Assembly: GCA_016933675.1 (NCBI GenBank)
Contig: JAFGAM010000001.1
Coordinates: 21,181-85,180 of the forward strand
Direction of reading: 5' to 3'
Length of the DNA stretch: 64,000 bases
From: Candidatus Anaeroferrophillacea bacterium
GTDB lineage: Bacteria > Desulfobacterota > Anaeroferrophillalia > Anaeroferrophillales > Anaeroferrophillaceae
Part shown: piece after piece, positions 1 to 64,000 of the stretch
Position numbering within the stretch: the stretch's first letter is position 1
Layout of the letters: the number at the start of each line of letters is the position of its first letter
The notes under the pieces: generated by a model
Told to the model about the DNA's origin: nothing
What the model saw: the letters and a program-made list of their open reading frames with translations, nothing else
The model's database searches: none
Position numbers and translations under genes: made by a program

Positions 1-54
1 GCTGCTGCCCACCAGCAGCCGGATCATGGAGCGGAAATCGCGCAGTTTTTTCAT
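1..54 (-). CDS. N-terminal fragment of an unidentified CDS that runs off the window (MKKLRDFRSMIRLLVGSS...)
   Basis: An ATG at 54..52 lies 7 nt after a copy of the tsaD stop context. The frame stays open to the window edge, and only 18 codons are visible. Confidence 0.3.
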   Translation of the reverse strand, partial: MKKLRDFRSMIRLLVGSS

Positions 55-66
55 CTGCGGTTACAG
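31..66. repeat. Copy 1 of an exact 36-nt direct repeat (GCGGAAATCGCGCAGTTTTTTCATCTGCGGTTACAG)
   Basis: It is identical to 104..139 with a 73-nt period. Confidence 0.95.
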
Positions 67-103
67 CTGCCGACGATGGTCATGTCCACGGCATTCACCC
101 TGG

Positions 104-139
104 GCGGAAATCGCGCAGTTTTTTCATCTGCGGTTACAG
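104..139. repeat. Copy 2 of the exact 36-nt direct repeat, spanning the tsaD stop codon
   Basis: It is identical to 31..66. It contains the tsaD stop (134..136) and a decoy ATG at 127..125 that opens a 10-codon ORF (95..127). Confidence 0.95.
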
Positions 140-1120
140 GGCCAGACGGGAACTGGCGTTGAGCCGCCGGTCATCCACCAGGCCACGGCAAAAGCGGCGA
201 TAACCCACCAGACCGATCATGGCGCCGTTGTCGGTACACAACACCGGCGATGCGCAGTGGGCCGCAAACCCCCGCGCCGCCGCCCGCTCACGCAGCAAGT
301 CGCGGATGGTACGGTTGCAGGCAACGCCCCCGGCCATGACCACGGTCGACACCCCATGCCTTTCGGCGGCACGCACGGCCCGCGCGGTGAGTACATCGGC
401 CACCGCCGCCTGGAACGAGGCGGCGATATCGGCAGGCCTGTGGCCGCCGCGTTCGATCACCGTGCGCACGGCGGTTTTCAGGCCGCTGAAGCTGAAATCG
501 AAAGAATCGGGCGCAAGCCAGGCGCGGGGAAAACGGACCGCCGCCGGATCGCCATCGCCTGCCAACCGCTCGATAAGCGGCCCGCCGGGATAGCCGAGTT
601 CCAGCATCTTGGCGACCTTATCGAAGGCCTCACCAGCGGCGTCGTCGATGGTCCGGCCCAGGAGCCGGTAGGTGTGCCAGTCCGCGGCCAAAAACAGGCT
701 CGTATGGCCGCCGGAAGCTACCAGGCCGACATAGGGAAAGGAAATGTGCGGATTTTCCAACAGGGGGGAGAGCAGGTGCCCTTCGACGTGGTGCACCCCC
801 ACCAGCGGCAGCCGACGGGCGAAGGCCACCGCCTTGGCGAAGGAAAGCCCCACCAGCAGCGAACCCACCAGGCCCGGACCGCGGGTGACGCAGACCAGTT
901 CGATGTCGTCGAGGCGGGCGCCGGCTTCCGCCAGCGCCCGGTTGACCACCAGCGGCATATTTTCCAGATGATGACGGGATGCCAGCTCGGGTACCACGCC
1001 ACCGAAGGGGGCATGCACCTCCACCTGGCTCGAAATAACGTTGGCCCGCACCATGTCGGGGGCCTCGAGCACGGCGGCACAGGTATCGTCACAGGACGTT
1101 TCGACGGCAAGGATCATCAT
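134..1120 (-). CDS. tsaD: tRNA N6-adenosine threonylcarbamoyltransferase TsaD (Kae1/Gcp family)
   Basis: This is a 328-aa ORF with N-terminus MMILAVETSCDDT. It carries the metal-site motif VGVHHVEGHLL and ASGGHTSL. Confidence 0.93.
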   Translation of the reverse strand: MMILAVETSCDDTCAAVLEAPDMVRANVISSQVEVHAPFGGVVPELASRHHLENMPLVVNRALAEAGARLDDIELVCVTRGPGLVGSLLVGLSFAKAVAFARRLPLVGVHHVEGHLLSPLLENPHISFPYVGLVASGGHTSLFLAADWHTYRLLGRTIDDAAGEAFDKVAKMLELGYPGGPLIERLAGDGDPAAVRFPRAWLAPDSFDFSFSGLKTAVRTVIERGGHRPADIAASFQAAVADVLTARAVRAAERHGVSTVVMAGGVACNRTIRDLLRERAAARGFAAHCASPVLCTDNGAMIGLVGYRRFCRGLVDDRRLNASSRLAL

Positions 1121-1294
1121 GAAGGAGATATTCCGCTGAAAAACGGCATAAAACCGGCGGCAAGCGGTCGGTCGCCGGTGGCGGCAAAGCGCAAGAGACG
1201 CATAGTAACCGATTCACCCCGGGGTAACAAGCGCTTTCTGCCGTGCCCCGGCGCACGTTTCCCGCCGTGCTTCCCCGTGACGATCGCCCTCGGC

Positions 1295-2155
1295 TCAAGC
1301 GGCCAGTTCGAGGCCGTCGAAGTCATCGGCCAGCAACTCGCGCAATTTACGCATGGCGTTGGCCTCCAACTGCCGGACCCGCTCACGGGTAATCCCCAGA
1401 TGATCGCCGACCTCCTGGAGCGTCGCCGATTCGCCGGCAAAAAAACGCCCCTCCACCACCTGGCGCTCGCGCGGGGTCAGTTTCTCCAGTGCCGCGCCGA
1501 TCTTCTCGCGCCGGACTTCCTCCTCCTCGCGCTCCAGCAGCCGGGTTTCCTGGTTGTCAACCTCGTCCTCGAGCAGATCCTGAAACGTGGTATCGCCGTC
1601 ACCCAGGGCACGGTTCAAAGACAAATCCCGGAAGCGCAGCCGCTGACACAGGGCCTCGACCTTGGCGTCCACCTCCTGGCCATCCAGCAGCGCCGTCAGC
1701 TCCTCGCGGTCGACGGAGGCGTCACTGTCCGCCCCGCGCAAACGGGACATGCGGAAGAACAACTTCTTCTGCAACTGGGTGGTACCGATCTTCACCAGAC
1801 TCCAGGAACGGATGATGAAATCCTGAATGTAGGCCCGGATCCACCACACGGCATAGGAAATCAGCCGGTAGCCGCGCTCGGGATCGAACTTCTTGACCGC
1901 CATCATAAGGCCCAGGTTGCCCTCCTGGATGAGGTCCATCTTCTTCATGCGATACCCGGCATATTCCGACGCCACCTTTACCACGAAGCGCAGGTTCGCG
2001 GTCACCAGCCGGTGGGCGACGGACATGTCACCGGTCTGCCGGTAACGCCGGGCCAGCTCCCGCTCCTCCTCTGGCGCCAGCAGATCGAAACGGTTGATCT
2101 CGGAAATATAAAGGGCATATGAATCGGTCACCGGAATCATCTCGCCAGCAGCCAT
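1295..2155 (-). CDS. rpoH: RNA polymerase sigma-32 heat-shock factor RpoH
   Basis: It shows sigma-70 family regions 2-4 and an RpoH-box-like QKKLFFRMSRLR. The ATG at 2155 follows the SD GGAGGTG, and the ORF-track start at 2164 is a GTG abutting that SD. Confidence 0.9.
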   Translation of the reverse strand: MAAGEMIPVTDSYALYISEINRFDLLAPEEERELARRYRQTGDMSVAHRLVTANLRFVVKVASEYAGYRMKKMDLIQEGNLGLMMAVKKFDPERGYRLISYAVWWIRAYIQDFIIRSWSLVKIGTTQLQKKLFFRMSRLRGADSDASVDREELTALLDGQEVDAKVEALCQRLRFRDLSLNRALGDGDTTFQDLLEDEVDNQETRLLEREEEEVRREKIGAALEKLTPRERQVVEGRFFAGESATLQEVGDHLGITRERVRQLEANAMRKLRELLADDFDGLELAA

Positions 2156-2247
2156 ATCATCCACCTCCTCCAGTGCTTGCGGTTACGGCTTCACCGCGAC
2201 CCCGTCTTTCCTGTTGCCCGCCGGTGCGTACCACAGGCAGACAGGCG

Positions 2248-2279
2248 CCGCGAATCCGGAGCCGTTACCGTGCCATCAC
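2248..2279 (+). repeat. Intergenic repeat family member, fused form (CCGCGAATCCGGAGCCGTTACCGTGCCATCAC)
   Basis: The 5' box and 3' box are adjacent. It nearly matches 56136..56169 and 44955..44985. Confidence 0.8.
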
Positions 2280-2316
2280 ATCTTGACATATCGGCAGTCT
2301 CTACGCCTTGCCACTG

Positions 2317-2343
2317 TTAGCACTCACTTTTTACGAGTGCTAA
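2317..2343. promoter_or_regulatory. CIRCE operator (HrcA binding site) TTAGCACTC-N9-GAGTGCTAA
   Basis: It is a perfect match to the CIRCE consensus inverted repeat with a 9-nt spacer. It overlaps the predicted -10 of the minus-strand rpoH promoter. Confidence 0.9.
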
Positions 2344-2370
2344 CATAGCATACTGCCGACTCCGGAGCAA
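2342..2370 (-). promoter_or_regulatory. Predicted sigma-70 type promoter of rpoH (-35 TTGCTC, 17-nt spacer, -10 TATGTT)
   Basis: The hexamers were read on the minus strand at 2370..2365 and 2347..2342. The promoter sits about 180 nt upstream of the rpoH start. Confidence 0.55.
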
Positions 2371-2540
2371 TAGAAAAAAAGCCAAAAAATCCGCCTAAAG
2401 CGAGTTACCAGCACCAAGACCGGCCCGCTGGGGATGGTTTCGTAAACACCATACCGGGCGCGAATGATGGAACGAAAACGAAGTCATCGGCACGGGCAGC
2501 CGGCGCAAGATGAAACGAAACGCATGCCCAGCCATCGGTA

Positions 2541-2569
2541 TTGACAAAAACCGCCCCCTGCACTATGGT
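2541..2569 (+). promoter_or_regulatory. Predicted sigma-70 promoter of queD-folE2 (-35 TTGACA, 17-nt spacer, -10 TATGGT)
   Basis: It has a consensus -35 and leaves a leader of about 225 nt before queD. Confidence 0.6.
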
Positions 2570-2798
2570 ACCCGCGCATATTGGTGAGGCTATCGAAAAA
2601 CGCCGCTCAAGGGACGACCCGCTAACCACTCCGGACTCGCGGCGCACAAAACCTGCGGGATACGGCGGCGGTTTACGTTGCGCGACTCGGGGTGCAGCGT
2701 CCGTCGGCAGGCGGCACGCACCGGCAGACTGCAAAGACAACGGAGTTGCCGGCAAACCGCCGGAACCGGGGAAATCGTACAGAGGTAATGAGACCGGC

Positions 2799-3173
2799 AT
2801 GCCCTACGAATTGAAGATCGAAACATCATTCGCCGCCGCCCATAACCTGTTGCACTACAGCGGCCAGTGCGAACGGCTGCACGGCCACAACTGGAAGGTG
2901 GAGGTCATCGTCCGCGGCGACGACCTCGACCGGAGTGGCATGCTGCTGGACTTCAAGGCCCTGAAGGAATACACCGACGAGGTTATCGACACCCTCGACC
3001 ATACCTACCTCAACGAACTTCCGGCCTTCGCCGGGCAGAGTCCGTCGTCGGAAGTCATCGCCCGCCACATCTTTACCGAACTGGAAGTAAAACTCGCGCC
3101 CCACAACGTCCGAGTCACTAAAGTGGTCGCGTGGGAATCCGACCGGGCCGCCGCGGCCTACGTACGCTCGTAA
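2799..3173 (+). CDS. queD: 6-carboxy-5,6,7,8-tetrahydropterin synthase QueD
   Basis: N-terminus MPYELKIETSFAAAHNL and the motif CERLHGHNWKVEV are typical of the PTPS/QueD family. The long upstream extension in the ORF track looks non-coding. Confidence 0.9.
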   Translation: MPYELKIETSFAAAHNLLHYSGQCERLHGHNWKVEVIVRGDDLDRSGMLLDFKALKEYTDEVIDTLDHTYLNELPAFAGQSPSSEVIARHIFTELEVKLAPHNVRVTKVVAWESDRAAAAYVRS

Positions 3174-3949
3174 TGACCATCCAGGATATCCAGCGGCAGC
3201 TGGACTACCGCCAGATCGACATCAACAAGGTCGGCATCAAGGGAATCAAGTACCCCATCCAGGTACTCGACCGAACCAGCGGCGTACAGCACACCATCGG
3301 CGACTTCAACATGTACGTCAGCCTGCCGCATCGTTTCAAGGGCACCCACATGAGCCGGTTCGTTGAGGTTCTTAACCGTTACCACAACAAGATCGGCATC
3401 AACATCTTTCCCACCATCCTGCGCGAGATCAGGCAGCATCTGGAGGCCGAAGCGGCCCATCTGGAGATTACCTTTCCCTACTTCATCGACAAGGAGGCCC
3501 CGGTCACCCGCGCGCGCAGCAAGATGGTCTACACCTGCACCTTCATCGGCAGTCTCAAGGGTGACGACCTCGACTTCCGGGTCCAGGTCCAGGTCCCGGT
3601 GACCAGCCTCTGCCCCTGCTCCAAGGCCATCAGCGACGACGGCGCCCACAACCAGCGCAGTACCGTCACCGTCACCTTCTCCTTCGACAAGTTTGTCTGG
3701 CTCGAGGAAATGATCCACCTCATCGAGGATACCGCCAGCTGCGACATCTACTCGCTGCTCAAGCGCCCGGACGAAAAATACGTCACCGAACACGCCTACG
3801 CCAACCCGATGTTCGTCGAAGACCTGGTGCGTGAAATCGCCTGCCGGCTACTCAACGACCGCAACATCATCTGGTTCACCGTCGAGGCGGAGAACATGGA
3901 GAGCATCCACAACCACAGCGCCTACGCCTACGTGGAAAAATACCTGTAG
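3173..3949 (+). CDS. folE2: GTP cyclohydrolase I type 2 (FolE2/MptA family)
   Basis: It has the SLCPCSKAIS motif and the expected length. Its start overlaps the queD stop (TAATG). Confidence 0.88.
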   Translation: MTIQDIQRQLDYRQIDINKVGIKGIKYPIQVLDRTSGVQHTIGDFNMYVSLPHRFKGTHMSRFVEVLNRYHNKIGINIFPTILREIRQHLEAEAAHLEITFPYFIDKEAPVTRARSKMVYTCTFIGSLKGDDLDFRVQVQVPVTSLCPCSKAISDDGAHNQRSTVTVTFSFDKFVWLEEMIHLIEDTASCDIYSLLKRPDEKYVTEHAYANPMFVEDLVREIACRLLNDRNIIWFTVEAENMESIHNHSAYAYVEKYL

Positions 3950-4031
3950 GATATGACGACAACGGCGCCGCGACGCCATCCGCGGCCGCAGCCGTTTACG
4001 GCGGGCCGGGCGCCGGCAAAGGGGTGAAGAC

Positions 4032-4616
4032 ATGTCCCTTGCATTGTTCCTGATTGCCGCCTATCTGCTGGGCGCGATTCCCTGCGGGCTGCTCATCGCC
4101 CACCGGTTCACCGTCGACGATCCCCGCACCCACGGCAGCGGCAACATCGGCGCCACCAACATCGCCCGCACTGCCGGCAAAAAAGCCGGTCTGCTGACCC
4201 TGTTCGCCGACGCCCTCAAGGGAGCGCTGCCGGTGCTCGTCGCCCACGCCGTTTTTCCCGGCCGCCCGGCGGTCGCCGCCGGCGCCGGCCTGCTGGCCGT
4301 CACCGGACACATCTTTCCGCTCTACCTGGGATTCAAAGGCGGCAAAGGGGTGGCCACGGCGCTGGGCGTTTTCCTTACCCTGGCGCCGCCGGCGGTGGCG
4401 GTGGAGGTGCTGATCTTCGGGCTGACGCTGGGAGTGACGCGAATCGTTGCGGCGGGATCGATGGTGGCGGCCCTGACGCTGCCGGTGTGTACCTGCCTGC
4501 TGGGCTACCCGGCGGCCGTCACCCTGGCGGCGGCGGTCACCGGCGGTCTGGTGGTCTACCGCCACCGGGAGAACCTCAAACGGCTGCTCGACGGCACGGA
4601 AAACCGCTTCTTCTGA
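4032..4616 (+). CDS. plsY: Glycerol-3-phosphate acyltransferase PlsY
   Basis: It has the GSGNIGATN motif and is a multi-TM protein of 194 aa. Confidence 0.92.
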   Translation: MSLALFLIAAYLLGAIPCGLLIAHRFTVDDPRTHGSGNIGATNIARTAGKKAGLLTLFADALKGALPVLVAHAVFPGRPAVAAGAGLLAVTGHIFPLYLGFKGGKGVATALGVFLTLAPPAVAVEVLIFGLTLGVTRIVAAGSMVAALTLPVCTCLLGYPAAVTLAAAVTGGLVVYRHRENLKRLLDGTENRFF

Positions 4617-4640
4617 CACCGGCACCAGGATCATGCGGGG

Positions 4641-5198
4641 CTATTGCCGTCGGCCGCCGCGACGACTGCCGGCGGATTCGAGCCGGCGCTCATGCTCACG
4701 CTCCCGCCGGGAAAGACGCCGCGGGTTGCCCTTCTTGCGGGTATCCAGCCGGCGTTCTACCGCTTCCGCTTCCGGATCCGCCGCCCCCGGGACATCACCG
4801 CCGCCGTACATACTCACTGCCAGTTCGGCTTCATGATAGAATTCCTCGCTGCCGAGAACCACGGCGCCGGCACTCTCCGCCTGACGGGCCACCTCACGAT
4901 CGTCGGTCACCACCGTCAGCCCGGAACCGAACTGGCGCGCCTGGCGCACCAGCACCGTATCGGCACTGACCCCAAGGGGCGAGAAATGCACCCGCACCCC
5001 GCGGTGACGGGACTGACGTTCACCGCCCCCCGGCGCCCGGCCGCCATCGAAGACAACCGTAACCAGGTGCCGGCTGGCTTCGCGGTAGGCGGCGAGAAAA
5101 TCCAGCATCCCCTCCCGTTCGGCCTCCAGATCGAGACGATCCAGCGACCGGCCGCCGACCCGGGCGATAAGGTTGTAGCCATCGATGCTCAGGCGCAT
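4641..5198 (-). CDS. NYN-domain protein, YacP/Rae1-like predicted RNase
   Basis: N-terminus MRLSIDGYNLI is YacP-like and the C-terminal tail is basic. The SD GGAG precedes the ATG at 5198. Confidence 0.7.
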   Translation of the reverse strand: MRLSIDGYNLIARVGGRSLDRLDLEAEREGMLDFLAAYREASRHLVTVVFDGGRAPGGGERQSRHRGVRVHFSPLGVSADTVLVRQARQFGSGLTVVTDDREVARQAESAGAVVLGSEEFYHEAELAVSMYGGGDVPGAADPEAEAVERRLDTRKKGNPRRLSRREREHERRLESAGSRRGGRRQ

Positions 5199-5397
5199 GA
5201 TAATCTCCGTCAATACCACCGCGAGGGCGCTGTATACCGCGGCTTTCCGATCCCTGCCGGGGGTTGTCCACCACCATCCCGGAAGGGGTTGGAGGGGTTG
5301 AACCCGTTTCGGCAGCACGCCCCGCCAAGCGGATATCGGGATGCCGGCAGCAAAACCGCATCCCGCGCCGCCCCGGTGCCGAAGCCGGCCGGGCAGC

Positions 5398-5480
5398 GGC
5401 GAAAGCCGCTGGAAACCAACGCCGGAACCTGACGACCGGCGGCCGCGAAAGCCGCTGGCAACCGGTACCGGAGCCTGACG
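5398..5480. repeat. Two tandem repeat units, each 37 nt at a 46-nt period, each carrying a GAAA-loop hairpin (CGAAAGCCGCTGG-AACC-N4-CCGGARCCTGACG)
   Basis: The units at 5398..5434 and 5444..5480 share 30 of 37 positions. They lie between the ABC-F stop and the NYN gene start. Confidence 0.8.
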
Positions 5481-5498
5481 GGAACCGGTACGGCGACA

Positions 5499-7454
5499 TC
5501 ACCGCTGCGGACGGCGCTTCGCCTCCAGCTCGTGACCCGCCGCCTCCCACTGGCGGTAGAGTTCCTGCAGCCGCTCCTGGTAGGCCTGACGCTCGCGGGT
5601 CTTCTGCTGCACCGTCTGCGGGCTGGAATCGGAAAAAAATTCCGGCCGTGCGAAGAGGGCATCCAGCTCCTCGCCGGCGGCCTCGAGGCCGGCGATCTCC
5701 TCTTCACAGCGGCGCAGCTTTTCCTCCAGGGGCCGGAGATTCACCTTCGACCCCGTCGTGCCGCCACGGTTTTTGTCCTTTTTCCGCTTCCCGGCCCCGC
5801 CGGCGGCGGCCGCCGCCGGGGCATTGTCCTTCATCGCCGTCGGCCGGTCCGGCGCCTCCCCGCGCAGGTGATCGGTCCCCGCCCGTTCGAGAAACTCCCG
5901 GTAACTGCCGGTGAACAGGTCGGCCTCACCGGGACGCAGCTCGAGAATTTTCGTCGCCACCCGGTCGACGATATAGCGGTTGTGGCTGACGAGGATGATG
6001 GTGCCGTCGAAACGCAGCAGGGCATCGACAAAGGCCTCGATGGATTCGAGGTCCAGGTGGTTGCTGGGTTCGTCCAGCACCAGGACGTTGCCGTGGGTAA
6101 GCACCAGCTTCGCCAGCACCAGGCGGGCGGCCTCACCGCCGGAGAGCGCGGTAGTCTTCTTGTGGACATCGTCGCCGGAGAACAGCAGGTTGCCGAGCAG
6201 ACCGCGGATGGCGCTGATGGAGGCCCCCGGATCGAACTGATAGAGGAACTCGTAGGGGGTGGAATTGGACGGGATAATGTCCCGGTGGTCCTGGGAGAAG
6301 TAATCGGGATGGGTCTCGTAGCCCCATGAGTAGGAGCCGCCGTCAGCCTTAAGCTCACCCATGACGATCTTCAGCAGGGTCGACTTGCCGATACCGTTGG
6401 GGCCGATAACGGCGATCCGGTCGCCGCGGTAGACGGTGAAATCGACCCCGTCCAGAACCCGGTTTTCACCGAAGGATTTCTTCAGACCGCTGACCTCCAG
6501 CACCGTTTTGCCCGACGGCCGGCAGCCGGTAAAGCTGATCAGCGGATGTTTCCGGGAGCTGTATACCGGAGCCTCGATAGTCTTTTCCAGGCGTTCGATC
6601 TGCTTCGCCTTGCTCTGCGCCTGACGCGCCTTCGAGGCCTTGCCCTTGAAGCGGGTGACGAAGTGCTGCAGGTCGTCGATGCGCTTCTCCGCCTTGGCCG
6701 CCTCCTGACGGCGCAGATCCATCTCCTGTTCGCGGGCGACGAGGTAACGGTCGTAATTGCCGCTGTAGATCTTGATGGTGCCGTAGTCGATATCGGCGAT
6801 ATCGGTGCAGATATTGTTGAGAAACTCACGGTCATGGGACACCGCCAGCACGACCCCGGCATAGTCACGCAGGTAGCCCTCAAGCCAGCGGATGGAGATG
6901 ATATCCAGGTGGTTGGTGGGCTCGTCCAGCAACAAAACGTCGGGACGGCTGAAAAGACACTGGGCCAGCAGGACCCGCAGCTTGTAGCCGCCGGAGAGCT
7001 CGCGCATGGTCCGGAGATGTTTCGCACCCGGAATACCGAGGCCCTCGAGCATCTCGCCGATGCGGCTTTCGGCGACGTAGCCGTCATGATGAGCAATAAT
7101 CTCCTCGAGTTCCACCAGCCGGTCGGCGGGAGGCTCGGGCTGTTCCAGCAGGCGGTCCTTCTCGGTGATCGCCGCCGCCAGCTCCGGCCGGCCGTGAAGC
7201 ACCACCTCGACCAGGGGCACCGCCTCGAAGGCAAAGTGGTCCTGGGTCAGGGTCCCCATGCGCACCCGGGAAGGGATGTTGATCTCGCCGCCGTCCGGGG
7301 TTTCCTGACCCGAAAGCAGGCGCAGAAAGGTGGATTTGCCGACCCCGTTGGCGCCGACGATGCCGTAGCGCCGGCCGGGGTCGAACTGCAGGGTGACGCC
7401 GGAAAAAAGCACCTGGGCGCCGTAATGCTTGGTGAGACTGGTAACACTGATCAT
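5499..7454 (-). CDS. ABC-F family ATPase (two ABC domains, C-terminal coiled coil; Uup/YheS-like)
   Basis: Walker A motifs GANGVGKST and GPNGIGKST and two LSGG signatures are present. There is no TMD and the tail is charged. The start is MISVTSLTKHYG. Confidence 0.88.
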   Translation of the reverse strand: MISVTSLTKHYGAQVLFSGVTLQFDPGRRYGIVGANGVGKSTFLRLLSGQETPDGGEINIPSRVRMGTLTQDHFAFEAVPLVEVVLHGRPELAAAITEKDRLLEQPEPPADRLVELEEIIAHHDGYVAESRIGEMLEGLGIPGAKHLRTMRELSGGYKLRVLLAQCLFSRPDVLLLDEPTNHLDIISIRWLEGYLRDYAGVVLAVSHDREFLNNICTDIADIDYGTIKIYSGNYDRYLVAREQEMDLRRQEAAKAEKRIDDLQHFVTRFKGKASKARQAQSKAKQIERLEKTIEAPVYSSRKHPLISFTGCRPSGKTVLEVSGLKKSFGENRVLDGVDFTVYRGDRIAVIGPNGIGKSTLLKIVMGELKADGGSYSWGYETHPDYFSQDHRDIIPSNSTPYEFLYQFDPGASISAIRGLLGNLLFSGDDVHKKTTALSGGEAARLVLAKLVLTHGNVLVLDEPSNHLDLESIEAFVDALLRFDGTIILVSHNRYIVDRVATKILELRPGEADLFTGSYREFLERAGTDHLRGEAPDRPTAMKDNAPAAAAAGGAGKRKKDKNRGGTTGSKVNLRPLEEKLRRCEEEIAGLEAAGEELDALFARPEFFSDSSPQTVQQKTRERQAYQERLQELYRQWEAAGHELEAKRRPQR

Positions 7455-7547
7455 GGTATCCGTACTGCCTGTTGCCGCCGCGGGCGCGGGCGGCGAAAAA
7501 TTTGCTTCAAGATGCGGATTGGCCGGGTGAGAACAACGCCCCGAGAC

Positions 7548-7577
7548 TGGACAGCCTGCCGCCCTTTGGGCTAGAGT
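7548..7577 (+). promoter_or_regulatory. Candidate promoter (-35 TGGACA, 18-nt spacer, -10 TAGAGT inside GGGCTAGAGT)
   Basis: Its -10 context, GGGCTAGA, is the same as in the predicted tonB-like promoter at 14579..14607. Confidence 0.35.
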
Positions 7578-7755
7578 GCGCTTAGCAGAACCGACGGCAT
7601 TTGACAAGCCCGGCGACCGCTGACCGCCACGGATGCTGACTTCGCGACAACGTCATGGGCATCATTGCCCGCCCGGGCGCACCGCCCGGGGACAAGGGCA
7701 CGGCGAGCCGGATCATGTGCCGCCCGGTGATACTCGTGTTCCCCGGCGGCGGCAA

Positions 7756-7830
7756 CACCGCAAATCCGGAGCGGCGGCGGGAGCGGACAATCTTTCCGCC
7801 CCGCCGGGGGTCGATTAGGGTTTCATCGCC
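7756..7830 (+). repeat. Intergenic repeat family member, composite form (5' box, variable hairpin, degenerate 3' box)
   Basis: It reads CACCGCAAATCCGGAGC, then a 12-bp hairpin (7775..7806), then GATTAGGGTTTCATCGCC. It lies about 200 nt upstream of rlpA. Confidence 0.65.
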
Positions 7831-8029
7831 CCCGGCAACCATTACCGGTTTTGTTTGCGCCCTCCCGGAGCCATCGATGACCAGCTGTGATCCCCTTCGC
7901 GGCCGGAGGTTTCACCGCCGCCGCGCGCGTCACCCGGCAACCGCACTCCGGCCAGCAACCGCACCCCGCCCGGCGACGACCCTCCAACCGGCGGCCGGGG
8001 TGCCGACCCGGGTGAAAAAAGCGGTGTCA

Positions 8030-8698
8030 ATGCCGCCGCCGGCGGCGGCACTCCGGCTGGCGGCTGTGGTTCTGACCCTGGCCGGACTGGCGGCCTGCGC
8101 CGTCGTTGACACCGCCTACATGGTCACCAAAGGAACGGCCAAAACCACCTGCAAGGCCGTCGGCCTGGCCGCCGACATCACCGGCGGCACGATACGCACC
8201 GCCTACCACATCGGCTGCTACACCTTCAAGGTGGTCATGGCGCCGGCCGACTGGCCCCTGACCCACGATCTCGACACCATCGACGGCCTTTCACCGGCGG
8301 AGGCCATCCGCCGGGGACGGGTGAAGAATTCCCCCTATACCGTCAACGGCACACACTACCGGCCCATGAGCGTGACCGACTCCCTGCACTACCGGGAGGA
8401 AGGAATCGCCTCGTGGTACGGCGAGGAAACCCGGCGTAAAAAGGGCGGCCACATGACCGCCAACGGCGAAGCATTCGACCCCGACAAACCCACCGCAGCC
8501 CACCGGCTGCTGCCGCTGCCGGTCCACGTGCGGGTAACCAACCTGGAAAACGGCCGCTCGATGATCGTCCGGGTCAACGACCGCGGCCCCTTCGTCGACG
8601 GCCGCATCATCGACCTCAGCGCCGGCGCCAGCCGACAGCTGGGGTTCCACGACCGGGGCACCGCCCGGGTACGGGTGGAGACCGTCGTCCTGGACTGA
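8030..8698 (+). CDS. rlpA: Septal ring lytic transglycosylase RlpA (DPBB domain lipoprotein)
   Basis: There is a lipoprotein-like signal LTLAGLAAC. The DPBB core reads ASWYG...HMTANGEAFD...AAHRLLPLPVHVRVTNLENGRSMIVRVNDRGP. Confidence 0.85.
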   Translation: MPPPAAALRLAAVVLTLAGLAACAVVDTAYMVTKGTAKTTCKAVGLAADITGGTIRTAYHIGCYTFKVVMAPADWPLTHDLDTIDGLSPAEAIRRGRVKNSPYTVNGTHYRPMSVTDSLHYREEGIASWYGEETRRKKGGHMTANGEAFDPDKPTAAHRLLPLPVHVRVTNLENGRSMIVRVNDRGPFVDGRIIDLSAGASRQLGFHDRGTARVRVETVVLD

Positions 8699-8705
8699 TG
8701 GATCG

Positions 8706-9892
8706 TTACGAAGCCATCCGGCGGGTACCGGTGTACAGCTCGTAGCGGCACAGCCGACACTCCAGCGGGCCGTTGAACAGGGTCAGGCGGCGGCTCGCCT
8801 TCAATCCCACCTGTTTCAGCAATTCGAGGTCGCCACCGAGTACCCAGGAGACATACCCGGCACCCTCGCGCTTGAAAAAATCCCCCAGCCGGGTATAGGT
8901 TTCCCCCAACTCATCCCGCCGTCCCAGTCGCTCGCCGTAGGGCGGATTGACCAGCATCACCCCGCCTCCCGGCGGCACCGGGGTAGCGTCCAGCTCGGCC
9001 ACATGGAACTCGATCAGTTCCTCCACCCCCGCCCGGCGGGCATTCTCCCGCGCCCGCGCCACCGCTTTCGGATCGATATCGGCGGCCACGATCCGCCCCC
9101 CAGGGTTCTGACGCCCCGCGGCCGCCGCCTCCTGCCGCAGGCGCGGCCAGCCGCCGCGGGGAAACCCCTTCAGCGTTTGGAAGGCAAAGTGGGCGCGTTT
9201 CATGCCCGGCGCCCGATTGGCGGCGATCAGCGCCGCTTCGATGGCCAAAGTACCGCTGCCGCACATCGGGTTGACCAGCGGCACCCTCCCGTCCCAACCG
9301 CTCAGGCGGACGATGGCCGCCGCCAGGGTCTCCTGCAACGGCGCTTTCCCCCCCGCCAGGCGATAGCCACGGCGGGCGAGAGATTCGCCCGAGGTATCGA
9401 GGTAAACGGCACAGCGGCGCCGGTCCCAGTGGACGAACACCACCGCCCCGCGGCGTTCCGGCCCGGAATCGGGCCGTTGATCGAAGCGCCGGCGGAAGCG
9501 GTCGACGATGGCGTCCTTGGTCTTCTGGTTGAGGAAACGGGTGTCGCGAATGCCGGGGACATCGGCACGGGAGAAGACACTGAGGTAGCCGTCAACAGGA
9601 ATCCATTCCTCCCAGCCCAGCTCCGTCACCCGCCGGTACAGCTCATCCGGTGACGCGGCCGGGAAACTGTCCAACAGCAGCAGCACCCGGTTGGCGAGGC
9701 GCGCATGGAGATTGAGAAACATGACGTCCCGCAGGGTGCCTTCCAGTTCGACCCCCAGCGGCTGAACCGCGGTGACGATAAAACCGCAGGCGCGGATCTC
9801 CTCCGCCAGCACCTCGGCCACTCCCCGGGCACAGGAGAGATGCAGTCGGTACCGCCGTCCCCCGGCGCGGTCAGGCATCCCGGACGCACCCA

Positions 9893-9893
<1 letters not shown>
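8706..9893 (-). CDS. THUMP-domain class I SAM-dependent RNA methyltransferase (RlmL/YpsC-like)
   Basis: It has PMCGSGT and NPPYGERL motifs. Its start overlaps the argB stop (TGATG). Confidence 0.8.
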
Positions 9894-10831
<938 letters not shown>

Positions 10832-10982
10832 TCATGCGGCCCGCATGTGCCGCACGCGGAGAAACGCTGCAGGCTGAGTCACCGGGGCGTACTTCCATGT
10901 CCGGCTTCCCCGGAGCGCCATGCGTATCCGGGGGGGGGCACAGCGCGCCGGGCCCCCGCATCGCATCTCCCGCCGACGTCGT

Positions 10983-11008
10983 CCGGCAGTTGTTACGGTT
11001 CCATCATC
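10983..11008 (+). repeat. Intergenic repeat family member, 3' box (CCGGCAGTTGTTACGGTTCCATCATC)
   Basis: It lies between the hslU stop and the argB start, antisense to both. Confidence 0.8.
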
Positions 11009-11032
11009 GTTGATGCATCTGTCAGGCACCCA

Positions 11033-12502
11033 TCACAGGATGTAACGGCTCAAATCCTCGTCATCAACCACCTCGTCGAGCTTGCGCCGCACCTCGTCGG
11101 CATCCACCGTCACGGTGACGCCGCGCATCTCCGACGCATTGAACGACACCTCGTCCAGCAACCGTTCGAGGATCGTGTGCAACCGGCGGGCACCGATATC
11201 CTCCTGGCTCTCGTTGACCTGGCAGGCGATGGCGGCGATCTCGCGGACGGCGTCTTCGGTCAGCACCAACGCCACGTCCTCGGTCTTCATCAGCTCGGTA
11301 TACTGAGTCACCAGGGCGTTGCGCGGCTCGGTGAGAATGCGGACGAAATCATCCTCCTCCAGGGAGTCGAGTTCCACCCGGATGGGAAAGCGCCCCTGGA
11401 GCTCCGGAATCAGGTCGGAGGGCCGGCTGCCGTGGAAGGCGCCGGCGGCGATGAAGAGAACATGATCGGTCTTGACGATGCCGTACTTGGTGGTTACCGA
11501 CGAGCCCTCGACGATGGGCAGCAGGTCACGCTGCACCCCCTCGCGGGAGACATCCGGCCCACCGCCCCCGCCATCGCGCGCCACCACCTTGTCGATTTCG
11601 TCGAGAAAGACGATACCATTCTGCTCCACCCGGCACCGGGCCTCGCCCACCACCTTGTCCATATCGACCATGCGCTGGGCTTCCTGGTCGGTGAGCAGCT
11701 TGAAGGCTTCGGGCACCTTGATCTTCTTCTTGCGGGTGCGCTGGGGCATCAGGTTCTCGAACATATCACGAAGGTTGATGTCCATCTCCTCCATGCCGGC
11801 GGCGGAGAAAATCTCCACCACCGGGGTGGAGCGTTCGGCGATCTCCACCTCCACAAGGCGGTCGTCGAGACGGCCGTCACGGAACAGCCGGCGAAGCTTT
11901 TCCCGGGTTTCACGGGCACGGGAGTCCCCCCCGGGAGACACGGCCCCGGCGATCCGTCCCACGGGCACCCCCGCCCCGGGCGTCGCGGGTCCGTACAGCG
12001 GGATCGCGCCGGAAACGGCCGCCTCCGGCGCGGGCGAACCGCCTGCCGATTCCCGCCCGGGTTGTTCCGGTGCGGGCGCCGCCGGGCCCGGCGGCAGCAG
12101 CAGATCCAGCAGGCGCTCCTCGGCCGCCACCCGCGCCTTCTCCTGTACCGCCACGGTCTCCTCGGCCTTGACCATGGTTACCGCCAGCTCCGTCAGGTCG
12201 CGGATCATGGACTCGACATCGCGGCCGACATACCCCACCTCGGTGAACTTCGACGCCTCCACCTTGATGAAGGGGGAACGCGCCAGTTTGGCCAGCCGGC
12301 GGGCGATCTCGGTCTTGCCGACCCCGGTGGGGCCGATCATGATGATGTTCTTCGGGGCGATCTCATCCCGCAATTCGTCCGGCACCTGCTGGCGGCGCCA
12401 GCGGTTGCGGAGCGCAATGGCCACCGCCCGTTTGGCATCGTGCTGGCCGACGACGTATTTGTCCAGCTCGGTAACGATCTCACGCGGCGTCAAAGTCGAC
12501 AT
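11033..12502 (-). CDS. hslU: ATP-dependent protease ATPase subunit HslU
   Basis: It has Walker [16 protein letters not shown] and a conserved N-terminus [18 protein letters not shown] Pro/Gly/Ala-rich linker sits in the I-domain. Confidence 0.95.
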
Positions 12503-13063
12503 TCAGCGCTCCTCCTCGGGATTCTCCGGCTCCGGACTCAACGTTTCAACGGTGAACCGGTCATTGGTATAGATACATATTTTCGACGTAATTTCCAGTG
12601 CTTCACGAACAATTTCGGTCGCCGGCAGGGAGGTGTGGCGCACCAGGGCGCGGGCGGCGGCCTCGGCGTAAGGCGCGCCGGAACCGATAGCCACCACCTG
12701 GTCGTCGGGCTCGATGACGTCGCCGTTACCCGAGAGCACGAAGATGTGCTCCCCATTGCCGACGATGAGCAACGCTTCGAGGCGGCGCAGCATCTTGTCC
12801 ATGCGCCAGTCCTTGGCCATCTCCACCGCCGCCCGGGTGAGGTTGCCGTGGTACATGGTCAGCTTCTCCTCAAAACGCTCGAAAAGGGTGAAGGCGTCCG
12901 CGGTGGAGCCGGCAAACCCCGCCAGCACCTGGTTGTCGTAGAGCCAGCGGACCTTGCGGGCACCGTGTTTCATCACCGTATCACCCATGGTGACCTGGCC
13001 GTCGCCGCCGACCGCCAGCTCGTCCCCCGTCTGGACCGCGAGGATAGTCGTTCCCCTGAACAT
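12503..13063 (-). CDS. hslV: ATP-dependent protease subunit HslV
   Basis: It has the N-terminal catalytic Thr context [10 protein letters not shown] and [10 protein letters not shown]. Confidence 0.95.
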
Positions 13064-13211
13064 ATTCCCATCTCCTTATCTGCCGCGGCGGCACCGCCGC
13101 GCCATCTTCATCATTGCCCGCCGGGGTGTGCCGAGGCCGGCGTTTCGGACTACGGTAACACGTGTTCTTCATCGGTGCCCGCCGGATCGTGCCTCACCCC
13201 CCCGGCGGAGA

Positions 13212-14207
13212 TCAATCTTCCTCAGTATCCGGCGGCGTGCTGCCGCCGCCGTCCCGTCGCGCCAGGGGGTGACTGCGATCGTATACCTCCAGGACACGCC
13301 CGAGATCCAGATGGGTGTAACGCTGGGTGGTGGACAGGCTGCTGTGTCCCAGCAGCTCCTGGATGCTGCGCAGGTCGGCACCGCTTTGCAGCAGATGAGT
13401 GGCGAAGGAATGCCGCATGGCGTGGGGGCCAAAAACCTTGTGCAATCCGGCGCGGGCGGCATGGCAATGCAACCGCCGGGACATGGACCGGGCGGTCAGC
13501 CGGCCGCCGCGGCGGTTGAGAAACAACGGCCGGTCGGCGGCCGGCATCCCGTCGGCACCGCCGGCATCGGCACGACGTTCCAGATAATCCCGCAGACAGC
13601 GACCGGCGGCGGTGCCCAGGGGCACCACCCGCTCTTTCTCTCCCTTGCCCGTCACCCGCATGATGCCGGCGAGAAAATCCACATCACCAACACTGAGGGC
13701 GGCGATCTCGGCAATCCGGGCGCCCGAGGCATAAAGCAGCTCCAGCAGCGCCCGGTCGCGACGCCCCGCGGGACCATCAAAGGTTGCCGCATCCAGCAGC
13801 GCAGTCATCTCGTCCACCTCCAGGTGGACCGGCAACCGCCCCGGGCTCCGCGGTGCCGTCAGCAAATCGGCCGGGTTATCGGCACGCCACCGGCGCCGCT
13901 GCAGAAACCGGTAAAGCGATTTGATCGTCGCCAGCCGGCGGCTCACCGTGGTCCGGCCGACACGACCCATCTCGGCCCGCAGAAAACGCCGTAGATGCAC
14001 CGCCCCGGCGACCATCAGACCCTGATCAGCCGCCGCCGGCAGGCCGCAGGTATCGACGAGAAAACCGCAGAAGATCCGCAAATCGGTGGCATAGGCACGG
14101 ACGGTAAGCTTCGAACAGTGGCGCTCGTCGGCAAGATAGCGGAGAAATGCCGCCCGGGGCGACGCCGTCCGGGCGGCGTTTTCCGCCGGCAGGCATTCAT
14201 CGATCAT
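13212..14207 (-). CDS. xerC: Tyrosine recombinase XerC/XerD family
   Basis: It has HAMRHSFATHLL and LLGHSSLSTTQRYTH catalytic motifs. The xerC-hslV-hslU order is classic. The start was chosen at MIDECLP. Confidence 0.85.
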   Translation of the reverse strand: MIDECLPAENAARTASPRAAFLRYLADERHCSKLTVRAYATDLRIFCGFLVDTCGLPAAADQGLMVAGAVHLRRFLRAEMGRVGRTTVSRRLATIKSLYRFLQRRRWRADNPADLLTAPRSPGRLPVHLEVDEMTALLDAATFDGPAGRRDRALLELLYASGARIAEIAALSVGDVDFLAGIMRVTGKGEKERVVPLGTAAGRCLRDYLERRADAGGADGMPAADRPLFLNRRGGRLTARSMSRRLHCHAARAGLHKVFGPHAMRHSFATHLLQSGADLRSIQELLGHSSLSTTQRYTHLDLGRVLEVYDRSHPLARRDGGGSTPPDTEED

Positions 14208-14578
14208 GACATCACCCCGGATTCCATCGTCATGTGACTGCGAACACCATCGACCGCCATGGGCCCCGTTCCACTCCCGGCGGCGGATTTCACCACCACC
14301 ATCCCGTGATCTTTCCGACCGCCGGAACAACCTCCCGACCGCGGCATAGACAATGGCAAAGACAGCACCGCCGCCATTATGTAGTCAATCGCCCCGGTTT
14401 AATCAACCGTATTCGTGCCGGCAGCGGCACCCTGACATGTTATTCGCCGCGTTCAACCCGGGTCAGAACGACGGCCGAGACAACCCCGCCGTTCCCCGGA
14501 CCGGCAAGACCGGAGCAGCCGGGACGGTTACAACGCCATCCCTTTTCGGCAGGTTGCGGTTTCGTCATGCCTGACAGC

Positions 14579-14607
14579 TTGACTATTGCCGGTCTATGGG
14601 CTAGAAG
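14579..14607 (+). promoter_or_regulatory. Predicted promoter of the TonB-like gene (-35 TTGACT, 17-nt spacer, -10 TAGAAG)
   Basis: It has a good -35 and correct spacing. Its -10 context is GGGCTAGAAG. Confidence 0.5.
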
Positions 14608-14688
14608 GAGGCTGTCGTAACCACCAGGCAGTCATGGCCCGCTCGCCCCCTTCTCACCCCGCAGCCTCATCCTGACGGTTTACCGGTC

Positions 14689-15684
14689 TTGACGGAAAAA
14701 CGTACCGCCATCATTATCTTTCTGCTGCTGTCTCTGCTGCTGCATCTGCTCTTCTTCTTCCATTATCGCGACTGGAAGTTCGACCTCCGGCCGCTGATCG
14801 CAGGAAAGGAAAAACCGGCGGCAGCGGAAAAGGAGGAGATCCCGGTACGGATCATCGAACTGCCGCCGCGGGAAAAGGAGCCGGAAGCACCGCAGGTCAA
14901 ACCGGACAAACCGAGTTTCCTGGCCGACCGCGACCGGCGTACCGAAAAAGAAACCCGGCTGCCGGACGAACCGGTACCGCCGGCGCCAACCGTTGCCCCG
15001 ACGCCGCCGCCATCGCGCCCAAAACCGCCGCCGCCCAAACCGGCACCCGCACCACAACCGGCAAAACCGGCTCCGGAACCGGAACCGGCCCCGGAGCTGG
15101 CGGAAGAGGCCCCGCCGGCACCGGCCATGGGCGAAACACCGATCCCCAGGGCGCGGGAAAAAACCCGGCAACCACGGACATCAGCCGCGGAAACCGAACG
15201 CCGCCCGGAGGCCGAGCCCGACAAAAAACCGGCTGAACCGACGGTACCACCGGCACCGAAGCTCTTCCCCAGCTACGAGGAGCTTACCCGGGTCGCCCAG
15301 GAATCCGCCCGCCGGCGTCCCCCGGTGCCGCCGCGGGATATCGAGGAAGGCCGCGATATCGAGCTGAACACCGAGCAGTTCGCCTTCTACTCATATTACA
15401 TGCAGGTCAAGCGGAAAATCGAACTGGTCTGGGAATACCCGGCCCTGGCCCGTGAGAGCGGCTACCAGGGGCAACTGGGGATGCGGTTCGTCATCAACCG
15501 GGATGGCAGTCTTGCGGATGCAAAGGTAATGCAGTCTTCGGGAATGGCGATCCTCGATCAGGAAGCCCTGCGGGCGCTACGGGACGCGGCACCGTTTCCA
15601 CCGCTGCCGACCCGCATGGAGGTGGAACAGCTGGTGATCGATGCCACCTTCGTCTACCGGCTGTTCGGCAAGCGGATCCGCTGA
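14689..15684 (+). CDS. TonB-family energy transducer-like protein
   Basis: It has an N-terminal TM helix, a long Pro/Glu/Lys-rich spacer, and a TonB C-terminal domain (YPALARESGYQGQLGMRFVINRDG). It uses a TTG start. Confidence 0.8.
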   Translation: MTEKRTAIIIFLLLSLLLHLLFFFHYRDWKFDLRPLIAGKEKPAAAEKEEIPVRIIELPPREKEPEAPQVKPDKPSFLADRDRRTEKETRLPDEPVPPAPTVAPTPPPSRPKPPPPKPAPAPQPAKPAPEPEPAPELAEEAPPAPAMGETPIPRAREKTRQPRTSAAETERRPEAEPDKKPAEPTVPPAPKLFPSYEELTRVAQESARRRPPVPPRDIEEGRDIELNTEQFAFYSYYMQVKRKIELVWEYPALARESGYQGQLGMRFVINRDGSLADAKVMQSSGMAILDQEALRALRDAAPFPPLPTRMEVEQLVIDATFVYRLFGKRIR

Positions 15685-15708
15685 ATCCCGACGGCTGAGG
15701 TCCGGCCC

Positions 15709-15975
15709 TCAGGCGGCCGCGGCATCCGCGGCGGTCGTTTTCTCCCCCGCTTCGCTCTTCTGTGCCACCGGCTTTTCGCCCCCCCCGCTCTTGCCGCCGC
15801 GGGCGTAATCGGTTACATACCAGCCCGAACCCTTGAGAATGAAGCTGGTGGAAGATACCTGTTTGGTCACCGAACCGCCGCATTCCGGGCAAACGGTAAC
15901 CGGGTCGTCGGTAATCTTCTGCAGGATGTCAAACCGGTGATCACAGGATTCACAGCAATATTCGTAAATCGGCAT
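15709..15975 (-). CDS. FmdB-family zinc-ribbon protein
   Basis: The sequence [11 protein letters not shown]...CPECGG shows the CxxC-CxxC pattern. Confidence 0.8.
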
Positions 15976-16042
15976 GGTTCACAATCTCCTTTCACATCAA
16001 TCAGTGTCCAGCGCGCCGTTGCCCGGCGCCGGCCGGGGATGG

Positions 16043-16342
16043 TCAGCCGGCTGCCGCCATCAGGCGACGCCGGACGTCATCGAGATCCAGACCGTCCACC
16101 GCCAGCGTCTTACGGCGCGAGGCGTGGCCGGCCACCACTTCCACCCGGGTTTTCGCCACCCCCAGGAGATCGGCGAGAAACCGGCAACAAAGCTTGTTCG
16201 CCGCCCCGTCCACCGGCGGCGCGGTAAGGGCTACCTTGAGCGCTGCTTCATGTTCACCCACCACCCGGTTGGTGGCCGCGCGGGGCTGCACCTGGACGCG
16301 AAAACGCACCCGACCGTCCCGCTCCGCCAGCCACAGCGCCAT
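16043..16342 (-). CDS. DUF167 (YggU) family protein
   Basis: It is 99 aa and contains PPVDGAANKL and the RRKTL motif. It is adjacent to yggT. Confidence 0.75.
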   Translation of the reverse strand: MALWLAERDGRVRFRVQVQPRAATNRVVGEHEAALKVALTAPPVDGAANKLCCRFLADLLGVAKTRVEVVAGHASRRKTLAVDGLDLDDVRRRLMAAAG

Positions 16343-16359
16343 GATCCGGGCCGCACCGA

Positions 16360-16659
16360 CTAGCGGAGGCTGGCGGCCAGATCGAAAAGCGACCGGACCA
16401 CGAACATATCGAGAAAAAAGATCAACAGCAGGACAATCATGGGGGAAAAATCAATCCCCATGCCGCCGACCGGCAACCAGCGGCGCACCCGGAAGAGCAC
16501 CGGCTCGGTCACCCGGTAGAGAAAATTGACGATGGGATTGTAGGGATCGGGGTTGACCCAGGACAGCACCGCCCGGGCAATGATCACCCACATGTAGATG
16601 TTCAGGGCGATCTTGAGCAATTGGGCGACGGCAAAAACGAGATTCGCAAGGTAGATCAT
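16360..16659 (-). CDS. yggT: YggT family membrane protein
   Basis: It is a 99-aa hydrophobic protein with ARAVLSWVNPDPYNPI. Confidence 0.8.
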   Translation of the reverse strand: MIYLANLVFAVAQLLKIALNIYMWVIIARAVLSWVNPDPYNPIVNFLYRVTEPVLFRVRRWLPVGGMGIDFSPMIVLLLIFFLDMFVVRSLFDLAASLR

Positions 16660-16735
16660 GTTATCTTCAGTTCACCATCTTCCGGACGCCGGCCCGGGGG
16701 ATGGCCGAACCGACGACGCCGGAACAGTTGGGCGT

Positions 16736-17593
16736 TCACCCGGCACGCAGGCCGATAACGCCGATCTGGCGGCCCGTTATACCATGATCACGGCGGTAGG
16801 AAAAGAAAAAATCCCCATCGGCGGTACACAGCCCGCAATCGGCAATGTGTTCCACCTGAACCCCCGCACCTTGCGCCTGTCGGCAGATTGCCGCCGGCAG
16901 ATCGAGGTACCCGTATCCCGGCCGCGGCCCGGGCCACCAGATGGTCGCGACGTCGAGGGCCGGGCAGGCGCGCTCGAGCGCCGCCGGCACCTCTTCACCG
17001 ACTTCGAAACAACAACGGCGGATCCCCGGGCCGATGAACATCCGCATTGCCGCCGGTCGCACGCCGGCAAGCACCGCCAGTTTCTCAATGGCCCGCGGCA
17101 CGATGCCCCGCACCACCCCGCGCCAGCCGGCATGCACCGCGCCGACACCGGCATTTTCACCGGCCGCCAGCAGCACCGGAAAACAATCAGCGGTGAGAAT
17201 CCCCAGGCACGGTCCGGGCTCCCGGGTAATCAGCCCGTCGGCTTCCAGGTGCCGCCAGACACCCGGATCGCATCCCCGACGGGATTCAACCGTCATCACC
17301 CGGTCGCCGTGGACCTGGGTTACGGTTATCAACCGGGGCGGACGGCCGGAACCGGCCACTTCCTCCAGCAGCAGCCGCCGGTTTGCGGCCACCGCCCGGT
17401 CGTCGTCACCAACCTGCCAGGCCATGTTGGCGCCCCCGCAGGGCCCGCGGCTGACGCCGCCATGACGGCCGCTAAAAGCCACCAGCAGCGACGCGGCATC
17501 ATCAACGCCAATATAGGGAAGCGCGCGCCGGCGGTCAAGGGTCCAGGGCCGCCGCGGTACAGGGATGGTTTGCGGCCGGCATGATTCAGGCAC
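16736..17593 (-). CDS. pgeF: Peptidoglycan editing factor PgeF (YfiH/DUF152, laccase-like)
   Basis: It has LTADCFPVLL, VHAGWRG and CCFEVG motifs. The start is uncertain and was set at a GTG overlapping the rluD stop. Confidence 0.8.
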   Translation of the reverse strand: MPESCRPQTIPVPRRPWTLDRRRALPYIGVDDAASLLVAFSGRHGGVSRGPCGGANMAWQVGDDDRAVAANRRLLLEEVAGSGRPPRLITVTQVHGDRVMTVESRRGCDPGVWRHLEADGLITREPGPCLGILTADCFPVLLAAGENAGVGAVHAGWRGVVRGIVPRAIEKLAVLAGVRPAAMRMFIGPGIRRCCFEVGEEVPAALERACPALDVATIWWPGPRPGYGYLDLPAAICRQAQGAGVQVEHIADCGLCTADGDFFFSYRRDHGITGRQIGVIGLRAG

Positions 17594-18602
17594 GCGGCAG
17601 TTCCTCGAGGCGGCGGATGAGCTCCAGCATGTCCACCGGCGGGGGCGCGGTGAACACCAGCCGTTCACCGCGCCGCGGATGGATGAACCCCAGGCGCCCG
17701 GCATGCAGCGCCTGACGGGGAAAATCCCGCAGGAAGGCATGTTCAGGCGCCCCCGCCCACTGCCGCTCGATCCCCTTCTTGCCGTACACCTGGTCACCCA
17801 CCAGAGGATGGCCGGCCTCGGTGAAATGGACCCTGATCTGATGCGTACGTCCGGTCTCCAGGGTCACGGCAACCACGGTCACCGGCGGCAGCCGGGATTG
17901 CACCCGGTAGTGGGTTACCGCCCGCCGGCCACCGCGGTCCACCGACGCCATCTTCTTCCGGTCCCGCGGACTGCGACCCAACATTGAGGTAAACGTCCCG
18001 GAATCCGGCCGCACCCGGCCGTAGACCACGGCAAGATACTCACGGTCGATGGCATGGGAGGCGAACTGCACCGTCAGTTCCCGATGGCACAATTCATCCT
18101 TGGCCGCCACCAGCACCCCCGAGGTATTCTGGTCCAGACGATGGACGATGCCGGGCCGCAATTCACCACCGATGCCCCGCAGATCCCGGCAATGATGCAG
18201 CAGGGCGTTCACCAGGGTACCGTCGGGATTCCCGGCCGCGGGATGGACCACCATCCCGGCGGGCTTGTCGATGACGATCAGACCTGAATCCTCGTAGAGG
18301 ATTGTCAGCGGCAGGTTTTCGGGTTGCGGATTTTCCCTCGACACCGGTGGCGGCACGGTTACCGTCACCCGCTCGCCGCCGGCAAGCCGGCTACCGGCCT
18401 TGCGCGGCTCGCCGTCGACCAGCACGAGACCGTCCCGAACGAGCTGCTGCAAACGGTGGCGCGACAACTCCGGCAGGGACCCATGCAGAAAAACATCAAG
18501 GCGCTGGCGCCGGTCATCGGGACAAAAAAAACAGTGGCGGGTTGCACCTGCGGGGGGAGGTATCATTGTCTTTTGAAGTAGTCGCAGATCCCGCCGGGCC
18601 AT
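17586..18602 (-). CDS. rluD: 23S rRNA pseudouridine synthase RluD
   Basis: It has an S4 domain, HRLDQNTSG, and TGRTHQIRVH. Confidence 0.9.
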   Translation of the reverse strand: MARRDLRLLQKTMIPPPAGATRHCFFCPDDRRQRLDVFLHGSLPELSRHRLQQLVRDGLVLVDGEPRKAGSRLAGGERVTVTVPPPVSRENPQPENLPLTILYEDSGLIVIDKPAGMVVHPAAGNPDGTLVNALLHHCRDLRGIGGELRPGIVHRLDQNTSGVLVAAKDELCHRELTVQFASHAIDREYLAVVYGRVRPDSGTFTSMLGRSPRDRKKMASVDRGGRRAVTHYRVQSRLPPVTVVAVTLETGRTHQIRVHFTEAGHPLVGDQVYGKKGIERQWAGAPEHAFLRDFPRQALHAGRLGFIHPRRGERLVFTAPPPVDMLELIRRLEELPRA

Positions 18603-18618
18603 TCCGTTTCGGCGCAGT

Positions 18619-18643
18619 CCGGCGGTGGTTACGATTCCGTCAG
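18619..18643 (+). repeat. Intergenic repeat family member, 3' box variant (CCGGCGGTGGTTACGATTCCGTCAG)
   Basis: It lies between the rluD start and the TPR gene stop. Confidence 0.65.
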
Positions 18644-19389
18644 TCCTTGTTTTTCATCCGGTTCCGGATGTAGTGCTCCAGTTTCCGGGCCTCAGGAAAT
18701 TCCCCTTTTATTTCCATCGCCTGCTGCAGGGCCGCCAGAGCCTCGACGTGCAGTTCCTTGCCCACCAGCGCCCGGGCCAGGTTGAAATAGAGTACCGGAT
18801 CCCGTTGACTGATCTCCAGTGCCTTGCGGTAGTTGGCGATGGCCTCATCGTACATCTTCTGCTGGCGCAGATCAATGCCGAACTCATTGAAGACATGCTT
18901 GTTCTCTTCCTCGAACAGGGCCTCGATGGAAGTCAGCCGGCGAAATATTTCTTTCGCCTCCTCGACCTCACCGAGGGCGAGCTTGAGTTTACCCATACCG
19001 TAATTCGCCCGGACATTCTCCTCGTCCAGCCTCAGAGCCTGACCGAACTCGAATTCAGCACTGTTAAACTCCTTGCGCTTCATGTGCAGGTTGCCCCGCG
19101 AGGCCATCCGGTCGGCCCGTTGCCGGGCTTCCTGCTGCTCTTGCAACCGGCGCTGCGGCGGCGGGACGTACTCCGGGCACGGCTGGCACCGCTGGTGAAA
19201 CTCCTCGACGGGGATGATCTCCTTGATATTCGTCGGTTCACCGTTCATGTTCAGCAGCGAAATCTCGACCTGCCGGTCGGCCAGTTCGCGGGCAAGAAAG
19301 ATATTTTCACCCCGGCTTTTCCGGCTCGTCGCCCCGGTTCCCAGCGTAATGCTGACATGTTCGACGTAATACCCGGTTATCTTCCCCAT
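18640..19389 (-). CDS. TPR-repeat protein with an unassigned N-terminal domain
   Basis: The C-terminal half has TPR-like repeats (AIANYRKALEI, LARALVGKELHVEALAALQQAMEI). No signal peptide is visible. Confidence 0.6.
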   Translation of the reverse strand: MGKITGYYVEHVSITLGTGATSRKSRGENIFLARELADRQVEISLLNMNGEPTNIKEIIPVEEFHQRCQPCPEYVPPPQRRLQEQQEARQRADRMASRGNLHMKRKEFNSAEFEFGQALRLDEENVRANYGMGKLKLALGEVEEAKEIFRRLTSIEALFEEENKHVFNEFGIDLRQQKMYDEAIANYRKALEISQRDPVLYFNLARALVGKELHVEALAALQQAMEIKGEFPEARKLEHYIRNRMKNKD

Positions 19390-19731
19390 ACCTGCCCCCG
19401 CATTGATGACTGATGCCCCTGACGAGCGGGCCCATCCGGTACCTCTGTTATCGGAAATTCAACGTGTTTTTTAACCCCATCTCCACCTTTTCGTGCCGCG
19501 GCGCCGATTTTTCCGCTAACCGCAGTATTCCAGGGTATGCCCGAACGCACCGCAACAACTTCGTCAGCGGCGAGACAGTCAGGATGTGCGCATTCTCCAT
19601 CCCGACGGACCACGGCGCCACCACCCGCTTTTCACCGCCGCTCGGCAAGCGTTAACTTATCATTATTCACTAATATTTTATACACCTTGACGCCCTTACC
19701 CGGCGGTGATAGGAGTCACATTCCGGACGCT

Positions 19732-19760
19732 GGAGCGGTTACGAAGCCGGCATTTTTTGC
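19732..19760 (+). repeat. Intergenic repeat family member (GGAGCGGTTACGAAGCCGGCATTTTTTGC)
   Basis: It nearly matches 28050..28077. It ends 15 nt upstream of the ATG at 19775. Confidence 0.65.
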
Positions 19761-19774
19761 AGCGGACAAAACCC

Positions 19775-20844
19775 ATGACCAAATCACCTTCCCCCTCCCT
19801 CCCGGAGCAGTTGGCGGCCACCCTGGGCCTTCTCAGTCGCGGTCTGTTTCACGATCCGCCCCCGGTGCCGGCCGATGATTCGCCGCTGCATGAGCTCTGC
19901 CGCCAGGTGACCAGGCTGCAGGATCGACTGCGGCCGCTGGCCGCGGCCCTCGAAGCGCTGGCGCTGCAGCGGCCCGACCCGGAGATCGAACCCCACACCC
20001 TTTTCGCCCCGGAGCTGCTGGCCATCCAGCAACAAATCGAACATCCCGCACAACATCCGGCACCCCCGTTACGTACCGTCGGAGCGCCCGCCGCCCAGGC
20101 GATCAGCCCCACCCATCCGCTGCATGCCGTCTTTGAACACGCACCCTACGGCATTCTCGATCTGCTGCGGGACGGCACCATCACCTACGGCAACAACCTG
20201 GCGCGATTTCTCCTGTGCTCGAACAAGGGGCAGACACTCGAAAACCGCAATCTTTTCGAGCTGCTCGAGGAGCAGCAGGCCGGGGCGGATAATCTGCGCC
20301 GGAAATCACCACCAGCCAGCTGCCGGCCACTGTAAGAATGAAACTCACTCTGGCTGATTCCCGGGGTGAAAACGTCTCGCTTTCTCTCACCCTGATTCCC
20401 TACCATGTCGCGCCCGTCAACGAACGCCGCACGGCAATCTTCATCGAGGATCTCACCGGCAAGGCGGCGCTGGCCGATGCGGTACAACATTATACCCAGG
20501 AACTCGAGGCCCTGGTACACAACAAGACCCGCGAATTGAAAACCATGCAGGCCAAGCTGATCATGGCCGAACAGTTTGCGGCAATGGTGAAAACCGCCGG
20601 CGGCGTTGCTCATGAACTCCGCCAGCCTCTGACCACCCTGATGGGCACCATCGAACTGCTTCTGGAAGAGACCCGGTCCCAACCACTTGCAAGCCGGCTG
20701 GAAATCATCATGGCCCAGGCCGAGCGCATGGCGGATATCATCCGCAAAATGGAATCCCTGGTGGAATTCAGAACCCGCAATTACATCGGCGACACCGAAA
20801 TCCTCGATCTCGACCTGGCTGCCGACCACCCCTCCGACAGTTGA
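19775..20844 (+). pseudogene. Frameshifted or split PAS-HisKA sensor lacking a HATPase domain (ORFs 19775..20335 and 20338..20844)
   Basis: The PAS domain starts in ORF1 (HAVFEHAPYGILDLLRDGTITYGNN) and continues in ORF2 in another frame (KLTLADSRGENVSLSLTLIPY). Both frames are open over 20293..20335. The H-box AHELRQPLTTL is present and the protein ends about 70 aa later. Confidence 0.55.
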
Positions 20845-21003
20845 CCCGCCGCATTATTCTTCTTTTCCACCCGCCGCCGCTTCATCCCGCATTTCAGGTA
20901 TAAGGCCACCCCCCGGGCAACCCCCAGCGAAAAAAACCGGAACCCGGCACCGCGAACCTCATTTACCATTCGCAAAAAAAGGGATCGTCATGCCCTTTGC
21001 CGG

Positions 21004-21034
21004 CAGCCCCCGGTAAAAAGAGGGCGATGCCTGC
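21004..21034 (-). terminator. Rho-independent terminator downstream of the zinc-ribbon gene
   Basis: A perfect 9-bp stem GGGCGATGC/GCATCGCCC has a 5-nt loop. On the minus strand it is followed by TCTTTTTA. Confidence 0.7.
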
Positions 21035-21100
21035 CGCATCGCCCTCCCGCAACACCTTTCCACTCCTCAGGTCACCCCCCGGACAACCCTTTCAGCTGGC

Positions 21101-21295
21101 TCAGGAAAACCCGCCACCGCCCGCCGGGGGACGGCAGCCCCCGGCACCAACCTGCACGGCACAGGAACTGATCAGCTTCTCCGGCTGCCGGGCACCGCAA
21201 ACTGGACAGATCAAAGCCGAATTGTCCGCCCCCACGCGCTGCAACACCTCGAACGTCTTGCCGCACGATCTGCAAAGATATTCATATAATGGCAT
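21101..21295 (-). CDS. FmdB-family zinc-ribbon protein (second copy)
   Basis: The sequence reads MPLYEYLCRSCGKTFEVLQ...CPVCGA. Confidence 0.75.
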   Translation of the reverse strand: MPLYEYLCRSCGKTFEVLQRVGADNSALICPVCGARQPEKLISSCAVQVGAGGCRPPAGGGGFS

Positions 21296-21360
21296 TATTT
21301 TTACTCTCCCCCAAAGGCCGCCGCTCAGCCGGTCAAAAAACCGCTGAACCGGCTGATTCG

Positions 21361-21684
21361 TTACCGGATCTCTTCCCGGATGGAACCGATCTGGCAGTCC
21401 ATCCCGATTTCACGCATCAGGGTGCCGATCACCAGCTTGCTGATATCGTCACACACCCAGTACCGCATGGCCACACCCTCGCGGGCGGAATCAACGATTC
21501 CCTTGCCTTTGAGCACCGAGAGATGCTGGGACACCGTCGCCTGCGGCAGTTCGAGACAACTCCAGAGGTTTTTCACACAGGACTCCTCCGTCAACAGGGT
21601 CTGCACGATCCGCAGCCGGATAGGATGTCCCAGAACCTTGAGAACCTCGGCAACCCGCGTACATGTATCACCACTCACCATCAC
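21361..21684 (-). CDS. ArsR/SmtB family transcriptional regulator
   Basis: It has LKVLGHPIRLRIVQTLL and a wHTH with QATVSQHLSVLKGKGIV. Confidence 0.85.
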   Translation of the reverse strand: MMVSGDTCTRVAEVLKVLGHPIRLRIVQTLLTEESCVKNLWSCLELPQATVSQHLSVLKGKGIVDSAREGVAMRYWVCDDISKLVIGTLMREIGMDCQIGSIREEIR

Positions 21685-21773
21685 CCTCTCTCCTTACATT
21701 CCGCCGTCACAGCCGCACCTCGCGGACGACCATGCAGCATTTTCTGGCGCGCCAGATAGCTATATTTATATTT

Positions 21774-21802
21774 CATATACTTAAAACAAGTCCATTTGTC
21801 AA
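21774..21802 (-). promoter_or_regulatory. Predicted arsR-family gene promoter (-35 TTGACA, 17-nt spacer, -10 TATATG) in an AT-rich island
   Basis: The hexamers were read on the minus strand. AT-rich repeats around the -10 are the likely operator. Confidence 0.55.
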
Positions 21803-21825
21803 CTATTCTGACGAAATTATTTTGC

Positions 21826-21885
21826 CAAAAATAAAAAAATTCGCCGGCGCCGTCCCGAGACGAACCGCGGGCGACGGCGCCGGCG
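21826..21885 (-). terminator. Strong orphan rho-independent terminator
   Basis: A perfect 13-bp GC stem (21842..21854 paired with 21873..21885) is followed on the minus strand by ATTTTTTTATTTTT. No annotated minus-strand gene lies upstream of it. Confidence 0.75.
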
Positions 21886-22116
21886 GAAAAATCACTTGTC
21901 AGCCGGACGCAGTTATGAAATAGCTTCAGAACGATCCGGTTGCACTTTTGTCGATGGTTTCGTAACACCCCCGTCTTCTTCGTGGCACTGCCCGTGCGTG
22001 CCGGATGCAAGCGGTGCGGCAAACCGAGTCGTTCGACGTATGGCAACACCGCATACATCAGTAGGAAAACGCCGCGGATCAGGAGCTGTTGCCATGCCAT
22101 CCCGCCTCGGCGTATC

Positions 22117-22141
22117 CCGGCAGTGGTTACGGTTTCATCAC
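22117..22141 (+). repeat. Intergenic repeat family member, 3' box (CCGGCAGTGGTTACGGTTTCATCAC)
   Basis: It ends 23 nt upstream of the DUF342 start codon. GGTTTCATC can pair with GATGGAATC, which abuts the ATG. Confidence 0.8.
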
Positions 22142-22164
22142 TTTTTGCGGTACCCGATGGAATC

Positions 22165-23957
22165 ATGAACGAGAACAACCCCGAAACCGACAAACTTGAT
22201 TTGTTTATCCACCTTGAGGAGCATCACGGCCACGATGTCGCGTTGCTTTCGATCCGGCCCAACACCCGCCTCCACGCCCCCGGTGCGCCGGAAACCCGGC
22301 AGCTCGTTATCGAGGAAATCAACCGGCAACTCGCGGCGCACCACATCGTTGCCGGGATCGTTGTCGCCGCGGAGCTGGAACACCATATCGACAGCTACCT
22401 CGCCGGCTACCTGCGTCGCGGCAGCTATCGTGATTTCTACACCTTCCGGATCGCCCAGCCGACCCTCCCGCAACCCGGTAGCGATAGTTCCATGCAGGAG
22501 CTGATCAGCCTGGAGGCCAAACCGGGCCGCATCGTCGACGAACGCACCGGCAGAATCGACTTCCGTGACCTCGGGTTCAGCGACAAGCTGGTACACGAAG
22601 GCGATGACCTGGTCATCCTCACCCACGCAACCCCGGGGATCCACGGCACCGACATCCGGGGCAGGAAGATCAGCGCCGCCGCCGGCCGTGAACCCCATCG
22701 CCTGAAGTTCGACCGCCGCTCGGTACGCGCCGAAAAACGCGACGCCGACCGGCGGACCGTACTCGTTGCCACCCGCTCCGGCTTTTTCTATCGGGACGAG
22801 GTGAAGGGGTACTTCGTCGACCCCGACGTCCTCGTCCAGGCGGTGGATTTCACCACCGGCAATATTCGTATCCGGGATTACTCCAACGTCGACACCGTCA
22901 TCAAGGTCGAGGGTACGGACAACATTCTGTACGATTCGGTGAAGCCCGGCTTCGCCCTCAAGGCCCGGGAGATAACCGTGAAAGGGAATGTCGGTCGCGG
23001 GGCGGTCCTGGAAGGTGATACCATCACCATCGTCGGCATTGTCGATCCCGATGCCCGCATTATCGGCAACCACATCCGCATCGACAAGGTGGTCGGCGCC
23101 CATATCGAGGGCATCGACATCCAGATCAACCGGGTCGTCACCAACGCCACCATCGTCGGCCGGCGGGTACAGGTACAGACCTGCACGACATCACAGCTCT
23201 TCGGGATCGAGGTCATGGTGCACAAGGAACTGCATGCCGGAACGGCAACCGCCGGCACCTTTCTCTACTGCAACCGCATACAGGGAAACGGCACCGCGCA
23301 CCTGCATATCGACCCGCCCCGGATCCCCGCCCTGCGGGCAGAACAGGAACTACTGGAAAACGAACGGGACCGGGCGGTCAGCCTCCTCGAACGGCAGGCC
23401 CCCCAACGCCGGGACAAGGAACGTCTGCATACCGAACTCGAACATGAAATCGAACTGGTTTTCGGCCTTGTCGAACGGGAAAAACGGCTTGCCCTCAACG
23501 ACCGGCAGCGGATCGCAATCCGCCAGCTGATCATCAACGGCCACGCCGACGACCTCGGCCCCCGGCTGGACCTGACCTTCTCAGCCCTGACCCTCAAACG
23601 TTTGCAAACCTACCATCTGCTCCACCGGGAGCTGCTGGATATCCGCCGGAATCACGCCGACCAGGAAGCGGCAATCGCCACCATCCAGCAGCACATCGAT
23701 GATTTTGAACGGCTCTATACCCGCGGCCTGGTGGCCATCGGCGGCCCCGGCAACGGCGAAGCCCGCATCGCCTTCGGTGCGCGGGAACTTGCGCCGCGAC
23801 GGCTGCACGAGGCGACGTTGTTCGGCTGGTCCGACGAACGTAAACAAATTGTTCGCTACCCGCTCAACCTGGTGCTCGCCAGCCGGGATCCCCGTCTTAC
23901 CACCCTCAGTCCGCAGGCACAAGAAATCCTGCAGCGCACCGCCGCCGATCCGGTTTC

Positions 23958-23961
<4 letters not shown>
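22165..23961 (+). CDS. DUF342 (FapA-like) family protein, copy 1
   Basis: It is 598 aa with a repetitive beta-helix-like middle (GNIRIRDY, ITVKGNVGRGAVLEGDTITIVG, IRIDKVVGAHIEG) and a coiled-coil C-terminus. Its stop overlaps the murJ ATG (ATGA). Confidence 0.7.
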
Positions 23962-25531
<1,570 letters not shown>

Positions 25532-25535
<4 letters not shown>

Positions 25536-26542
25536 ACCGCCGTTTCCGGTTACTCGTCCCGGCGGCTCTCACGGCCGCCGCACTGACCGCCGCCGGCTGG
25601 CTGGCATATGACGTCATGCGCTTCAGCCACGGTGAGATCACCATCCCGCCACAGGAGTTCACGATCACTCCCGGCACCCCGGCCAACCGCATCGGCCGCG
25701 ACCTGGAGACCGCGGGCTGTATCACTTCGGCCTGGCGCTTCCGGCTGCTGCTGCGTCTGCAAAACACCGCCGGTGCCCTGCAGGCGGGCACCTACCGTTT
25801 TCCGCCACGGTCCTCACCGGCGACCATCATCGACATGCTTTGCTCCGGCCGCGTGGCGGTCTATCAGCTCACCGTTCCCGAAGGCCTCACCCTGCGGGAA
25901 ATCGCCGGTCTGGTGGAACGGGCGGGAATCTGTCCGGCAGCCGATTTTGCCGCCGCGGCCGCCGCTCCGGCCCTGCTCGAGCGCCACGGCATCACCGCGC
26001 CGAACGCCGAAGGTTATCTGTTTCCCGATACCTACGGCTACACCCGGGCGGACGACGGCGCCGCCCTGACGGAACGCATGGTCAACACCTTCAACCGCCG
26101 CTTCGCCGCCGCCACCGCCGACAGTTCACCCCGGGCGGCGGCACGCTCCCGCCACGAGCTGATAACCATCGCCGCGATCATCGAGAAAGAAACCGCCGTC
26201 CCGGAGGAGAAGCCGCTGGTGGCGGCGGTGATCTACAACCGCCTCGACCGCCGCATGCACCTGGCCTGTGATCCGACGGTGATCTACGGCCTCGGGGAAG
26301 AATTCGACGGCAACCTCAGGCGGTGCGACCTACGGCATCCCTCCCCCTACAACACCTACCGCCACCGGGGCCTGCCGCCGGGGCCCATCTGCAGCCCCGG
26401 CTTCGCCGCCATCGCCGCCGCCGTCCGGCCGGCGGAGGTCGACTACCTCTATTTCGTCGCCCGGCCCGACGGCCGGCACCATTTCTCCGCCACCCTCAGC
26501 GAACACAACCGGGCGGTCCGCCGCTACCAGCTCAACCCCTGA
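25532..26542 (+). CDS. mltG: Endolytic murein transglycosylase MltG (YceG)
   Basis: It has an N-terminal TM and the motifs EGYLFPDTY, ASIIEKE-like IIEKETAV, and YNTYRHRGLPPGPI. There is an ATGA overlap with murJ. Confidence 0.9.
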
Positions 26543-26787
26543 GCCGGCGGCAGCATCGCATCCCGCGGCGGCAAACTCTTCCCCGGCCGGAGAACGGACC
26601 GTGAAACGACCGCAACAGGGCCGGGCCACAGCCCGGGCGGCGCGTGGTGAGGATGGCCGCAGCACCTGACCCGGCGTTACCCGGGCAGCCCCGCGACAAA
26701 CCAGAGAGAGACAGAGAGGGGTTCTGAAACGGTCCGAAAAGCGGAAGCGGAGAACGGGACCGCGTGAATCCGGCGGTCCCGTTATTA

Positions 26788-27981
26788 TCAGGTGCGATAA
26801 TCGGCGTTGATGCGGACGTAGTCGTAGCTCAGGTCGGCGGCGAGGACGGAGAAGGTTCCGGGACCGGCACCGATTTCCACCGCCACGGTGTACGCCGGCC
26901 GCCGGAACACCATCGTACCATCCTCTTCCCGGTAGTCCGGCGCCCGGCGCCCGCCGTCGACCACCAGTACATCGTCGAGGAAGATGCGTACCGCGGCCGG
27001 CTCCACCGCCACGCCGGCATTACCGACCGCGGCGATGATCCGCCCCCAATTGGCATCCTCGCCGAACCAGGCGGTCTTCACCAGCAGGGAACGGCTCACG
27101 GTCCGTGCCACCCGTTCGGCATCGGCGGCATCGGCGGCACCCCGCACCGCCACGGTTACCGTTTTGGTCGCGCCCTCGCCGTCGGCGACGATCATCCGCG
27201 CCAGTTCCCCGGCCACCCGTTCAAGTTCGGCCTCCAGCAACGCGAGTTCCGCCGCCGTCTCCGGCCGGCAGCCGGAAGCCCCGTTGGCCAGCAGCAGGAC
27301 GGTGTCGTTGGTACTGGTATCACCGTCGACGGTGATACGGTTGAAACTATTGGCAGCCACCCGCCGCAGCAGCGGATCGAGCCGCGGTGAGGCGACATCG
27401 GCATCGGTTAGCAGATAGGCAAGCATGGTGGCCATGTGGGGCTCGATCATCCCGGCGCCCTTGGCAATCCCGAGCACCCCGACCCGGTGACCGGCGATCT
27501 CCACCATACCGGCAGCCACCTTGGGGTGGGAATCGGTGGTCATGATCGCCCGGGAAAAGGCATCGAGGCCATCCTCGGCCAGCGCCTCCCGGGCCGCCGG
27601 CAGCCCCGATTCCAGGCGCGCTACCGGCAGCGGCTCACCGATAACGCCGGTGGAACCGACAAACACCGCCGCCGCCGGAACATCGAACACCGCCCCCGCG
27701 GCCGCCGCAATGCGGCGCACGGCGGCGATCCCCTCCTCACCGGTGCAGGCGTTGGCGTTACCGCTGTTCACCACCACCAGCCGCACCGGGCCGCCCGCAG
27801 CCAGCTGCCGCCGACCGGCGATCACCGGCGCGGCGGGAAAGCGATTGGTGGTGAACAGCGCCGCCGCCGCCGCCGACCGATCACTCATGATGACCCCGAG
27901 ATCCAGCTTCGGGGCGGCCTTCAAACCGCAATGTACCCCGGCGAACCGGTACCCCCGGCACATTATTTTACACATTTCCAT
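26788..27981 (-). CDS. argJ: Bifunctional ornithine acetyltransferase / N-acetylglutamate synthase ArgJ
   Basis: It has VVNSGNANACTG and the self-cleavage site PHMATMLAYL. The SD GTGAGG precedes the ATG at 27981. Confidence 0.92.
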   Translation of the reverse strand: MEMCKIMCRGYRFAGVHCGLKAAPKLDLGVIMSDRSAAAAALFTTNRFPAAPVIAGRRQLAAGGPVRLVVVNSGNANACTGEEGIAAVRRIAAAAGAVFDVPAAAVFVGSTGVIGEPLPVARLESGLPAAREALAEDGLDAFSRAIMTTDSHPKVAAGMVEIAGHRVGVLGIAKGAGMIEPHMATMLAYLLTDADVASPRLDPLLRRVAANSFNRITVDGDTSTNDTVLLLANGASGCRPETAAELALLEAELERVAGELARMIVADGEGATKTVTVAVRGAADAADAERVARTVSRSLLVKTAWFGEDANWGRIIAAVGNAGVAVEPAAVRIFLDDVLVVDGGRRAPDYREEDGTMVFRRPAYTVAVEIGAGPGTFSVLAADLSYDYVRINADYRT

Positions 27982-28049
27982 CAACGCCTCACCCCATAAT
28001 GAAAAAACCCGGTCGTGTCCGGCATGCTTTTTGCGGATCAATCCTCAAT

Positions 28050-28077
28050 GGAGTTGTTACGAAGCCGGCAATCAATC
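28050..28077 (+). repeat. Intergenic repeat family member (GGAGTTGTTACGAAGCCGGCAATCAATC)
   Basis: It lies between the secA stop and the argJ start and nearly matches 19732..19760. Confidence 0.6.
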
Positions 28078-30723
<2,646 letters not shown>

Positions 30724-30973
30724 CGATCATATCCTCACTGCGATTATCCGACTTTCACCCGGCGCGGCATCATCCGGCGGGCAGTCCGGCCGGCTGCACC
30801 AAGGACCGCCGCCGACCCGGCACCCGCTTTCGCGGCGCGGGCAGAACGGCAAACCCGGCGGCCGGAAAACGGCCGCCGCAGGGAATCGGTAAACGGGAAA
30901 TGTAAATCGGAATCCGGAGACCGGAAGAATTCACGACAAGCGCCGGCACTCGGCCAACCGGGGGCCGGGATGC

Positions 30974-31900
30974 TCAGTCGACAATGTAGGCGACGGGATT
31001 CACCGTCTGGTCGTTGACGACAACCTCGTAGTGCAGATGCGGACCGGTGCTCCGACCGGAATTACCCAGGGTACCAATCTCCTGACCACGAATCACCCGG
31101 TCCCCCACCGACACCGCATGGGTAGCCAGATGACCGTACTTGGTCTTGACGCCGAAGCCGTGATCGATGACCACCATCCGGCCGTAGCCGCCGTTGTAAC
31201 CGGCGAACATCACCCGTCCGTCGGCGGTTGCCAGGACCGGGGTGCCGGAGCGGTTGACGATATCGATGCCGTGGTGAAACTCCCGGCGGCCGGTAAACGG
31301 GGAGTTCCGATAGCCGAAACGCGAACTGATCCAGCCCCGCACCGGGCGGATCGACGGGGTGAAATTGAGTATCGCCTGCTGTTCGCGGAGATGATCCTGC
31401 AGCAGGTCGGTGGCGGATTGTTCGCTGTACACCCGCATCTCCAGACGCTGGAGATCGCGATGCAACCGCTCGACCGCACCCCGGCGGGCGTCGTCAAGAC
31501 TCCGGTTGGTCAGCCGGGCGGCGTCGGGATCGGGCCCCCCCACCCCCTGCGGCTCCACCTTTCCCGGGTGGGCTTCGAGATTGGCCAGCACCTTGATGCG
31601 GGCGTTGCTTTCCTTAAGGGCGGTCAACTGATCGGTCAGTTCGTCGACCCGGTGGGCAAAATATTCCAGTTGCTGATCCATCTCGGCATTCTGACGGACC
31701 ACCCGGTCATAGCCGCGGATGCGTTCGACGTTGCCGGCATAGAGAACGATGGCCACCAGCGCACCGACGAAAAGACCGACAAAGGGCGGTCCGGCGAACA
31801 GCAGCAGCCGAAACAGCCAGGCCCGGGAAATGGCGAAACGCCGCGGGGCACCACGGTCGCCGGACAGCAGGACGAGGGTGAATTTATTTGATTTACTCAT
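30974..31900 (-). CDS. M23 (LytM) family murein endopeptidase with an N-terminal coiled coil
   Basis: It has HHGIDI...GPHLHYEV metal-site motifs, a TM helix and a coiled coil. The start is MSKSNKF. Confidence 0.85.
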   Translation of the reverse strand: MSKSNKFTLVLLSGDRGAPRRFAISRAWLFRLLLFAGPPFVGLFVGALVAIVLYAGNVERIRGYDRVVRQNAEMDQQLEYFAHRVDELTDQLTALKESNARIKVLANLEAHPGKVEPQGVGGPDPDAARLTNRSLDDARRGAVERLHRDLQRLEMRVYSEQSATDLLQDHLREQQAILNFTPSIRPVRGWISSRFGYRNSPFTGRREFHHGIDIVNRSGTPVLATADGRVMFAGYNGGYGRMVVIDHGFGVKTKYGHLATHAVSVGDRVIRGQEIGTLGNSGRSTGPHLHYEVVVNDQTVNPVAYIVD

Positions 31901-32105
31901 AGATACCGGCAAGTTAACAGTTATTCCACGAAACCGGAGCCGGGCATTTCTATACCAGATCGGCGGCGGCATGTCAATTTCTATCGCGTCATTGTCCTTG
32001 ATCGCCGGCGGCGGCAGAAGAACAACCCTCAAGTATCGAAAAAAACTGCCGAACACCAACAGACAACAGCGCCGAACCCGAATATCAGCCAACAGTGGAC
32101 CTGCC

Positions 32106-33497
32106 ATGTTTCTTGTACATCCCGGCGATGACCTGATGACCGCGACGGTGGAATACGTTCCGGATCCGGAAAACACCGTCGACCCGACGGTCACCACCAT
32201 TATCGACATCCTGCGGAACCATAAGGTCACCGCCGGCATCGACCAGCAGATGCTGGATGATTTCTGCACCCAGATACGCACCCGTCCGGACCTGCCCCGG
32301 AGTTGCACCGCCGCCCGCGGCACCCCGTTCGAGGAAACCGTCCAGCCGCGCTACCAGTTCCGCTTCGCCACCAAACGGGCCATCGGCCAGCAGCTCGAAT
32401 CCGGTCGGATCGACTACCACGACCGCGGGATGGTAAACTATTTCAAGGCCGGCAGCGTGCTGCTGGAGATCATCCCCGGGCGGCCGGGCACCGCCGCGGT
32501 GCGCGTTGACGGCACTACCACCGAACCGGCACCGCTGCGGCCGACCCGTGCGATCAAGGCGGGGAAAAACGTCACCGTGGAAACAACCGCGGACAACCGC
32601 CAGGTATTCACCGCCGCCGCCGCCGGCCAGGCGCAGATGGACGGCACCCGGGTCAGCGTGGAGAATCTTTATCAGGTTGACGGGGACGTGGATCTGAACA
32701 CCGGCCACGTCAAATACCAGGGCCCCATCCGCATCACCGGCAACGTCCTCGCCGGCTTCACCGTGATGAGCAACAGCGACATCTTCGTCGACAAGCTGGT
32801 GGACGGCGGCACCATCAAAACCAAAGGCAACCTGGTGGTCGGCACGGGGATCGTCGGGAGTGACAGGGGCTCGCTGACGGTCTACGGCAACGTCAAATCC
32901 GAATACATCACCGGGGTGCAGCACTGTACGGTACGCGGCACCATCGTCGCCGAGAAGCACATCATCAACAGCCGCCTGCGTGCCGGCGCCGCAATTCGCT
33001 GCGGCGGCAAGATCACCGGGGACACCCATGTCTCCGCCTTCTCCGGTATCGAAACCGGCGAATTGGGCGCGGAGAGCGGCAACACCCTGACCGTCGAGGT
33101 CGGCAACGACGCCTTCATCCGCGAACGCCTGGCCAAGATCGAGGATGCTCTGCGCCCCCTGGTGGAACGCTCCATCGCTCTGGTGGACAAACTGGGCATG
33201 CCGGTGATCCTGAACCAGGACATATCCCGGCTGCCACCCGAACGCCGGGAAACCGGCGCGGTGCAGCTCAAGGAATACCTCCATATCGATCAGCAGGTAA
33301 ACCTCCTGAAACAGAAAAAGGTCGAACTCGAAGAGAAAAGCGCCGCCGCCCACCAGGCCCGGGTAACCGTGCATCAAGCCGTCCACCCCGGGGTGGTGAT
33401 AAGAATCGGCCGGGAAACCTACCAGGTGGACAAGGCGATCAGGGGCTTCGTCGAGTTTCGTCTCGACCCCGACACCCGCCGCATCACCACCCGCTGA
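32106..33497 (+). CDS. DUF342 (FapA-like) family protein, copy 2
   Basis: It is 463 aa with repetitive beta-helix-like segments (GDVDLNTGHVKYQGPIRITGNV, IKTKGNLVVGTGIVG) and a C-terminal coiled coil. It ends with VHPGVVIRIG. Confidence 0.7.
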   Translation: MFLVHPGDDLMTATVEYVPDPENTVDPTVTTIIDILRNHKVTAGIDQQMLDDFCTQIRTRPDLPRSCTAARGTPFEETVQPRYQFRFATKRAIGQQLESGRIDYHDRGMVNYFKAGSVLLEIIPGRPGTAAVRVDGTTTEPAPLRPTRAIKAGKNVTVETTADNRQVFTAAAAGQAQMDGTRVSVENLYQVDGDVDLNTGHVKYQGPIRITGNVLAGFTVMSNSDIFVDKLVDGGTIKTKGNLVVGTGIVGSDRGSLTVYGNVKSEYITGVQHCTVRGTIVAEKHIINSRLRAGAAIRCGGKITGDTHVSAFSGIETGELGAESGNTLTVEVGNDAFIRERLAKIEDALRPLVERSIALVDKLGMPVILNQDISRLPPERRETGAVQLKEYLHIDQQVNLLKQKKVELEEKSAAAHQARVTVHQAVHPGVVIRIGRETYQVDKAIRGFVEFRLDPDTRRITTR

Positions 33498-33548
33498 CCG
33501 CCGACTTTCCCCTTTACAGCCTCAAAAACCCTGTGGTACATAGCCTCC

Positions 33549-34409
33549 ATGCACACCATCGGGATCGTCATCAAACGCAACAACGAGAAGGCGCTCAGGG
33601 TCGGCGTCGAGCTGGCCTCATGGCTTGGTGAACGTGGCGTTGCCGTGGTTTACGGCGAAGAGCTGGCGGCGGCTATCCCCGGCAGGGTGGCGGTGGACAA
33701 GCCCGACATCCCCCGCCAGGCGGATGTCATTGTCGTCCTCGGCGGCGACGGTACCCTGCTGAGCATCGCCCGGCTCATCGGTCCCCGGGACGTGCCCATC
33801 CTCGGGGTGAATCTCGGCAGCATGGGGTTTCTCACCGCCATCACCCTGGACGAACTCTACACCGTCATGGCCGAGATCATCGCCCGCAATTTCACCGTCA
33901 GCCGGCGGATGATGCTCTCCGCCCGGGTCTACCGCCAGCAGGAACTGATCACCACCTACAACGTCCTCAACGACGTGGTCATCAACAAGGGCGCGGTGGC
34001 CCGCATCATCGAGCTGGAAACCGCCATCGACCAGCGCTACGTCACCACCTTCCGCGCCGACGGACTGATCATCTCCACCCCCACCGGCTCCACCGGCTAT
34101 TCCCTGTCCGCCGGCGGACCGGTGGTCTATCCGACCCTCGACTGCATCGTCATCTCACCCATCTGCCCCCACACCCTGACCAACCGGCCGCTGCTGGTGC
34201 CGGCCGACGTCACCATCGACGCCACCCTCGCCAGTGACAGCGGCGACGTCTTTCTCACCCTCGACGGCCAGGTCGGTTTCTCGCTGCAGGCCTGCGACAC
34301 GGTGCGGATCACCCGCGCCGCCCATGACATCAAACTGATTAAATCGCCGGTCAACTCCTATTTCGAGGTGCTGCGCACCAAGCTCAAATGGGGCGAAAGG
34401 TATGCTTGA
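33549..34409 (+). CDS. nadK: NAD kinase
   Basis: It has VVLGGDGTLL and STPTGSTGYSLSAGGP motifs. Confidence 0.93.
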   Translation: MHTIGIVIKRNNEKALRVGVELASWLGERGVAVVYGEELAAAIPGRVAVDKPDIPRQADVIVVLGGDGTLLSIARLIGPRDVPILGVNLGSMGFLTAITLDELYTVMAEIIARNFTVSRRMMLSARVYRQQELITTYNVLNDVVINKGAVARIIELETAIDQRYVTTFRADGLIISTPTGSTGYSLSAGGPVVYPTLDCIVISPICPHTLTNRPLLVPADVTIDATLASDSGDVFLTLDGQVGFSLQACDTVRITRAAHDIKLIKSPVNSYFEVLRTKLKWGERYA

Positions 34410-36111
34410 AAGCCTTGAGATCAGCAACTTCAGGCTCATCGAGCGGCTGCAACTGACCTTCGAACCTGGACTGACGGCAATCACCGGCGAAACCGGCGCC
34501 GGCAAATCCATCATCCTCTCGGCCCTCGCCCTCGCCCTGGGGGAAAAACCGGCTTCCGGGGACTTTCTCGACCCGGAACGGCCGATCACCATCACCGCCC
34601 GGTTTACGCCGCCGCTACCGCCCCGCATCCCGGCCCTGCTCAATGAACAGGCCTTCCCCCCGGACGACGACGGCCTCATCTGCCGCCGGGTCGTCACGTT
34701 GAAGAACGACCGTTTCAACAGCCGCGCCTTCGTCAACGACCAGCCCGCCACCGCCAGGACCCTCGCGGCCCTCGGCCGCGAACTCGTTGACATCGCCAGT
34801 CAGCACGAGCAGCAGGACCTGCTCAAACCGGAGCTGCACCTTGACCTGATGGACCATTTCGGTGGCCTCCGGGAACCCCGCCGGGACTACGCCGGCGCCT
34901 GGAAATCCTGGGTGCAGGCGGCACAAAAGCTCGACGAGTTCGATCGCGCCGCCGCGGCCGGGGAGCAGGAAATGGATTTTATCCGCCACCAGTGGCAGGA
35001 GCTGGATGCCGCCGGACTCGAAACCGGCGAGGAGGACGAATTGCTGGCGGCCCAGCAGCGCTACCAGCAGCGGGAACAACTGCTGCAACTGGCGGTGCAG
35101 GCGGAGGCACTGCTCTACTCGGAGGAGGCATCGATTATCGACGGCTGCTACCGGGTACAGGCCCTGCTGGACGACCTGGGACGGCGGGATTCCGGATTCA
35201 GGATACCGGAACCCGGCCTGCCGCCGGTCATCGACAGCCTGCAGGACATGCGTGAAGTGCTGACCGGCTACCGCGACGCCATCGACATCGATCCGCAGAC
35301 CGCCGAGGACAACAACCGGCGGCTGATGGTTATCGACCGACTGAAACGGAAGCACGGCATCTCCTTTGCCGGCCTGCTGGAACGGCGGGAAGAACTGGCC
35401 GCCCGCCTGGCGGCCCGGGAAAACCATGACACCCGGCGGGCGGAACTGAAATCCGCGCTCGACCAGGCGGCGGCCGACCTCGCCGGACACGCCGCCACCC
35501 TGAGCCAGGTACGCCGGGAAACCGCATCCCGGCTGGAACGGGAAGTCGCCGTGCACCTCGGCGACCTGCGCCTCAGCCACGCCCGCTTCGCCGTGCGGCT
35601 GGATGCCGACCGCCACGGCCCCCGGGGCGCCGACCGGGTGCAGTTCCTGCTGAGCACCAATCCCGGCGAGGATCCGGCGCCGCTGGACGGCATCATCTCC
35701 GGCGGCGAGCTGTCACGCTTTCTGCTGGCCTTCAAGACCGCCGTCGCCAGCCGCTACGGCGTCCCCACCCTGATCTTCGACGAGGTTGATACCGGCATCG
35801 GCGGCGCCGTGGCCGATGCCGTCGGCCGGAAGTTGGCGGCCATCGCCGCCGGGCATCAGGTCATCGCCATCACCCACCTGCCGCAGGTGGCCGCCTGGGG
35901 CGATCACCATCAGACCGTCGCCAAAAACGTCGACGGCGAACAGGCGATCATCTCCGTGCTGGCGCTGGCCGATACCGCCGACCGGGTGGACGAACTGGCC
36001 CGCATGGGGGGACCCGGGGAGATCGGCATCAGTACCCGCGCCCATGCCCGGGAGCTGCTCGATGCCGCCGCCCGCCGCCGCACCGTCGACCGGATGGCGG
36101 CGGGACGCTGA
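34402..36111 (+). CDS. recN: DNA repair protein RecN
   Basis: It has Walker A GETGAGKSI, long coiled coils, and a C-terminal SGGELSR plus FDEVDTGIGG. Confidence 0.93.
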   Translation: MLESLEISNFRLIERLQLTFEPGLTAITGETGAGKSIILSALALALGEKPASGDFLDPERPITITARFTPPLPPRIPALLNEQAFPPDDDGLICRRVVTLKNDRFNSRAFVNDQPATARTLAALGRELVDIASQHEQQDLLKPELHLDLMDHFGGLREPRRDYAGAWKSWVQAAQKLDEFDRAAAAGEQEMDFIRHQWQELDAAGLETGEEDELLAAQQRYQQREQLLQLAVQAEALLYSEEASIIDGCYRVQALLDDLGRRDSGFRIPEPGLPPVIDSLQDMREVLTGYRDAIDIDPQTAEDNNRRLMVIDRLKRKHGISFAGLLERREELAARLAARENHDTRRAELKSALDQAAADLAGHAATLSQVRRETASRLEREVAVHLGDLRLSHARFAVRLDADRHGPRGADRVQFLLSTNPGEDPAPLDGIISGGELSRFLLAFKTAVASRYGVPTLIFDEVDTGIGGAVADAVGRKLAAIAAGHQVIAITHLPQVAAWGDHHQTVAKNVDGEQAIISVLALADTADRVDELARMGGPGEIGISTRAHARELLDAAARRRTVDRMAAGR

Positions 36112-36192
36112 AATTTCCGCCGCCGCCGGCGGCACGAAACCCCTGTCCGGAGACCCTTGTCCCCGGGACCATTTCCCGATGGAGCACCGCCG

Positions 36193-36645
36193 ATGATCAG
36201 AACCGCAATCACCCAGGACGTCCCCCCGATCCAGCGCCTGCTGGAGCACTATGCCAAACAGGGGCTGCTGCTGTCCCGTTCGCTCAGCGATCTGTACGAC
36301 AACCTGCGCGATTTCACCGTCTTTGAAAGTGACGGCATGCTGGCCGGCGCTGCCGGCCTGCACGTCTGCTGGGCCGATCTCGGCGAGATCCGCTCGCTGG
36401 CGGTAGCCCCCGACCATGCCCGGCAGGGCATCGGCTCCCGGCTGGTGGAACACTGCGAAGCCGCCGCCCGGGAACTCGGCCTCCGGCAGGTCTTCACTCT
36501 GACCTACCAGACGGCGTTCTTCCAGCGCCTCGGCTACCAGATCACCGACAAATCGTCCCTGCCCCACAAGGTCTGGGCCGACTGCCTCAAATGTCCCAAG
36601 TTTCCCGACTGCGACGAAATCGCCATGATCAAGGGGCTGGCCTGA
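36193..36645 (+). CDS. GNAT N-acetyltransferase (short amino-acid N-acetyltransferase-like)
   Basis: It has the RQGIGSRL acetyl-CoA motif and a C-terminal Cys cluster CLKCPKFPDC. Confidence 0.7.
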   Translation: MIRTAITQDVPPIQRLLEHYAKQGLLLSRSLSDLYDNLRDFTVFESDGMLAGAAGLHVCWADLGEIRSLAVAPDHARQGIGSRLVEHCEAAARELGLRQVFTLTYQTAFFQRLGYQITDKSSLPHKVWADCLKCPKFPDCDEIAMIKGLA

Positions 36646-36743
36646 ACCCCTTTGCAAACCCGGCGGCCGCTACTCCCGCGGTCATACCGGCAACCCCGAG
36701 GGCCGCGGGCAGGGATTGGAAGGATTCAGCAGGTCTTGTTGGA

Positions 36744-36841
36744 AACAGGGGCGAGATGCGAGGGACGAGATGCGAGGGACGAGCGAAAGCCACCGCCGTC
36801 TCGCCCCTAACCCCTCGTCCCTCGCCCCTGTTTTTGTCTTT
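36744..36841. terminator. Large nested-repeat hairpin terminator between convergent operons
   Basis: The outer 12-bp stem is AACAGGGGCGAG/CTCGCCCCTGTT and the inner is GCGAGGGACGAG/CTCGTCCCTCGC. There is an internal direct repeat GATGCGAGGGACGA x2 and a T-run TGTTTTTGTCTTTG on the + strand. Confidence 0.75.
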
Positions 36842-36854
36842 GCCGCGCCGTAGC

Positions 36855-38165
36855 TCAGGGAGATTCCGGGGCCAGGACCGCGGCGCCAACCCGCACACAA
36901 TTGCGCCCCCCCTCCTTGGCCCGGTACATCGCCTCGTCAGCCCGCCGGACACAGCGCTCGACGGTATCGGCGGGAGAAATCTCCCCCACCCCGAAACTGG
37001 CGGTAACATGAAAATGCCGGCCCTTGTAGGAAAACCGGCTCTCGGCAATCTTCCGGCGGAGACGCTCCGCCACGTCGGCGGCGGCATGCAGGGGGGTATG
37101 GGGCAGGATCAGGGTAAACTCCTCACCGCCGTAACGGCAGAGGACATCGATATCGCGAATCTCCTTTTTCAGAATACCGGCCACCACCCGCAGAACTCCG
37201 TCGCCGGTGCGGTGCCCATAGGAGTCGTTCACGTCCTTGAAATGGTCGATATCCAGCATGATCAGCGATGAGGTATTCCCGTATCGCTTGGCGGCGGACA
37301 ACTCCTGGTTGATACGTTCGTCGAAGGCCCGACGGTTGTAAGCCCGGGTAAGGGGGTCGAGAATCACCTCCTGTTTGATCCGCTCCATCTGCTGCTTGAG
37401 TTTTTCGATCTTCTGGTTGGCCATCTCCACCCGGACATTGGCGTCATTGGCCTCCTGCATCATCCGCGCGGTGTGATCCTTCAGGGAAATGGTCTCCTTG
37501 AGCAGCAGATCGCGGACCGTCTGGATCTCCTGCAGGTCACGCACCACCTGCAGCCGCTTGGCATAGTCATCGAGATTGCTGGAAAATGAGCCGCCGACAT
37601 CGACAAAGGCGGTCAGGGTACCGGCCATGATGACGATGATGTTCTTCAGCTCATCCCGTTCCTGATCCAGCACTCCCTGAATCATCGCCTTGTGAAAGAG
37701 GAGGTTTTTCAACTGCTGCTGCAGTTCCGCCGCCTCCTCACCGGTCGCCAGCCGGTCGAGATTCTCACGCACCTCGGCATAGAGCCGCTGCAGATTCTCG
37801 TCCTGATCCGCCAGCGCCCCGACCTCCCTGAGGAGGATATCGACCATGCCCTTCAGGCCCTCAAACACCTCCGTTTGCTGCCGCTCATCATCGGAGTGAC
37901 GCAGCACCTCCCGCTTCAGCACCGCCAGCTGATCCTGCAGCTCGTCCACCCGGGCCGGCGGCTCCCGGAGGACCACATCCTTGAGCTGGCGGTGCAGATC
38001 CTTGACCTGAGAAGCCGAGTTGATGCGCTCGAAGGCATCCAGCAGGGATGTCACCACCCGGCCGCCCGTTTCAGTGCCGCTGTAGCTGTCCCGCATGCCC
38101 TTCAACAGGAAACGGCACAGTTCCCGGTACTGTCTGATCAACTCGATATCCATTTTCCTCTCCAC
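36855..38165 (-). CDS. Diguanylate cyclase (GGDEF) with a long N-terminal coiled-coil region
   Basis: It has the RYGGEEF active-site motif and DIDHFKDVNDSYGH. Confidence 0.88.
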   Translation of the reverse strand: MERKMDIELIRQYRELCRFLLKGMRDSYSGTETGGRVVTSLLDAFERINSASQVKDLHRQLKDVVLREPPARVDELQDQLAVLKREVLRHSDDERQQTEVFEGLKGMVDILLREVGALADQDENLQRLYAEVRENLDRLATGEEAAELQQQLKNLLFHKAMIQGVLDQERDELKNIIVIMAGTLTAFVDVGGSFSSNLDDYAKRLQVVRDLQEIQTVRDLLLKETISLKDHTARMMQEANDANVRVEMANQKIEKLKQQMERIKQEVILDPLTRAYNRRAFDERINQELSAAKRYGNTSSLIMLDIDHFKDVNDSYGHRTGDGVLRVVAGILKKEIRDIDVLCRYGGEEFTLILPHTPLHAAADVAERLRRKIAESRFSYKGRHFHVTASFGVGEISPADTVERCVRRADEAMYRAKEGGRNCVRVGAAVLAPESP

Positions 38166-38168
38166 GGT

Positions 38169-39431
38169 TTATTCATGCCGGCCGCCCCGAACACCGGCGG
38201 CGCCATCAACCGGCAGGTTCACGGTAAACACCGTTCCTTCCCCCGGCTCACTCCGCCACTCGATGTTGCCGCCGTGATCAGCAACGATATTTTTCACCGT
38301 CGCCAAACCCAGCCCGCCCCCTGCCTTCCGGTCATGCTCCCGCCGCGGGCTGGAGAAGAAGGGGGTAAAGATCATCTCGCCCAGACCGGCCTCGATGCCG
38401 CAGCCGTCATCCTCCACCTGAAGACACACCCACCCGGAGGCAGGGGAACCGGTGCGCACAACGATCTCGCCGGCATAGTCCGTTCCCGCCGCGGCATGGT
38501 CATGTTTCTTCTTCCGCACCGCATGAACGGCGTTGAGCATCAGGTTGAGCACCACCTGCTGCACCTGGGATTTCTTCAGCCGCGCCTCGGGGATGGCCGG
38601 ATCCGCATGTTTCCGAACCCGGACGGCTTCACGTTCGAGCTCGTAACGACCCAGATCCAGGGCGTCATCCACGATCCGGTTGAGGTCCACCACCTGATAC
38701 ATCTCCTGTTCCGGATGGGTGAAACCCATCAGATTGCCGGTCAGCAGGTTCAGCGACTCGATCTGCCCGACAAGGCGGTCGAGCAGATGCATCTCCTTTT
38801 CCACCGGCATGCTGCCGCTGCTCTTCTTGAGCTGCAGCAGTTGGGCGATGCCGTAGATGGAGGTGAGAAAGTTATTCAGTTCGTGGGCAATGCCGGCGGC
38901 CACCTGTCCGAGGCAGGCCATTTTCTCCGCCCGCAGGACATCCTCATCCAGCACCGCGACATCGGTAGCATCCTGCAGAAAGACCACCGTCTCGGAACAG
39001 GCGCCCACCCGATTGTCGACCGCGGGATGAAAGAAGATGTTCAGCCGGCGGGATTGATCGGCAAAGGACGTCACCCGCAACCGCCGCCGGGGCTGACCGT
39101 CAGCGAAACAACCCGCCACCCCGCAGTCGGGACAGGGTGCCGCAGCACCACGAAACAGGCGGTAGCAGGGTCGGTCGACAACCTCCGCCGGGCACAGACC
39201 GACAAGCGCCGCCGCCGCCCGGTTGATGGCGATGATGCGGTAATCGCGGTCGATCATGAAGATACCGTCGGAAATGGCGTCGATTAACCGCCGGTAGCGG
39301 CGGCGATAATGGCTTTTCGCTTCGATCATGGGCACCATACCACAACGTATCCGGCACACCGCGGTTACCGTATTATCCGCCGGTGCAGCTGATACGGGAT
39401 GAAAGGCTTTCGATTGCTTCATAGTCGACAC
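38169..39431 (-). CDS. PAS-domain sensor histidine kinase
   Basis: It has PAS (IDAISDGIFMIDRDYRII), the H-box AHELNNFLTSI, and the HATPase G-box GGLGLATVKNIV. The start is uncertain: GTG at 39431, ATG at 39422, or ATG at 39338. Confidence 0.85.
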   Translation of the reverse strand: MSTMKQSKAFHPVSAAPADNTVTAVCRIRCGMVPMIEAKSHYRRRYRRLIDAISDGIFMIDRDYRIIAINRAAAALVGLCPAEVVDRPCYRLFRGAAAPCPDCGVAGCFADGQPRRRLRVTSFADQSRRLNIFFHPAVDNRVGACSETVVFLQDATDVAVLDEDVLRAEKMACLGQVAAGIAHELNNFLTSIYGIAQLLQLKKSSGSMPVEKEMHLLDRLVGQIESLNLLTGNLMGFTHPEQEMYQVVDLNRIVDDALDLGRYELEREAVRVRKHADPAIPEARLKKSQVQQVVLNLMLNAVHAVRKKKHDHAAAGTDYAGEIVVRTGSPASGWVCLQVEDDGCGIEAGLGEMIFTPFFSSPRREHDRKAGGGLGLATVKNIVADHGGNIEWRSEPGEGTVFTVNLPVDGAAGVRGGRHE

Positions 39432-39753
39432 CCGACATACATTTCTTTATCACATTGTTTCACCGATGTCCGGCTCCATTGTTGGCAAACTCGTAACAAC
39501 TCGAAAAACGGGATGGCCACGTAACAAGCTTTAGCTGCACGGCGCGCACATCCTGAGGAATGAGGCGTACAGAGCCTACGCCGCAATGACGAAGGAGGCA
39601 GCGCAACGCAGCAGATGGAGACTTTTTACGACGCCATCATTATTGGCCGTGGCGTTTCAATAGCTCCCGGACGATCGGTCTCGTCGGCATGCGGCCCCGC
39701 CGGCGGCCGGCACCCCAACCACGATTCCACCGCGACGCAACGACGCCTGCAGC

Positions 39754-39783
39754 TTGACAGCGCGGAAAAAAGCGTGATAGTTG
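39754..39783 (+). promoter_or_regulatory. Predicted pcnB promoter (-35 TTGACA, 17-18 nt spacer, -10 ATAGTT/TAGTTG with upstream TG)
   Basis: It has a consensus -35 and implies a 5' leader of about 260 nt that contains the composite repeat. Confidence 0.5.
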
Positions 39784-39955
39784 AAGTCGCGGTGCCCGGC
39801 CACGCGCCGATGATTTCCCGATCGCCCCGGCCTCGACGCTGCCTGCCCGGGCGCGCCGCCCGCGGACGGGCGCGCGGCAACCCGGTGGCACGGAAGGGCG
39901 GCCGGCCGGTCGCCCGTACTACGACCGGACACCGAATCCGCCGGCCATGAACACG

Positions 39956-40024
39956 CCGCGAATCCGGAGCCGGCCCGGCGCCAGCCGATTTTCACGGTCG
40001 GTTGGCAATGGTTACGGTTCCATC
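39956..40024 (+). repeat. Intergenic repeat family member, composite form (5' box, variable hairpin, 3' box)
   Basis: It reads CCGCGAATCCGGAGCC, then a 9-bp hairpin GCCAGCCGA/TCGGTTGGC, then TTGGCAATGGTTACGGTTCCATC. It ends 24 nt before the pcnB ATG. Confidence 0.8.
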
Positions 40025-40047
40025 TTCCCTGACGGCAGACATCATCC

Positions 40048-41361
40048 ATGACAGATTCCGATTCCCGACAACCCGCTCCCGACGACCTGCCCGCCCCGCG
40101 CATCATTCCCCGGGCGCACCACCCCATCTCCCGCAAGGAGATCGACCGCAACGCCCTGAAGATATTGTACCGTCTCAAGGATCACGGGCACACCGCCTAC
40201 CTGGTGGGCGGCGCGGTACGCGACCTGCTGCTCGGCCGCCGGCCGGCCGATTTCGACATCGCCACCGACGCCAGCCCGCAGCAGATCAAAAAGCTGTTCC
40301 GCAACAGCCGCATCATCGGCCGGCGATTCCGGCTGGCGCATATCTTCTTTCGCGATCCGAAATCCGGTGCGCAGCAGATCATCGAGGTCGCCACCTTCCG
40401 CCGGGAAATGGAACTCACGGCGGAAAACCAGGAACTGCTCGAGGAACGCCCGACCCTTGCCAACAACATCTACGGCACCCCGGCCGAGGATGTCCGGCGC
40501 CGCGACTTCACCATCAACGCCCTGTTCTATACCGTCGACGGTTTCAAGGTCATCGACCATCTCGGCGGCCTCGACGATCTGGAGGACGGCATCGTCCGCA
40601 TCATCGGCGACCCGTACATCCGCTGCGCCGAGGACCCGGTACGTATCCTCCGGGCGCTGGAGTTCGTCGCCCGACTGAATTTCGTCCTCGATCCCGAGAC
40701 CGCGGCGGCCATCCGCTTCTCCGCCCCGGAACTGGCCGGTGTCGCCCCCAGCCGCCTGCGCGAAGAACTCCGCGGCCTCTATACCAAGGGCGCCACGGCA
40801 GGGCTGGTACGGCTGGCGGCCGGCAACGGCATCCTCGAACACTGGCTGCCGGCGCTGCCGCCGGAGCACGCGGAGGACACCGCCCGGCTGCTGGACGGCA
40901 TCGAGACCGTCATCGGCCACGAAGCCGATGAACAACTGCTGGAGGTTCTGGTGATCGCCGCCATCCTGCTGCCGGAACTTTTCCACCGTTTCGGCGGTGG
41001 CCAGTCACCCGGCCTCGGCGTTCTGCAGGAAAAGATCGACGCCCGGCTGCTGGAAATAAATCACCGGCTGACCCTGCCGAAGCTCCAGCGTCACCGGATC
41101 ACCGATATCCTGCTCGGGGTGTTCCGCCTGATACATGGCGACAAGCGCGTCAAGCGGCTGCGCCGCCGGGGAGATTTCCCCCTCTGGCTCTTCCTGCTCC
41201 GGCAGTTGACGAAACGGTACCCGGAATCGCTGGCGAAGGTGACGGACTTCTGGCTTCACCAGGCGGAGCGATGGCAACCGGCGACCGAGCTGCCGACACC
41301 GCCGGTGCCCTGGAAGCAGCTACTGGAACTGGAACTGGGTGATGAGGACAGTGAAAGATGA
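40048..41361 (+). CDS. pcnB: Poly(A) polymerase I / tRNA nucleotidyltransferase family (PcnB-like)
   Basis: It has YLVGGAVRDLLLGRRPADFDIAT and RIIGRRFRLAHI motifs. Confidence 0.85.
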   Translation: MTDSDSRQPAPDDLPAPRIIPRAHHPISRKEIDRNALKILYRLKDHGHTAYLVGGAVRDLLLGRRPADFDIATDASPQQIKKLFRNSRIIGRRFRLAHIFFRDPKSGAQQIIEVATFRREMELTAENQELLEERPTLANNIYGTPAEDVRRRDFTINALFYTVDGFKVIDHLGGLDDLEDGIVRIIGDPYIRCAEDPVRILRALEFVARLNFVLDPETAAAIRFSAPELAGVAPSRLREELRGLYTKGATAGLVRLAAGNGILEHWLPALPPEHAEDTARLLDGIETVIGHEADEQLLEVLVIAAILLPELFHRFGGGQSPGLGVLQEKIDARLLEINHRLTLPKLQRHRITDILLGVFRLIHGDKRVKRLRRRGDFPLWLFLLRQLTKRYPESLAKVTDFWLHQAERWQPATELPTPPVPWKQLLELELGDEDSER

Positions 41362-42203
41362 ACCACCGGCTCACGGTGGGGGAGATCGCCTACCTCAACT
41401 GCTTCCCGCTGTTCCACTACCTCAAATACCGGCGTCCCGACCCGGAGATCCGCTACCTTCCCGGCCACCCGGCAGACCTGAACCGGCTGCTGGCCGCCGG
41501 CGGCATCGACCTCAGCCCGTCCTCGTCGCTGGCCTACGCCCTCGACGAGGAGAACTGCTTCATCCTCCCCGACCTCGCCATCGCCTCGCGTGAGCGGGTG
41601 GACAGTGTCCTGCTTGCCGGCCGCATCCCCATCGAGGAACTTGCCGGCCGGAAGCTGGCTCTGACCAGTCATTCCCTGACCTCGGTAAACCTGCTCAAGA
41701 TCATCCTCTTCACATGGTACGGCTACACCCGGCAGGACATCGATTTCGCCACCACCACCACCCCCCTTGCCACCGGCGGGGACGGGGCGCTGCTCATCGG
41801 CGACGAGGCCCTGGCCTTCCGCTGCCGGCCGGAAGCCGGCTACCCCCACGTCTACGACCTCGGCACCCTCTGGCGCCGGCATACGGGGTTACCCTTTGTT
41901 TACGCCCTGTGGATCGGCCGCCGGGATCTCGATGCCGGCCGGATCGAGCTGGTGCGGCGACTGCACCGACGCCTCGGGGAAGCACGATCATACCTGCAGG
42001 CCAACCCCGATGAACTGATCAGCGCCGCGGCCGCACGCTACCCGCAGTTCCCCCCGGCGCTGATCCGCTCCTACTGGCAGCATTCCATCTCCTGGGATCT
42101 CGACGACGATGCCCGCCGCGGTCTTGAACGTTTCTACCGACTGGCCCACCGGTACGGCCTGCTGGAACGGATTCCGGCGCTGCATTTTCTGGCGGCATCC
42201 TAG
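41358..42203 (+). CDS. mqnA: Chorismate dehydratase MqnA (futalosine menaquinone pathway)
   Basis: Its length and the N-terminus GEIAYLNCFPLFHYL fit the MqnA family as I recall it. There is an ATGA overlap with pcnB. Confidence 0.75.
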   Translation: MNHRLTVGEIAYLNCFPLFHYLKYRRPDPEIRYLPGHPADLNRLLAAGGIDLSPSSSLAYALDEENCFILPDLAIASRERVDSVLLAGRIPIEELAGRKLALTSHSLTSVNLLKIILFTWYGYTRQDIDFATTTTPLATGGDGALLIGDEALAFRCRPEAGYPHVYDLGTLWRRHTGLPFVYALWIGRRDLDAGRIELVRRLHRRLGEARSYLQANPDELISAAAARYPQFPPALIRSYWQHSISWDLDDDARRGLERFYRLAHRYGLLERIPALHFLAAS

Positions 42204-42361
42204 CCGCGCCGGCCGCTTCATCGCCCCGCAACCGGAGGGGGGATGGGACGCCGTCCCTCCCCCTTCTCCGCGCCCGGCCCGCGGTCTTGCCACGCCACCG
42301 GGACACCGCGAATCCGAAGGGGCGTCCGGCCGGCGGCCAGCGCCGTTCAGGGCGGTTTTCC

Positions 42362-42390
42362 TTGCCTTCGAACCGCTGATTTGCTAGCCT
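42362..42390 (+). promoter_or_regulatory. Predicted proC promoter (-35 TTGCCT, 17-nt spacer, -10 TAGCCT)
   Basis: It is part of a block of about 45 nt that is nearly repeated upstream of nadA (62225..62265). Confidence 0.55.
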
Positions 42391-42476
42391 CGACTCGCCT
42401 ATTCAAGGGGCGGGAACCGCCCCGCCGGCCGCAACGGCACGACACCGTCAACGATCACCAATGCAAAGGAGCCGCC

Positions 42477-43298
42477 ATGACCCTGCAGCAGATAACCATC
42501 GGTATCATCGGCACCGGCAACATGGGCCGTGCCCTCATCGGCGGCCTGCTCGCCGGCAGCGACCGACCGGCGATCACCGCCACCGACGCCGCCGCGGCCG
42601 CCCGTGACGCCGCGGCGGCCGCATTTCCGGCCATCACCACGGCGGCCAGCAACCGGGAGGTGGTCGAAAATTCCGGGGTGATTATCCTGGCGGTAAAGCC
42701 ACCGATCATCCCCGCCATCCTAGCGGAGATTGCCGACGGTCTCGCCGGCGGCGACCGGCTGGTAATTTCCATCGCCGCCGGGGTGTCGCTGGCGACCATC
42801 GAAGCGGCGCTGAGCGAAGACGTGCCGGTCATCCGGACGATGCCCAGCACCCCGGCGCTGATTCGCCGCGGGGTGACGGCACTGGCCGCCGGAAAGCGGG
42901 CCACCCCCGCACACCGGGACCTGGCGGCGGCGATATTCGCCCGCCTCGGCGCGACGGTCGAGGTTCCCGAACCCCTGATGAACGCGGTCACCGCGGTCTC
43001 CGGCAGCGGCCCGGCCTATATCTTCCTCGTCATCGAGGCGCTGCTGGACGCCGCCGTCGCCCAGGGCATCCCCCGCGACCTCGCCCGCACCCTGGTGGTG
43101 GAGACCGTCGCCGGCGCCGCCGCCATGGTACGGGAAACCGGGCAGCAGCCGATGGCCCTGAAGGACATGGTCGCTTCGCCCGGCGGCACGACCATCGCCG
43201 GTCTGGCGGCCCTCGAAGACCGCGGGCTCAGAGGAGCGTTTTTCGCCGCCATCGGGGCCGCCCGGAAGCGTGCCGACGAACTGGACCGGCAAAGCTGA
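42477..43298 (+). CDS. proC: Pyrroline-5-carboxylate reductase ProC
   Basis: It has the Rossmann motif IGIIGTGNMG and SPGGTTIAG. Confidence 0.92.
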   Translation: MTLQQITIGIIGTGNMGRALIGGLLAGSDRPAITATDAAAAARDAAAAAFPAITTAASNREVVENSGVIILAVKPPIIPAILAEIADGLAGGDRLVISIAAGVSLATIEAALSEDVPVIRTMPSTPALIRRGVTALAAGKRATPAHRDLAAAIFARLGATVEVPEPLMNAVTAVSGSGPAYIFLVIEALLDAAVAQGIPRDLARTLVVETVAGAAAMVRETGQQPMALKDMVASPGGTTIAGLAALEDRGLRGAFFAAIGAARKRADELDRQS

Positions 43299-43393
43299 CC
43301 ACGGCAGACGGACAACTCCCCGCCATCCGACAGTAGCCGGGGACAGGCAGACGGCAGGGTGAAGCGGCGGATTATCCATCCCGTGGCTTACGG

Positions 43394-44644
43394 TTACGGC
43401 GCCATCCCACCGGCGCCGGCATCGGTGCCGGTGCCCTTTCGACCGCCGAACGCCGCCGGCAGGTCCGTCCGCTCCCGCAGGACGGCGAAGGCGGCCAGCA
43501 ACAGGTCGATCTCGGCAGCCGTGTGGGCGGCGCTGAGGCTGATGCGCAGCAGGCTGCCGCCGCCGGGCGCCGCCGGCGGCAGCACCAGGTTGACGTAGAC
43601 CCCTTCCCGCAACAGGGCATGCCACATCCCGAGGGTGGTTTCGGCGTCGGGCAGGAAGACACCGACCACCGGCCCCGGCTCCGGCCCAAGGGCAAAACCC
43701 ATGTCCCGCAGCCCGGCATAGGTACGTGCAGCGTTTTCCCACAGCCGCCGGCGGAGTTCCGGGCGCGCGATCAGCTGCTGCAAGGCGGCGCGGGTGGCGG
43801 CGATGGTACCCGGCGATGGCGAGGCGGTATAGATGTACGGCCGGCTGGCGTAGCGCACCCATTCCAGCTCGGGGCGGGGGCTGACGCAGTAGCCGCCGAT
43901 GTTACCGAGGCTCTTGCTGAAGGTACCGACGATGAAATCCACCTGGTCCAACACCCCGGCTTCCTCGGCCCGCCCCCGTCCCCCCTCCCCCAGCACCCCC
44001 AGGGCGTGGGCCTCGTCCACCATCAGCAGCGCCCCGGCGGCGCGGGTGGCGGCGGTGATTTCGACCAGCGGCGCCCGGTCGCCCAGCATACTGTAGATCC
44101 CCTCGACGATGACCAGGGTATCGGCCACCCGCGAGCCCAGCCGGCGAAGGCGTTTGGCCAGATCGGCGGCATCGTTGTGGCGAAAGCGGATGATATCGGC
44201 GCCGCTCAGCCGGCAGCCGTCGTAGATGCTGGCATGGCAATCGGCATCGATAAGGGTGACATCTCCCGGCGCGGCGAGGGCGGCGATCATTCCCAGGTTG
44301 GCCAAAAAACCGGTGGAGAAAACGATTGCCGACCGCATGCCGTAAAAATCGGCCAGCTCCTCCTCCAGACGGCGGTGGCCGGCATAGCTACCGTTGGCCA
44401 TGCGCGAACCGGTGGTGCCGGTACCCGCCTCCTCCAGCGCCCGGCAGCCGGCGGCAATGCACCCGGCATCGAAGGTCAGCCCGAGGTAGTTGTTGGTACC
44501 CGCCAGCAGCACCGGCCGGCCGTTCATAACCCCGCGGGTGGGGGATTCGAGGCGCTCGAAGGTGGTGGAGAAAGGATCGATCCCGGCAGCGGTGATGGCC
44601 GCACGGGCGCGGCCGACGGTTTCGAGCTTGGCGAAGAGTCCCAT
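43394..44644 (-). CDS. spt: Serine palmitoyltransferase-like alpha-oxoamine synthase (PLP-dependent)
   Basis: GTFSKSLGNIGGY (the PLP lysine context typical of Spt) and LLAGTNNYLGLTFD are present. The N-terminal region resembles Sphingomonas SPT as I recall it. An ATG lies at 44644, and the ORF track uses a TTG at 44653. Confidence 0.8.
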   Translation of the reverse strand: MGLFAKLETVGRARAAITAAGIDPFSTTFERLESPTRGVMNGRPVLLAGTNNYLGLTFDAGCIAAGCRALEEAGTGTTGSRMANGSYAGHRRLEEELADFYGMRSAIVFSTGFLANLGMIAALAAPGDVTLIDADCHASIYDGCRLSGADIIRFRHNDAADLAKRLRRLGSRVADTLVIVEGIYSMLGDRAPLVEITAATRAAGALLMVDEAHALGVLGEGGRGRAEEAGVLDQVDFIVGTFSKSLGNIGGYCVSPRPELEWVRYASRPYIYTASPSPGTIAATRAALQQLIARPELRRRLWENAARTYAGLRDMGFALGPEPGPVVGVFLPDAETTLGMWHALLREGVYVNLVLPPAAPGGGSLLRISLSAAHTAAEIDLLLAAFAVLRERTDLPAAFGGRKGTGTDAGAGGMAP

Positions 44645-44649
44645 ACGCG

Positions 44650-44898
44650 TCAATCTCCCAGCAGTTCGGCAAGACAGGCGGTCAGCTCCCGCACCGTGCG
44701 GATGTCCGCCAGCCGGTTGAGGGGAATGGAGATGTCATACACCTCCTCGAGGGCGTCGACGATTTCCATCACCTTGAGTGAATCGACCGCCAGGTCAGCG
44801 ATCAGATCGGTGGTTTCGGCAATCGCTTCCCGGGTTCCGGTCACGGCGGCGAGAACACCGCGGACGGTTTCAAAAAGGTCGGCACGGTTGTCAGTCAT
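44650..44898 (-). CDS. Acyl carrier protein (dedicated, sphingolipid-type)
   Basis: It is 82 aa with the phosphopantetheine-site motif LAVDSLKVMEIV. It lies directly upstream of spt. Confidence 0.85.
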   Translation of the reverse strand: MTDNRADLFETVRGVLAAVTGTREAIAETTDLIADLAVDSLKVMEIVDALEEVYDISIPLNRLADIRTVRELTACLAELLGD

Positions 44899-44954
44899 AA
44901 TGAACGTATCCTCGATGGCCTCCGTAACACCCCCATCGCCTTCGCGGCGCAGCC

Positions 44955-45028
44955 GGCGAAATCCGGAACCGTTAGGGTGCCATCCATTTTTGCCGCATGT
45001 GCCGGCAGTGGTTACGGTTCCATCAACC
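44955..45028 (+). repeat. Two adjacent intergenic repeat family members (fused form plus 3' box form)
   Basis: They read GGCGAAATCCGGAACCGTTAGGGTGCCATCC and CCGGCAGTGGTTACGGTTCCATCAACC. They lie in the gap upstream of acp, antisense to it. Confidence 0.85.
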
Positions 45029-45078
45029 GTGGAAGGTGATGCCCGCACCCGGTTGCCCCCGGCCGGCAACCGCCGGAT

Positions 45079-46101
45079 TCATGAAACATCTCCGGGGATC
45101 GTCCCGAAGCGGCGGCCGCAGTCATCACCCGCCATCAGCCGCAGGCCGTCGAGCAGCCGGATGCGCGGCTCCCAGCCGCAGGCCGCCCGCAGTTCCTGAT
45201 GGCCGCAGACCCAGTCGGGATGATACAGTTCCCGGACCTTGCCGGCGGTCAGCATGGGCCGGCAACCGACGACCAACCGGGCACGGGCGGTGTTGATGCC
45301 GGCCGCCAGTCGCACCACCCGGCGGGGAACATTCAGCCGCAGCACCGGCCGGCGGCGGAAATCCACGCCGCAGCGACGGATATCCTCCCATGCATACCCG
45401 CCGGGGCGGCCGTCGTCAAGGGTAAAGGTGCGGCCCTCGTCGCGTCCCCGGCCATACTCCAGCCAAGCCCGGACCGCCGCCGCGAGGTCACTGACATGCA
45501 ACAGGGAAAGCCGGGCGGCGGCGCCGCCCGGAGCGAACAGAACGCCGCGGGCCAGCCACCGGAGCAACGGTCGGAGTTCACGGTCACCGGGGCCATAGAC
45601 CGCCGGCGGGCGCAAGATGGTGTAGGGGAGATCGGCGAATTCGGTTTCCAGCACCAGTTCGCCGCCGCGCTTGCTGGCGGCGTAGGGAGACAGATGCGGT
45701 TCGCGGGCGGCAAGGGAGGAGATATGGAGCAGCCGGGGACGTTTTACCGGCGGCAGGGAGTGGATAGCCGCCGCCAGTCGCCGGACGCCGTTCTCGTTGA
45801 CCTCCCGGAAATCGTCCGGGGTCAGGCCGCGGGTCGCACCGGCGCAGTGGACCACCATGCGGCAACCGCGGACCAGCCGGACCAGCGCCGCCGCGTCACC
45901 CAGGGTTCCGTTGAGCCAGGCGACGCCGGGCCGATCCTGCCGGCGACCGGCCTTCGCGGGCCGCACCAGAGCCCGCACCGGAAAGCCGCCGCCGGTCAAC
46001 TGCCGAACCACCTCGCCGCCGATAAAACCGGTGGCACCGGTGACGGCGACCGGTTCTTCAGCCTTCGCGGCGAGTCCGGGGATCGTCGCCACCATCACCA
46101 T
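45079..46101 (-). CDS. NAD(P)-dependent epimerase/dehydratase-family reductase (ceramide reductase CerR-like candidate)
   Basis: It has the Rossmann motif VTGATGFIGG and the catalytic motif YAASK. The start is uncertain and overlaps the end of the upstream ligase by about 44 nt. Confidence 0.75.
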   Translation of the reverse strand: MVMVATIPGLAAKAEEPVAVTGATGFIGGEVVRQLTGGGFPVRALVRPAKAGRRQDRPGVAWLNGTLGDAAALVRLVRGCRMVVHCAGATRGLTPDDFREVNENGVRRLAAAIHSLPPVKRPRLLHISSLAAREPHLSPYAASKRGGELVLETEFADLPYTILRPPAVYGPGDRELRPLLRWLARGVLFAPGGAAARLSLLHVSDLAAAVRAWLEYGRGRDEGRTFTLDDGRPGGYAWEDIRRCGVDFRRRPVLRLNVPRRVVRLAAGINTARARLVVGCRPMLTAGKVRELYHPDWVCGHQELRAACGWEPRIRLLDGLRLMAGDDCGRRFGTIPGDVS

Positions 46102-47878
46102 GGCGCGAGGCGCCCGCCGCCGCGGGGTCACCCATGACGGCAGCATCAAAATCCGGATTGCGGCGGAGGAAATCCCGCCGGGCGGTGGTCCGGGAAAGCT
46201 TGCCGGAGGATGTCTGGGGCAGGGTATGGGGCGGCACCAGATCGACGTAGCAGTCAAGCCCGAAGGCCTCGCGCATCAGGCCCCGCAGCCGGTCGATAAA
46301 CCGCAGGCGCTCGTCCTGATCACCCATCCGGGCCTGCACCACCAGCACCACGATCTCCCCCCCGGCGGCATCGACGGAGAAGGCGGCAACATCGCGCATG
46401 CGGATCCCGGGCAGGGTCTCGGCCAGTTCCTCAAGATCCTGGGGCCAGATATTCCGCCCATTGACGATGATGAGATCCTTCTCCCGGCCGGTGATCACCA
46501 GGGTACCTTCGGCAAGGTAGGCAAGGTCACCGGTATTGAGCCAGCCGTCCCCGGGCAGGGCGGCGGCGGTGGCACCGAAGTCGTCAAAATAGCCGTCCAT
46601 GACGCTGGCACCGCGGACATGCAGGATGCCGCAGCGGCGTTCGGGCAGGGTATTGCCGGCCTCGTCGCGGATGGCCACTTCGATGCCGGGAAGGGGCGGG
46701 CCGCAACGGACGAATTCACGGCTCTCGCCGATGACCGCCGCATCCCGCGGCACCGGCACCGACGCCTGCTCCGCCACCAGCCGGGCGGAGGAAACACATT
46801 CGCTTTTGAGCCCGGCGGACAGGGGGGAAAAACTCACTGCCAGGGTGGCCTCGGCCAGGCCGTAGGCGGCGACGAAGGCCTTGGCGGAGAACCCGGCGGG
46901 GGCGAACCGGTCGGCGAAGCCGCGCAGAACATCGGTACGGATGGGCTCGGCACCGACGCCGGCGATGCGCCAGGAAGACAGATCACAGCCGGCGATCTCG
47001 GCCTCCCGCACCCGTCGGGTACACAGGGCATAGCCGAAGGTGGGACTGAAGGAGATGGTGCCCTGGTTGCGCGACACGAGTTCCGGCCAGCAGCGCGGCC
47101 GCAGGGCGAAATCGCGGGTCTTGAGATAATCCACCGAGCGCTGGGTGGCGAGCGGCGCGAGGAGGAAGCCAACAAGACCCATATCGTGATAGAACGGCAG
47201 CCAGGAGATCGAGCGATCATCTTCCCCCACCCGGAGCCCGTAGCGGCCGATGGCCGCAAGATTCGCCATCAGCGCCCGCTGGGAGATCATCGCCCCGCGG
47301 GGCGCGCTGGTACTGCCGGAGGTATACTGGATATAGGCCGGTTCGTCGGCGGCCAGGGGGTCGGGATCTCCCGCCTCCGGCAGGCGGCACAGATCGCCGG
47401 CGGTGCCGACAAAGGTGAGCTCGAGGCCCGCGGCCGCCTCGGCGAGGAACGGCAGAAACTCCGCCGGCGACAGCGCCGCCGCCGCCCGCGATGCCCGCAG
47501 CATGGCGTGCAACTGCCGCACCAGCCGCTGATGACCGCCCAGATGGATGGCCGCGGCCAAGGGCACCGGGACCAGCCCGGCAAACTGGCAGGCAAAAAAC
47601 AGCCGGACGAAATCCGGCTCGGTATCGGCCACCAGGGCGATGTGGGAGCCACGGGGCATCCCGAGGGCGGCAAGACGGCGGGCCAGCACCCGAACGTCAT
47701 CCCCCAGGACGGCATAGGGCAGCACCGCGTCAAGCCCACCGCGGCGGGAATAGAAGCTCATCCCGGTAGCCCCCCCGGCGGCATATTCCAGGGCGTCGGC
47801 CAGCGAGGTGAAATCACCCTGCCGCAACGGTATCCGGCTCGATGTTGGCGCAGGCAATAACATGTTGATTAAACACAT
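46058..47878 (-). CDS. Fatty acyl-AMP ligase / acyl-ACP synthetase (FAAL-type adenylate-forming enzyme)
   Basis: It has AYIQYTSGSTSAPRG and WLPFYHDMGL motifs. Confidence 0.85.
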   Translation of the reverse strand: MCLINMLLPAPTSSRIPLRQGDFTSLADALEYAAGGATGMSFYSRRGGLDAVLPYAVLGDDVRVLARRLAALGMPRGSHIALVADTEPDFVRLFFACQFAGLVPVPLAAAIHLGGHQRLVRQLHAMLRASRAAAALSPAEFLPFLAEAAAGLELTFVGTAGDLCRLPEAGDPDPLAADEPAYIQYTSGSTSAPRGAMISQRALMANLAAIGRYGLRVGEDDRSISWLPFYHDMGLVGFLLAPLATQRSVDYLKTRDFALRPRCWPELVSRNQGTISFSPTFGYALCTRRVREAEIAGCDLSSWRIAGVGAEPIRTDVLRGFADRFAPAGFSAKAFVAAYGLAEATLAVSFSPLSAGLKSECVSSARLVAEQASVPVPRDAAVIGESREFVRCGPPLPGIEVAIRDEAGNTLPERRCGILHVRGASVMDGYFDDFGATAAALPGDGWLNTGDLAYLAEGTLVITGREKDLIIVNGRNIWPQDLEELAETLPGIRMRDVAAFSVDAAGGEIVVLVVQARMGDQDERLRFIDRLRGLMREAFGLDCYVDLVPPHTLPQTSSGKLSRTTARRDFLRRNPDFDAAVMGDPAAAGASRHGDGGDDPRTRREG

Positions 47879-47893
47879 ATATTATAGTAGTAA
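47865..47893 (+). promoter_or_regulatory. Predicted promoter for the GNAT gene (-35 TTGATT, 17-nt spacer, -10 TAGTAA) in a 60-nt AT-rich divergent region
   Basis: The hexamer spacing is correct. The SD AAGG lies 6 nt before the ATG run. Confidence 0.45.
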
Positions 47894-47940
47894 AGGGATA
47901 GCGCACTTTTAGCACAAAAAAATGTTTTAGACAAGGTTTT

Positions 47941-49092
47941 ATGATGATGATGATGATGAACAAAACCCTGCACATCACCCCGGTACGCACCCGCCGCCAG
48001 CGGGAACAATTCATCCGCCTGCCGTGGCGGTTGTACCACGGCGATTCCTGCTGGGTTCCGCCGCTACTGGTCGAGCGACGCCGGCATCTGGATCCGCGGC
48101 ACAACCCCTTTTTCCACCACGCCGAGGTCGACACCTGGCTCGCCACTGCCGCCGGCCTCCCGGTGGGGCGGATCAGCGCCCAAGTGGATCACCTGCACCA
48201 GGAACGCTACGGCGACGGCGCAGGGTTCTTCGGCCATATCGACGCCGTCGACGACCCGGCGGTGTTCGCCGCCCTGCTCGAGACCGCCGGCGACTGGCTG
48301 CGGGAACGGGGCATGCGCACCGTCCGCGGCCCGTTCAACTTTTCCATCAACCAGGAATGCGGCCTGCTGGTGGACGGCTTCGACTCCCCGCCGATGGTTA
48401 TGATGGGCCATGCGCCATCCTGGTATGCCGCCCGGCTGGAGGAACAGGGTTTAGCCAAAGCCATGGACATGCTGGCCTGGCGGGTGAACGCCGACTTCAC
48501 CCCGCCGGCCTTCCTCACCCGCATGGCGCCGCGGCTGGCCGGGCGCGTACGCCTGCGTCCGCTGGACAACCGCCGCTTCGACGCGGAACTGGACCTCATC
48601 CGGGAGATCTTCGAAGACGCCTGGCAGGACAACTGGGGCTTCGTCCCCTTCACCGCCGAGGAACTCGATGAGCTAGGCCGCAACCTGAAGTTCCTCGTCC
48701 CCCCCGAGCTGGTCCGGTTCGCCGAGGTAGACGGTGAGCCGGCGGCAATGATGGTGGTGTTTCCCAACGTCAACGAGGCCATCCGGGATCTCGACGGCCG
48801 ACTGCTGCCACTGGGCTGGCTGCGCCTGCTGTGGCGGCTGAAGGTATCCGGCGTCAAAACCATTCGGGTACCGCTGATGGGCGTCCGCCGCCGCCTCCAA
48901 AACAGCCGGCTAGGAGCGGCCCTCGCCCTGATGCTGATCACCTCGTTACAGGAAGAAAGCCTGCGGCGTGGCGTCGAGACCGCGGAGATGTCGTGGATCC
49001 TCGAAAACAACGAGGGCATGAGCCACATCAACGAAGCCATCGGCGGCGTGCCCTACAAGCGCTACCGGATCTACGCCAAGGAACTGCCATGA
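47941..49092 (+). CDS. Large GNAT-fold N-acyltransferase (bacterial ceramide synthase bCerS-like candidate)
   Basis: It is 383 aa with the acyl-CoA-site-like motif RRRLQNSRLGAAL. It is divergent from the spt-acp-reductase-ligase operon. It starts with six consecutive ATG codons. Confidence 0.6.
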   Translation: MMMMMMNKTLHITPVRTRRQREQFIRLPWRLYHGDSCWVPPLLVERRRHLDPRHNPFFHHAEVDTWLATAAGLPVGRISAQVDHLHQERYGDGAGFFGHIDAVDDPAVFAALLETAGDWLRERGMRTVRGPFNFSINQECGLLVDGFDSPPMVMMGHAPSWYAARLEEQGLAKAMDMLAWRVNADFTPPAFLTRMAPRLAGRVRLRPLDNRRFDAELDLIREIFEDAWQDNWGFVPFTAEELDELGRNLKFLVPPELVRFAEVDGEPAAMMVVFPNVNEAIRDLDGRLLPLGWLRLLWRLKVSGVKTIRVPLMGVRRRLQNSRLGAALALMLITSLQEESLRRGVETAEMSWILENNEGMSHINEAIGGVPYKRYRIYAKELP

Positions 49093-49904
49093 ATTCTGCA
49101 ACAATCTTTCGCGCCGTGGTCCTGGCGGGTGACCGCGGTCCCGGCGACCCGGTGGCCCGGGAGGCCGGAACTTCATGCAAGGCCCTGGTCCCCGTCGCCG
49201 GCCGGCCGATGATTTTCCATGTTCTCGACACCCTCCACCGCGCCGCCGCCATCGCCCCCGCACCCCTGGTCTCGGGCAGCGGCGAGTGTTTGCTCGGGCA
49301 GAGCCCGGAACTGCTCCGGCGGCTGGCCGCCGGCACCGTCACCTGGCGGGAGAACGAATCATCTCCAAGCCGCAGCGCCCTGGCGGCATTCACCCAGCTG
49401 CAACAGGAGTACGGGAACGCCCCCGTCCTGCTGACCACCGCCGACCACCCGCTGCTGACCCCGGCGATGGTGGATCATTTCTGCAACCGGGCCGCGGACA
49501 GTGGTCTCGACATCGCCGCCGGAGTGGTACCGGCGACACTGGTTGCCGGGGCCTTCCCGGAAAGCCGGCGCACCGTCACCCGGCTCCGCGACGGCGGCAT
49601 CTGCGGCGCCAACCTTTTCGCCCTGCTGACCCCTCGGGCGGGGCAGGCGCTCTCTTACTGGCGCCGGGTGGAAGCGCAGCGCAAGAGCCCGCTGAAGATC
49701 GTCCGCACCGTGGGGTTCTTCACCCTGCTCAGCTACCTTTTCGGCCGCCTGACCCTGGCCGCCGGCTGCCGGCGGCTGTCGGCAGCCATGGGGGTACGGG
49801 GCGGCACGGTGGAGATCCCCTTCCCCGAGGCGGCCGTCGATGTCGACACCCCCGCCCACCGGCAACAGGCGGAGGAGATTATCGCCCGGCGCCACTCACC
49901 CTGA
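49089..49904 (+). CDS. MobA-like NTP-transferase family protein
   Basis: It has AVVLAGDRG...KALVPVAGRPM, a nucleotidyltransferase N-terminal motif. There is an ATGA overlap with the GNAT gene. Confidence 0.65.
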   Translation: MNSATIFRAVVLAGDRGPGDPVAREAGTSCKALVPVAGRPMIFHVLDTLHRAAAIAPAPLVSGSGECLLGQSPELLRRLAAGTVTWRENESSPSRSALAAFTQLQQEYGNAPVLLTTADHPLLTPAMVDHFCNRAADSGLDIAAGVVPATLVAGAFPESRRTVTRLRDGGICGANLFALLTPRAGQALSYWRRVEAQRKSPLKIVRTVGFFTLLSYLFGRLTLAAGCRRLSAAMGVRGGTVEIPFPEAAVDVDTPAHRQQAEEIIARRHSP

Positions 49905-50077
49905 CCGGGCATGCACCGGAACCATCCGAGAAAGAAGCACGGGCGACCGGCCGGTCGCCCCAACACCCACCGCCAATAAGCGCCGGGCCGACCGGTCCCG
50001 GTGCCGACAGCGCGATTGCGGCGTTGCGCCCGCGGCGCTGAAATCGCCAAACACGCCCCTGATGGGACTCAAACCCG

Positions 50078-51298
50078 TCATTTTCCGTGCGGCACGGTTT
50101 CAAGGAAGCGACCGTGTTCGTTCAGTTCCTCCAGCCGGCAACTCCACACCAGCCGGCCGTCATGAACGGTGATATCGGGACAACTGTCGCACATGTCCTG
50201 GCGACCGTCGGCCTCGAAGTTCACCGGCTGGATGATCATGAAGGACTGGATATAAGCCGCCTGCAACAGCGCCGCGGGCCGGTCCCGGATCTCCCGGCCG
50301 ATGGCGGCGAGAATCCGGCGGCTGCCGCGGTCGAAAAGGGAACCGGCCAGGGCCTGCAGACGGCCGAGCCGGGTGGCCCGGGGTCTGGCATAGGACAGGT
50401 AGCGGCCGGCAAACAGGTGATTGCCGGTCTGGATGACCTCCATCATCCGCGGCGACATGTAGCCCATCACCTTGCCGTTGTATACCGTCCGACTGGCCAG
50501 CAGCCACTTGAATGAATCGGGGCGGGCGGTACCGTTGAGGTAAGCCGCGGGCTCGTAGGCCGGGTCGGCGACGCGGATCTGCGCCACCGCGTCGGCGGCG
50601 TAGAGGGTATCCTCGCCGCCCCACTCGGGCTCCTCGTAAAGGCTGGTCATTTCCATCCGCTTCCCGCCGGCAAAGTAGTCGAAATCGCCGGCAAGGGAAG
50701 GGGAACGAAAGAGGATGAAAACCATGGTCTGTACCAGCCGGGCGTGTTCCCCGGCCCAGCGGACCATGGCGGGAATCTCGTGCAGATTGTGGTCGCTGAT
50801 GGTGGCGTTGAAGGAGCAGGCGATGTTGCCGGCTTGCCCCAGCATGCGGGCGAAACGCAGCCGGAGATCGTTCAGTCCGGTCTCGGTTTCGACCTGGAAG
50901 TCGGGCCGCTTCTGCGAGGTGTCGATGTGGAAGGTAAAACCATAGACCCCGGCCCGCTTCAGCTCCATCAGGAGCGGATAGTCGAGGGCGACGCCGTTGG
51001 TGTTGACGATGGGCTTCCAGCCCAGGTCACGCACCCGCCGCACCAGTTCGACGATGTGCGGGTACACCAGCGGGTCGCCGCCGGCGATGCTCATGCAGTC
51101 ACTGCGCCGCAGCCGTTTGAAGGTCTCCAGTTCCGCCTGCACCTCGTCGAGGCTCTTGTGTCGCGGGTTGACCTGGCTACGGTAGCAGCCCTTGCAGTGA
51201 AGATTGCAGTAGGTGGTGGGCTCGAGCCACGAGATGCCGTTGTCGGCGTAGTTCCACGGCAGGCGGTAATAGTCCAGGTGATTGAGGGGAGCGGTCAT
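50078..51298 (-). CDS. Radical SAM enzyme of unknown specificity
   Basis: It has the CNLHCKGC cluster motif (CxxxCxxC), the GGDPL glycine motif, and a C-terminal Cys-rich tail CDSCPD...SC. The start is MTAPLNHLDYY. Confidence 0.8.
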   Translation of the reverse strand: MTAPLNHLDYYRLPWNYADNGISWLEPTTYCNLHCKGCYRSQVNPRHKSLDEVQAELETFKRLRRSDCMSIAGGDPLVYPHIVELVRRVRDLGWKPIVNTNGVALDYPLLMELKRAGVYGFTFHIDTSQKRPDFQVETETGLNDLRLRFARMLGQAGNIACSFNATISDHNLHEIPAMVRWAGEHARLVQTMVFILFRSPSLAGDFDYFAGGKRMEMTSLYEEPEWGGEDTLYAADAVAQIRVADPAYEPAAYLNGTARPDSFKWLLASRTVYNGKVMGYMSPRMMEVIQTGNHLFAGRYLSYARPRATRLGRLQALAGSLFDRGSRRILAAIGREIRDRPAALLQAAYIQSFMIIQPVNFEADGRQDMCDSCPDITVHDGRLVWSCRLEELNEHGRFLETVPHGK

Positions 51299-51476
51299 CG
51301 TAACCTCTGAAATCGTTGTCAACACATCGACCACCAGGCGCCGCTTGAGGGCCAATGAGCGGCTACCGGCACCAGGCGACATCGTTGGTCAGGGGGAAAG
51401 CGAACGCTCGGGAAACCCCGGCATGCCCCCCGGAAACGGAGGTCCGTCCACCCCGCCGAGCATCCGTAATGCTTGA

Positions 51477-52250
51477 TCAGACCGAAGAAACCGCCGCCGC
51501 GAGGTCGGCGGCACACGGTATTTCCCCGCACGATTCACCGACTACCCGTGCGGCGGCGGCGATATCGGCGGGACAGTCGACCTCGGCCCAGGGATGGCCG
51601 GCGATGCAGCAGGTCCGGACGGCGTGGTCGCGGGCCAGTTCGTCGATCACCGACAGGTACCAGCGCCGGAGGCCGGCGGGATGGCGCATCACCGCCTCGA
51701 CGGAGCGCCGGAACAGCGCCGCCCCGTGACCGCGGAACAGCAGCAGACCGATGGACTCGGCCCCCACAACGTCGGCAGCCAAATCCTTGCCGATGCGCAG
51801 CAGCCGGTCACCTTCCACCGCGACCTTCATGTCATCGTCGTCGTAGACCGCCTTGCGATCAGTGGTCACGGTGACATCCCGGGGTTCTCCGGCCAGCAGG
51901 GTCTCCAGCAGCGGTGCCCGGAAGATGGTATCCCCGTTCAGCAGGATGAAATCGCCGTCCATCTCGCCGCGCACCACCCAGCAGGTCGCCAGGTTGTCGG
52001 AAACCAGGTAAAAGGGATTGAAGACGGTTTGCACCGGCTCTCCGGACCAGGCCACCGCCAGGTAATCCTCCACCAGGTCGGCGGCGTAGCCGGTAACCAC
52101 GCGGATCTCCTCGACACCGCAGCCAAGCAGGGCTTCGATCTGCCAATCGATCAGCGGCCGGCCCGCGATCGGGATCATACATTTGGGACGTTTTGCGGTC
52201 AGCGGCAGCAGCCGCTTCCCCTGGCCGGCACTGAGAATGATCGCCTTCAC
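51477..52250 (-). CDS. Sugar/alcohol-phosphate nucleotidyltransferase (LicC / IPCT-like)
   Basis: It has the AIILSAGQGKRLLPLT...PKCMIPIAG signature. A GTG start at 52250 is preceded by the SD GAAGG, and the ORF track extends it to 52292. Confidence 0.8.
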   Translation of the reverse strand: MKAIILSAGQGKRLLPLTAKRPKCMIPIAGRPLIDWQIEALLGCGVEEIRVVTGYAADLVEDYLAVAWSGEPVQTVFNPFYLVSDNLATCWVVRGEMDGDFILLNGDTIFRAPLLETLLAGEPRDVTVTTDRKAVYDDDDMKVAVEGDRLLRIGKDLAADVVGAESIGLLLFRGHGAALFRRSVEAVMRHPAGLRRWYLSVIDELARDHAVRTCCIAGHPWAEVDCPADIAAAARVVGESCGEIPCAADLAAAVSSV

Positions 52251-52451
52251 GCTCTGCCTTCCCCCCTCACCCGGCCCGGGAGGCCGTGGCACCGCCCCGC
52301 GGGCATCCGCTCCCGGTCATCCGTAGCCGCTCTTGAGCCAAAAAGAAACCAATGATTACAAAAATTTTTATAACAAACGCGCCTTCTTCACGGCATTCCA
52401 CGGCAGTTCAGTCGACACATTTCAGGATACGCTCATTCCCCGGTCAGGAGG

Positions 52452-52542
52452 CACCGCAAATCCGGTGGAGCGCCTATGATGGACCACCCCTCCGGGATCA
52501 TCCCTTTTCAGGGTATTTTGGCAATTGTTACGGTTTCATTGC
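52452..52542 (+). repeat. Intergenic repeat family member, composite form (5' box, variable hairpin, 3' box)
   Basis: It reads CACCGCAAATCCGGTG, then a hairpin GATGAT/ATCATC, then TTGGCAATTGTTACGGTTTCATTGC. It lies in the 517-nt region upstream of lptF. Confidence 0.75.
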
Positions 52543-52809
52543 TCCATCATGAAAATCGTGTTTTGCGCGCGATAGTATGATATATTGTCCCCGCTGTCAA
52601 GCCAGGAGCACGGCAGCGGCCGGCAAAAGGCAAAGAAACACCCGTTGGCCGCCGCCGAACAGCTTATCGAAACATGGATCAAGGGGTCCGGCAGGCCGGG
52701 CACCCGCATGGTGCCCGGAAAAAACCTTTCCGGGCAATGGATTGACGGCTTCGCCACCGCCGCCGAATATCCGCGGCATCACTCATACGTTCGCATGTCA
52801 CAACATACC

Positions 52810-53928
52810 ATGGTCCCGTCCATCCTCGAACGCTATACAATGCGTGAAATCGGCCGCCCCATCGTCGGCGTCGCCGCCGTGCTGGTGCTGATCTTCGCCG
52901 GCTACTGCACCGTCCTCTTTCTCGACGACGCGGTCAACGGCCTGCTTTCCCCCGCTGCCGTGGGTATCCTCATCGCCCTGAAGGTCTGCATCGCCCTGGA
53001 CGTTCTGCTGCCCGTATCCCTTTTTCTGGCAGTGATCCTCGCCCTGGGCCGCTTCCACGCCGACCGCGAACTGTTGGCCATGGAGGCCGCCGGGGCGGGG
53101 TATTGGCCGGTGGTAAAGGCGGTACTGGTACTCGGGCTGCTGCTGGCGGTGATCGTCGGCCTGGTTTCCGGCTTCGTGCGCCCCCGGGCCTACGAACAGA
53201 TGTACCGGCTCAAGGCCCGGGGGAAGAACGAGCTGAACCTCGCCCACATCGAGGCCCGACGCTTCTACGAACTGGGCGCCGGACGGGACGGGGTATTCTT
53301 CGCCGAGCGGGTGGACGACCGCGACGGACTGGTTCACGGCGTCCATGTCTGGCTGCAGGAAGGATTCCGCCGTCAGGTCATCCAGGCCCAGAGCGCCGTT
53401 CAGGGAGTCGACCCGGATACCGGCGACCAGGTGATCGAATTCCACGACGGTTATCACTACGATATGGACGATGCCGCCGGCAGCTGTCAGGTGGTGTCTT
53501 TCCGGCGGCTGCGCCGCCGCATCACCCCGGCGCTGGCGCTGGGCGGCGCCGCGGCGAAACTGAAGGCGCTGTCCACCGTCCGGCTGGCGCTTTCCGGGCG
53601 GCCGGAGGAAATCGCCGAGGTGCAGTGGCGCCGGTCCACCGGGGTCACCACCCTGCTGCTCGCCCTGCTCGGCATTCCGTTGAGCCGGACCGTACCCCGG
53701 CGCGGCAAGCATGCCCGGGTAACCACCGCCTTCGTGATCTTTTTCATCTATTACAACGTGCAGCTGATGGCGCGCTCCTGGGTCGAGCAGCAGGTCGTGC
53801 CCGCTTTTCCGGGCCTCTGGTGGGTACCGTTCCTGCTCGCCTGTCTGACCGTTTCCTGGCTGGCTCCCCGGCTGCGGGCGGCATCCGCGCCGCGGCCGAC
53901 CGGGAGCGACGCCGGAGGGCGCGGATGA
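52810..53928 (+). CDS. lptF: LPS export ABC transporter permease LptF (YjgP/YjgQ family)
   Basis: It has the N-terminus SILERYTMREIGRPIVG, six TM segments and a periplasmic insert. The start was chosen at MVPSILERY. Confidence 0.8.
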   Translation: MVPSILERYTMREIGRPIVGVAAVLVLIFAGYCTVLFLDDAVNGLLSPAAVGILIALKVCIALDVLLPVSLFLAVILALGRFHADRELLAMEAAGAGYWPVVKAVLVLGLLLAVIVGLVSGFVRPRAYEQMYRLKARGKNELNLAHIEARRFYELGAGRDGVFFAERVDDRDGLVHGVHVWLQEGFRRQVIQAQSAVQGVDPDTGDQVIEFHDGYHYDMDDAAGSCQVVSFRRLRRRITPALALGGAAAKLKALSTVRLALSGRPEEIAEVQWRRSTGVTTLLLALLGIPLSRTVPRRGKHARVTTAFVIFFIYYNVQLMARSWVEQQVVPAFPGLWWVPFLLACLTVSWLAPRLRAASAPRPTGSDAGGRG

Positions 53929-54998
53929 ACCTCATCGCCCGCCACATCGCCCGCCGGTTTTTCTTCTGGTGGCTGCTTTGCGGCCTGCTGCTGGTGGGTC
54001 TGTTCTCGCTCTTCGATCTGGCGGCGCAGATCGACGATCTGGAGGCCGGCTACCGCCTGGCGGACGCCCTGCTGTACGTCGCCCTGAAGGTTCCCGGACG
54101 CTTCATCGAAACCGCCCCGCCGGCCATCCTGCTGGCGGGAGTGGCCACTCTGGGCATCATGGCCGAGCACCAGGAGCTGCTGGCATTACAGGCCGCCGGG
54201 ATCGGCACCGCCCGGATCGCGTGGCAGATCGTCAAACCGGCACTGGCGGTGCTGCTGCTGCTCATGCTCGCCGGGCAGTTTATCGCCCCGCCCATGGAAC
54301 AACGGGCGTGGGTCATCCGTGAACAGGGGCGGTCGCAAACCGGGACGTTTTTACCCAACACCGGGTTCTGGGTCCGCCGGGGACGGCAATTCATCAATCT
54401 TCGCCCCGACCGCACCGGCCATGCCGCCGGCCGCGCCATCGAAATCTACCGCTTCGCCGGTGACGGCCGTCTGGAATCCCTGATCCAGGCACCCGAGGTC
54501 TCGCTGGACAACGACAACGAATGGATCCTGCACCGGGCCCGGACCAGGCACTTCGACGGCGGCAACGGCGGAATTATCCGGGCAAGCGACCCCGAAATTC
54601 GGATTCAACCGCCGCTGACCGGCACCGAAACCCGGATATTCAACCTGCCGGCCCGGACCCTGTCGTTCAGTGAGCTGCACGCCCTCATCGGGCGGTTGCG
54701 GGAGCGCCGACAGTATGCCGGCACGTTCCGGACGGTATTCTGGCAGAAGCTCACCCAAGCACCGCTCGCCCTGGCGATGCTGGCGCTGGCATTTCCCTTC
54801 ACCCTCGGGCGGCCGCGGCAGATGGGACTGGGCTGGCGGATCATGGTGGGGGCGGTAACCGGGGTGCTGGGCTATTTCATCCATCAGGTTTTCGTCAACC
54901 TCGGTCTGCTCTGGTCATGGCCGGCGCCGCTCACGGCCATCGTCCCCATCGGGGTTTTCCTTCTCGCCGCACCGCTGCTGCGGCCGCGTCGCGGCTGA
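53925..54998 (+). CDS. lptG: LPS export ABC transporter permease LptG (YjgP/YjgQ family)
   Basis: It starts MNLIARHIARRF and has the same topology as lptF. There is an ATGA overlap with lptF. Confidence 0.8.
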   Translation: MNLIARHIARRFFFWWLLCGLLLVGLFSLFDLAAQIDDLEAGYRLADALLYVALKVPGRFIETAPPAILLAGVATLGIMAEHQELLALQAAGIGTARIAWQIVKPALAVLLLLMLAGQFIAPPMEQRAWVIREQGRSQTGTFLPNTGFWVRRGRQFINLRPDRTGHAAGRAIEIYRFAGDGRLESLIQAPEVSLDNDNEWILHRARTRHFDGGNGGIIRASDPEIRIQPPLTGTETRIFNLPARTLSFSELHALIGRLRERRQYAGTFRTVFWQKLTQAPLALAMLALAFPFTLGRPRQMGLGWRIMVGAVTGVLGYFIHQVFVNLGLLWSWPAPLTAIVPIGVFLLAAPLLRPRRG

Positions 54999-55976
54999 CC
55001 CATGGCGAGGCAGCAGACGGATGGCGGGGGGGATCGCGATAAATCCGCCGGCATGGCAAACGAAACGATACACTGTCTCCTCCAGCTCCCAGGCGGTCGG
55101 CAGCGGGCGCAGCCGATAGCGGGCGATTACCGCCCGGTACGCCCCCGCCCGGCCGCCGGCAGTAGCGGCGGCCAGGCCGCGGACCGGCACCGGACCGGCG
55201 GCCGTATCCAGTTCCCGCTGCATAAGACGATGGGCATGACCGTGCAATACCAGTTCGACGCCGCGGCGGCGCAAAACCGCAAGCAGCTGCACCCCGTCCG
55301 CCAGGCGCTTGCGAGGGCTGACGACATCGGGAAACGGCGGATGATGGAGCAGCACGACACGAAATTTCCCCGCCTCGGCGCCGGCGGCCAGGGCGGTATC
55401 GAGGTCCGTCAGCTGGCGACGGCCCAACCGGCCGAGCGCCAGCAGGGGATTGCCGCCGGCCACGGCCGAAGACAGGCCGATGAACATCACCGGGCCCCGG
55501 ATGCGGACGACAGGAAAGGGATCGACCCCACCGGCAGCCGCGACCGGCGGCGACCGGCGGGCGTCGGAACGGCAGTACGGCAGCCATGCCGGCAGCCCCC
55601 GGACCAGGGATCGGCGGCCGGTGGCATCGTGGTTGCCGGGAATCACGGTAATATCGCCGGGATCACCCAGTCGTGCGAGCCAGGCGGCCGCCTCAAGGTA
55701 TTCCGCCCGCGTCCCGAGACTGGTGAGATCGCCGGTAACGACCGCGTGATCCGGCCGCCGGCGATGCAGCTCCCGCTCCACGGCGGTGAGAACCGCGGTA
55801 TCGTACACGTGGCGACGGCTTAGGTACCAGGCCGGCAGCCCGAGAACCGCTTTGAGGCTCAACTCGTACCATCGCGGTCGGGGCCGGGTGAAATGCGGAT
55901 CGGAAAGGTGGACGAAGGTAAACCCGGGGTTGTCCTCCGCCGCCTGATCCGTTACATGGTGCATTGGCTGATCCAT
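54915..55976 (-). CDS. Calcineurin-like metallophosphoesterase
   Basis: It has the motifs HLSDPH, TGDLT, GNHD, LLHHPP and HGHAH. Its 3' end overlaps lptG convergently by 84 nt. Confidence 0.8.
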   Translation of the reverse strand: MDQPMHHVTDQAAEDNPGFTFVHLSDPHFTRPRPRWYELSLKAVLGLPAWYLSRRHVYDTAVLTAVERELHRRRPDHAVVTGDLTSLGTRAEYLEAAAWLARLGDPGDITVIPGNHDATGRRSLVRGLPAWLPYCRSDARRSPPVAAAGGVDPFPVVRIRGPVMFIGLSSAVAGGNPLLALGRLGRRQLTDLDTALAAGAEAGKFRVVLLHHPPFPDVVSPRKRLADGVQLLAVLRRRGVELVLHGHAHRLMQRELDTAAGPVPVRGLAAATAGGRAGAYRAVIARYRLRPLPTAWELEETVYRFVCHAGGFIAIPPAIRLLPRHGSAATRPQQRCGEKENPDGDDGRERRRP

Positions 55977-56090
55977 AACCCGGGGGAACCCGGCAGTCTC
56001 CGGTATGGTTTTTGCCGAACCATCGGCAGCAGGCCGGAATCGGTGCCGACAGCTCGATTTCGGCATTGTCATCGCCTCGCTGAAACGGCC

Positions 56091-56245
56091 AATTACCGTA
56101 ATTCCACGGGTCCGCCCCGTCCCCCGGCTGCGGCGCGCCGAGAATCCGGAGCGGTTACCGTACCATCACGTTTTACCGCACTTCGGCGTGGTTACGGTTC
56201 CATCAACCTTGCCCGCTTGCGAGCGCGGTTACGGTTCCATAAACC
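56091..56245 (+). repeat. Array of four intergenic repeat family 3' boxes (56091, 56153, 56189, 56227), the second with a 5' box at 56136
   Basis: The boxes read AATTACCGTAATTCCAC, GGTTACCGTACCATCAC, TGGTTACGGTTCCATCAACC and GGTTACGGTTCCATAAACC. The last three are 37 nt apart. The array ends 70 nt before the operon ATG. Confidence 0.85.
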
Positions 56246-56315
56246 CTGACGGACGTGCCAGCCGACGGCGGCACGCCGGGCGGGACGTATCCCCGACCAA
56301 CCGCAGGAAAAGGAC

Positions 56316-57515
56316 ATGATCATGACCCTGAACATCCACCTGTTTTCCGACCCGCCGATAACCCTCTGGGGGCTGTCGAGCCGCGAGCGGCTGTCCCGGA
56401 CGCTGGGTAAAAAGCGGAACATCAACTGGATCTACCGCCTCGATGCCGCCCCACCGGCGGCTGACATGCTCCTGCTGGCGGGCGATTACCTCTACGACCC
56501 CCGGATACCTGAGGCCCTCGTCCGGGCGCCCGACACCATTCTCTACGACGCCCCGCCGGCGGCCGGCGGCCGCCCGACCGCCGCCCACATCTCCGCCGCG
56601 CGACGATCCGAAGTGCTGGGCCACCTGCAGAACCCGGCGACCATACCCGCTCCGGACGGGGTAACATGCCTCACCCCCGCCGAACTGGTCTCCGGATTCC
56701 AGCACCGGCTGCGCAAGATCCAGCCCCCCTATGTCCTGCCGATCACGGTGGAAAACCGCAGACGGCTGGAGAAACTGCTCTTCACCGGCTCCTACAAGGG
56801 GGTAACCGATCTGGTGACCAAGTGGCTCTGGCCGTTGCCGGCCCGCCACGTGACCCGCTGGTGCGCGACGCAAAACATCACCCCCAACCAGGTCACCAGC
56901 ATGAGCCTGGCCATGGTAATCATCGCCAGCCTGTGCTTCTACCACGGCCTCCTCGCCGCCGGCCTGGCGGCGGCCTGGCTGATGACCTTCCTGGACACGG
57001 TGGACGGCAAACTGGCCCGGGTGACGGTAAACTCCAGCACCTTCGGGCATCTCTTCGACCACATCATCGACCTCGTTTCGCCGCCGCTGTGGTACATATT
57101 CTGGGGCATGGGGGTGGAACACCGGCATCCGGACGCCTTCGGCGGCTATCTGGCGCCGCTTCTCTGGCTGCTCATCGGCGGCTACGTCGCCGGCCGGCTG
57201 GTAGAACTGGTGTTCAAACGGTGGCTGGAACCGACGGGAATCTTCTGCTGGCGGCCGCTGGACTCGGTCTTCCGCCTGATCACCGGACGCCGCAACCCCA
57301 ACCTCCTGCTGCTCACCGGCAGCCTCATCGCCGGCCGACCGGATATCGGCCTCCTGCTGGTGGTTATCTGGACCGTCATCTCCAGCATATTTCTCGTCAT
57401 CCGGCTGGAAGTCGGCCGGCGAGAGAAACACGTCGCCGGGGGACTGCGCTCCTGGCTGCAGGACGATACGGTACCGGCATCCCCGCTCATCCGCGGCTGG
57501 TTTACGGACCGATGA
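56316..57515 (+). CDS. CDP-alcohol phosphatidyltransferase family protein with an N-terminal cytoplasmic extension of about 170 aa
   Basis: It has the full signature DTVDGKLAR-x8-G-x3-D-x3-D plus TM helices. The N-terminal domain is unassigned. Confidence 0.85.
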   Translation: MIMTLNIHLFSDPPITLWGLSSRERLSRTLGKKRNINWIYRLDAAPPAADMLLLAGDYLYDPRIPEALVRAPDTILYDAPPAAGGRPTAAHISAARRSEVLGHLQNPATIPAPDGVTCLTPAELVSGFQHRLRKIQPPYVLPITVENRRRLEKLLFTGSYKGVTDLVTKWLWPLPARHVTRWCATQNITPNQVTSMSLAMVIIASLCFYHGLLAAGLAAAWLMTFLDTVDGKLARVTVNSSTFGHLFDHIIDLVSPPLWYIFWGMGVEHRHPDAFGGYLAPLLWLLIGGYVAGRLVELVFKRWLEPTGIFCWRPLDSVFRLITGRRNPNLLLLTGSLIAGRPDIGLLLVVIWTVISSIFLVIRLEVGRREKHVAGGLRSWLQDDTVPASPLIRGWFTDR

Positions 57516-58648
57516 GCGACAACCCGTGCCCGACGTATATTCCGGTTCACCGCCCGGCGAGCCGTTTCCCGGCAACCGTACCGGGGGATGAGTCCCCGGG
57601 GACCGCGCCGCATTCCCTGCATCAACCCTTTACGCCACCGGACACCGCCGCGGGGCCTCCGGCATCACCGGCGGTCTTCCGGCAGGTGGGCGTGCTGACC
57701 AATCCGCGCAGCGGCGGCAATCGCCGTAACGACGGCCGCGTGGCCGGGCTGCTGGCCGCACGGCTGCCCGCCGCCCGGCATGTTCTCGCCCGCACCGCGG
57801 GGGAGATCGAGCACGCCCTGGACGAGTTCCGCCGCGCCGGCATCGACCTGCTGGTGATCAACGGCGGCGACGGCACGGTTCAGGCGGCCCTCACCCACAT
57901 CTACGCCGTCGCGGCACCGGGTTCGTGGCGGCCGGACCTGGCCCTGCTCCGCGCCGGGACCGCCAGTATGCTGGCCCGGGACGCCGGACTTGCCGGCAGT
58001 CCGCCGGCAGCGGCGGCGCAACTGGCGGCGGCACTCACGGAAGGAGGAAAGCCCGGCCGCCTGCACGTGGTTGAACGGCATGTCCTGCGGGTGGAACACC
58101 ACCCCGAAAAACCGCCCCAATGCGGCATGTTCTTCGGCTGCGGTGCCGTCTGCCGGGGCATCGACCTGTGCCACGGCAGCCTCAACCGCGCGGGCATCCG
58201 CGGGGAACTGATGCCCGGCCTGATCATGCTGCGCCAACTTATAGACCTGGCCCGCGGCCGCCCCGACCGCCTGGGCCCGGTGCGGGCCGGGGGCATGATC
58301 GACGCCCGGCCGCTACCGGCATCATCCTGGCTGCTGATCGTCGCCGCCACCCTGCGACGGCTGGTGCTCGGCATGTACCCGTTCTGGGGGACACCGGAAG
58401 CGCCGCTGCACCTCACCGCGATCGAGACCCGGGCGCCGCACCTGCTGCGGCGGGCGGGCCGCATCATGCGTGGTCGGCCAGACGTTTCCATGACGCCGGC
58501 ACACGGTTTCCACAGTGCCGCCGGCAAACGGATGGAACTGGATTTTACCGGCGACTTCACCCTCGACGGGGAGATATACACCGCCGCCGGATCGCTGACC
58601 GCCACTACGACGGGACCGGCGCGGTTCCTGGTCTTCGAACATGGTTGA
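57512..58648 (+). CDS. Diacylglycerol-kinase-family lipid kinase (ceramide/sphingosine kinase-like candidate)
   Basis: It has the motifs LTNPRSGG and LLVINGGDGTVQ. There is an ATGA overlap with the upstream gene. Confidence 0.8.
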   Translation: MSDNPCPTYIPVHRPASRFPATVPGDESPGTAPHSLHQPFTPPDTAAGPPASPAVFRQVGVLTNPRSGGNRRNDGRVAGLLAARLPAARHVLARTAGEIEHALDEFRRAGIDLLVINGGDGTVQAALTHIYAVAAPGSWRPDLALLRAGTASMLARDAGLAGSPPAAAAQLAAALTEGGKPGRLHVVERHVLRVEHHPEKPPQCGMFFGCGAVCRGIDLCHGSLNRAGIRGELMPGLIMLRQLIDLARGRPDRLGPVRAGGMIDARPLPASSWLLIVAATLRRLVLGMYPFWGTPEAPLHLTAIETRAPHLLRRAGRIMRGRPDVSMTPAHGFHSAAGKRMELDFTGDFTLDGEIYTAAGSLTATTTGPARFLVFEHG

Positions 58649-59579
58649 TACGTTGCTCACCCTGGTCCGGCGGGAAGCCGGCAAACCGGTTCCGGCTGCG
58701 GTCCAGACCATCGCCGAAGCCGCCCGGAAACGTCACCGCACCGCGGTCACCGCGGTCATCCATTACGGTTCCTGCCTGCGGCGACCGGAATCCGTCGCCG
58801 CGGGCATCATCGATCTCTACCTGCTGGTCGACAGCTACCGCGCCGCCGGCCTGGGACCGGTATCTGCCGGCGCCTGCCGGCTGCTGCCGCCCAACGTCTA
58901 CTACCTTGAGACGGAACACGACGGGGTTGCCGTCCGCACCAAATACGCCCTCATGCACCGGGACGACTTCTTCCGCGGCACCCGACACTGGTTCCATGCC
59001 TATATTTGGGCCCGCTTCGCCCAGCCCTGCCGGCTGGTGTGGGCAGCGGACGAGGCAGAGCGTAACGTGGTTGCCGCCGCCCTGGCGGAAGCCGTGCAGC
59101 GGTTCATTCGGGAAGTGCAGCCGCTCATGAAGGGACCGTTCAGCGCCCGGGAGCTGTGGCTCGCCGGCTTCGGTCTGAGCTACGGCACCGAGCTGCGTTC
59201 GGAAACCACCGACCGCGGTGCGGAACTCTACGCCGCCGCCGCCGACTACTACGCCGGTGCCGCCCGGGCGGTGCTCGGGCCGCCGCTGCCGGCGGCAGCC
59301 GGCGAAGAACCCCGCCATACCGTGCCGGCACGCGGGCCAATCGCCGCCAGCCGGCGGCGGATCGCCTGGTTCCTGCGCCGCCGGCAGAGCAAAGTCCTCT
59401 CGGTACTGCGCCTTCTGAAGGCGGCTTTCACCTTCACCGACGGCCCCGCCTACCTGATATGGAAGATTCGCCGCCACAATCCGGATATCATCGCCGCCGA
59501 CGACCCGCGCCTGCAACGACCGGTCACGGCCCTGGCGGTACTTATCTGGCGACTCGTGCGGCGGCGTCCCCGCTGCTGA
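58641..59579 (+). CDS. Tam41/Mmp37-like nucleotidyltransferase (CDP-diacylglycerol-synthase-type) candidate
   Basis: Three blocks align by eye to yeast Tam41. HYGSCLRR aligns to GYGSGVF, IIDLYLLV to QIDIVLGV, and NVYYLE...RTKYALMHRDDF...WARFAQPCRLV to GVYFNP...VKYGVVS...LAGRLQKPVKIL. SYGTELR aligns to SYAGDIR. There is an 8-nt overlap with the kinase gene. Confidence 0.55.
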   Translation: MVDTLLTLVRREAGKPVPAAVQTIAEAARKRHRTAVTAVIHYGSCLRRPESVAAGIIDLYLLVDSYRAAGLGPVSAGACRLLPPNVYYLETEHDGVAVRTKYALMHRDDFFRGTRHWFHAYIWARFAQPCRLVWAADEAERNVVAAALAEAVQRFIREVQPLMKGPFSARELWLAGFGLSYGTELRSETTDRGAELYAAAADYYAGAARAVLGPPLPAAAGEEPRHTVPARGPIAASRRRIAWFLRRRQSKVLSVLRLLKAAFTFTDGPAYLIWKIRRHNPDIIAADDPRLQRPVTALAVLIWRLVRRRPRC

Positions 59580-60435
59580 CCGGGCTGCCGGATTCCACCG
59601 CAACGGCCACTTCATCCGCCGCCACCGCTCCTTCCGCAACCCTTCTTTCCGCCCGCCAACGGCTCAGTTTCCGCCTGATCCGGTCGAGCTTGCGCCCCTC
59701 GTCCGGAAAGCTCACCGGCAGCTCCAGGGCCCGTTCCAGTTGTTTGATCGCCGCCGGCCGATCGCCCAGGGCATAATAAACCCGGCCAAGGTAGTAGCGA
59801 TGGATAATCCGGTCATGGATGGCAATGGCCTGCCGCAACAGGTACTCGGCATCATCGAGTGAAGCCGGCGGCAGGCCGCCGGCGAGCCGGACGAAGGAGC
59901 GGACCAGCGGATTGCGGGAGGCGATACGGTAATGCCACAGGCCGAGTACCAACAGCGAGATATCGTCGTCGGGATCGATGACCAAAGCACGGTCGATGAC
60001 TTCGCGTATCTCTCCCGCCCGACCGACGCCAGCGGCGGGACCATCCTCCCCGGCCCGCGCACCGAGGGCAACGGCAAGCCACTTGTACCCCTCGTCATCA
60101 TCAGGATTCGCGGCAATCGCCTGCCGCGCCCGTTCCTCGGCCCGGCGAAACTGTTCCTTCCGCCCGTCCGCGCTGTCAGCCGCCAGTCCCAGCTGGTACC
60201 GCGCCCGGGCCCGACGCCAGAGAACGGCGGCGACAAAATCGTGCGGCCCGGCGGCATCCAGACATTGCAGGGCCGCAACCGCATTGTTTCGTTCCAGCAA
60301 TCGGTCCACCGTCGCGAAATCGCCGCCGGCAACCAGCCCTACCGTTCCGGCCGCCGCCGGCGTGCACCGCACCGGCACTCCGAAACCCAGGAAAACAACG
60401 GACAGCAGCAGCACGATCACCTTCATCCGCCGCAT
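59542..60435 (-). CDS. Exported TPR-like protein
   Basis: It has the signal peptide MRRMKVIVLLLSVVFLGFG and helical repeat-like content. Its start overlaps the stop of the ABC exporter gene. Confidence 0.6.
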   Translation of the reverse strand: MRRMKVIVLLLSVVFLGFGVPVRCTPAAAGTVGLVAGGDFATVDRLLERNNAVAALQCLDAAGPHDFVAAVLWRRARARYQLGLAADSADGRKEQFRRAEERARQAIAANPDDDEGYKWLAVALGARAGEDGPAAGVGRAGEIREVIDRALVIDPDDDISLLVLGLWHYRIASRNPLVRSFVRLAGGLPPASLDDAEYLLRQAIAIHDRIIHRYYLGRVYYALGDRPAAIKQLERALELPVSFPDEGRKLDRIRRKLSRWRAERRVAEGAVAADEVAVAVESGSPVSSGDAAARVAR

Positions 60436-62204
60436 CGCACCTCCGCGGTCAGTTGGCGGCCGGAGGCGGGCGACATGACGCCGCCATCCAGGCACCAGAC
60501 CTCGTCGGCAAGTTCCGCCAGCGCCGGCCGGTGGGAGATGGCCAGCATGGCAATCCGTCCCTTGAGCCCTGTCAGGGTGCGGCAGACAGCGGCCTCACTA
60601 TCCTCATCCAAAGCACTGGTGGCCTCGTCGAGGATAAGCAGCCGCGGTCGGTGAGCGAGGGCCCGGGCGATGGCGATCCGCTGACGCTGACCGCCGGAGA
60701 GTTTGCCGCCGCGTTCACCGACGACGGTATCGAGACCATCCGGCATCCCGGCGATGAACTCCGAGGCCCCGGCCGCCCGCACCGCCGCCTCGACCTCCGC
60801 GGTCGTCACCCCGGGGTTACCGATGATGATATTGTTGCGAATGGTATCGTGGAGCAGCACCGTATCCTGGGGAACATAGCCGATCTGCCGGCGCCAGTGG
60901 CGCAGGTCGATTTCGTCCAGCGGCACCCCGTCAATCAGGACGCGGCCCGCGGACGGCCGCAACAGCCCGGTGAGGAGATCGACCATGGTGGTCTTCCCGG
61001 CCCCCGAGTGGCCGATGACGGTAACCAACCCGCCGGCCGGAATGGTCAGGTCGATACCGGCGAACACGACATTCCCGTCGTAGGCGAAGCTCACCCCGTC
61101 AAGACACACCTCGCGGGTCAGATCAAGCTTCCGGCTGCCCCCCTCACCTTCGCGCAGTCGGTCAGCCTCGGCGATCTTCGCCTGCAGCGACCAGTAGGCA
61201 CTCTCACAGGCACCGAGTTCCTGGTACTGGCGCTGCATCTTGCCCAGCTGGCCGAGAAACCGGGCGAGGAGAAAGGTCAGCATCATCACCGTCGGCAGCT
61301 CCATGGGCCAGATCACCAGGGTGGCAAAGAGGCCGCCGATGACCAGCAGGGTCAGAATCGGCTCCTGCAATCCCTTGAGCGCAGCCTTGCTATATGCCTG
61401 TTTGCGGAGGGCATGGTTCAGTTTGACGGCATCATACTCCAGCAGGCGGTCGGCCAGGTCGTCCCGGCCCATGGACTTGAGCGGCTTCACCGACTGCAAG
61501 CTGTCGACCAGGCGAGCGGCCAGCGATTGCAGCAGTTCGGTCTGCCGCCGTCCGGCGCGCTTGGTCTTGCGCACCAGCCGGCTGAGCACCAACACCACGA
61601 GCACCGCGCCGCCGTAGGCCGCCAGGGTGATCTTCCAGGATACCAGCAGCGCCACCAGACTGTAGACCGCCGCCTGAATGAGATAGGTGATGGTCATGGC
61701 GCCGTAGAGATAGGCCTGGGCCGCCCGCATCACCTCGGTGGCGATGGCGTTGGCCAGCGAACCGATGGGCTGATTGAGAAAATAGGACCAGTCGGAAGCG
61801 ATGAAGGAACGCAGCATGGTGAGCCGCAAATCGGTGGCGACATGGGCCACGGTGTAGCCCACCTTCTTGTCCGCCAGCAGCACGAAAACGCTCTTGACGA
61901 GAATCAGGGTAACGACCACCCCGAGAAGGGAGCCGATGGTCGGAACAATTCCGACAACTTCCAGCGCACGGATAACATGCACCCCGACCCCGTGGTCGGG
62001 CGTGCCGGCGCCGGCTTCCGGAGCGGTGGAAAACGCCAGATTAAGCACCGGCAGAAGGGCTGTAAGGCCGATCCCTTCAACGATGCCGGCCACCATCAGG
62101 GCGGCCAGCATGAATATCGTTCGGGCCGGATAGCGGCGACCGATATGCCAGAGCAAGTGCATGATTTTACTTTTTTTCCTCTCTTCACGCGCCCGTTTCA
62201 ACAA
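60423..62204 (-). CDS. ABC exporter, fused TMD-NBD (MsbA-like lipid flippase candidate)
   Basis: It has six N-terminal TM helices, Walker A GHSGAGKTT, signature LSGGQRQR and Walker B LLILDEATSALD. The start is either TTG at 62204 or ATG at 62162. Confidence 0.85.
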   Translation of the reverse strand: MLKRAREERKKSKIMHLLWHIGRRYPARTIFMLAALMVAGIVEGIGLTALLPVLNLAFSTAPEAGAGTPDHGVGVHVIRALEVVGIVPTIGSLLGVVVTLILVKSVFVLLADKKVGYTVAHVATDLRLTMLRSFIASDWSYFLNQPIGSLANAIATEVMRAAQAYLYGAMTITYLIQAAVYSLVALLVSWKITLAAYGGAVLVVLVLSRLVRKTKRAGRRQTELLQSLAARLVDSLQSVKPLKSMGRDDLADRLLEYDAVKLNHALRKQAYSKAALKGLQEPILTLLVIGGLFATLVIWPMELPTVMMLTFLLARFLGQLGKMQRQYQELGACESAYWSLQAKIAEADRLREGEGGSRKLDLTREVCLDGVSFAYDGNVVFAGIDLTIPAGGLVTVIGHSGAGKTTMVDLLTGLLRPSAGRVLIDGVPLDEIDLRHWRRQIGYVPQDTVLLHDTIRNNIIIGNPGVTTAEVEAAVRAAGASEFIAGMPDGLDTVVGERGGKLSGGQRQRIAIARALAHRPRLLILDEATSALDEDSEAAVCRTLTGLKGRIAMLAISHRPALAELADEVWCLDGGVMSPASGRQLTAEVRCGG

Positions 62205-62236
62205 CTCGCCACCGGCCCCCTCCGGGGCGGTTTTGC

Positions 62237-62265
62237 TTGCCTTTCCGGCGGTGATTTGCTAGCTT
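62237..62265 (+). promoter_or_regulatory. Predicted nadA promoter (-35 TTGCCT, 17-nt spacer, -10 TAGCTT)
   Basis: It is nearly identical in architecture and flanks to the proC promoter block. It implies a leader of about 200 nt. Confidence 0.55.
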
Positions 62266-62475
62266 CGGTAAGTCTCAGCATGGCCGCACGGAGTGCGGCC
62301 ATTGAGCGCCGCCGGCAGGGGCTGCGCCGCCGGCAGGCGCAAAGATACCGGCTGCGCCGCCGCAGCAACACCATCACGGCCCACACCTGCGTTCATACTC
62401 GCTCTTGCGGTCGCTACCGCCGCCGGGGCCAGCCGAAGGTCCGACAATGAGGCGGACAGCCAGTGAGGATTGATC

Positions 62476-63402
62476 ATGCACGACGACGCGGCGGCCATTA
62501 TCAACCGGATTCAACAGCTCAAACGGGAACACCGGGCGATAATCCTGGCGCACAACTACGAACCGCCCGAAATCCAGGATCTCGCCGACATCACCGGTGA
62601 CTCCCTCGGACTGAGCGTCCAGGCGGCGGCAACCGACGCCGGGGTCATCGTCTTCTGCGGCGTCAGCTTCATGGCCGAGAGTGCCGCCATTCTGGCGCCC
62701 GAAAAGCGGGTTATCCTGCCGCGGCAAGAATGCGGTTGTGGCCTTGCCGACACCGCCACCGCCGCGCAGGTCCGGGAAGCACGCCGGCGGCACCCCGACG
62801 CGGTGGTGATTACCTACGTCAATTCATCCGCCGCCGTCAAGGCGGAAAGCGATATCTGTTGCACCTCGGGCAACGCCGTCAACGTCATCAAACGCGTCCC
62901 GGCGGACCGGGAAATTCTCTTCGTTCCCGACCGCAACCTGGGCGCCTGGGTGCAGCAGCAGACCGGCCGCCGACTGATCCTCTGGAACGGCTGCTGTCCG
63001 GTGCATGACGCCATCCGCGCCGATGACGTGCGCGCGGCGCGTGCGCGTCATCCCGAGGCCGCCGTCATCGTCCACCCCGAGTGCCGTCCAGAGGTAACCG
63101 CCCTGGCCGACGCGGTATGCAGCACCGGCGGCATGCTTGCCGCCGTCGACCGACTGCCGCCGCGGGAGTTCATCATCGGCACCGAGGAAGGCATGCTGCA
63201 TCCTCTGCGCCGGGCCGCTCCCGACCGGATTTTCCACCCTCTGAAAATGAACGGCATGATCTGTGCTGACATGAAAAAAATCAGCCTGGTCGATGTCCTC
63301 CGCGCCCTCGAAAAGCAAGAACCGGTGGTTTCCGTCGATCAGGATACCGCCGTCCGCGCCCGCTCAGCCCTTGAACGGATGCTGGATGTTCCCCGCAACT
63401 GA
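62476..63402 (+). CDS. nadA: Quinolinate synthase NadA
   Basis: It has the motifs ILAHNY, FCGVSFMAE and NGCCPVH. The ATG at 62476 is preceded by the SD GTGAGGA. Confidence 0.92.
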   Translation: MHDDAAAIINRIQQLKREHRAIILAHNYEPPEIQDLADITGDSLGLSVQAAATDAGVIVFCGVSFMAESAAILAPEKRVILPRQECGCGLADTATAAQVREARRRHPDAVVITYVNSSAAVKAESDICCTSGNAVNVIKRVPADREILFVPDRNLGAWVQQQTGRRLILWNGCCPVHDAIRADDVRAARARHPEAAVIVHPECRPEVTALADAVCSTGGMLAAVDRLPPREFIIGTEEGMLHPLRRAAPDRIFHPLKMNGMICADMKKISLVDVLRALEKQEPVVSVDQDTAVRARSALERMLDVPRN

Positions 63403-63428
63403 ACCGCCCACAGACCCGGAGCCTGCCC

Positions 63429-63863
63429 ATGCCTGACACCCCCGCCCCAGCCAGATCACCCTATGCCGGACATCTCGGCATCCAGACCATCGAAACCGGT
63501 ACCGGCACTTGCCACCTCGCGCTGGTCAACCAGGAGGAATTTCAGCAGGAATCCGGGTTCACCCATGTCGGGATCCTCAGTGCCCTCGCGGACCAGGCTG
63601 CAACCGATGCCTGCCACACCCTCACCGGTACCGGCAAACAGGTGCTGACCATTGAATGCAAGCTCAACTTCCTGCGTCCGGCCACCGGCCGCAACCTGGC
63701 CTGCAAGGCCCGCATAATACGCGGTGGCAAGCAGATCATGGTAGTGGAAACCCATATCTGGAGCCAGGATGCGAACCACGGCGAACGAGCTGCTCATGAA
63801 AGTCTGGTATGTCAGGGAACATCGACCATGGCCATCGTCCAACCGCGACAACGCCCGGCATAA
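63429..63863 (+). CDS. PaaI-family hotdog-fold thioesterase
   Basis: It is 144 aa with HVGILSALADQAATDA and ECKLNFLRPA motifs. Confidence 0.75.
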   Translation: MPDTPAPARSPYAGHLGIQTIETGTGTCHLALVNQEEFQQESGFTHVGILSALADQAATDACHTLTGTGKQVLTIECKLNFLRPATGRNLACKARIIRGGKQIMVVETHIWSQDANHGERAAHESLVCQGTSTMAIVQPRQRPA

Positions 63864-63903
63864 CCCGCGACCCACCGGCATACTATCGCGCCCCAGGCTG
63901 CCG

Positions 63904-64000
63904 TCACCGGGCACGATAGTCACGGTATCCAAGCTCATGCCGTCGGCAGTATTCCATCCCCGCGTCAAGCATATCGAGCATGGCCTGCCGGTCATCCGGC
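63904..64000 (-). CDS. C-terminal fragment of an unidentified CDS entering from beyond the window (...PDDRQAMLDMLDAGMEYCRRHELGYRDYRAR*)
   Basis: The minus-strand frame is open from the window edge to a TGA at 63906..63904. It is too short for the ORF track. Confidence 0.35.
   Translation of the reverse strand, partial: PDDRQAMLDMLDAGMEYCRRHELGYRDYRAR

What the first reader, a model, noticed from the sequence alone, without database searches (positions are those of the whole stretch)
31..56245. Dispersed two-box intergenic repeat family, about 25-30 copies in 64 kb, with strand bias
Nearly every intergenic gap carries one or more copies of a motif with two boxes. The 5' box is CGCGAATCCGG, with variants CGCAAATCCGG, GCGAAATCCGG and CCGAGAATCCGG. 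The 3' box is YGGCAGTGGTTACGGTTCCATCA, often followed by TTTTTGC.

- Strong + strand copies: 2248-2279, 8704-8721, 10983-11008, 14525-14542, 18619-18643, 19732-19760, 22117-22141, 28050-28077, 39355-39378, 40002-40024, 43392-43408, 44955-44985, 45002-45028, 52518-52542, 56091-56245 (four copies).
- Minus-strand copies: 14610-14631, 21950-21968, 39481-39529 (two copies).
- Weaker minus-strand copies: 2433-2447, 2466-2479, 2509-2521.

The 10-mer GGTTACGGTT occurs six times, all on the + strand, where about 0.06 per strand is expected. One of these lies inside pgeF at 17327-17336. Copies occur sense and antisense to neighbouring genes, in 5' leaders, between convergent genes, and overlapping stop codons. 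I read the + strand text more easily, so the bias could be partly an observer effect. Candidate explanations are a REP-like element, a global regulator site, a small structured RNA module, or a replication-polar DNA signal.
Basis: seen in the sequence. Interest (0 to 1): 0.65.

Follow-up and report, generated by a model that had tools for sequence, protein, structure and literature searches.

The report
Strand-biased mosaic intergenic repeat family
The window from an uncultured Desulfobacterota genome carries about two dozen copies of a short non-coding repeat (core GTTAC-N4-CCATC) packed into its intergenic DNA and mostly on one strand; it looks like a new, lineage-specific relative of REP/BIME/MITE-type repeats, not a gene, a known RNA or a conserved regulatory site.

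Summary
The repeat family is real. The core GTTAC-N4-CCATC occurs 12 times exactly and 20 times with at most 1 mismatch, against 2.3 expected. A profile finds 23 copies at E<1, and 21 of them lie in the 13.5% of the window that is intergenic (p about 1e-16).

The family is modular. Nine loci carry a composite unit of about 75 nt: box1 GCGCCGCGAATCCGG, an A copy, a T-rich linker, and one or two B copies (CCGGCAGTGGTTACGGTTCCATCA) 36-40 nt downstream. The remaining copies are solo.

The strand bias holds: 19 copies on + against 4 on -. The nine strong composite loci are all on +, and six of them sit in divergent gaps. One degenerate box1+A remnant lies on -. Solo copies are unbiased.

- No Rfam match and no conserved RNA fold.
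- Only a weak consensus inverted repeat, with no GTAG-type tag.
- No transposase gene in the window.
- No copies in the three nearest relatives available; one relative has a 10-nt gap where the window has a 180-nt gap holding a unit.

Best reading (about 0.5): a lineage-specific, duplicatively spread, REP/BIME/MITE-like mosaic element, probably handled strand-specifically. The mechanism cannot be settled without the rest of the genome.

The parts
2245..2309 (+). Composite unit U1. It contains box1 (2249-2259), an A copy GTTACCGTGCCATC (2264-2277) and a degenerate B copy. It lies between a CIRCE operator and the start of a minus-strand rpoH-like gene, so it is antisense in that gene's leader.
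   Evidence: D2; E 2.5e-4; E 3.8e-14
2430..2451 (-). Solo copy TGGTGTTTACGAAACCATCCCC of the GAAR-spacer subfamily. It shares a mosaic segment of about 55 nt with 56000-56064.
   Evidence: E 0.005; I1
2609..2644 (-). Degenerate box1 + A-like remnant on the minus strand (GCGCCGCGAGTCCGGAGTGGTTAGCGGGTCGTCCC). It is the only composite-type piece on the - strand.
   Evidence: E 0.93; E 1.4
7756..7830 (+). Weak, degenerate composite-like stretch: CGCAAATCCGGAGCGG ... ATTAGGGTTTCATCGCC.
   Evidence: E 0.28
8700..8720 (+). Solo copy GGATCGTTACGAAGCCATCCG. Its reverse complement encodes the last three codons (M-A-S) and the TAA stop of the minus-strand RlmL-like gene.
   Evidence: (E 0.0018)
10953..11007 (+). 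Composite unit U2 (degenerate A plus B copy CCGGCAGTTGTTACGGTTCCATCA). It lies between two minus-strand genes, 25 nt beyond the hslU stop codon.
   Evidence: D1, D3; E 7e-5
14514..14570 (+). Composite unit U3: an A copy GTTACAACGCCATC, then a degenerate B copy (GTTGCGGTTTCGTC) 26 nt downstream. It sits in the divergent gap between xerC and a tonB-like gene. A weak minus-strand copy lies at 14608-14625.
   Evidence: E 0.0019; E 0.0016
18583..18645 (+). Composite unit U4, with B copy CCGGCGGTGGTTACGATTCCGTCAG. The TCA of CCGTCA is the TGA stop codon of the minus-strand TPR gene.
   Evidence: (E 4e-4)
19730..19755 (+). Solo copy CTGGAGCGGTTACGAAGCCGGCATTT, a variant with CCGGC in place of CCATC, followed by a T-run.
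   Evidence: (E 0.0019)
21951..21973 (-). Solo copy CGGGGGTGTTACGAAACCATCGA. It is inverted relative to U5 and homologous to the segment at 44914-44948.
   Evidence: (E 0.0027)
22069..22143 (+). Composite unit U5: box1-like sequence, A variant GTTGCCATGCCATC at 22088 and B copy at 22126. It ends 21 nt before the start codon of the FapA-like gene.
   Evidence: E 1.5e-19
28049..28073 (+). Solo copy TGGAGTTGTTACGAAGCCGGCAATC, 4 nt beyond the secA stop codon and antisense to both flanking genes.
   Evidence: (E 0.0028)
39358..39380 (+). Weak solo copy ACCGCGGTTACCGTATTATCCGC.
   Evidence: E 0.14
39491..39528 (-). A solo copy CTTGTTACGTGGCCATCCCGT (39508-39528), with a weak second copy 27 nt downstream on the - strand (39491-39502).
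   Evidence: (E 0.029 and 4)
39618..39640 (+). Solo copy GAGACTTTTTACGACGCCATCAT.
   Evidence: E 0.066
39953..40027 (+). Composite unit U6: box1 CGCGAATCCGG, a degenerate A copy and B copy TTGGCAATGGTTACGGTTCCATC. It ends 20 nt before the pcnB-like start codon. It is absent from the orthologous upstream region in relative L141.
   Evidence: E 5e-16
43391..43408 (+). Solo copy CGGTTACGGCGCCATCCC. Its reverse complement encodes the last three codons (M-A-P) and the TAA stop of the minus-strand aminotransferase gene. It may be a chance match or a relic.
   Evidence: (E 0.027)
44914..44934 (-). Weak inverted copy with a 5-nt spacer (GGGGGTGTTACGGAGGCCATC). Together with U7 it forms a 111-nt stretch with inverted termini.
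   Evidence: (E 2.3)
44952..45029 (+). Composite unit U7: box1 variant GCGAAATCCGG, A copy GTTAGGGTGCCATC and the consensus B copy. It sits in a 180-nt gap inside a minus-strand operon. The orthologous gap in L141 is 10 nt.
   Evidence: (E 1e-5)
52455..52542 (+). Composite unit U8: box1 variant CGCAAATCCGG, a longer degenerate A region and B copy TTGGCAATTGTTACGGTTTCATTGC.
   Evidence: D3; E 0.03; E 3e-14
56007..56025 (+). Weak solo copy GGTTTTTGCCGAACCATCG inside a mosaic segment shared with 2393-2457 (inverted) and 49987-50050.
   Evidence: I1, D14; E 2.7
56135..56245 (+). Composite unit U9: box1, an A copy (56154) and two B copies (56191, 56228), with cores exactly 37 nt apart. It sits in the divergent gap between a minus-strand metallophosphoesterase gene and a plus-strand CDP-alcohol phosphatidyltransferase gene.
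   Evidence: E 3e-19

Best explanation
This is a lineage-specific family of short, non-coding, mosaic intergenic repeats that multiplied within this genome, an NCBI MAG named Candidatus Anaeroferrophillacea bacterium. It belongs to the same broad class as REP/BIME, BOX and MITE elements.

**Anatomy.**
- The basic module is about 25 nt: GG-N4/5-GTTAC-N4-CCATC.
- The full unit is about 75 nt: box1 (GCGCCGCGAATCCGG), an A module, a T-rich linker, and one or two B modules 36-40 nt downstream.
- The 5' arm (GGAGCCGTTACCGTGCC) and the 3' arm (GGCAGTGGTTACGGTTCC) are imperfectly complementary. The unit can therefore fold into a weak hairpin, which is better on the strand as written.

**Shown.**
- The repeat is real and strongly enriched.
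- It is confined to intergenic DNA.
- It is modular.
- Copies share long flanking similarity.
- It is missing from the related contigs that could be fetched.
- It is biased to one strand.

**Inferred.**
- Copies arose by duplication (transposition or recombination), not by independent evolution of binding sites.
- The invariant pentamers GTTAC and CCATC are the recognition site of the trans-acting protein that copies or binds the element.
- The same-strand orientation of the composite units reflects strand-specific handling, for example of single-stranded DNA at the replication fork, as in IS200/IS605 and RAYT systems.
For: **Enrichment and location**
- The core has 20 matches at up to 1 mismatch against 2.3 expected.
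- 23 profile hits at E<1, 21 of them in the 13.5% intergenic DNA.

**Common descent rather than convergence**
- 35 nt at 91% identity between 2245 and 56135.
- 24 nt at 96% identity among 10983, 22117 and 45002.
- 36 nt at 81% identity between 18598 and 22096.

**Mosaic modules**
- Segments are shared pairwise in different combinations among 55975-56100, 49935-50060 and the reverse complement of 2355-2480.
- Tandem B modules sit at exactly 37 nt spacing.

**Presence/absence against relatives**
- The relative L141 is 80% identical in PcnB and 69% in the epimerase.
- L141 has a 10-nt gap between the ACP and epimerase genes where the window has 180 nt holding a unit.
- L141 has no unit upstream of pcnB.
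- There are no copies in L141, L202 (22 kb, 62% GC) or L142/L143.
- There are no genuine copies among the hits of exact-word scans of public metagenomes, genomes and viral contigs.

**Gene ends**
- Three minus-strand genes end inside a copy. This is typical of elements that land at gene ends.

**Hairpin**
- The consensus has an inverted repeat: 73% of cells are paired, against 27-50% when the partner is slid.
- There are 25 G.T against 8 A.C pairs, so the fold is better on the + strand.

**Strand bias**
- 19 copies on + against 4 on - (p 0.0026).
- Nine strong composite units on + against one degenerate remnant on -.
- All six composite units in divergent gaps are on +, where gene direction cannot explain the orientation.
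Against: - No transposase, RAYT or other mobilising gene lies in the 64 kb.
- No target-site duplications were found.
- The hairpin is weak. DNA folding z-scores run from -2.1 to +0.6, and the helix shows no covariation.
- The two pentamers are much more conserved than the 4-nt spacer or the flanks. Purely neutral decay of mobile copies would not give this pattern. It points to ongoing selection on a protein-recognition site.
- About half of the occupied gaps are divergent promoter regions, unlike REPs (PMC3733652).
- The only relatives available are distant, at about 80% protein identity. Their lack of copies would also fit turnover of regulatory sites.
- The better hairpin is on the C-rich strand, which is the leading-strand template under the usual GC-skew rule. 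That is the opposite of what an IS608-like mechanism predicts.
Confidence: 0.5

Rival explanations
1. The copies are binding sites of an abundant, lineage-specific DNA-binding protein, either a nucleoid-associated protein or a global regulator. The protein would contact GTTAC and CCATC in two successive major grooves, 9 bp centre to centre. Sites would be maintained by selection in promoter-bearing gaps. This partly overlaps with the best explanation, because REP-type elements are also protein-bound.
For: - GTTAC and CCATC are nearly invariant (18-21 of 21 copies), while the 4-nt spacer varies among subfamilies: GGTT, CGTR, GAAR and others.
- About half of the occupied gaps are divergent.
- In four cases a copy ends 15-25 nt from a start codon.
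- The core has partial dyad symmetry, GG-N4-GTWAC-N4-CC.
Against: - About 23 sites in 64 kb, next to unrelated housekeeping genes (secA, hslU, pcnB, rpoH, argJ, ACP and others), is too many for an ordinary regulon.
- Long similarity outside the core and mosaic modules argue for copying.
- Sites are absent at orthologous positions in relatives.
- A transcription-linked role does not predict the same-strand orientation.
- A sigma-54 reading of the reverse complement fails. B copies have AC where GC is needed, and matches to the sigma-54 consensus are at chance level.
Confidence: 0.2
2. The family is a host chromosome-polarity signal tied to the direction of replication. It would act like KOPS or Chi in principle, but be confined to intergenic DNA. 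It could, for example, be read on single-stranded DNA at the fork.
For: - The nine strong composite loci are all on the + strand.
- The window has uniformly negative GC skew, so it lies within one replichore.
- Orientation is independent of the direction of flanking genes: three (-,-) gaps and six divergent gaps all carry + oriented units.
- The hairpin quality is strand-asymmetric.
Against: - Only one replichore is visible, so no sign switch can be shown.
- Known polar motifs are 8-mers that lie mostly inside genes.
- Solo copies are not strand-biased.
- Absence from relatives argues against a core chromosome-maintenance role.
Confidence: 0.12
3. The family is a transcribed RNA element, such as a cis-regulatory leader or 3'-UTR module, a protein-binding RNA motif, or a small RNA.
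For: - Units lie in predicted 5' leaders, including those of pcnB and rpoH, and between genes of an operon.
- The excess of G.T over A.C pairs is what a transcribed hairpin would show.
- The reverse complement contains GGA motifs and an ATG-N6-TAA mini-frame.
Against: - No Rfam hit, even at E<=1.
- RNAalifold finds essentially no consensus structure on either strand, -0.6 and -0.9 kcal/mol.
- No compensatory changes.
- RNA folding z-scores are mostly unremarkable.
- Units are sense to some neighbouring genes and antisense to others.
- There is no consistent distance to start or stop codons.
Confidence: 0.08

Closest known systems
REP / BIME elements and REPIN-RAYT systems (E. coli, Pseudomonas, Stenotrophomonas)
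   Same: - A short, high-copy, intergenic repeat specific to one lineage.
- It occurs as singlets and as doublets whose two halves are imperfectly complementary.
- It has a mosaic organisation with linker motifs, like BIMEs.
- It lies between genes of operons and just past stop codons.
   Different: - No GT[AG]G or CGTC tag at the foot of a stem.
- The hairpin is weak (16 imperfect pairs, z about -2 to +0.6), not a fully paired stem of 7-20 bp.
- The two halves are also direct repeats, with GTTAC-N4-CCATC in both.
- About half of the occupied gaps are divergent, whereas REPs favour convergent or unidirectional gaps (PMC3733652).
- There is a strong same-strand bias.
- No RAYT gene was seen, although only 64 kb was available.
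BOX elements of Streptococcus pneumoniae (boxA-boxB(n)-boxC)
   Same: It has a modular build with a 5' module, an internal module that can be repeated in tandem (here the B module, once or twice, with a 37-nt period), and a dispersed intergenic location.
   Different: The sequence and host phylum are unrelated. BOX elements are longer and fold into stable structures. No strand polarity is known to me for BOX (from memory, not tested here).
MITEs such as Correia/NEMIS elements
   Same: - Presence/absence between related genomes.
- Location in promoter regions as well as at gene 3' ends.
- Copies can supply stop codons to neighbouring genes.
- Two loci (21951-22139 and 44914-45024) have inverted termini, GATGG..GTAAC / GTTAC..CCATC.
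   Different: Most copies have no terminal inverted repeats. No target-site duplication was found. No parent insertion sequence is known.
IS200/IS605-family elements and their miniature derivatives (single-strand, replication-coupled HUH transposition)
   Same: It has a strand-specific orientation, an imperfect hairpin that is better on one strand, and a conserved TTAC, which is the IS608 target and cleavage tetranucleotide (from memory; mechanism summarised in PMC6006769).
   Different: - There are no separate left-end and right-end hairpins.
- The units are far shorter.
- No tnpA gene lies in the window.
- The better hairpin lies on the C-rich strand, the leading-strand template under the usual skew rule. 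That is opposite to the IS608 expectation.
DNA uptake sequences (Neisseria DUS, Pasteurellaceae USS)
   Same: It has a short, highly conserved core with weaker flanks, is very abundant, and is lineage-specific.
   Different: Uptake sequences are common inside genes and occur on both strands. Here 21 of 23 copies are intergenic, and the composite units are on one strand.

Membership tests
REP / REPIN (RAYT-associated) | Short imperfect palindrome forming a stable stem-loop (basal stem of 7-20 fully paired nt; PMC6006769) | tested here: not met
   The consensus arms are 73% complementary over 16 pairs, with a bulge and a central T.T mismatch. DNA folding z-scores are -2.1 to +0.6. Solo copies have at most 3-6 bp stems.
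REP / REPIN (RAYT-associated) | GT[AG]G (or CGTC) tetranucleotide at the foot of the hairpin | tested here: not met
   No conserved GTAG or CGTC. GTGG precedes GTTAC in 5 of 8 B copies, but it is not at the foot of a paired stem.
REP / REPIN (RAYT-associated) | Cognate RAYT (Y1 HUH) gene flanked by copies | not testable with these tools
   No such gene was found among the window's genes. The rest of the MAG could not be fetched.
REP / REPIN (RAYT-associated) | Located mainly between convergent or unidirectional genes, downstream of coding regions (PMC3733652) | tested here: not met
   Of the 9 composite loci, 6 are in divergent gaps and 3 in (-,-) gaps. None is in a convergent gap.
REP / REPIN (RAYT-associated) | High copy number, intergenic, lineage-specific | tested here: met
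   23 copies in 64 kb, 21 of them intergenic. Absent from relatives.
MITE | Terminal inverted repeats on each copy | tested here: inconclusive
   Only two loci have inverted termini (21951-22139 and 44914-45024). The others do not.
MITE | Target-site duplication | tested here: not met
   Inspection of the flanks of the five full units found no direct repeats.
MITE | Presence/absence polymorphism at orthologous sites | tested here: met
   A 180-nt gap with a unit in the window against a 10-nt gap in L141. The pcnB upstream region also differs. The relative is distant, so deletion or turnover cannot be excluded.
IS200/IS605-derived miniature element | Orientation bias tied to the lagging-strand template | tested here: inconclusive
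   The bias is present (nine strong composite loci on +, one remnant on -; 19 against 4 copies overall). Only one replichore is visible, and the better-folding strand is the C-rich one.
IS200/IS605-derived miniature element | Distinct subterminal hairpins at the left and right ends with guide and cleavage tetranucleotides | tested here: not met
   There is a single weak hairpin per unit. TTAC is present, but no junction could be defined.
Rfam RNA families / riboswitches | Match to a curated covariance model | tested here: not met
   No match at gathering score. None at the units at E<=1.
Structured RNA (new) | Conserved secondary structure with compensatory changes | tested here: not met
   RNAalifold gives -0.57 and -0.91 kcal/mol on the two strands. 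One pair has a double change, against 1.4 in shuffles.
Sigma-54 promoter (reverse complement TGGCAC-N5-..GC) | GG at -24 and GC at -12 with fixed spacing | tested here: not met
   8 of 21 copies have GC at the required place and 12 have AC, including most B copies. Consensus matches in the window number 23 against 26 expected.
DNA uptake sequence | Abundant on both strands and inside genes | tested here: not met
   2 of 23 copies touch coding sequence, both at the last codons. The strand bias is 19 against 4.
Polar chromosome motifs (KOPS / Chi type) | Orientation switches at origin and terminus; mostly intragenic 8-mers | not testable with these tools
   The window has uniform GC skew. The intergenic restriction differs from known examples.

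The most novel reading that the evidence does not exclude
The composite unit is a strand-polar element read or copied as single-stranded DNA at the replication fork. It would be either a new class of miniature HUH- or other single-strand-mobilised repeat with a bipartite GTTAC-N4-CCATC recognition site instead of a GTAG-tagged hairpin, or a host-adopted intergenic polarity signal. On this reading, its orientation would flip between replichores across the roughly 3-Mb genome of this uncultured Desulfobacterota class.
Probability: 0.2. Interest if true: 0.7.

Novelty: new variant of a known kind. Interest (0 to 1): 0.4.

Why it matters
**If the density holds genome-wide**
- The family would have on the order of a thousand copies in a genome of about 3 Mb.
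- This is an extrapolation from 23 copies in 64 kb and the class-average genome size given in bioRxiv 10.1101/2021.03.22.436540.
- That would make it the main repeat of an uncultured Desulfobacterota lineage (Ca. Anaeroferrophillalia).

**Practical consequences**
- It is a handle for strain typing.
- It can cause mis-assembly and mis-annotation. Three genes end inside copies, and start codons are mis-called at the CCAT of the motif.

**Scientific interest**
- The family does not fit the standard REP definition. It has a bipartite non-palindromic core, direct as well as inverted symmetry, a preference for promoter-bearing gaps, and same-strand orientation.
- A demonstrated link to replication direction, or to a new mobilising enzyme, would extend what is known about how such elements spread.
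- If it turns out to be an ordinary decaying MITE family, it is of local interest only.

Tried and rejected
**Public-collection scans**
- The metagenome scan with GTGGTTACGGTTYCATCA gave 57 single hits. These are chance matches or coding sequence, for example the cold-shock protein codons K/R-G-Y-G-F-I.
- The viral scan gave chance hits only.
- Exact look-ups of window proteins found no indexed contig of the MAG. No further DNA of this organism could be read.

**Literature**
- A search for the motif sequence found only PCR primers.
- The only paper on the lineage does not mention repeats.

**Readings considered and rejected**
- *Sigma-54 promoter on the reverse strand.* Rejected.
- *Sigma-70, sigma-32 or ECF-type promoter* (box1 as -35 and CCATCA as -10). 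B copies lack any -35, and the conserved GTTAC would fall in the spacer. I rejected it as a general explanation.
- *Intrinsic terminator.* The T-run sits inside the loop of the unit, not after a stem. Only the GAAG-spacer copy at 19736 looks terminator-like.
- *IHF site, DnaA box, parS, Ter and CRP-type palindromes.* None matched on inspection.
- *Mini-ORF on the reverse strand.* The reverse complement reads ATG-GNN-NNG-TAA, a 3-codon frame, and TGATGG is a stop/start overlap.
  - Substitutions are not biased away from ATG and TAA (6 of 14 fall inside them).
  - No Shine-Dalgarno sequence precedes the ATG.
  - I treat it as a coincidence that explains why copies end neighbouring ORFs.
- *Gene-linked orientation* (reverse complement 'upstream of' the left-hand minus-strand gene). 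This fits all nine composite loci. However, 77% of the large gaps in this window have a minus-strand gene on their left (0.77^9 = 0.095). Divergent gaps are uninformative for this rule, yet they still show 6 units on + and none on -. The rule is not needed.
- *Target-site duplications.* None found.
- *Compensatory changes in the A/B helix.* One suggestive case at 18628, but no statistical support.

Full report
**Source and context.** The window is 60-68% GC, with negative GC skew on the + strand in 15 of 16 bins. Its proteins match 100% to an NCBI metagenome-assembled genome named Candidatus Anaeroferrophillacea bacterium. The matching proteins are MBN2231244.1 and MBN2231217.1, on an 87,094-nt contig. 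This lineage is an uncultured Desulfobacterota class described in bioRxiv 10.1101/2021.03.22.436540. That paper does not mention repeats.

The genes are ordinary housekeeping genes:
- tsaD, an rpoH-like sigma factor, queD and folE2
- an ABC-F protein, rlmL, argB, hslVU, xerC and a tonB-like gene
- pgeF, rluD-like, murJ, mltG, argJ, secA and recN
- pcnB-like, proC, an ACP/aminotransferase/epimerase/acyl-AMP-ligase cluster, lptFG and nadA

There is no transposase. One correction to a naive ORF map matters below. The region 54915-56072 is a minus-strand metallophosphoesterase gene, and the long + ORF 55002-55823 is its shadow.

- GGTTACGGTT occurs 7 times against 0.03 expected.
- The 22-mer 3' box has 6 matches against 0 expected.
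- The minimal core GTTAC-N4-CCATC has 12 exact matches and 20 at up to 1 mismatch, against 2.3 expected.
- A profile built from the core and searched symmetrically on both strands finds 23 copies at E<1.
- 21 of these lie in the 13.5% of the window that is intergenic (p about 1e-16).
- An all-against-all BLAST of the 35 intergenic segments, made without reference to the finding, recovers this family as by far the main repeat.

- There are seven copies of the 10-mer, one of them on the minus strand at 5055.
- The intragenic copy is at 17318, not 17327.
- Box1 alone is only about twice as frequent as chance.
- About 13 of 35 gaps are occupied, not nearly all.
- Several 'weak' copies are at chance level.

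**Anatomy.** Alignment of the copies shows a module of about 25 nt: G-N-A-G-Y-G-GTTAC-G-R-T-K-CCATC-M.

GTTAC and CCATC are nearly invariant (18-21 of 21 copies). The four bases between them vary, and they define three subfamilies:
- **B type**, spacer GGTT: CCGGCAGTGGTTACGGTTCCATCA, 8 copies.
- **A type**, spacer CGTR or similar. It is preceded by box1, GCGCCGCGAATCCGG, and followed by a T-run.
- **Solo type**, spacer GAAR or similar.

Nine loci carry a composite unit made of box1, A, a T-rich linker and B. The second core lies 36-40 nt after the first, or 26 nt at one locus. At 56135-56245 there are three cores exactly 37 nt apart.

Other segments next to the units are shared pairwise in different combinations. 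The whole arrangement is a mosaic, like BIMEs or BOX elements.

The 5' arm GGAGCCGTTACCGTGCC and the 3' arm GGCAGTGGTTACGGTTCC are imperfectly complementary.
- 73% of cells pair, against 27-50% when the partner is slid.
- 12 to 16 of 16 pairs form in the four complete units.
- There are 25 G.T against 8 A.C pairs, so the fold is better on the strand as written.

The hairpin is weak, however.
- The helix shows no compensatory changes.
- RNAalifold finds no consensus structure on either strand.
- DNA and RNA folding energies are mostly within the range of shuffled sequences.

**Orientation.**
- By copies, the count is 19 on + and 4 on - (p 0.0026).
- By independent loci, it is 13-15 against 3-5 (p 0.008-0.1).
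- The bias comes from the composite units. A unit-length profile finds nine strong loci on + and only a degenerate box1+A remnant on - at 2609-2644.
- The solo GAAR subfamily is unbiased, about 4 against 3-5.

Gene direction does not explain this. Three units lie between two minus-strand genes and are antisense to both. Six lie in divergent gaps, where either orientation would 'face' a gene, yet all six are on +.

Units sit in predicted leaders in both senses. They are sense in the pcnB leader. They are antisense in the leader of the rpoH-like gene, downstream of its CIRCE operator.

The GC skew has the same sign across nearly all of the window. It appears to lie in one replichore, so a link to replication cannot be tested here.

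**Distribution in other genomes.** The nearest relatives that could be fetched have no copies:
- L141 (7.4 kb, 65% GC, PcnB 80% identical)
- L202 (22 kb, 62% GC)
- L142/L143 (21 kb, 50% GC)

In L141 the ACP and epimerase genes are 10 nt apart. In the window they are 180 nt apart, with a unit in between. The pcnB upstream region of L141 has a sigma-70-like promoter and no unit.

Exact-word scans of public genomes, metagenomes and viral contigs returned only chance or coding hits.

**What it is.** The combination of features fits a family that multiplied by copying within this lineage. It belongs to the broad class of REP/BIME, BOX and MITE elements. The features are:
- strict intergenic location
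- modular, mosaic build
- similarity that extends well beyond the core (up to 35 nt at 91% identity)
- tandem multiplication
- gene ends that fall inside copies
- absence at orthologous sites in relatives

It is not a canonical REP (criteria from PMC6006769 and PMC3733652). It has no GT[AG]G or CGTC tag and no stable stem. About half of the occupied gaps are divergent.

It is not a known RNA family. It is not a sigma-54 promoter.

The very strong conservation of the two pentamers relative to the spacer implies that a protein reads GTTAC-N4-CCATC. I infer that this protein is the enzyme that copies the element, or a host protein that binds it.

The same-strand orientation and the strand-asymmetric hairpin suggest handling as single-stranded DNA, as in IS200/IS605 and RAYT systems. 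That step is inference. One observation goes against it: the better-folding strand is the C-rich one, the leading-strand template under the usual skew rule.

**Rivals.**
- Binding sites of an abundant DNA-binding protein, 0.2. This overlaps with the main reading.
- A host replication-polarity signal, 0.12.
- A transcribed RNA module, 0.08.

**Verdict.** The finding is real, and its main features hold: a dispersed family of about 23 copies plus weaker ones, with a strand bias. It is a new, lineage-specific variant of a known kind of element. Interest is moderate. The strand polarity and the non-REP architecture are the unusual parts. The mechanism cannot be settled without the rest of the genome.

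Noticed in passing
window 2316-2344 (with promoter-like TTGCTC-N17-TATGTT at about 2372-2345, minus strand): There is a perfect CIRCE operator, TTAGCACTC-N9-GAGTGCTAA. It lies upstream of the minus-strand gene 1295-2164, which has sigma-70 regions 1.2, 2 and 4 and is of RpoH-like size (289 aa). This suggests HrcA control of a heat-shock sigma factor. A repeat unit sits between CIRCE and the start codon.
   Followed up: partly
window 31-75 and 104-148: A 45-nt direct repeat is 91% identical and 73 nt apart. On the minus strand each copy contains ATGAAAAAACTGCGCGATTTCCGC, which looks like a duplicated gene start just downstream of tsaD. It has GCGGTTACAG but no CCATC half, so it is not a member of the family.
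   Followed up: no
window 42337-42392 and 62212-62267; L141 about 4300-4350: A 56-nt segment (77% identical) consists of a small GC hairpin with a T-run followed by CTTGCC-N17-TGCTAGC. This looks like a terminator plus an extended -10 promoter. It lies upstream of proC and nadA, and the proC copy is conserved in the relative L141. It shows what ordinary promoters look like in this lineage.
   Followed up: partly
window 39896-39917 and 49939-49960: A GC-rich perfect palindrome, GGGCGACCGGCCGGTCGCCC, occurs in two intergenic gaps at 95% identity and matches in both orientations. It is a second, small hairpin-type repeat.
   Followed up: no
window 49987-50050, 56029-92 and 2393-2457 (inverted): Repeat segments of 64-65 nt at 75% identity lie next to family copies and are shared pairwise in different combinations. 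The intergenic DNA is a mosaic of several short modules.
   Followed up: partly
window 54915-56072 (-) versus 55002-55823 (+): The long + strand ORF has no Pfam match. The overlapping minus-strand ORF is a calcineurin-like phosphoesterase. Shadow ORFs like this are common in this 65% GC sequence and change how the gap at 56072-56316 is classified.
   Followed up: yes
window 8706-8720, 43394-43408, 18640-18642, 18600-18602: The reverse complement of the motif reads (TGA)TG-GNN-NNG-TAA. Two minus-strand genes end with M-A-S/P-stop encoded by a copy. A third uses the TGA of CCGTCA. The first ATG of the rluD-like ORF at 18602 is the CCAT of a degenerate copy, which probably causes a start-codon mis-call.
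   Followed up: partly
L141 about 2440-2500: The relative's gap downstream of the menaquinone-biosynthesis gene holds a tandem 11-nt repeat, (C)CATGCCGCAGT, in about four copies. It is unrelated to the window's family.
   Followed up: no
window 22126-22167: The B copy upstream of the FapA-like gene can pair its UUUCAUC with the GAUGGAA that lies just before the start codon. This would be a possible leader hairpin occluding the ribosome-binding region. It is a single case.
   Followed up: no

Follow-up and report, generated by a model that had tools for sequence, protein, structure and literature searches.

Caulobacter makes ceramide phosphoglycerate (CPG) and ceramide diphosphoglycerate (CPG2) from the CC_1152–CC_1168 locus (Zik 2022, Olea-Ozuna 2024, Dhakephalkar 2025, Uchendu 2026 preprint; PMC9393093, PMC11324152 and its S1 Text, PMC12275187, 10.64898/2026.04.12.717747). 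Homologues of CC_1161 in delta-proteobacteria have already been remarked on (Olea-Ozuna 2024; PMC11324152), and the Desulfobacterota have previously been proposed to be sphingolipid producers (PMC11334938).

The window considered here is the whole stretch of DNA that was analysed, 64,000 nucleotides in length. Its source is labelled Deltaproteobacteria, in line with the host proposed in an earlier note on this sequence, and is an anaerobe-type metagenome-assembled genome, unlike Caulobacter. Based on domains, gene order, synteny and literature descriptions rather than direct alignment, we identify a 19 kb locus in the window as a homologue of CC_1152–CC_1168 (CCNA_01210–01226), onto which it maps almost gene for gene.

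Organization of the locus

Using codon-position GC, Pfam and NCBIfam, 16 contiguous lipid or envelope genes are found in 43394–62204. The genes for Spt, an acyl carrier protein, an SDR reductase and a FAAL lie on the minus strand and are followed on the plus strand by those for a 383-residue GNAT-like protein and a MobA-like nucleotidyltransferase. Next come the radical SAM and NTP_transferase genes (minus), lptF and lptG (plus), a metallophosphoesterase (minus), a CDP-alcohol transferase, a DAGK-type kinase and a 312-residue Tam41-like protein (plus) and, finally, a TPR protein and an ABC exporter (minus). All genes named in the earlier note are found where it placed them, but its total of seventeen is wrong: its own list contains 16, and the same three methods gave no convincing 17th gene in 43394–62204. 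On either side lie unrelated housekeeping genes, proC (42243–43298) and nadA (62470–63402), which places the boundaries where they had been drawn. One spacer is described as follows.

52293–52794, no strand: intergenic spacer of roughly 500 bp separating the divergent cpgD–radical SAM and lptFG units

No convincing open reading frame is present in 52293–52794. The spacer contains the best σ70-like match of the whole region, TTGACA-17-TACTAT at 52600–52572 on the minus strand, in a promoter scan that overall did not rise above shuffled sequences.

Synteny was assessed around the Tam41-like gene, using 35 related loci that each span 18 kb or more with this gene at the centre. Its partners are the kinase (32 loci), phosphoesterase (30), MobA-like nucleotidyltransferase (29), GNAT-like protein (28), CDP-alcohol transferase (27), LptF (25), NTP_transferase (24), FAAL (22) and Spt (17), and this recurrence shows that the grouping is not due to chance. 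The gene set is syntenic in Desulfobacterota, Kiloniellaceae, Gammaproteobacteria, Nitrospirales and Calditrichota, and a relative of the Tam41-like protein (CpgC) occurs in at least 594 species genomes. The idea of one system spanning the whole 19 kb is thus borne out.

Shared with Caulobacter are the five ceramide genes (Spt, AcpR, CerR, AasR and bCerS), the cpgA–cpgB–cpgC operon (CDP-alcohol transferase, DAGK-type ceramide kinase and Tam41-like protein), the LicC-type CpgD, the MobA/CofC-like nucleotidyltransferase (CC_1153) and the calcineurin-like phosphoesterase (CC_1158). An LptF/LptG pair within the locus is also common to both, and in the window it may be a second, lipid-specific copy. 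The window does not contain LptC2 (CC_1168), the glycerophosphotransferase-like CC_1167, the HIT protein CC_1157 or the Wzx-like flippase CC_1166, and carries three genes that Caulobacter lacks, for a Tes-like radical SAM enzyme, an ABC exporter and a TPR protein that is exported. As a consequence, its product may differ from CPG2.

Ceramide genes

43394–44653, minus strand: spt, serine palmitoyltransferase (NCBIfam NF047599, 595.5 bits, cut-off 500; Pfam Aminotran_1_2)
44650–44898, minus strand: AcpR-like dedicated acyl carrier protein (PP-binding, 48 bits)
45079–46101, minus strand, start uncertain: CerR-like NAD(P)-dependent reductase of the epimerase/dehydratase family (Pfam Epimerase, 79 bits, and NAD_binding_10)
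46058–47878, minus strand: AasR-like fatty acyl-AMP ligase/acyl-ACP synthetase (NCBIfam NF006624, 753.7 bits, cut-off 600)
47941–49092, plus strand: bCerS-like N-acyltransferase, 383 residues (sub-threshold GNAT match and gene pairing)

The first block had been read as a Caulobacter-type ceramide module, and this reading holds: Spt passes the serine palmitoyltransferase equivalog and fails the NCBIfam models for bioF (323 bits, cut-off 426) and kbl (298 bits, cut-off 460). The acyl carrier protein, of about 82 residues when counted from an internal Met, scores below every housekeeping ACP cut-off in NCBIfam, and its gene adjoins spt here as it does in L002–L004. The CerR-like gene keeps its position in related loci, with identities of 39–52%. 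The bCerS-like protein reaches the threshold of no curated family, its GNAT match (residues 219–343) having an E-value of 0.053. It adjoins the MobA-like nucleotidyltransferase in 28 of the 35 loci, with 43–64% identity, and the pair corresponds to CC_1154/CC_1153 of Caulobacter.

Radical SAM enzyme

50078–51301, minus strand, open reading frame to 51382, family start probably Met28: radical SAM enzyme, Tes/GDGT-MAS-like (Pfam Radical_SAM)

The enzyme belongs to a tight family (62–91% identity) with a profile for which the top PDB match is GDGT-MAS (PDB entry 7TOL, E = 1.2e-12). The top Foldseek matches are 7TOL and 7TOM, aligned over 444–451 columns with TMq values of 0.56–0.59. With GDGT-MAS/Tes and the bacterial Mss it has in common a CxxxCxxC motif along with other invariant cysteines. 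In contrast, identity to GDGT-MAS/Tes is about 15%, the score for the Tes equivalog is 47.8 bits (cut-off 450), and the protein is shorter (about 406 versus about 500 residues) and offers fewer candidate cysteines for auxiliary clusters. Its gene is found beside sphingolipid or lipid A acyltransferase genes rather than ether-lipid genes. The enzyme recurs beside ceramide genes in anaerobes, and its homologues adjoin those of CpgB/CpgC or bCerS/CerR in 12 other loci. The literature searched contained no report of a link between bacterial sphingolipids and radical SAM enzymes.

If the enzyme had no role in lipid chemistry and its gene were an unrelated passenger, encoding for instance a cofactor or peptide maturase, this would account for the absence of the gene from Caulobacter and from most clusters (it is present in six of 44 well-covered loci), for NCBIfam NirJ2/AhbD models that score as high as Tes (51 versus 48 bits), and for a homologue in L091 that has no lipid neighbours. 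We nevertheless consider this rather unlikely. Among the six contexts found via the radical SAM protein itself, four adjoin homologues of sphingolipid genes and two (L090, and L088, which is also one of the four) lie beside LpxL-like acyltransferases. In one case, the homologue carries a fused SDR and has a CerR-like SDR as its neighbour. Moreover, the sole full-length fold match is GDGT-MAS, an enzyme that couples lipid tails, and the gene context here is likewise lipid-related.

Head-group genes

49089–49904, plus strand: MobA/CofC-like nucleotidyltransferase, CC_1153-like (Pfam NTP_transf_3, 55 bits)
51477–52292, minus strand: CpgD-like cytidylyltransferase of the LicC/COG1213 type (Pfam NTP_transferase and NTP_transf_3)
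54915–56072, minus strand: calcineurin-like metallophosphoesterase, CC_1158-like (Pfam Metallophos, 51 bits)
56316–57515, plus strand: CpgA-like CDP-alcohol phosphotransferase (PF01066 at residues 188–255)
57512–58648, plus strand: CpgB-like lipid (ceramide) kinase (Pfam DAGK_cat, 46.8 bits)
58641–59579, plus strand: CpgC-like Tam41-fold nucleotidyltransferase, 312 residues (PF09139 in homologues; profile and fold matches)

The earlier note knew of no described head-group pathway that fits these and the following genes, a view that is not borne out: by domain and largely by gene order, they correspond to Caulobacter cpgA–D, CC_1153, CC_1158 and lptF2/lptG2. The bCerS stop and the start of the MobA/CofC-like gene share 4 nt, and the 3' end of the metallophosphoesterase gene extends 84 nt into lptG. 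cpgA–cpgB–cpgC form a tight operon in which the ATG of cpgB overlaps the cpgA stop, while the overlap between the cpgB stop and the start of cpgC is 8 nt. L002 and L003, both alphaproteobacterial, have convergent spt–acp–cerR–aasR after cpgA–cpgB–cpgC, which is the CC_1159–CC_1165 order.

In the CpgA-like protein, a soluble domain takes up roughly the first 190 residues and hydrophobic segments lie at 195–220, 282–300 and 337–367, an architecture that agrees with the published description of CC_1159. The window CpgC-like protein by itself reaches no curated family (14 bits against a Pfam threshold of 24). The earlier Tam41-like call is nevertheless right: PF09139 is recognized in homologues, the family profile matches Tam41 (PDB entry 6IG2, E = 7e-5), and the best five Foldseek matches of the AlphaFold2 model (pLDDT 86) are all Tam41. 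With Tam41/Mmp37, the mitochondrial CDP-diacylglycerol synthase (PF09139; PDB entries 6IG2, 6IG4 and 7ECD), it shares the nucleotidyltransferase and winged-helix fold (TM 0.52–0.60, probability 1.0) and the motifs K101, Y121-x-W-x-RF-x-QP and SY-x-x-ELR, which are invariant in the CpgC family. Identity is 12–15%, and the presumed substrate is ceramide-1-phosphate, compared with phosphatidate for Tam41. A natural fusion of DAGK and CpgC also exists (P0291).

The CpgD-like gene shares its strand with the radical SAM gene and precedes it. The top PDB match of its product is LicC (1JYK, E = 4e-14). Arg27, Asn100, Met155, Lys169 and Trp211 are invariant in 33 homologues and, in a mapping made from spacing alone, match the active-site residues that contact glycerate and CTP in Caulobacter CpgD. 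Across loci, CpgA and CpgD occur together in 27, CpgA alone in four, CpgD alone in none and neither in 13, which fits a pair of donor synthase and transferase.

The head group could instead be another CDP-activated alcohol, with the NTP_transferase making, for example, CDP-inositol and the CDP-alcohol transferase attaching it to give an inositol-phosphoceramide-type lipid. The NTP_transferase matches IPCT/DIPPS in NCBIfam (61 bits), the transferase matches archaetidylinositol-phosphate and PIP synthases (46 and 40 bits), and the IPCT structures 2XME and 4MND are among the PDB matches (E about 1e-5). These scores are far below the respective cut-offs of 580, 180 and 170, so that the 'IPCT-like' hint of the earlier note comes down to a weak superfamily match, and LicC scores better. 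No inositol-phosphate synthase gene was found in the window or the annotated loci, the glycerate-contacting residues of CpgD appear to be conserved, and such a route has no need of a kinase and a Tam41-like enzyme. We therefore regard an inositol head group as highly unlikely.

Transport genes

52795–53928, plus strand, open reading frame from 52585: LptF-family permease, LptF2-like (TIGR04407, 274.6 bits, cut-off 230)
53925–54998, plus strand: LptG-family permease, LptG2-like (TIGR04408, 278.3 bits, cut-off 240)
59542–60435, minus strand: exported TPR protein (Pfam TPR_11 and RMD1-3)
60423–62204, minus strand: ABC exporter combining membrane and ATPase domains in one chain, candidate flippase for sphingolipids (Pfam ABC_membrane and ABC_tran)

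The TPR protein has one hydrophobic, signal-peptide-like N-terminal segment (residues 20–47 of the open reading frame). The ABC exporter has the half-transporter architecture of MsbA/HepA-type exporters but fails both equivalogs (MsbA, 260 with a cut-off of 602; HepA, 295 with a cut-off of 725) and, unlike these, its homologues (45–49% identity) adjoin spt on the same strand in L026, L036, L039 and L075, of which L039 belongs to Desulfoprunum benzoelyticum DSM 28570. That these four genes are ordinary LPS or envelope export genes and mere neighbours, the 19 kb being two or three independent units, is very unlikely. LptF and LptG do pass the generic LPS-permease equivalogs, the TPR gene is confined to the closest relatives (L001 and L005 of the 35 loci) and the ABC gene is present in seven of 35. 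However, 25 of the 35 loci, drawn from several phyla, have lptFG within the cluster, the locus-encoded LptF2/G2 of Caulobacter bind LptB and tolerate deletion only in the absence of spt, and the ABC gene is operon-like with spt in the four genomes above.

Proposed pathway

With a probability of roughly 0.78, the locus serves the biosynthesis and export of an anionic outer-membrane phosphosphingolipid and is homologous to the Caulobacter CPG/CPG2 locus. Following the published Caulobacter work, AasR would load a fatty acid onto the dedicated ACP, Spt would condense the ACP-bound fatty acid with serine, and N-acylation of the product by bCerS together with reduction by CerR would give dihydroceramide. 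CpgD would use CTP and phosphoglycerate to make CDP-glycerate; CpgA, with contributions from the CC_1153 and CC_1158 homologues, would add the second phosphoglycerate to yield CPG2; and LptF2/LptG2, powered by LptB, would extract the lipid from the inner membrane. By analogy with CDP-diacylglycerol formation by Tam41, the likeliest role of CpgC is nucleotide activation of ceramide-1-phosphate to an NDP-ceramide, towards CPG. The ABC exporter may flip the lipid over the inner membrane in place of the Wzx-like CC_1166, and the Tes-like radical SAM enzyme may carry out an oxygen-free modification of the hydrocarbon part of the lipid.

The 19 kb locus is a deltaproteobacterial version of the Caulobacter ceramide-phosphoglycerate locus and mostly represents known biology; the new part is the additional radical SAM enzyme, which resembles the archaeal tetraether lipid synthase.

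Gene content of the cluster

The raw ORF lists are crowded because the GC content of the window is 58–70%. Genes were called using codon-position GC, which selects one clear gene per stretch. In this way 16 genes are found between proC (42243-43298) and nadA (62470-63402), one fewer than the 17 counted in the earlier note, the coordinates and gene list of which are otherwise correct.

Genes of the cluster (coordinates, strand, product, basis of assignment)
43394-44653, -, spt, NF047599
44650-44898, -, acyl carrier protein (82 aa), PP-binding
45079 to about 46101, -, epimerase-family reductase (CerR-like), Pfam Epimerase
46058-47878, -, fatty acyl-AMP ligase (FAAL, AasR-like), NF006624
47941-49092, +, 383-aa protein without family match (bCerS-like), conserved position
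49089-49904, +, MobA-like nucleotidyltransferase, NTP_transf_3
50078-51301, -, radical SAM enzyme
51477-52292, -, NTP_transferase (CpgD-like)
52795-53928, +, lptF, TIGR04407
53925-54998, +, lptG, TIGR04408
54915-56072, -, metallophosphoesterase, Metallophos
56316-57515, +, CDP-alcohol transferase (CpgA-like), PF01066
57512-58648, +, DAGK-type kinase (CpgB-like), PF00781
58641-59579, +, 312-aa protein without family match at threshold (CpgC-like), Tam41 fold of model
59542-60435, -, exported TPR protein
60423-62204, -, ABC exporter

Two pairs of genes converge with overlapping 3' ends, lptG with the phosphoesterase gene (54915-54998, 84 nt) and cpgC with the TPR gene (59542-59579, 38 nt). Either the annotated starts and ends may need checking here or transcription from opposite strands may interfere. 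A scan of the region for promoters and terminators gave a signal no higher than in shuffled sequences, and Rfam gave no match within the window.

Outside the cluster, the window carries housekeeping genes: tsaD, a sigma factor, folE2, plsY, hslUV, a xerC-type recombinase, tonB, rluD, murJ, argJ, secA, nadK, recN and the CCA-adding enzyme. Amid these are two genes of the FapA family (flagellar assembly protein A-like) at 21940-23961 and 31749-33497, the match of the former being confined to the N-terminal FapA domain. A further TPR protein gene (18640-19389, minus strand), unrelated to the cluster, adjoins an RluD-type pseudouridine synthase gene (17586-18602, minus strand); this pair (17586-19389) is probably the usual bamD-rluD arrangement.

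Correspondence with the Caulobacter CPG/CPG2 locus

Caulobacter crescentus carries a 17-gene locus, CC_1152-CC_1168, for ceramide phosphoglycerate (CPG) and diphosphoglycerate (CPG2) (PMC11324152, main text and S1 Text). When compared by description, the published domains of CC_1152-CC_1168 fit the genes of the window almost one for one. [quoted passage not shown] Genetics and lipidomics have shown that CpgB produces ceramide-1-phosphate, while CpgC is required for CPG and CpgA for CPG2 (PMC9393093). CPG2 also requires CC_1152, CC_1153 and, partly, CC_1158 (PMC11324152), and CpgD is a CTP:phosphoglycerate cytidylyltransferase (PMC12275187). LptF2 and LptG2 form a complex that binds LptB and can be deleted only in the absence of spt (preprint 10.64898/2026.04.12.717747).

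The statement in the earlier note that no described head-group pathway fits the remainder of this cluster is thus out of date, because the CPG/CPG2 locus has been published and the window matches the domain descriptions of its genes. The two loci share the same core in different phyla. They differ in that the window has a non-orthologous candidate flippase, an additional conserved radical SAM enzyme and an exported TPR protein. The window locus lacks the HIT protein, CC_1167 and LptC2, the last of which is restricted to Caulobacter (preprint 10.64898/2026.04.12.717747).

Ceramide genes

The reading of the first block as Caulobacter-type ceramide genes is supported for Spt, the carrier protein, the FAAL and CerR. 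Spt scores 595.5 bits with NF047599 (cut-off 500), while none of the models for bioF, kbl and ALAS reaches its cut-off, and the serine palmitoyltransferase call is therefore kept over BioF/Kbl in the NCBIfam profiles. The dedicated acyl carrier protein beside it (PP-binding, 48 bits) falls under the housekeeping ACP cut-offs, and the FAAL encoded nearby reaches 754 bits with NF006624 (cut-off 600). The CerR-like reductase, encoded between the two, is assigned by domain (Pfam Epimerase, 79 bits) and position. The bCerS-like protein, for which no curated family exists, has a sub-threshold GNAT match (E = 0.053), and a PDB search retrieved no relative of it. Its gene adjoins that of the CC_1153-like nucleotidyltransferase, a pairing that is conserved in related loci.

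Among the related loci in other genomes (numbered with the prefix L), eight contain, at most 2.5 kb upstream of bCerS, an ORF (about 177 aa) of MarR-like appearance on visual inspection (L006, L021, L033, L041, L043, L052, L061 and L084). This ORF, possibly a dedicated regulator, is absent from the window. In a Deferrisomatales MAG (L004:12073-15048), genes for a CMP-sugar synthetase (CTP_transf_3), NeuB and UDP-GlcNAc 2-epimerase lie directly downstream of spt, and a nonulosonic-acid decoration may be tied to the sphingolipid locus there.

Head-group genes

The CpgB-like kinase matches PF00781 (46.8 bits) and is directly followed by the CpgC-like gene, with overlapping stop and start codons. 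The CpgC-like protein of the window scores 14.1 bits with PF09139 (Tam41_Mmp37), under the gathering threshold of 24; many of its homologues with 40–48% identity bear this domain. With a profile of 24 family members, the sole significant sequence in the PDB is Tam41 (6IG2, E = 7e-5). The AlphaFold model (pLDDT 86) has the fold of Tam41, with a nucleotidyltransferase and a winged-helix part, and Tam41 structures take the first five places among its Foldseek matches (probability 1.0, TM 0.52–0.60). The family-invariant residues Lys101, Tyr121/Trp123/Arg125/Phe126/Gln128 and Tyr181/Glu184/Leu185/Arg186 fall within the stretches aligned to Tam41.

A representative search also yielded a homologous protein of 662 aa (P0291) in which a DAGK_cat domain (residues 19-127) is fused to a CpgC (Tam41-like) domain (residues 354-660). 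Such a fusion fits enzymes that act one after the other; alternatively, it may be an artefact of gene calling, since the kinase and CpgC genes overlap. The Tam41 fold and the kinase–CpgC fusion give structural support to the published idea that CpgC would produce a nucleotide-activated ceramide. This idea is not new, an NDP-activated ceramide intermediate having already been suggested by Olea-Ozuna 2024 (PMC11324152); our literature search returned no papers on CDP-ceramide or on bacterial ceramide together with Tam41.

[quoted passage not shown] The CpgD-like NTP_transferase belongs to the COG1213/LicC-type family according to Pfam and to a PDB profile match, in a comparison that left out the CpgD structures 10WG-10WK. 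Five residues, Arg27, Asn100, Met155, Lys169 and Trp211, are invariant in 33 CpgD-like proteins and are spaced (by spacing, not by alignment) as Arg16, Asn90, Met147, Lys161 and Trp201 of Caulobacter CpgD, which contact CTP, Mg-bound waters and C2 of the glycerate (PMC13228409). From Met155, Lys169 and Trp211, with the spacing of Met147, Lys161 and Trp201, we infer a putative specificity for phosphoglycerate. The accessory MobA/CofC-like nucleotidyltransferase (NTP_transf_3, 55 bits) and the calcineurin-like phosphoesterase (Metallophos, 51 bits) are assigned at the domain level. A CDP-inositol route through IPCT/DIPPS is not supported, as NF041135 gives 61 bits for the nucleotidyltransferase and 39 bits for the transferase against a cut-off of 580.

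Across 44 well covered loci, CpgA and CpgD occur together in 27, CpgA alone in four and CpgD alone in none, as expected of a transferase and the synthase of its CDP-glycerate donor. Neither is present in the remaining 13 loci, which recalls the CPG-only state suggested for Zymomonas, and four of the 13 contain the radical SAM gene; such loci may stop at CPG or make another head group. A sub-type without CpgA and CpgD (L006, L014, L061, L071, L084 and L087) combines the kinase, Tam41-like, phosphoesterase, MobA-like nucleotidyltransferase and radical SAM genes.

Transport genes

The LptF/LptG pair inside the locus passes both equivalog models (TIGR04407, 274.6 bits; TIGR04408, 278.3 bits). The ABC exporter is not assigned as an MsbA lipid A flippase, its score with TIGR02203 being 259.9 bits against a cut-off of 602, and it also misses the HepA cut-off. 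Its homologues are encoded immediately beside spt and on the same strand in L026, L036, L039 and L075. The exporter would be a candidate flippase, in a role that Caulobacter may fill with the unrelated Wzx-like CC_1166. The exported TPR protein is found only in the nearest relatives (tblastn, 35 loci).

Synteny and distribution

An identical copy of the CpgC-like protein is on record from a MAG labelled Deltaproteobacteria bacterium. The same gene set surrounds homologues from three other sources, namely Pelagibius (Alphaproteobacteria), a complete genome of 5 Mb and a Deferrisomatales MAG, these neighbourhoods having in common the bCerS-like protein, MobA-like nucleotidyltransferase, NTP_transferase, metallophosphoesterase, LptF, LptG, CDP-OH transferase, DAGK, Tam41-like protein, Spt, ACP, reductase and FAAL. 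Using tblastn with the window proteins against 35 loci that span 18 kb or more, the kinase was found in 32, the phosphoesterase in 30, the MobA-like nucleotidyltransferase in 29, the bCerS-like protein in 28, the CDP-OH transferase in 27, LptF in 25, the NTP_transferase in 24, FAAL in 22 and Spt in 17. This recurrence supports the proposal in the earlier note that the genes form one system.

With each GTDB species represented by a single genome, a relative of CpgC is present in at least 594 genomes. The best 80 of these come mostly from Desulfobacterota and Kiloniellaceae and in part from Gammaproteobacteria, Nitrospirales and Calditrichota, with none from Caulobacter. An exhaustive profile search gave 666 clusters (50% identity) at E <= 1e-30. 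On the basis of Black Sea metagenomes, Desulfobacterota have previously been put forward as producers of sphingolipids (PMC11334938).

The radical SAM enzyme

The radical SAM enzymes of these loci form a tight family (62–91% identity, about 406 aa) with a CxxxCxxC motif and five further invariant cysteines. Their profile matches the archaeal tetraether lipid synthase GDGT-MAS/Tes (PDB entry 7TOL) with E = 1.2e-12, the next structure following at 1e-5. The predicted model (pLDDT only 77) aligns over its full length to 7TOL/7TOM alone (444–451 columns, TMq 0.56–0.59), while all other radical SAM structures matched by Foldseek cover the core only (TMq <= 0.40). The enzyme is not a Tes orthologue, as it scores 47.8 bits with NF045702 against a cut-off of 450.

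The gene adjoins cpgB/cpgC in L006, L014, L055, L061, L065, L071 and L084. Desulfoprunum benzoelyticum DSM 28570 (L039), a cultured carrier, has a complete cluster that lacks this gene. Six further contexts were obtained via the radical SAM protein itself (L085/L086, L087, L088, L089, L090 and L091). The gene lies in sphingolipid clusters in L087 and L089; in L088 its partners are genes for an LpxL-like acyltransferase and for a homologue of bCerS (36% identity); in L090 it has an LpxL-like neighbour, and in L091 no lipid gene neighbours it. The protein P0240 (752 aa; L085:2359-4617 and L086:3152-5410) is a fusion of an SDR of the epimerase/3-beta-HSD type to the radical SAM enzyme. Directly upstream of its gene is a stand-alone CerR-like SDR (31% identity to the CerR of the window, E = 8e-17); the fused SDR half is not specifically CerR-like (E = 0.09). 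All carriers seen belong to anaerobe-type lineages.

We propose tentatively, with a probability of about 0.3, that the (phospho)ceramide machinery of anaerobic Desulfobacterota and relatives includes a conserved Tes/GDGT-MAS-like radical SAM enzyme, which would carry out O2-independent chemistry on the hydrocarbon chains of sphingolipids. In its boldest form this would be C–C coupling between chain ends to yield macrocyclic or membrane-spanning sphingolipids; methylation, desaturation or hydroxylation would be milder forms. Our literature search found no paper linking radical SAM enzymes to bacterial sphingolipids, and a review from 2026 on radical SAM enzymes that modify lipids makes no mention of ceramide.

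Genes of the Lip_A_acyltrans (LpxL-like) family occur next to the radical SAM gene at L088:8811-9755, L089:10441-11298 and L090:5137-6066, which hints that the enzyme may act on acyl chains of outer-membrane lipids more generally. L089 (a contig of JGI 3300005254) contains a variant ceramide cluster with a sulfotransferase gene between the CpgD-like and radical SAM genes. Sphingolipid and LPS-core genes are interleaved in it, since the cluster is followed by genes for the LpxL-like acyltransferase, an ArnT-like PMT_2 protein, glycosyltransferases, a Kdo kinase and a heptosyltransferase. Two aerobic alphaproteobacterial loci of the Pelagibius type (L002:1-503 and L003:1-283) have a gene for an O2-dependent FA_hydroxylase immediately upstream of bCerS, the place that is taken by the radical SAM gene in L055. 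Clustering of the ORFs upstream of bCerS gave the MarR-like regulator and CpgD at this position and no support for the radical SAM enzyme, a possible anaerobic substitute, replacing FA_hydroxylase.

Proposed pathway and implications

The candidate product of the locus is ceramide (di)phosphoglycerate. By homology to published work, the window would encode ceramide synthesis, the ceramide kinase, CDP-glycerate synthesis and an LptF2G2-LptB transporter, with CpgA, CpgC, CC_1153 and CC_1158 retaining their genetic roles. In addition, CpgC would act as an NTP:ceramide-1-phosphate nucleotidyltransferase, judging from its Tam41 fold and the kinase fusion, the ABC exporter would flip the lipid and the radical SAM enzyme may modify the lipid tails.

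The core system is already described and is unsurprising to a specialist. In Caulobacter, anionic sphingolipids of the CPG2 type allow survival without lipid A and are the target of colistin. Synteny of this locus extends to hundreds of species well beyond the Alphaproteobacteria, including many anaerobic Desulfobacterota, Nitrospirales and Calditrichota, and therefore Lpt-type-exported anionic sphingolipids may commonly form part of the outer membrane in anoxic environments. This wide distribution and the occurrence of a Tes-like enzyme beside ceramide genes are useful and testable leads.

The association of a Tes-like radical SAM enzyme with ceramide genes is the one new lead and points to an undescribed sphingolipid modification in anaerobes. 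If true, sphingolipids would be a new class of substrate for radical SAM enzymes. The family also bears on the assignment of lipid biomarkers to their producers. In surveys of the Black Sea, homologues of Tes/Mss from Desulfobacterota have been counted as a potential for brGDGT (PMC11868695), and this family may contribute to such matches. If the proposal holds, some of the Tes/Mss-homologue matches from which brGDGT producers in anoxic waters have been inferred would belong to sphingolipid loci.

Follow-up and report, generated by a model that had tools for sequence, protein, structure and literature searches.

Gene content and arrangement of the locus

The window, a 64,000-nucleotide stretch of the genome of Candidatus Anaeroferrophillacea bacterium (GCA_016933675.1), contains between positions 43394 and 49092 a real, though unremarkable, instance of the bacterial ceramide gene set already known, here in an uncultured sediment bacterium, and all five open reading frames of the original prediction were confirmed there. 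Four are located on the minus strand: spt (43394-44653; 419 aa), predicted to encode serine palmitoyltransferase (SPT); acpR (44650-44898; 82 aa), predicted to encode a dedicated ACP; cerR or epi (45079-46101; ~340 aa), which may specify an NAD(P)H-dependent 3-keto reductase of the extended-SDR type; and aasR (46058-47878; 606 aa), which may specify an acyl-AcpR synthetase of the FAAL type. The fifth, on the plus strand, encodes a putative N-acyltransferase of the bCerS/Aca/YghO family with a predicted tandem-GNAT fold (47941-49092; 383 aa). All five are intact, with a genome-typical GC3 of 0.79-0.85. Their grouping is not due to chance, because the same gene order and orientation recur in Escherichia coli, in at least 14 loci of other phyla (Thermodesulfobacteriota, Verrucomicrobiota, Pseudomonadota) and in relatives of this genome, including five of the seven genomes of its own family and three of the 20 genomes of a sister family. 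More than 15 loci in MAGs share this order and orientation.

The stop codon of acpR overlaps the start of spt by 4 nt, an overlap by which the two genes are predicted to be coupled, and cerR, the start of which is uncertain within 46092-46101, overlaps the 3' end of aasR by ~40 nt. The 180-nt gap between acpR and cerR (44899-45078) breaks up the operon and contains one copy of a repeat that is dispersed across the genome (44959-45028, with a pattern match at 44961-44993) and lies outside the pathway. Because this repeat family is degenerate, blastn-short was needed instead of an exact pattern: a search of the genome with the spacer gave dozens of intergenic matches of 20-64 nt on many contigs, and the exact two-box pattern was found in only one copy, that of the acpR-cerR spacer.

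The divergent spacer between aasR and the acyltransferase gene (47879-47940) is exactly 62 nt long and AT-rich (29% GC, with surroundings of ~66% GC), as predicted. It had also been described as a shared promoter region; the spacer itself is real, but its promoter role is presumed. In a consensus promoter scan only two sites resembled sigma-70 promoters; both were weak and on the plus strand, and there was no match for the minus-strand operon. Promoters for both transcription units are presumed to lie in the spacer. No terminator was found after spt in a terminator scan, which returned two terminator-like matches inside coding sequence, fewer than shuffled sequences predict.

Identity of the five proteins

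The alpha-oxoamine synthase (AOS) encoded by spt has the lysine context GTFSKS at residues 243-248 (43910-43927), with the PLP lysine at K247. The original prediction took it for Spt and described its N-terminal region as resembling that of Sphingomonas SPT rather than that of BioF or Kbl, and both statements are borne out. The protein scores 595.5 bits against the NCBIfam Spt equivalog model NF047599 (curated cut-off 500 bits) and falls under the cut-offs of the models for bioF (323 of 426 bits), Kbl (298 of 460), ALAS (214 of 339) and CqsA (185 of 428). Its best PDB sequence matches are the SPTs of Sphingomonas wittichii (2x8u, 409 bits) and S. paucimobilis (2jg2, 400 bits), and since the alignment with PDB SPT begins at residue 6 and spans the full length, the SPT-type N-terminus is present. 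Residues H140, D213, H216, K247 and R370 align with H159, D231, H234, K265 and R390 of 2jg2. Leu358 occupies the site of S. paucimobilis Arg378, and the Spt of E. coli, which is 54% identical, also has Leu there. A phylogeny against the Spt, BioF, Kbl and CqsA clades had been proposed as a check. In a tree of E. coli Spt, BioF and Kbl, cluster-linked Spts and the genome's own AOS paralogue, with CqsA and ALAS left out, the protein falls in a clade with E. coli Spt and the cluster-linked Spts (100/99 support), split by a long branch from E. coli BioF and Kbl and from the second AOS of the genome, which is BioF/Kbl-like and encoded on contig C20.

The 82-aa protein encoded upstream of spt is, as expected, an ACP with a DSL site (residues 39-41; phosphopantetheine serine S40). 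It matches PF00550 (E 3.5e-13), is distinct from the housekeeping AcpP proteins in scoring below the cut-offs of all AcpP models, and is 34% identical to the spt-linked ACP of E. coli, which finds it as its best match in this genome. AasR has both of the motifs that had suggested a FAAL-type ligase, YTSGSTSAPRG (residues 185-195) and WLPFYHDMGL (residues 226-235), and its score of 753.7 bits against the fatty acyl-AMP ligase model NF006624 exceeds the cut-off of 600. With E. coli AasR it shares 45% identity over 562 aa. In a search in one direction, from E. coli AasR to this genome, it was the best match with 441 bits, the next being 95 bits. The Spt, AcpR and AasR of E. coli B have been characterised biochemically, and AasR of Caulobacter and E. 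coli acylates AcpR, not CoA or AcpP (PMC9386255).

The adjacent SDR and the 383-aa protein had been assigned from context and generic motifs only, and both assignments now have firmer ground. The SDR has the Rossmann motif GATGFIGG (residues 22-29) and a catalytic Y140-x3-K144 within YAASK (residues 140-144), matches PF01370 (E 2.4e-22), and is 41-43% identical to the epimerase of the E. coli spt cluster, with which it forms a reciprocal best match (206-210 bits, the next being at most 41.6). By this sequence comparison it can be named as a putative CerR. A periplasmic location has been reported for Caulobacter CerR, which a Tat signal would have suited. The upstream-extended frame of cerR is twin-arginine-like (...RRRAPRAMVMVATIPGLAAKA), but this stretch overlaps the 3' end of aasR, and in 18 homologues from other loci the N-terminus is short and lacks the motif; a Tat signal was rejected.

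The gene for the 383-aa protein opens with six ATG codons, and its stop codon overlaps the ATG of the next gene (ATGA). No match to the protein was present in Pfam, NCBIfam or PDB sequence searches; the informative approaches were the homologue search, the comparison with E. coli and fold prediction. More than 8000 homologues were found, for some of which PF00583 is recorded. E. coli YghO is 49% identical over 376 aa and is its reciprocal best match, each being the sole match in the other genome. The AF2 model (pLDDT 89.9, pTM 0.87) has tandem GNAT proteins as its top Foldseek matches (2wpw, 5kf1, 7q3a and MshD; E 3e-15 to 5e-12, TMq 0.54-0.60), so that a tandem-GNAT fold is confidently predicted. 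The protein, earlier termed a "divergent GNAT", is better described as a typical member of the YghO/bCerS family, and despite the lack of a Pfam or NCBIfam model it can be named as a putative ceramide synthase of that family. For comparison, Caulobacter CC_1154 and E. coli YghO are 44% identical (E 1e-107). According to the literature, the genetic demonstration of bCerS activity is confined to Caulobacter.

Genes flanking the five-gene set

The five-gene set opens a region of ~19 kb that resembles Caulobacter CC_1152-CC_1168 in its domain types. The neighbouring genes at 49089-62204 contain all of the domain types of the neighbours in Caulobacter CC_1152-CC_1168, one of them, the Tam41-like domain, by a weak match (E 0.03). 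A MobA/CofC-like NTP transferase gene (49089-49904, plus strand; PF12804, E 1.3e-14), a candidate counterpart of CC_1153, is translationally coupled to bcerS and follows the YghO homologue in at least 15 loci. Two minus-strand genes come next: that of a 434-aa radical SAM protein (50078-51382; PF04055, E 1.2e-18), with homologues in clusters of Geobacter and Desulfobacteraceae only (66-69% identity), and that of a sugar/alcohol-phosphate nucleotidyltransferase (51477-52292), a candidate CC_1152 counterpart by PF12804, PF00483 and NCBIfam matches and by synteny. LptF (52810-53928; TIGR04407, 275 bits) and LptG (53925-54998; TIGR04408, 280 bits), both on the plus strand, form a pair that is a second copy in this genome, other copies lying on contigs C132 and C67, and this LptF groups with the spt-linked LptF2 of E. 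coli (97/94 support). On the minus strand, a calcineurin-like phosphoesterase gene (54915-56072; PF00149, E 2.3e-13), a candidate counterpart of CC_1158, is kept in related clusters; orf273 (55002-55823, plus strand) was not accepted as a gene, this conserved antisense Metallophos gene being preferred.

Three overlapping plus-strand genes follow in the order of Caulobacter CC_1159-1160-1161 (cpgC-B-A in the literature): a CDP-alcohol phosphatidyltransferase (56316-57515; PF01066, E 2.3e-10), a DAGK-type lipid kinase (57512-58648; PF00781, E 2.7e-12) and the weakly Tam41-like protein (58641-59579; PF09139). The last gene (60423-62204, minus strand; PF00005 and PF00664) encodes a 593-aa MsbA-like ABC exporter, a candidate lipid flippase, a homologue of which (~50% identity) is the next gene downstream of spt in those relatives, of the same family and order, that were fetched.

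The whole of 43394-62204, with the backbone genes as its core, may join ceramide synthesis, a CDP-alcohol/kinase head-group module, a dedicated export route through LptF2/G2 and the MsbA-like protein, and a conserved orphan radical SAM enzyme. That it is a ~19-kb horizontally mobile sphingolipid supercluster yielding a new, radical-SAM-modified phosphosphingolipid of the outer membrane is a speculative and rather doubtful extension.

Predicted ceramide route and known counterparts

The locus most probably (at roughly 90%) specifies a five-protein route to dihydroceramide as in Caulobacter and E. coli B. AasR would adenylate a free long-chain fatty acid and load it onto the phosphopantetheine arm of AcpR at Ser40, after which Spt, with PLP on Lys247, would condense L-serine with acyl-AcpR to 3-ketodihydrosphingosine and CO2. 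The YghO/bCerS-type tandem-GNAT enzyme would attach the second, amide-linked acyl chain, and CerR/Epi would use NAD(P)H to reduce the ketone at C3, a step placed by the Klein model after N-acylation and by the Geiger model before it. The ceramide would then probably be phosphorylated, gain a head group derived from a CDP-alcohol, and be exported by LptF2/G2 and ABC proteins, all encoded at 49089-62204. The four minus-strand genes may be transcribed as one operon, with the acyltransferase gene heading a divergent one. What the analysis shows is the families to which the proteins belong, their reciprocal orthology with the E. coli cluster, conserved synteny, catalytic motifs, the predicted fold and near-identical metatranscriptome contigs; all of the chemistry is inferred, as are chain lengths, the donor from which bCerS takes its acyl group, whether N-acylation or reduction comes first, and the regulation. 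The contigs (at least 99% identity, from two runs) cover parts of all five genes but may include DNA: one of them spans the divergent promoter (47534-48050), so DNA carry-over is possible and the evidence for expression is weak.

The same enzymes might instead produce 1-deoxy-sphingoid bases and 1-deoxyceramides, if the Spt-like enzyme preferred alanine or glycine, and the amino-acid substrate of Spt is not certain, since the 1-deoxyceramides of the euxinic Black Sea have been traced chiefly to Desulfobacterota and/or Bacteroidota (PMC11334938). Two observations are compatible with such a product: the closest named homologues of this genome's NadA come from deltaproteobacterial MAGs (65-72% identity), and the position equivalent to R378 has Leu. 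It is nonetheless improbable, because E. coli Spt with the same Leu makes 3-oxo-sphinganine from serine (PMC9386255), a phospho head group built by the neighbouring DAGK-type kinase and CDP-alcohol transferase requires a C1 hydroxyl, and the protein exceeds the Spt equivalog cut-off.

It is less probable still that the AOS serves another pathway (sulfonolipid or capnine synthesis from cysteate, a CAI-1-type signal, biotin or threonine), and that the ACP, FAAL, SDR and GNAT proteins do likewise. The AOS fold and the motifs are common to all of these enzymes, and cysteate-C-fatty acyltransferase, KBL, BioF and CqsA in the PDB all match Spt with E <1e-29, but their scores are 177, 216, ~180 and 106 bits, respectively, against the 400-409 bits of the SPTs. 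Each non-Spt NCBIfam model also stays under its cut-off, a separate BioF/Kbl-like paralogue is present on contig C20, and the synteny is that of experimentally validated sphingolipid clusters. A silent cluster, either newly acquired by transfer or in decay and unused by the organism, is highly unlikely: its occurrence in the order is patchy (three of the 20 sister-family genomes), its YghO and FAAL share 57-66% identity with those of Geobacter and Thermodesulfobacteriota MAGs, as against 49-54% with those of relatives in the same family, and a dispersed repeat lies within the operon, but its reading frames are intact with genome-typical GC3, five of the seven same-family genomes possess it, and it is covered by the metatranscriptome contigs, with the reservation about DNA given above.

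The five-protein dihydroceramide route adds one more uncultured anaerobic sediment lineage of the "deltaproteobacterial" kind to those predicted to make ceramides; its practical value lies in annotation, and the understanding of the pathway is unchanged. Among seven Rhodobacteria genomes surveyed in 2022, Caulobacter and E. coli BL21 alone had the fully clustered five-gene layout, which the present comparison shows to be common among MAGs of Thermodesulfobacteriota, Verrucomicrobiota and others.

The triad Spt/bCerS/CerR has been used as a marker (Stankeviciute et al. 2022; Ding et al. 2024). Compact cerR-spt-bcerS operons of other phyla, also found in three genomes of the same phylum (G027, G036 and G038), share these three core enzymes with the window but have neither the dedicated ACP nor the FAAL, and the identity of their proteins to those of the window is only 28-42%. 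The SPTs of Sphingomonas (2jg2, 2x8u) share the PLP lysine, both His, the Asp and Arg390 with the window protein and differ from it at Arg378, and the aasR and aca genes of Sphingomonadaceae, unlike those of the window, are scattered over the genome (PMC9386255).

The cluster yghO-aasR-epi-acpR-spt of E. coli B and ETEC (ECD_02850-ECD_02854) has the identical order and orientation, with yghO divergent, and is part of a species in which spt is annotated in 3395 of 5426 complete genomes. All five of its proteins (34% identity for the ACP and 41-54% for the others) have the window genes as best matches in this genome by wide margins, and for YghO and the SDR the reverse searches agree. An LptF/LptG paralogue pair adjoins both clusters. 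Beyond this, that of E. coli runs on into a ytfJ-like gene, yghQ, yghS and yghT, to which no match is present in this genome, whereas that of the window runs on into the nucleotidyltransferase, radical SAM, phosphoesterase, CDP-alcohol transferase, kinase and ABC genes. The window Spt and AasR have C-terminal tails of ~25-35 aa that the E. coli proteins lack.

The correspondence with the Spt/ACP/ACP-synthetase/CerR/bCerS set of Caulobacter, as stated in the original prediction, is supported by way of the E. coli orthologues: Table S2 of PMC9386255 lists yghO and ECD_02852 as orthologues of CC_1154 (Aca/bCerS) and CC_1164 (Epi/CerR), and the published identity between Caulobacter and E. coli proteins is 34-53%. 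The same five functions are encoded in Caulobacter crescentus by CC_1162-CC_1165 and CC_1154 (CCNA_01220-01223 and CCNA_01212), in the same spt-acp-reductase-synthetase order, but with the acyltransferase eight genes away rather than adjacent and divergent. The radical SAM gene of the window has no reported counterpart in Caulobacter and none in E. coli. According to the literature, the Caulobacter region includes two nucleotidyltransferases, a phosphoesterase, LptF2/G2, a ceramide kinase, a CDP-alcohol transferase and a candidate flippase, and candidate counterparts with the same domain types flank the five-gene set in the window.

Identity of the backbone genes

The ceramide backbone set of the window comprises four genes on the minus strand, spt (43394-44653, encoding an alpha-oxoamine synthase of 419 amino acids), acpR (44650-44898, an ACP of 82 amino acids), cerR/epi (45079-46101, an extended SDR of roughly 340 amino acids) and aasR (46058-47878, an adenylating enzyme of 606 amino acids), and the divergent plus-strand gene bcerS (47941-49092), which encodes a 383-amino-acid protein. 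The listing and translation of open reading frames confirmed these five genes and located every motif cited in the original prediction: the lysine context GTFSKS in Spt (amino acids 243-248), the DSL site in the ACP (39-41), GATGFIGG and YAASK in the SDR, and the FAAL motifs YTSGSTSAPRG and WLPFYHDMGL in the ligase. One copy of a dispersed intergenic repeat, with matches of 20-64 nt on many contigs of the same genome, lies within the 180-nt acpR-cerR gap (44899-45078) and breaks up an elsewhere tightly packed operon. In the proposed pathway, AasR would load a fatty acid onto AcpR, Spt would form 3-ketodihydrosphingosine from serine and acyl-AcpR, bCerS would carry out the N-acylation and CerR would reduce the C3 ketone. 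The order of N-acylation and C3 reduction is disputed in the literature, and either bCerS or CerR may act first.

The alpha-oxoamine synthase scores 595.5 bits on the NCBIfam serine palmitoyltransferase model NF047599 (cut-off 500) and falls beneath the NCBIfam cut-offs of BioF, Kbl, ALAS and CqsA. Its best matches among PDB sequences are the SPTs of Sphingomonas wittichii (409 bits) and S. paucimobilis (400 bits), followed by Sphingobacterium SPT (270), KBL (216), BioF (about 180), cysteate acyltransferase (177) and CqsA (106); the alignment to the Sphingomonas enzymes begins at residue 6, so the predicted resemblance includes the N-terminal region. Residues H140, D213, H216, K247 and R370 correspond in the alignment to the catalytic H159, D231, H234, K265 and R390 of 2jg2. 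A maximum-likelihood tree groups the protein with twelve cluster-linked Spts and that of E. coli in one clade (support 100/99), parted by a long branch from the BioF and Kbl of E. coli and from the second alpha-oxoamine synthase of the genome (contig C20). Residue 358 is Leu (VNLVLPPAAP) where S. paucimobilis SPT has Arg378; E. coli Spt also has Leu, and the role of Arg378 may be specific to the Sphingomonas subgroup.

The ligase scores 753.7 bits on the fatty acyl-AMP ligase model NF006624 (cut-off 600), the ACP matches PF00550 with no housekeeping AcpP model reaching its cut-off, and the SDR belongs by profile search to the NAD-dependent epimerase/dehydratase family. A twin-arginine export signal on the SDR was sought because it would have favoured a periplasmic model of CerR; the candidate motif was rejected, as it sits in an unlikely upstream extension and is missing from 18 homologues. 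The 383-amino-acid protein has no match in Pfam, NCBIfam or PDB sequences; some of its more than 8000 homologues are named 'protein YghO' or 'GNAT superfamily N-acetyltransferase'. Its confident AlphaFold2 model (pLDDT 89.9, pTM 0.87, from a 22-sequence alignment) is nearest in Foldseek to tandem-GNAT enzymes (E-values 3e-15 to 5e-12), namely 2wpw (clavulanate-pathway tandem GNAT), 5kf1 (glucosamine N-acetyltransferase), MAB_4324 and MshD (mycothiol synthase); the predicted fold is a tandem GNAT.

Divergent spacer, bcerS start and transcripts

The spacer between aasR and bcerS has the length and AT-richness originally described (62 nt, 29% G+C against about 65% for the window); its role as a shared promoter region is one that we infer, since a consensus scan for promoters yielded just two weak promoter-like sites, both on the plus strand. 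A consensus scan likewise found no terminator on the 3' side of spt. The stretch is present in sediment and freshwater metagenome runs and in two sediment metatranscriptome runs of the same study. Metatranscriptome contigs of at least 99% identity match portions of each of the five genes and the greater part of the downstream block, which lends weak support to expression of the gene set. One of them (47534-48050) runs from inside aasR across the divergent spacer into bcerS, so DNA carry-over is possible; the contig points to DNA contamination of the RNA library, or else to divergent or antisense transcripts that overlap. The bcerS gene starts with six consecutive ATG codons (MMMMMM, 47941-47958), and the spacer-crossing contig has a 3-nt deletion there that leaves (ATG)5. 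The repeat at the start codon is polymorphic in length without loss of frame.

Adjoining block and distribution of the cluster

A larger conserved block opens with the backbone set, and most genes of the block recur beside backbone genes in related loci. Translationally coupled to bcerS (ATGA overlap, 49089-49092) is a MobA/CofC-like NTP transferase (49089-49904), followed by a radical SAM protein of 434 amino acids (50078-51382), a nucleotidyltransferase (51477-52292), LptF and LptG (52810-54998), a metallophosphoesterase (54915-56072), three overlapping genes for a CDP-alcohol transferase, a DAGK-type kinase and a weakly Tam41-like protein (56316-59579), a TPR protein and an MsbA-like ABC exporter (60423-62204). 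The bcerS-NTP transferase pair is kept in at least 15 loci (including L005-L016, L026-L027 and L048-L049), more steadily than the adjacency of bcerS and spt, which suggests that N-acylation and head-group activation are functionally coupled. Other LptF-like and LptG-like genes lie on contigs C132 and C67 of the same genome, making the window pair a second copy. The window LptF joins the spt-linked LptF2 proteins, among them that of E. coli, in a clade (97/94) that leaves out housekeeping E. coli LptF, which is consistent with a dedicated sphingolipid export bridge; the placement of LptG was not resolved. The radical SAM protein, which may act in lipid modification, is 66-69% identical in sphingolipid clusters of Geobacter and Desulfobacteraceae (L006, 8681-9889; L009, 4130-5332) and missing from most other clusters and from the regions as described for E. 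coli and Caulobacter. In five genomes of the same family or order (G001, G002, G005, G017 and G019; loci L046-L050) an MsbA-like ABC exporter of about 50% identity is directly 3' of spt, whereas in the window it closes the block, 16 kb from spt.

One scan with the YghO-like protein across named genome contigs gave 24 loci, which were then searched by tblastn with the window's proteins. The YghO / FAAL-SDR-ACP-Spt arrangement is shared by Geobacter, Desulfobacteraceae and other 'delta' MAGs, and is also found in a Verrucomicrobiota MAG, Wenzhouxiangellaceae and an unclassified Pseudomonadota MAG. Although the five genes were reported as clustered just in Caulobacter and E. coli BL21 among seven Rhodobacteria genomes compared (PMC9386255), these loci demonstrate that full clustering is widespread; co-localisation of Spt, bCerS and CerR across about 40 phyla, Desulfobacterota included, had already been reported (PMC11334938). 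Relatives of the same and sister families have an identical layout wherever contigs are long enough, with Spt exceeding the cut-off in five of seven same-family genomes versus just three of 20 sister-family genomes. In three more distant genomes of the phylum (G038, G036 and G027; loci L051, L052 and L053), a compact SDR-Spt-YghO operon has neither a dedicated ACP nor a FAAL, and its proteins are 28-42% identical to those of the window. This is a second and simpler way of arranging the ceramide set in the phylum. The window YghO and FAAL are 57-66% identical to those of Geobacter and Thermodesulfobacteriota MAGs versus 49-54% for its own family and order (L005-L009, L048-L049), a hint that some or all of the cluster was exchanged horizontally; Spt shows much the same identity (61-64%) to the two groups. 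For the window's NadA, the closest named homologues come from 'Deltaproteobacteria bacterium' MAGs (65-72% identity).

Counterparts in E. coli and Caulobacter

By blastn with the window's spt gene, a gene annotated 'spt: serine palmitoyltransferase' is present in 3395 of 5426 complete E. coli genomes; E. coli K-12 has no such cluster. The E. coli locus has the layout of the window, with divergent yghO, fatty acyl-AMP ligase, NAD-dependent epimerase, ACP and spt, after which come paralogues of lptG and lptF. Full-length identities to the E. coli proteins are 49% (YghO), 45% (ligase), 41% (SDR), 34% (ACP) and 54% (Spt). All five E. coli proteins have the window genes as best matches in this genome by wide margins (best versus next bits: ligase 441/95, SDR 206/42, ACP 48/34, Spt 414/192; YghO has a single match), and the window YghO-like protein and SDR return yghO and the spt-linked epimerase from the E. 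coli chromosome, so that best matches are reciprocal for these two.

Work on Caulobacter and E. coli BL21 showed the ACP to be the phosphopantetheinylated carrier AcpR and the ligase to be the specific acyl-AcpR synthetase AasR, and found that Spt favours acyl-AcpR (Padilla-Gomez et al. 2022, PMC9386255). The same study (Fig. 9 and Table S2) pairs, as orthologues, yghO/ECD_02850 with Caulobacter Aca CC_1154 (44% identity, E 1e-107) and ECD_02852 with Epi CC_1164 (34% identity); the Klein laboratory names CC_1154 bCerS and CC_1164 CerR. The predicted equation with the Caulobacter Spt/ACP/ACP-synthetase/CerR/bCerS set is thus supported transitively. The gene set is a ceramide cluster of a well-understood kind in a new host, and NCBI's own models would be enough to name two of its genes, spt and the FAAL. 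What the analysis adds is modest: it gives firm names to the unannotated YghO/bCerS-family gene and to CerR, provides evidence that full clustering is common beyond Proteobacteria, and points to the adjoining block for head groups and export, which includes the orphan radical SAM gene, as the more interesting target. Compared by description, the gene list of this block matches that published for Caulobacter CC_1152-CC_1168: two nucleotidyltransferases, LptF2, LptG2, a phosphoesterase, a CDP-alcohol transferase, the ceramide kinase CC_1160, CC_1161 and a flippase candidate (PMC11324152).

Follow-up and report, generated by a model that had tools for sequence, protein, structure and literature searches.

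A probable cpgABC operon beside ceramide-synthesis genes in a Desulfobacterota-type genome, with a Tam41-like third protein

Three overlapping genes for a CDP-alcohol phosphotransferase, a DAGK-family lipid kinase and a Tam41-like protein lie beside ceramide-synthesis genes in a delta-proteobacterial (Desulfobacterota-type) MAG, Candidatus Anaeroferrophillacea bacterium, which raises the question of what lipid they would build and whether CDP-ceramide is an intermediate on the way to it. The window, i.e., the whole stretch of DNA that was analysed, comprises 64,000 nucleotides (contig JAFGAM010000001.1, positions 21,181 to 85,180). An earlier note on this DNA read the three ORFs as one operon, connected with ceramide by its neighbours and encoding an undescribed route. 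The operon stands: all three ORFs are on the plus strand, with a 4-nt overlap between ORF1 and ORF2 (ATGA at 57512..57515) and an 8-nt overlap between ORF2 and ORF3 (ATG of ORF3 at 58641, stop codon TGA of ORF2 at 58646..58648). The sole ATG candidate for the start of ORF2 is at 57512; the conserved core of the protein begins at approximately residue 58, and the long form is favoured because approximately ten homologs can be aligned from residues 2-18. The connection with ceramide stands as well, since spt, ACP, cerR-like, AMP-binding and bCerS-like genes were all found in the window next to the three ORFs (Table 1). The claim of an undescribed route is not supported: the operon probably corresponds to cpgABC, and a paper of 2024 (PMC11324152) had already put forward both the Tam41 domain of CC_1161 (CpgC) and an NDP-activated form of ceramide.

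Table 1. Features of the operon and its surroundings (positions counted from the first nucleotide of the window).
Feature	Position	Strand	Remarks
Ceramide backbone genes	43394..47878	-	PF00155, PF00550, PF01370, PF00501
spt	43394..44653	-	ceramide backbone gene
ACP	within 44650..45069	-	upstream end of ORF probably over-extended
cerR-like reductase	within 45079..46257	-	upstream end of ORF probably over-extended
Acyl-ACP synthetase (AMP-binding)	46058..47878	-	ceramide backbone gene
bCerS-like ceramide synthase, CC_1154-like	47941..49092	+	52% identity to P. luteola FOB45_16305 (CC_1154 ortholog)
MobA/CofC-like nucleotidyltransferase, CC_1153-like	49089..49904	+	PF12804; weak match to TIGR03552 cofC
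Radical SAM enzyme	50078..51382	-	PF04055 at 68 bits; without counterpart in the Caulobacter cluster
CpgD-like CTP:phosphoglycerate cytidylyltransferase (putative)	51477..52292	-	PF12804, PF00483
LptF2 paralog	52585..53928	+	PF03739 (LptF2/LptG2 202 and 208 bits); candidate sphingolipid exporter permease
LptG2 paralog	53925..54998	+	PF03739; candidate sphingolipid exporter permease
Calcineurin-like metallophosphoesterase, CC_1158-like	54915..56072	-	PF00149 at 51.4 bits; divergent from the operon
ORF1	56316..57515	+	399 aa; CpgA-like CDP-alcohol phosphotransferase
CDP-alcohol phosphotransferase signature D-x2-DG-x2-AR-x8-G-x3-D-x3-D	56994..57071	+	regex match DTVDGKLARVTVNSSTFGHLFDHIID, ORF1 residues 227-252
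ORF2	57512..58648	+	378 aa; CpgB-like DAGK-family lipid (putative ceramide) kinase
ORF3	58641..59579	+	312 aa; CpgC-like, predicted Tam41-fold nucleotidyltransferase with basic amphipathic C-terminus
TPR protein	59542..60495	-	Pfam
MsbA-like ABC exporter	60423..62204	-	Pfam; candidate flippase

The order of CDP-alcohol transferase, DAGK-like kinase and Tam41-like protein, tightly packed on a single strand, is that of Caulobacter crescentus cpgABC (CCNA_01217-01219 / CC_1159-1161, within the CC_1152-CC_1168 phosphosphingolipid cluster); the host differs, being a delta-proteobacterial MAG here. The order recurs in Pseudomonas luteola (FOB45_16330-16340) and in approximately 34 further loci. Moreover, the window genes for bCerS, the CofC-like nucleotidyltransferase, the CpgD-like protein, LptF2, LptG2 and ORF1-3 follow the order of the P. 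luteola locus (L048) gene for gene, and FOB45_16305-16340 are the published orthologs of CC_1154, 1153, 1152, 1156, 1155, 1159, 1160 and 1161. ORF1 is 45% identical to the product of L048 positions 7802-8953 (FOB45_16330, the published CC_1159 ortholog), ORF2 34% to that of positions 9009-9950 (FOB45_16335, CC_1160 ortholog) and ORF3 40% to FOB45_16340 (CC_1161 ortholog). Orthology to CCNA_01217-01219 is transitive, with 34-45% identity between the window and P. luteola and 29-40% between P. luteola and Caulobacter (S2F Table), and for CpgB and CpgC the identities along this chain are only 29-40%. Gene order, neighbours and this chain suggest that the three ORFs are the counterparts of cpgA-cpgB-cpgC. 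The operon is thus probably the cpgABC of a Desulfobacterota-type MAG, within a complete cluster for anionic ceramide (poly)phosphoglycerate synthesis and export that would work in the steps proposed below. It is not a new system, and the mechanistic question concerning CpgC has already been published.

The partners matched between the Caulobacter cluster and the window are spt, ACP, cerR, acyl-ACP synthetase, bCerS, the CofC-like nucleotidyltransferase, CpgD, the metallophosphoesterase and LptF2/LptG2, and the alpha- and gammaproteobacterial versions are 30-50% identical to the window proteins. The bCerS-like protein has no Pfam match; its gene overlaps (ATGA) that of the CofC-like nucleotidyltransferase, which is 45% identical to P. 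luteola FOB45_16310. The CpgD-like protein is 51% identical to FOB45_16315 (CC_1152 ortholog), and its Met155 and Lys169, spaced as the glycerate contacts Met147/Lys161 of CpgD, are invariant in 26 of 26 homologs; this pair speaks indirectly for a phosphoglycerate-bearing ceramide as the product and for CDP-glycerate as the donor of ORF1. The metallophosphoesterase gene was found in 37 of 52 loci; its Caulobacter counterpart CC_1158 contributes to CPG2 formation. The HIT protein (CC_1157), a CC_1167 homolog and the Wzx-like CC_1166 were not seen in the window. In turn, the radical SAM enzyme, the TPR protein and the MsbA-like ABC exporter are additional to the Caulobacter set, and because of these extra genes the end product may be a lipid other than the CPG2 of Caulobacter. 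Copies of the radical SAM enzyme (59-69% identical) occur only in loci L002, L006, L020 and L022, and a homolog of the ABC exporter adjoins spt in L003, L037, L051 and L077.

Within the operon, ORF2 carries the two kinase motifs that had been read in it, NPRSGG (residue 64) and GGDGT (residue 118), and matches PF00781 (DAGK_cat) at 47.9 bits (cut-off 23.6). Its Caulobacter counterpart CpgB is a ceramide kinase. The resemblance of ORF3 to Tam41 is more distant. In the Pfam search that the earlier note had suggested, ORF1 and ORF2 matched their families, whereas ORF3 alone scored 14.1 bits against PF09139 (E = 0.03; cut-off 24); among its homologs, however, 21 of 31 match that family (best E = 2.7e-9), and the ORF3 family profile matches S. 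pombe Tam41 (6ig2, E = 4e-5). The AlphaFold model (pLDDT 87.6) has as its best five Foldseek matches exclusively Tam41 structures (E = 1.8e-8 to 7.4e-8, TM 0.51-0.61, approximately 280 columns), while the next fold family appears at E >= 2.8e-4. Thus, the proposed likeness is borne out at the level of the predicted fold, a nucleotidyltransferase domain followed by a helical domain as in Tam41/Mmp37 (PF09139; 6ig2, 6ig4, 7ecd), although identity to these structures is only 12-16%. The refuting condition set in the earlier note for ORF3, a mismatch with the Tam41 fold, thus did not arise. The motifs YGS...IDL...VD, VYY, KYA and W..Y.ARFAQP are collinear with those of S. pombe and Firmicute Tam41 (YGS, single Asp, VYY, KY and RFxxP); for the YGS and single-Asp motifs this holds against 7ecd and 6ig2, though the N-terminal alignments are below significance, and G43, S44 and D58 are invariant across the ORF3 family. 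The C-terminus has a net charge of +15 over its last 80 residues and a helix at 290-308 (muH 0.67), which resembles the basic amphipathic membrane-binding helix described at the C-terminus of Tam41 (PMC7018664). Tam41 acts on phosphatidate, whereas the substrate expected for ORF3, by analogy, would be ceramide-1-phosphate.

In ORF1, the complete CDP-alcohol phosphotransferase signature is present as claimed; D227, D230, G231, A234, R235, G244, D248 and D252 do not vary among 29 homologs, and PF01066 is matched at 41.5 bits (cut-off 22). The protein consists of an N-terminal cytidylyltransferase-like cytosolic domain (approximately residues 1-165) and a six-helix membrane domain. Its full-length AF2 model (pLDDT 86) finds archaeal AF2299 (387 columns, E = 3e-10) and IPCT-DIPPS (4mnd) as best Foldseek matches, and the six-helix fold matches AF2299, PIPS and DIPPS. 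Since AF2299 and AfIPCT-DIPPS each have an N-terminal cytidylyltransferase-like domain (PMC4634129) and align with ORF1 over its full length (TM 0.57-0.67, at a sequence identity of only approximately 16%), the guess, offered as weak, that the N-terminal extension is nucleotidyltransferase-like as in IPCT/DIPPS turned out well. Nonetheless, the GxGxR loop found in the window's CpgD-like enzyme is missing from this domain, and a profile comparison between ORF1 and the CpgD-like protein was not significant (E = 0.06). The donor of AF2299 is a soluble CDP-alcohol, CDP-glycerol, for which the enzyme has a small hydrophilic binding pocket (PMC4634129); the acceptor proposed for ORF1 is a lipid head group.

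Comparison of related loci separates the genes into two pairs. Of the 71 related loci having enough flank, 63 have an ORF2 homolog immediately before the ORF3 homolog, which is more than chance would give, and this pair is kept without ORF1 in 18 of 52 loci. A CpgD-like gene accompanies 25 of the 34 loci with an ORF1 homolog and none of the 18 without one (Fisher p = 1.2e-7, phylogeny ignored; the counts cover +/-10 kb in 52 loci that are phylogenetically not independent). The pathway splits into a core pair (kinase and Tam41-like protein) and an accessory pair (CpgA and CpgD), and therefore there are fewer places to look for the missing transferase. Unbiased clustering of the neighbouring ORFs yielded no further widely conserved family, and no consumer of CDP-ceramide emerged from it. 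The accessory pair recalls Kennedy- or teichoic-acid-type activation (CDP-choline, CDP-glycerol, CDP-inositol), in which a soluble cytidylyltransferase is likewise paired with a membrane CDP-alcohol phosphotransferase; here, however, the donor would be CDP-glycerate and the acceptor an already phosphorylated sphingolipid head group.

[quoted passage not shown] Such a route appears quite improbable, even though a single translationally coupled operon would supply all three activities and CDP-lipid donors are common among bacterial CDP-alcohol phosphotransferases (PMC4634129). In Caulobacter, ceramide phosphoglycerate is still made when cpgA (CC_1159) is mutated and only the second phosphoglycerate (CPG2) is lost, and the 1159/1160 double mutant regains ceramide phosphoglycerate with CC_1160 alone. 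Furthermore, ORF1 is dispensable for the ORF2-ORF3 pair and tracks the CpgD-like gene, and its nearest structure takes a soluble donor. The claim that ORF1 consumes CDP-ceramide is therefore not upheld; its donor is most likely soluble CDP-glycerate, as its co-occurrence with the CpgD-like gene and Caulobacter genetics suggest, and CDP-glycerate, the product of CpgD, is the proposed donor of CpgA. A diacylglycerol salvage route, in which ORF2 phosphorylates DAG, ORF3 makes CDP-DAG without CdsA and ORF1 makes a glycerophospholipid, is very improbable. In vitro, CpgB does accept DAG as a substrate in addition to ceramide (S1 Text), and bacterial Tam41 homologs can make CDP-DAG; however, at least one ceramide-synthesis gene lies inside 10 kb in 41 of 52 related loci, as such genes do in the window, and the Caulobacter mutants specifically lose sphingolipid species.

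A further rival reading concerns CpgC. It might not be a ceramide-1-phosphate cytidylyltransferase at all, if glycerate is joined by other chemistry, if ATP or GTP is used, or if the Tam41 fold is degenerate and non-catalytic. Direct addition of glycerate was proposed by Zik et al., and the mechanism is termed 'yet unidentified' in 2025, with similar wording into 2026; the low identity of ORF3 to Tam41 structures and its score under the Pfam cut-off point the same way. In addition, Tam41-type sites keep only one of the three canonical acidic residues, which makes Tam41-type chemistry hard to tell from sequence. This reading is nonetheless unlikely, given that esterification of a phosphomonoester requires activation (Olea-Ozuna et al., PMC11324152) and that the motifs around the Tam41 nucleotide pocket are invariant in the ORF3 family and, in N-terminal alignments below significance, collinear. 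Olea-Ozuna et al. (2024) described the Tam41/CDP-DAG-synthase domain of CC_1161 (CpgC), with homologs in delta-proteobacteria, and already proposed NDP-activated ceramide (PMC11324152). CDP-ceramide formation by the Tam41-like ORF3 fits the predicted fold; the term CDP-ceramide is absent from the literature searched, and the compound has never been detected. It is conceivable, and tentatively suggested here, that CpgC is a true CTP:ceramide-1-phosphate cytidylyltransferase, that the kinase and CpgC form a general module for ceramide-phosphate activation, and that the consumer of CDP-ceramide is a protein other than ORF1. The downstream partners of such a module would vary by lineage: CpgA/CpgD in the present cluster, an ELM1-like gene where gammaproteobacterial loci lack ORF1, and a radical SAM/LpxL-like pair in anaerobes.

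Under the proposed cpgABC pathway, ORF2 would phosphorylate ceramide, as judged by the biochemistry of its Caulobacter ortholog. ORF3, a presumed peripheral-membrane enzyme of Tam41 fold, would then be needed to convert ceramide-1-phosphate to ceramide phosphoglycerate, since the Caulobacter cpgC mutant keeps ceramide-1-phosphate and loses CPG. Most likely, if Tam41 is a guide, the lipid phosphate would receive CMP from CTP on this enzyme, and glycerate would displace CMP from the resulting CDP-ceramide, either on ORF3 itself or on a separate transferase. The CpgD-like enzyme would supply soluble CDP-glycerate, from which ORF1, acting in the manner of AF2299, would pass phosphoglycerate to ceramide phosphoglycerate and so form the diphosphoglycerate lipid; Caulobacter genetics, CpgD biochemistry and co-occurrence in related loci argue for this step. 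Outward movement of the product could be mediated by LptF2/LptG2 and the ABC exporter. A role in sphingolipid transport has been suggested for LptF2/LptG2 in Caulobacter, where cells do not survive their deletion and the two proteins form a complex that binds LptB (bioRxiv 10.64898/2026.04.12.717747).

The CpgC step is the one that the earlier note singled out. If demonstrated, CDP-ceramide would be the sphingolipid counterpart to CDP-DAG. The anionic ceramide phosphoglycerates of Caulobacter can in part replace LPS and set polymyxin sensitivity. The cluster is found in at least 588 species genomes, and the 80 loci examined span Desulfobacterota, Nitrospirota, Myxococcota, Calditrichota and Alpha-, Beta- and Gammaproteobacteria; because of this spread, these lipids may be a common component of the outer membrane.

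The locus is a new delta-proteobacterial example of a known and partly characterised system: its gene content is a near gene-for-gene equivalent of the Caulobacter CC_1152-CC_1168 phosphosphingolipid cluster (PMC11324152), with ORF1, ORF2 and ORF3 resembling CpgA, CpgB and CpgC, respectively. In Caulobacter, CC_1160 (CpgB) is the ceramide kinase, and CC_1161 (CpgC) is required for ceramide phosphoglycerate (CPG) to be formed from ceramide-1-phosphate. CC_1159 (CpgA) is required solely for the second phosphoglycerate, that of the diphosphoglycerate form CPG2, and its proposed substrate, CDP-glycerate, is made by CC_1152 (CpgD). CPG persists in cpgA mutants, and CC_1160 alone brings it back in a CC_1159/CC_1160 double mutant. 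The earlier note proposed a new route from ceramide via ceramide-1-phosphate and CDP-ceramide to a phospho-alcohol ceramide. Its family assignments, ceramide link and Tam41 fold stand, but the step assigned to ORF1 does not, nor does the novelty, since the operon matches the cpg genes and Olea-Ozuna et al. have already proposed an NDP-activated ceramide together with a condensing enzyme (PMC11324152).

Orthology between the window and Caulobacter is transitive, via Pseudomonas luteola (L048, one of 80 kept loci centred on ORF3 relatives). There the genes run in the order aas, HIT, bCerS, CofC-like, CpgD-like, LptF2, LptG2 and the homologs of ORF1, ORF2 and ORF3; these genes (FOB45_16295..16340) are published orthologs of CC_1165, 1157, 1154, 1153, 1152, 1156, 1155, 1159, 1160 and 1161. 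Identity between window and P. luteola proteins is 45% for ORF1, 34% for ORF2, 40% for ORF3 and 51% for the CpgD-like protein. In the latter, a Met155/Lys169 pair is invariant (26/26 homologs) and has the spacing of Met147/Lys161, the glycerate contacts in CpgD, which points to the same head group in the window cluster and the CpgD system. When the two soluble nucleotidyltransferases were searched by sequence against the PDB, no CpgD structure was returned, only generic relatives such as LicC, IPCT and TTHA0179; the CpgD identity is thus drawn from the link through P. luteola and from the Met/Lys pair.

Coordinates of the operon and surrounding genes
Feature	Position	Strand	Remarks
spt	43394..44653	-	
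ACP	within 44650..45069	-	
cerR-like reductase	within 45079..46257	-	
acyl-ACP synthetase	46058..47878	-	
bCerS-like gene	47941..49092	+	
MobA/CofC-like nucleotidyltransferase	49089..49904	+	
radical SAM enzyme	50078..51382	-	CX3CX2C, 434 aa
LicC/IPCT-like nucleotidyltransferase	51477..52292	-	CpgD-like
LptF/LptG paralogs	52585..54998	+	
metallophosphoesterase	54915..56072	-	
ORF1	56316..57515	+	399 aa; CDP-alcohol phosphotransferase, PF01066 above cut-off
ORF2	57512..58648	+	378 aa; DAGK catalytic domain match
ORF3	58641..59579	+	312 aa; predicted Tam41-like (fold, distant homology)
TPR protein	59542..60495	-	TPR/RMD1-like
ABC exporter	60423..62204	-	MsbA-like

The reading frames of the earlier note, with an ATGA shared by ORF1 and ORF2 (57512..57515) and an 8-nt overlap of ORF2 and ORF3 (58641..58648), proved exact on the window sequence. 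The CDP-alcohol phosphotransferase signature of ORF1 is complete, as claimed (residues 227-252), and ORF2 has both motifs expected of its kinase family, NPRSGG and GGDGT. The sole ATG start candidate of ORF2 is 57512, and its conserved core starts at about residue 58; the long form is plausible because about ten relatives align from residues 2-18. The Pro-rich N-terminus of about 57 residues before the kinase core (57512..57685) is kept in a minority of homologs; other possible starts are the GTG codons 57686 and 57692. A scan for promoters and terminators gave no signal exceeding shuffled expectation. The antisense frames 56229..57575 (-, 448 aa) and 58605..59639 (-), and the upstream frame 56666..57511 (+, in the ORF2 frame), are high-GC shadow ORFs and not genes; ORF clustering showed their "homologs" in other loci to be only shadows of the same real genes.

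The link to ceramide genes is borne out by the presence of spt, ACP, the cerR-like gene, acyl-ACP synthetase and the bCerS-like gene. Overlaps of 4 nt (ATGA type) join bCerS to the CofC-like gene (49089..49092) and LptF2 to LptG2 (53925..53928). The TPR and ABC exporter genes flank the operon, the 3' end of the former overlapping that of ORF3 by 38 nt. Where the window has the MsbA-like exporter, Caulobacter has a Wzx-like flippase (CC_1166); the MsbA-like family adjoins spt in L003, L037, L051 and L077. The Caulobacter cluster has no counterpart of the radical SAM gene, which may serve oxygen-independent lipid modification. Among the loci examined, L002, L006, L020 and L022, from Desulfobacterota, Geobacter and Calditrichota MAGs, are the only ones with copies (59-69% identical), and in them this gene is more conserved than the cpg genes. 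Searches of the entire 64 kb (tblastn) revealed no homolog of the HIT protein (CC_1157), of fatty-acid hydroxylase, or of the ELM1-like and LpxL-like genes of other loci.

ORF3 is Tam41-like in predicted fold and by distant homology, in agreement with the earlier note. Alone, it gave no significant Pfam or NCBIfam match, so homolog profiles were needed. Many of the 882 homologs retrieved carry a precomputed PF09139 match, and 21 of 31 aligned homologs matched PF09139 (best E = 2.7e-9), with the window protein itself at 14.1 bits, below the cut-off of 24. The family profile reached S. pombe Tam41 (6ig2/6ig4) with E = 4e-5; a 120-residue S. pombe Tam41 fragment used as a protein-search query returned a single 92-aa fragment, too little for a Tam41 profile. 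The confident AlphaFold model (pLDDT 87.6, pTM 0.87) had as its five best PDB matches (Foldseek) Tam41 from S. pombe and from a Firmicute, with E ~2e-8, TM 0.51-0.61 and ~280 columns, other nucleotidyltransferases ranking below (E >= 3e-4). The motifs YGS, I-D-L, V-x-D, VYY, KY(A/G) and W..Y..RF..P align collinearly in the family and the two Tam41s, but this alignment is not significant by itself in its N-terminal portion. Asp58 is the single invariant Asp of the family, which fits Tam41, reported to retain just one of three canonical acidic residues. The final 80 residues (net charge +15, including a strongly amphipathic helix) resemble the C-terminal membrane anchor of Tam41 (PMC7018664).

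Scanning one genome per species for ORF3 relatives gave at least 588 positive genomes. In the 52 loci whose upstream flank spans at least 9 kb, viewed within +/-10 kb, ORF2 and ORF3 homologs are adjacent in 46 and an ORF1 homolog is present in 34. A CpgD-like gene accompanies 25/34 loci with ORF1 and 0/18 without it (Fisher p = 1.2e-7, kinship uncorrected, +/-10 kb only). The system thereby splits into an ORF2-ORF3 core and an accessory module of ORF1 and the CpgD-like gene. Of these loci, 36/52 have bCerS and 36/52 the CofC-like gene, the two being adjacent as a rule. In gammaproteobacterial loci without an ORF1 homolog, an ELM1-like gene (PF06258, E = 4e-53) lies directly 3' of the ORF3 homolog (L021, L044, L050, L060, L079 and L063, where at 6547-7665 it overlaps that homolog) and may serve as an alternative module for the head group. 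In L002 (7819-8766), L006 (190-1134) and L022 (12517-13455), which lack ORF1, the radical SAM gene is found together with a gene for an LpxL-like lipid A acyltransferase (PF03279, E = 1e-55). Two alphaproteobacterial loci (L066 2534-3256 (-), L032 2-796 (-)) have, near bCerS, a second and shorter CDP-alcohol phosphotransferase that shares 35-39% identity with its paralog ORF1 and might be considered for a further head-group step.

The earlier note had ORF1 using CDP-ceramide; against this speak Caulobacter genetics, the co-occurrence with the CpgD-like gene and an AF2299-type predicted structure. The confident ORF1 model (pLDDT 86) aligns full-length to AF2299 (Foldseek E = 3e-10, 387 columns) and to AfIPCT-DIPPS, both of which bear a cytidylyltransferase-like domain at the N-terminus and take no lipid donors; CDP-glycerol sits in a small hydrophilic pocket of AF2299 (PMC4634129). 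This alignment agrees with the earlier suggestion that the N-terminal extension of ORF1 is nucleotidyltransferase-like. The domain has no GxGxR loop, and comparison of the ORF1 family with the CpgD-like protein (hhalign) aligned only an "LL.GD" segment, not significantly (E = 0.062). An inositol-phosphoceramide product was considered in view of ORF1's best NCBIfam matches (archaetidylinositol-phosphate/PIP synthases, IPCT/DIPPS); it is rejected because all of these fall far under cut-off, none of the window genes scanned was recognised as an inositol-phosphate synthase, and the partner nucleotidyltransferase groups with CpgD. DAG salvage is rejected on the genomic context among related loci. 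The cpgA genetics, the co-occurrence and the likeness to AF2299 make a CDP-glycerate:CPG phosphoglycerate transferase the most likely role of ORF1.

According to a 2025 JBC paper, CpgC converts ceramide-1-phosphate to CPG "through a yet unidentified mechanism". In the literature searched, the term CDP-ceramide is absent and no CpgC assay is reported. Unbiased clustering of all ORFs from the 80 loci yielded no further widely conserved family as a candidate for the missing transferase. The evidence for a Tam41 fold strengthens the predicted role of ORF3 as a ceramide-phosphate cytidylyltransferase. The locus is of modest interest, its remaining value lying in the proposed CDP-ceramide step, the division between core and accessory genes, and additional genes particular to certain lineages, among them the one for the radical SAM enzyme.
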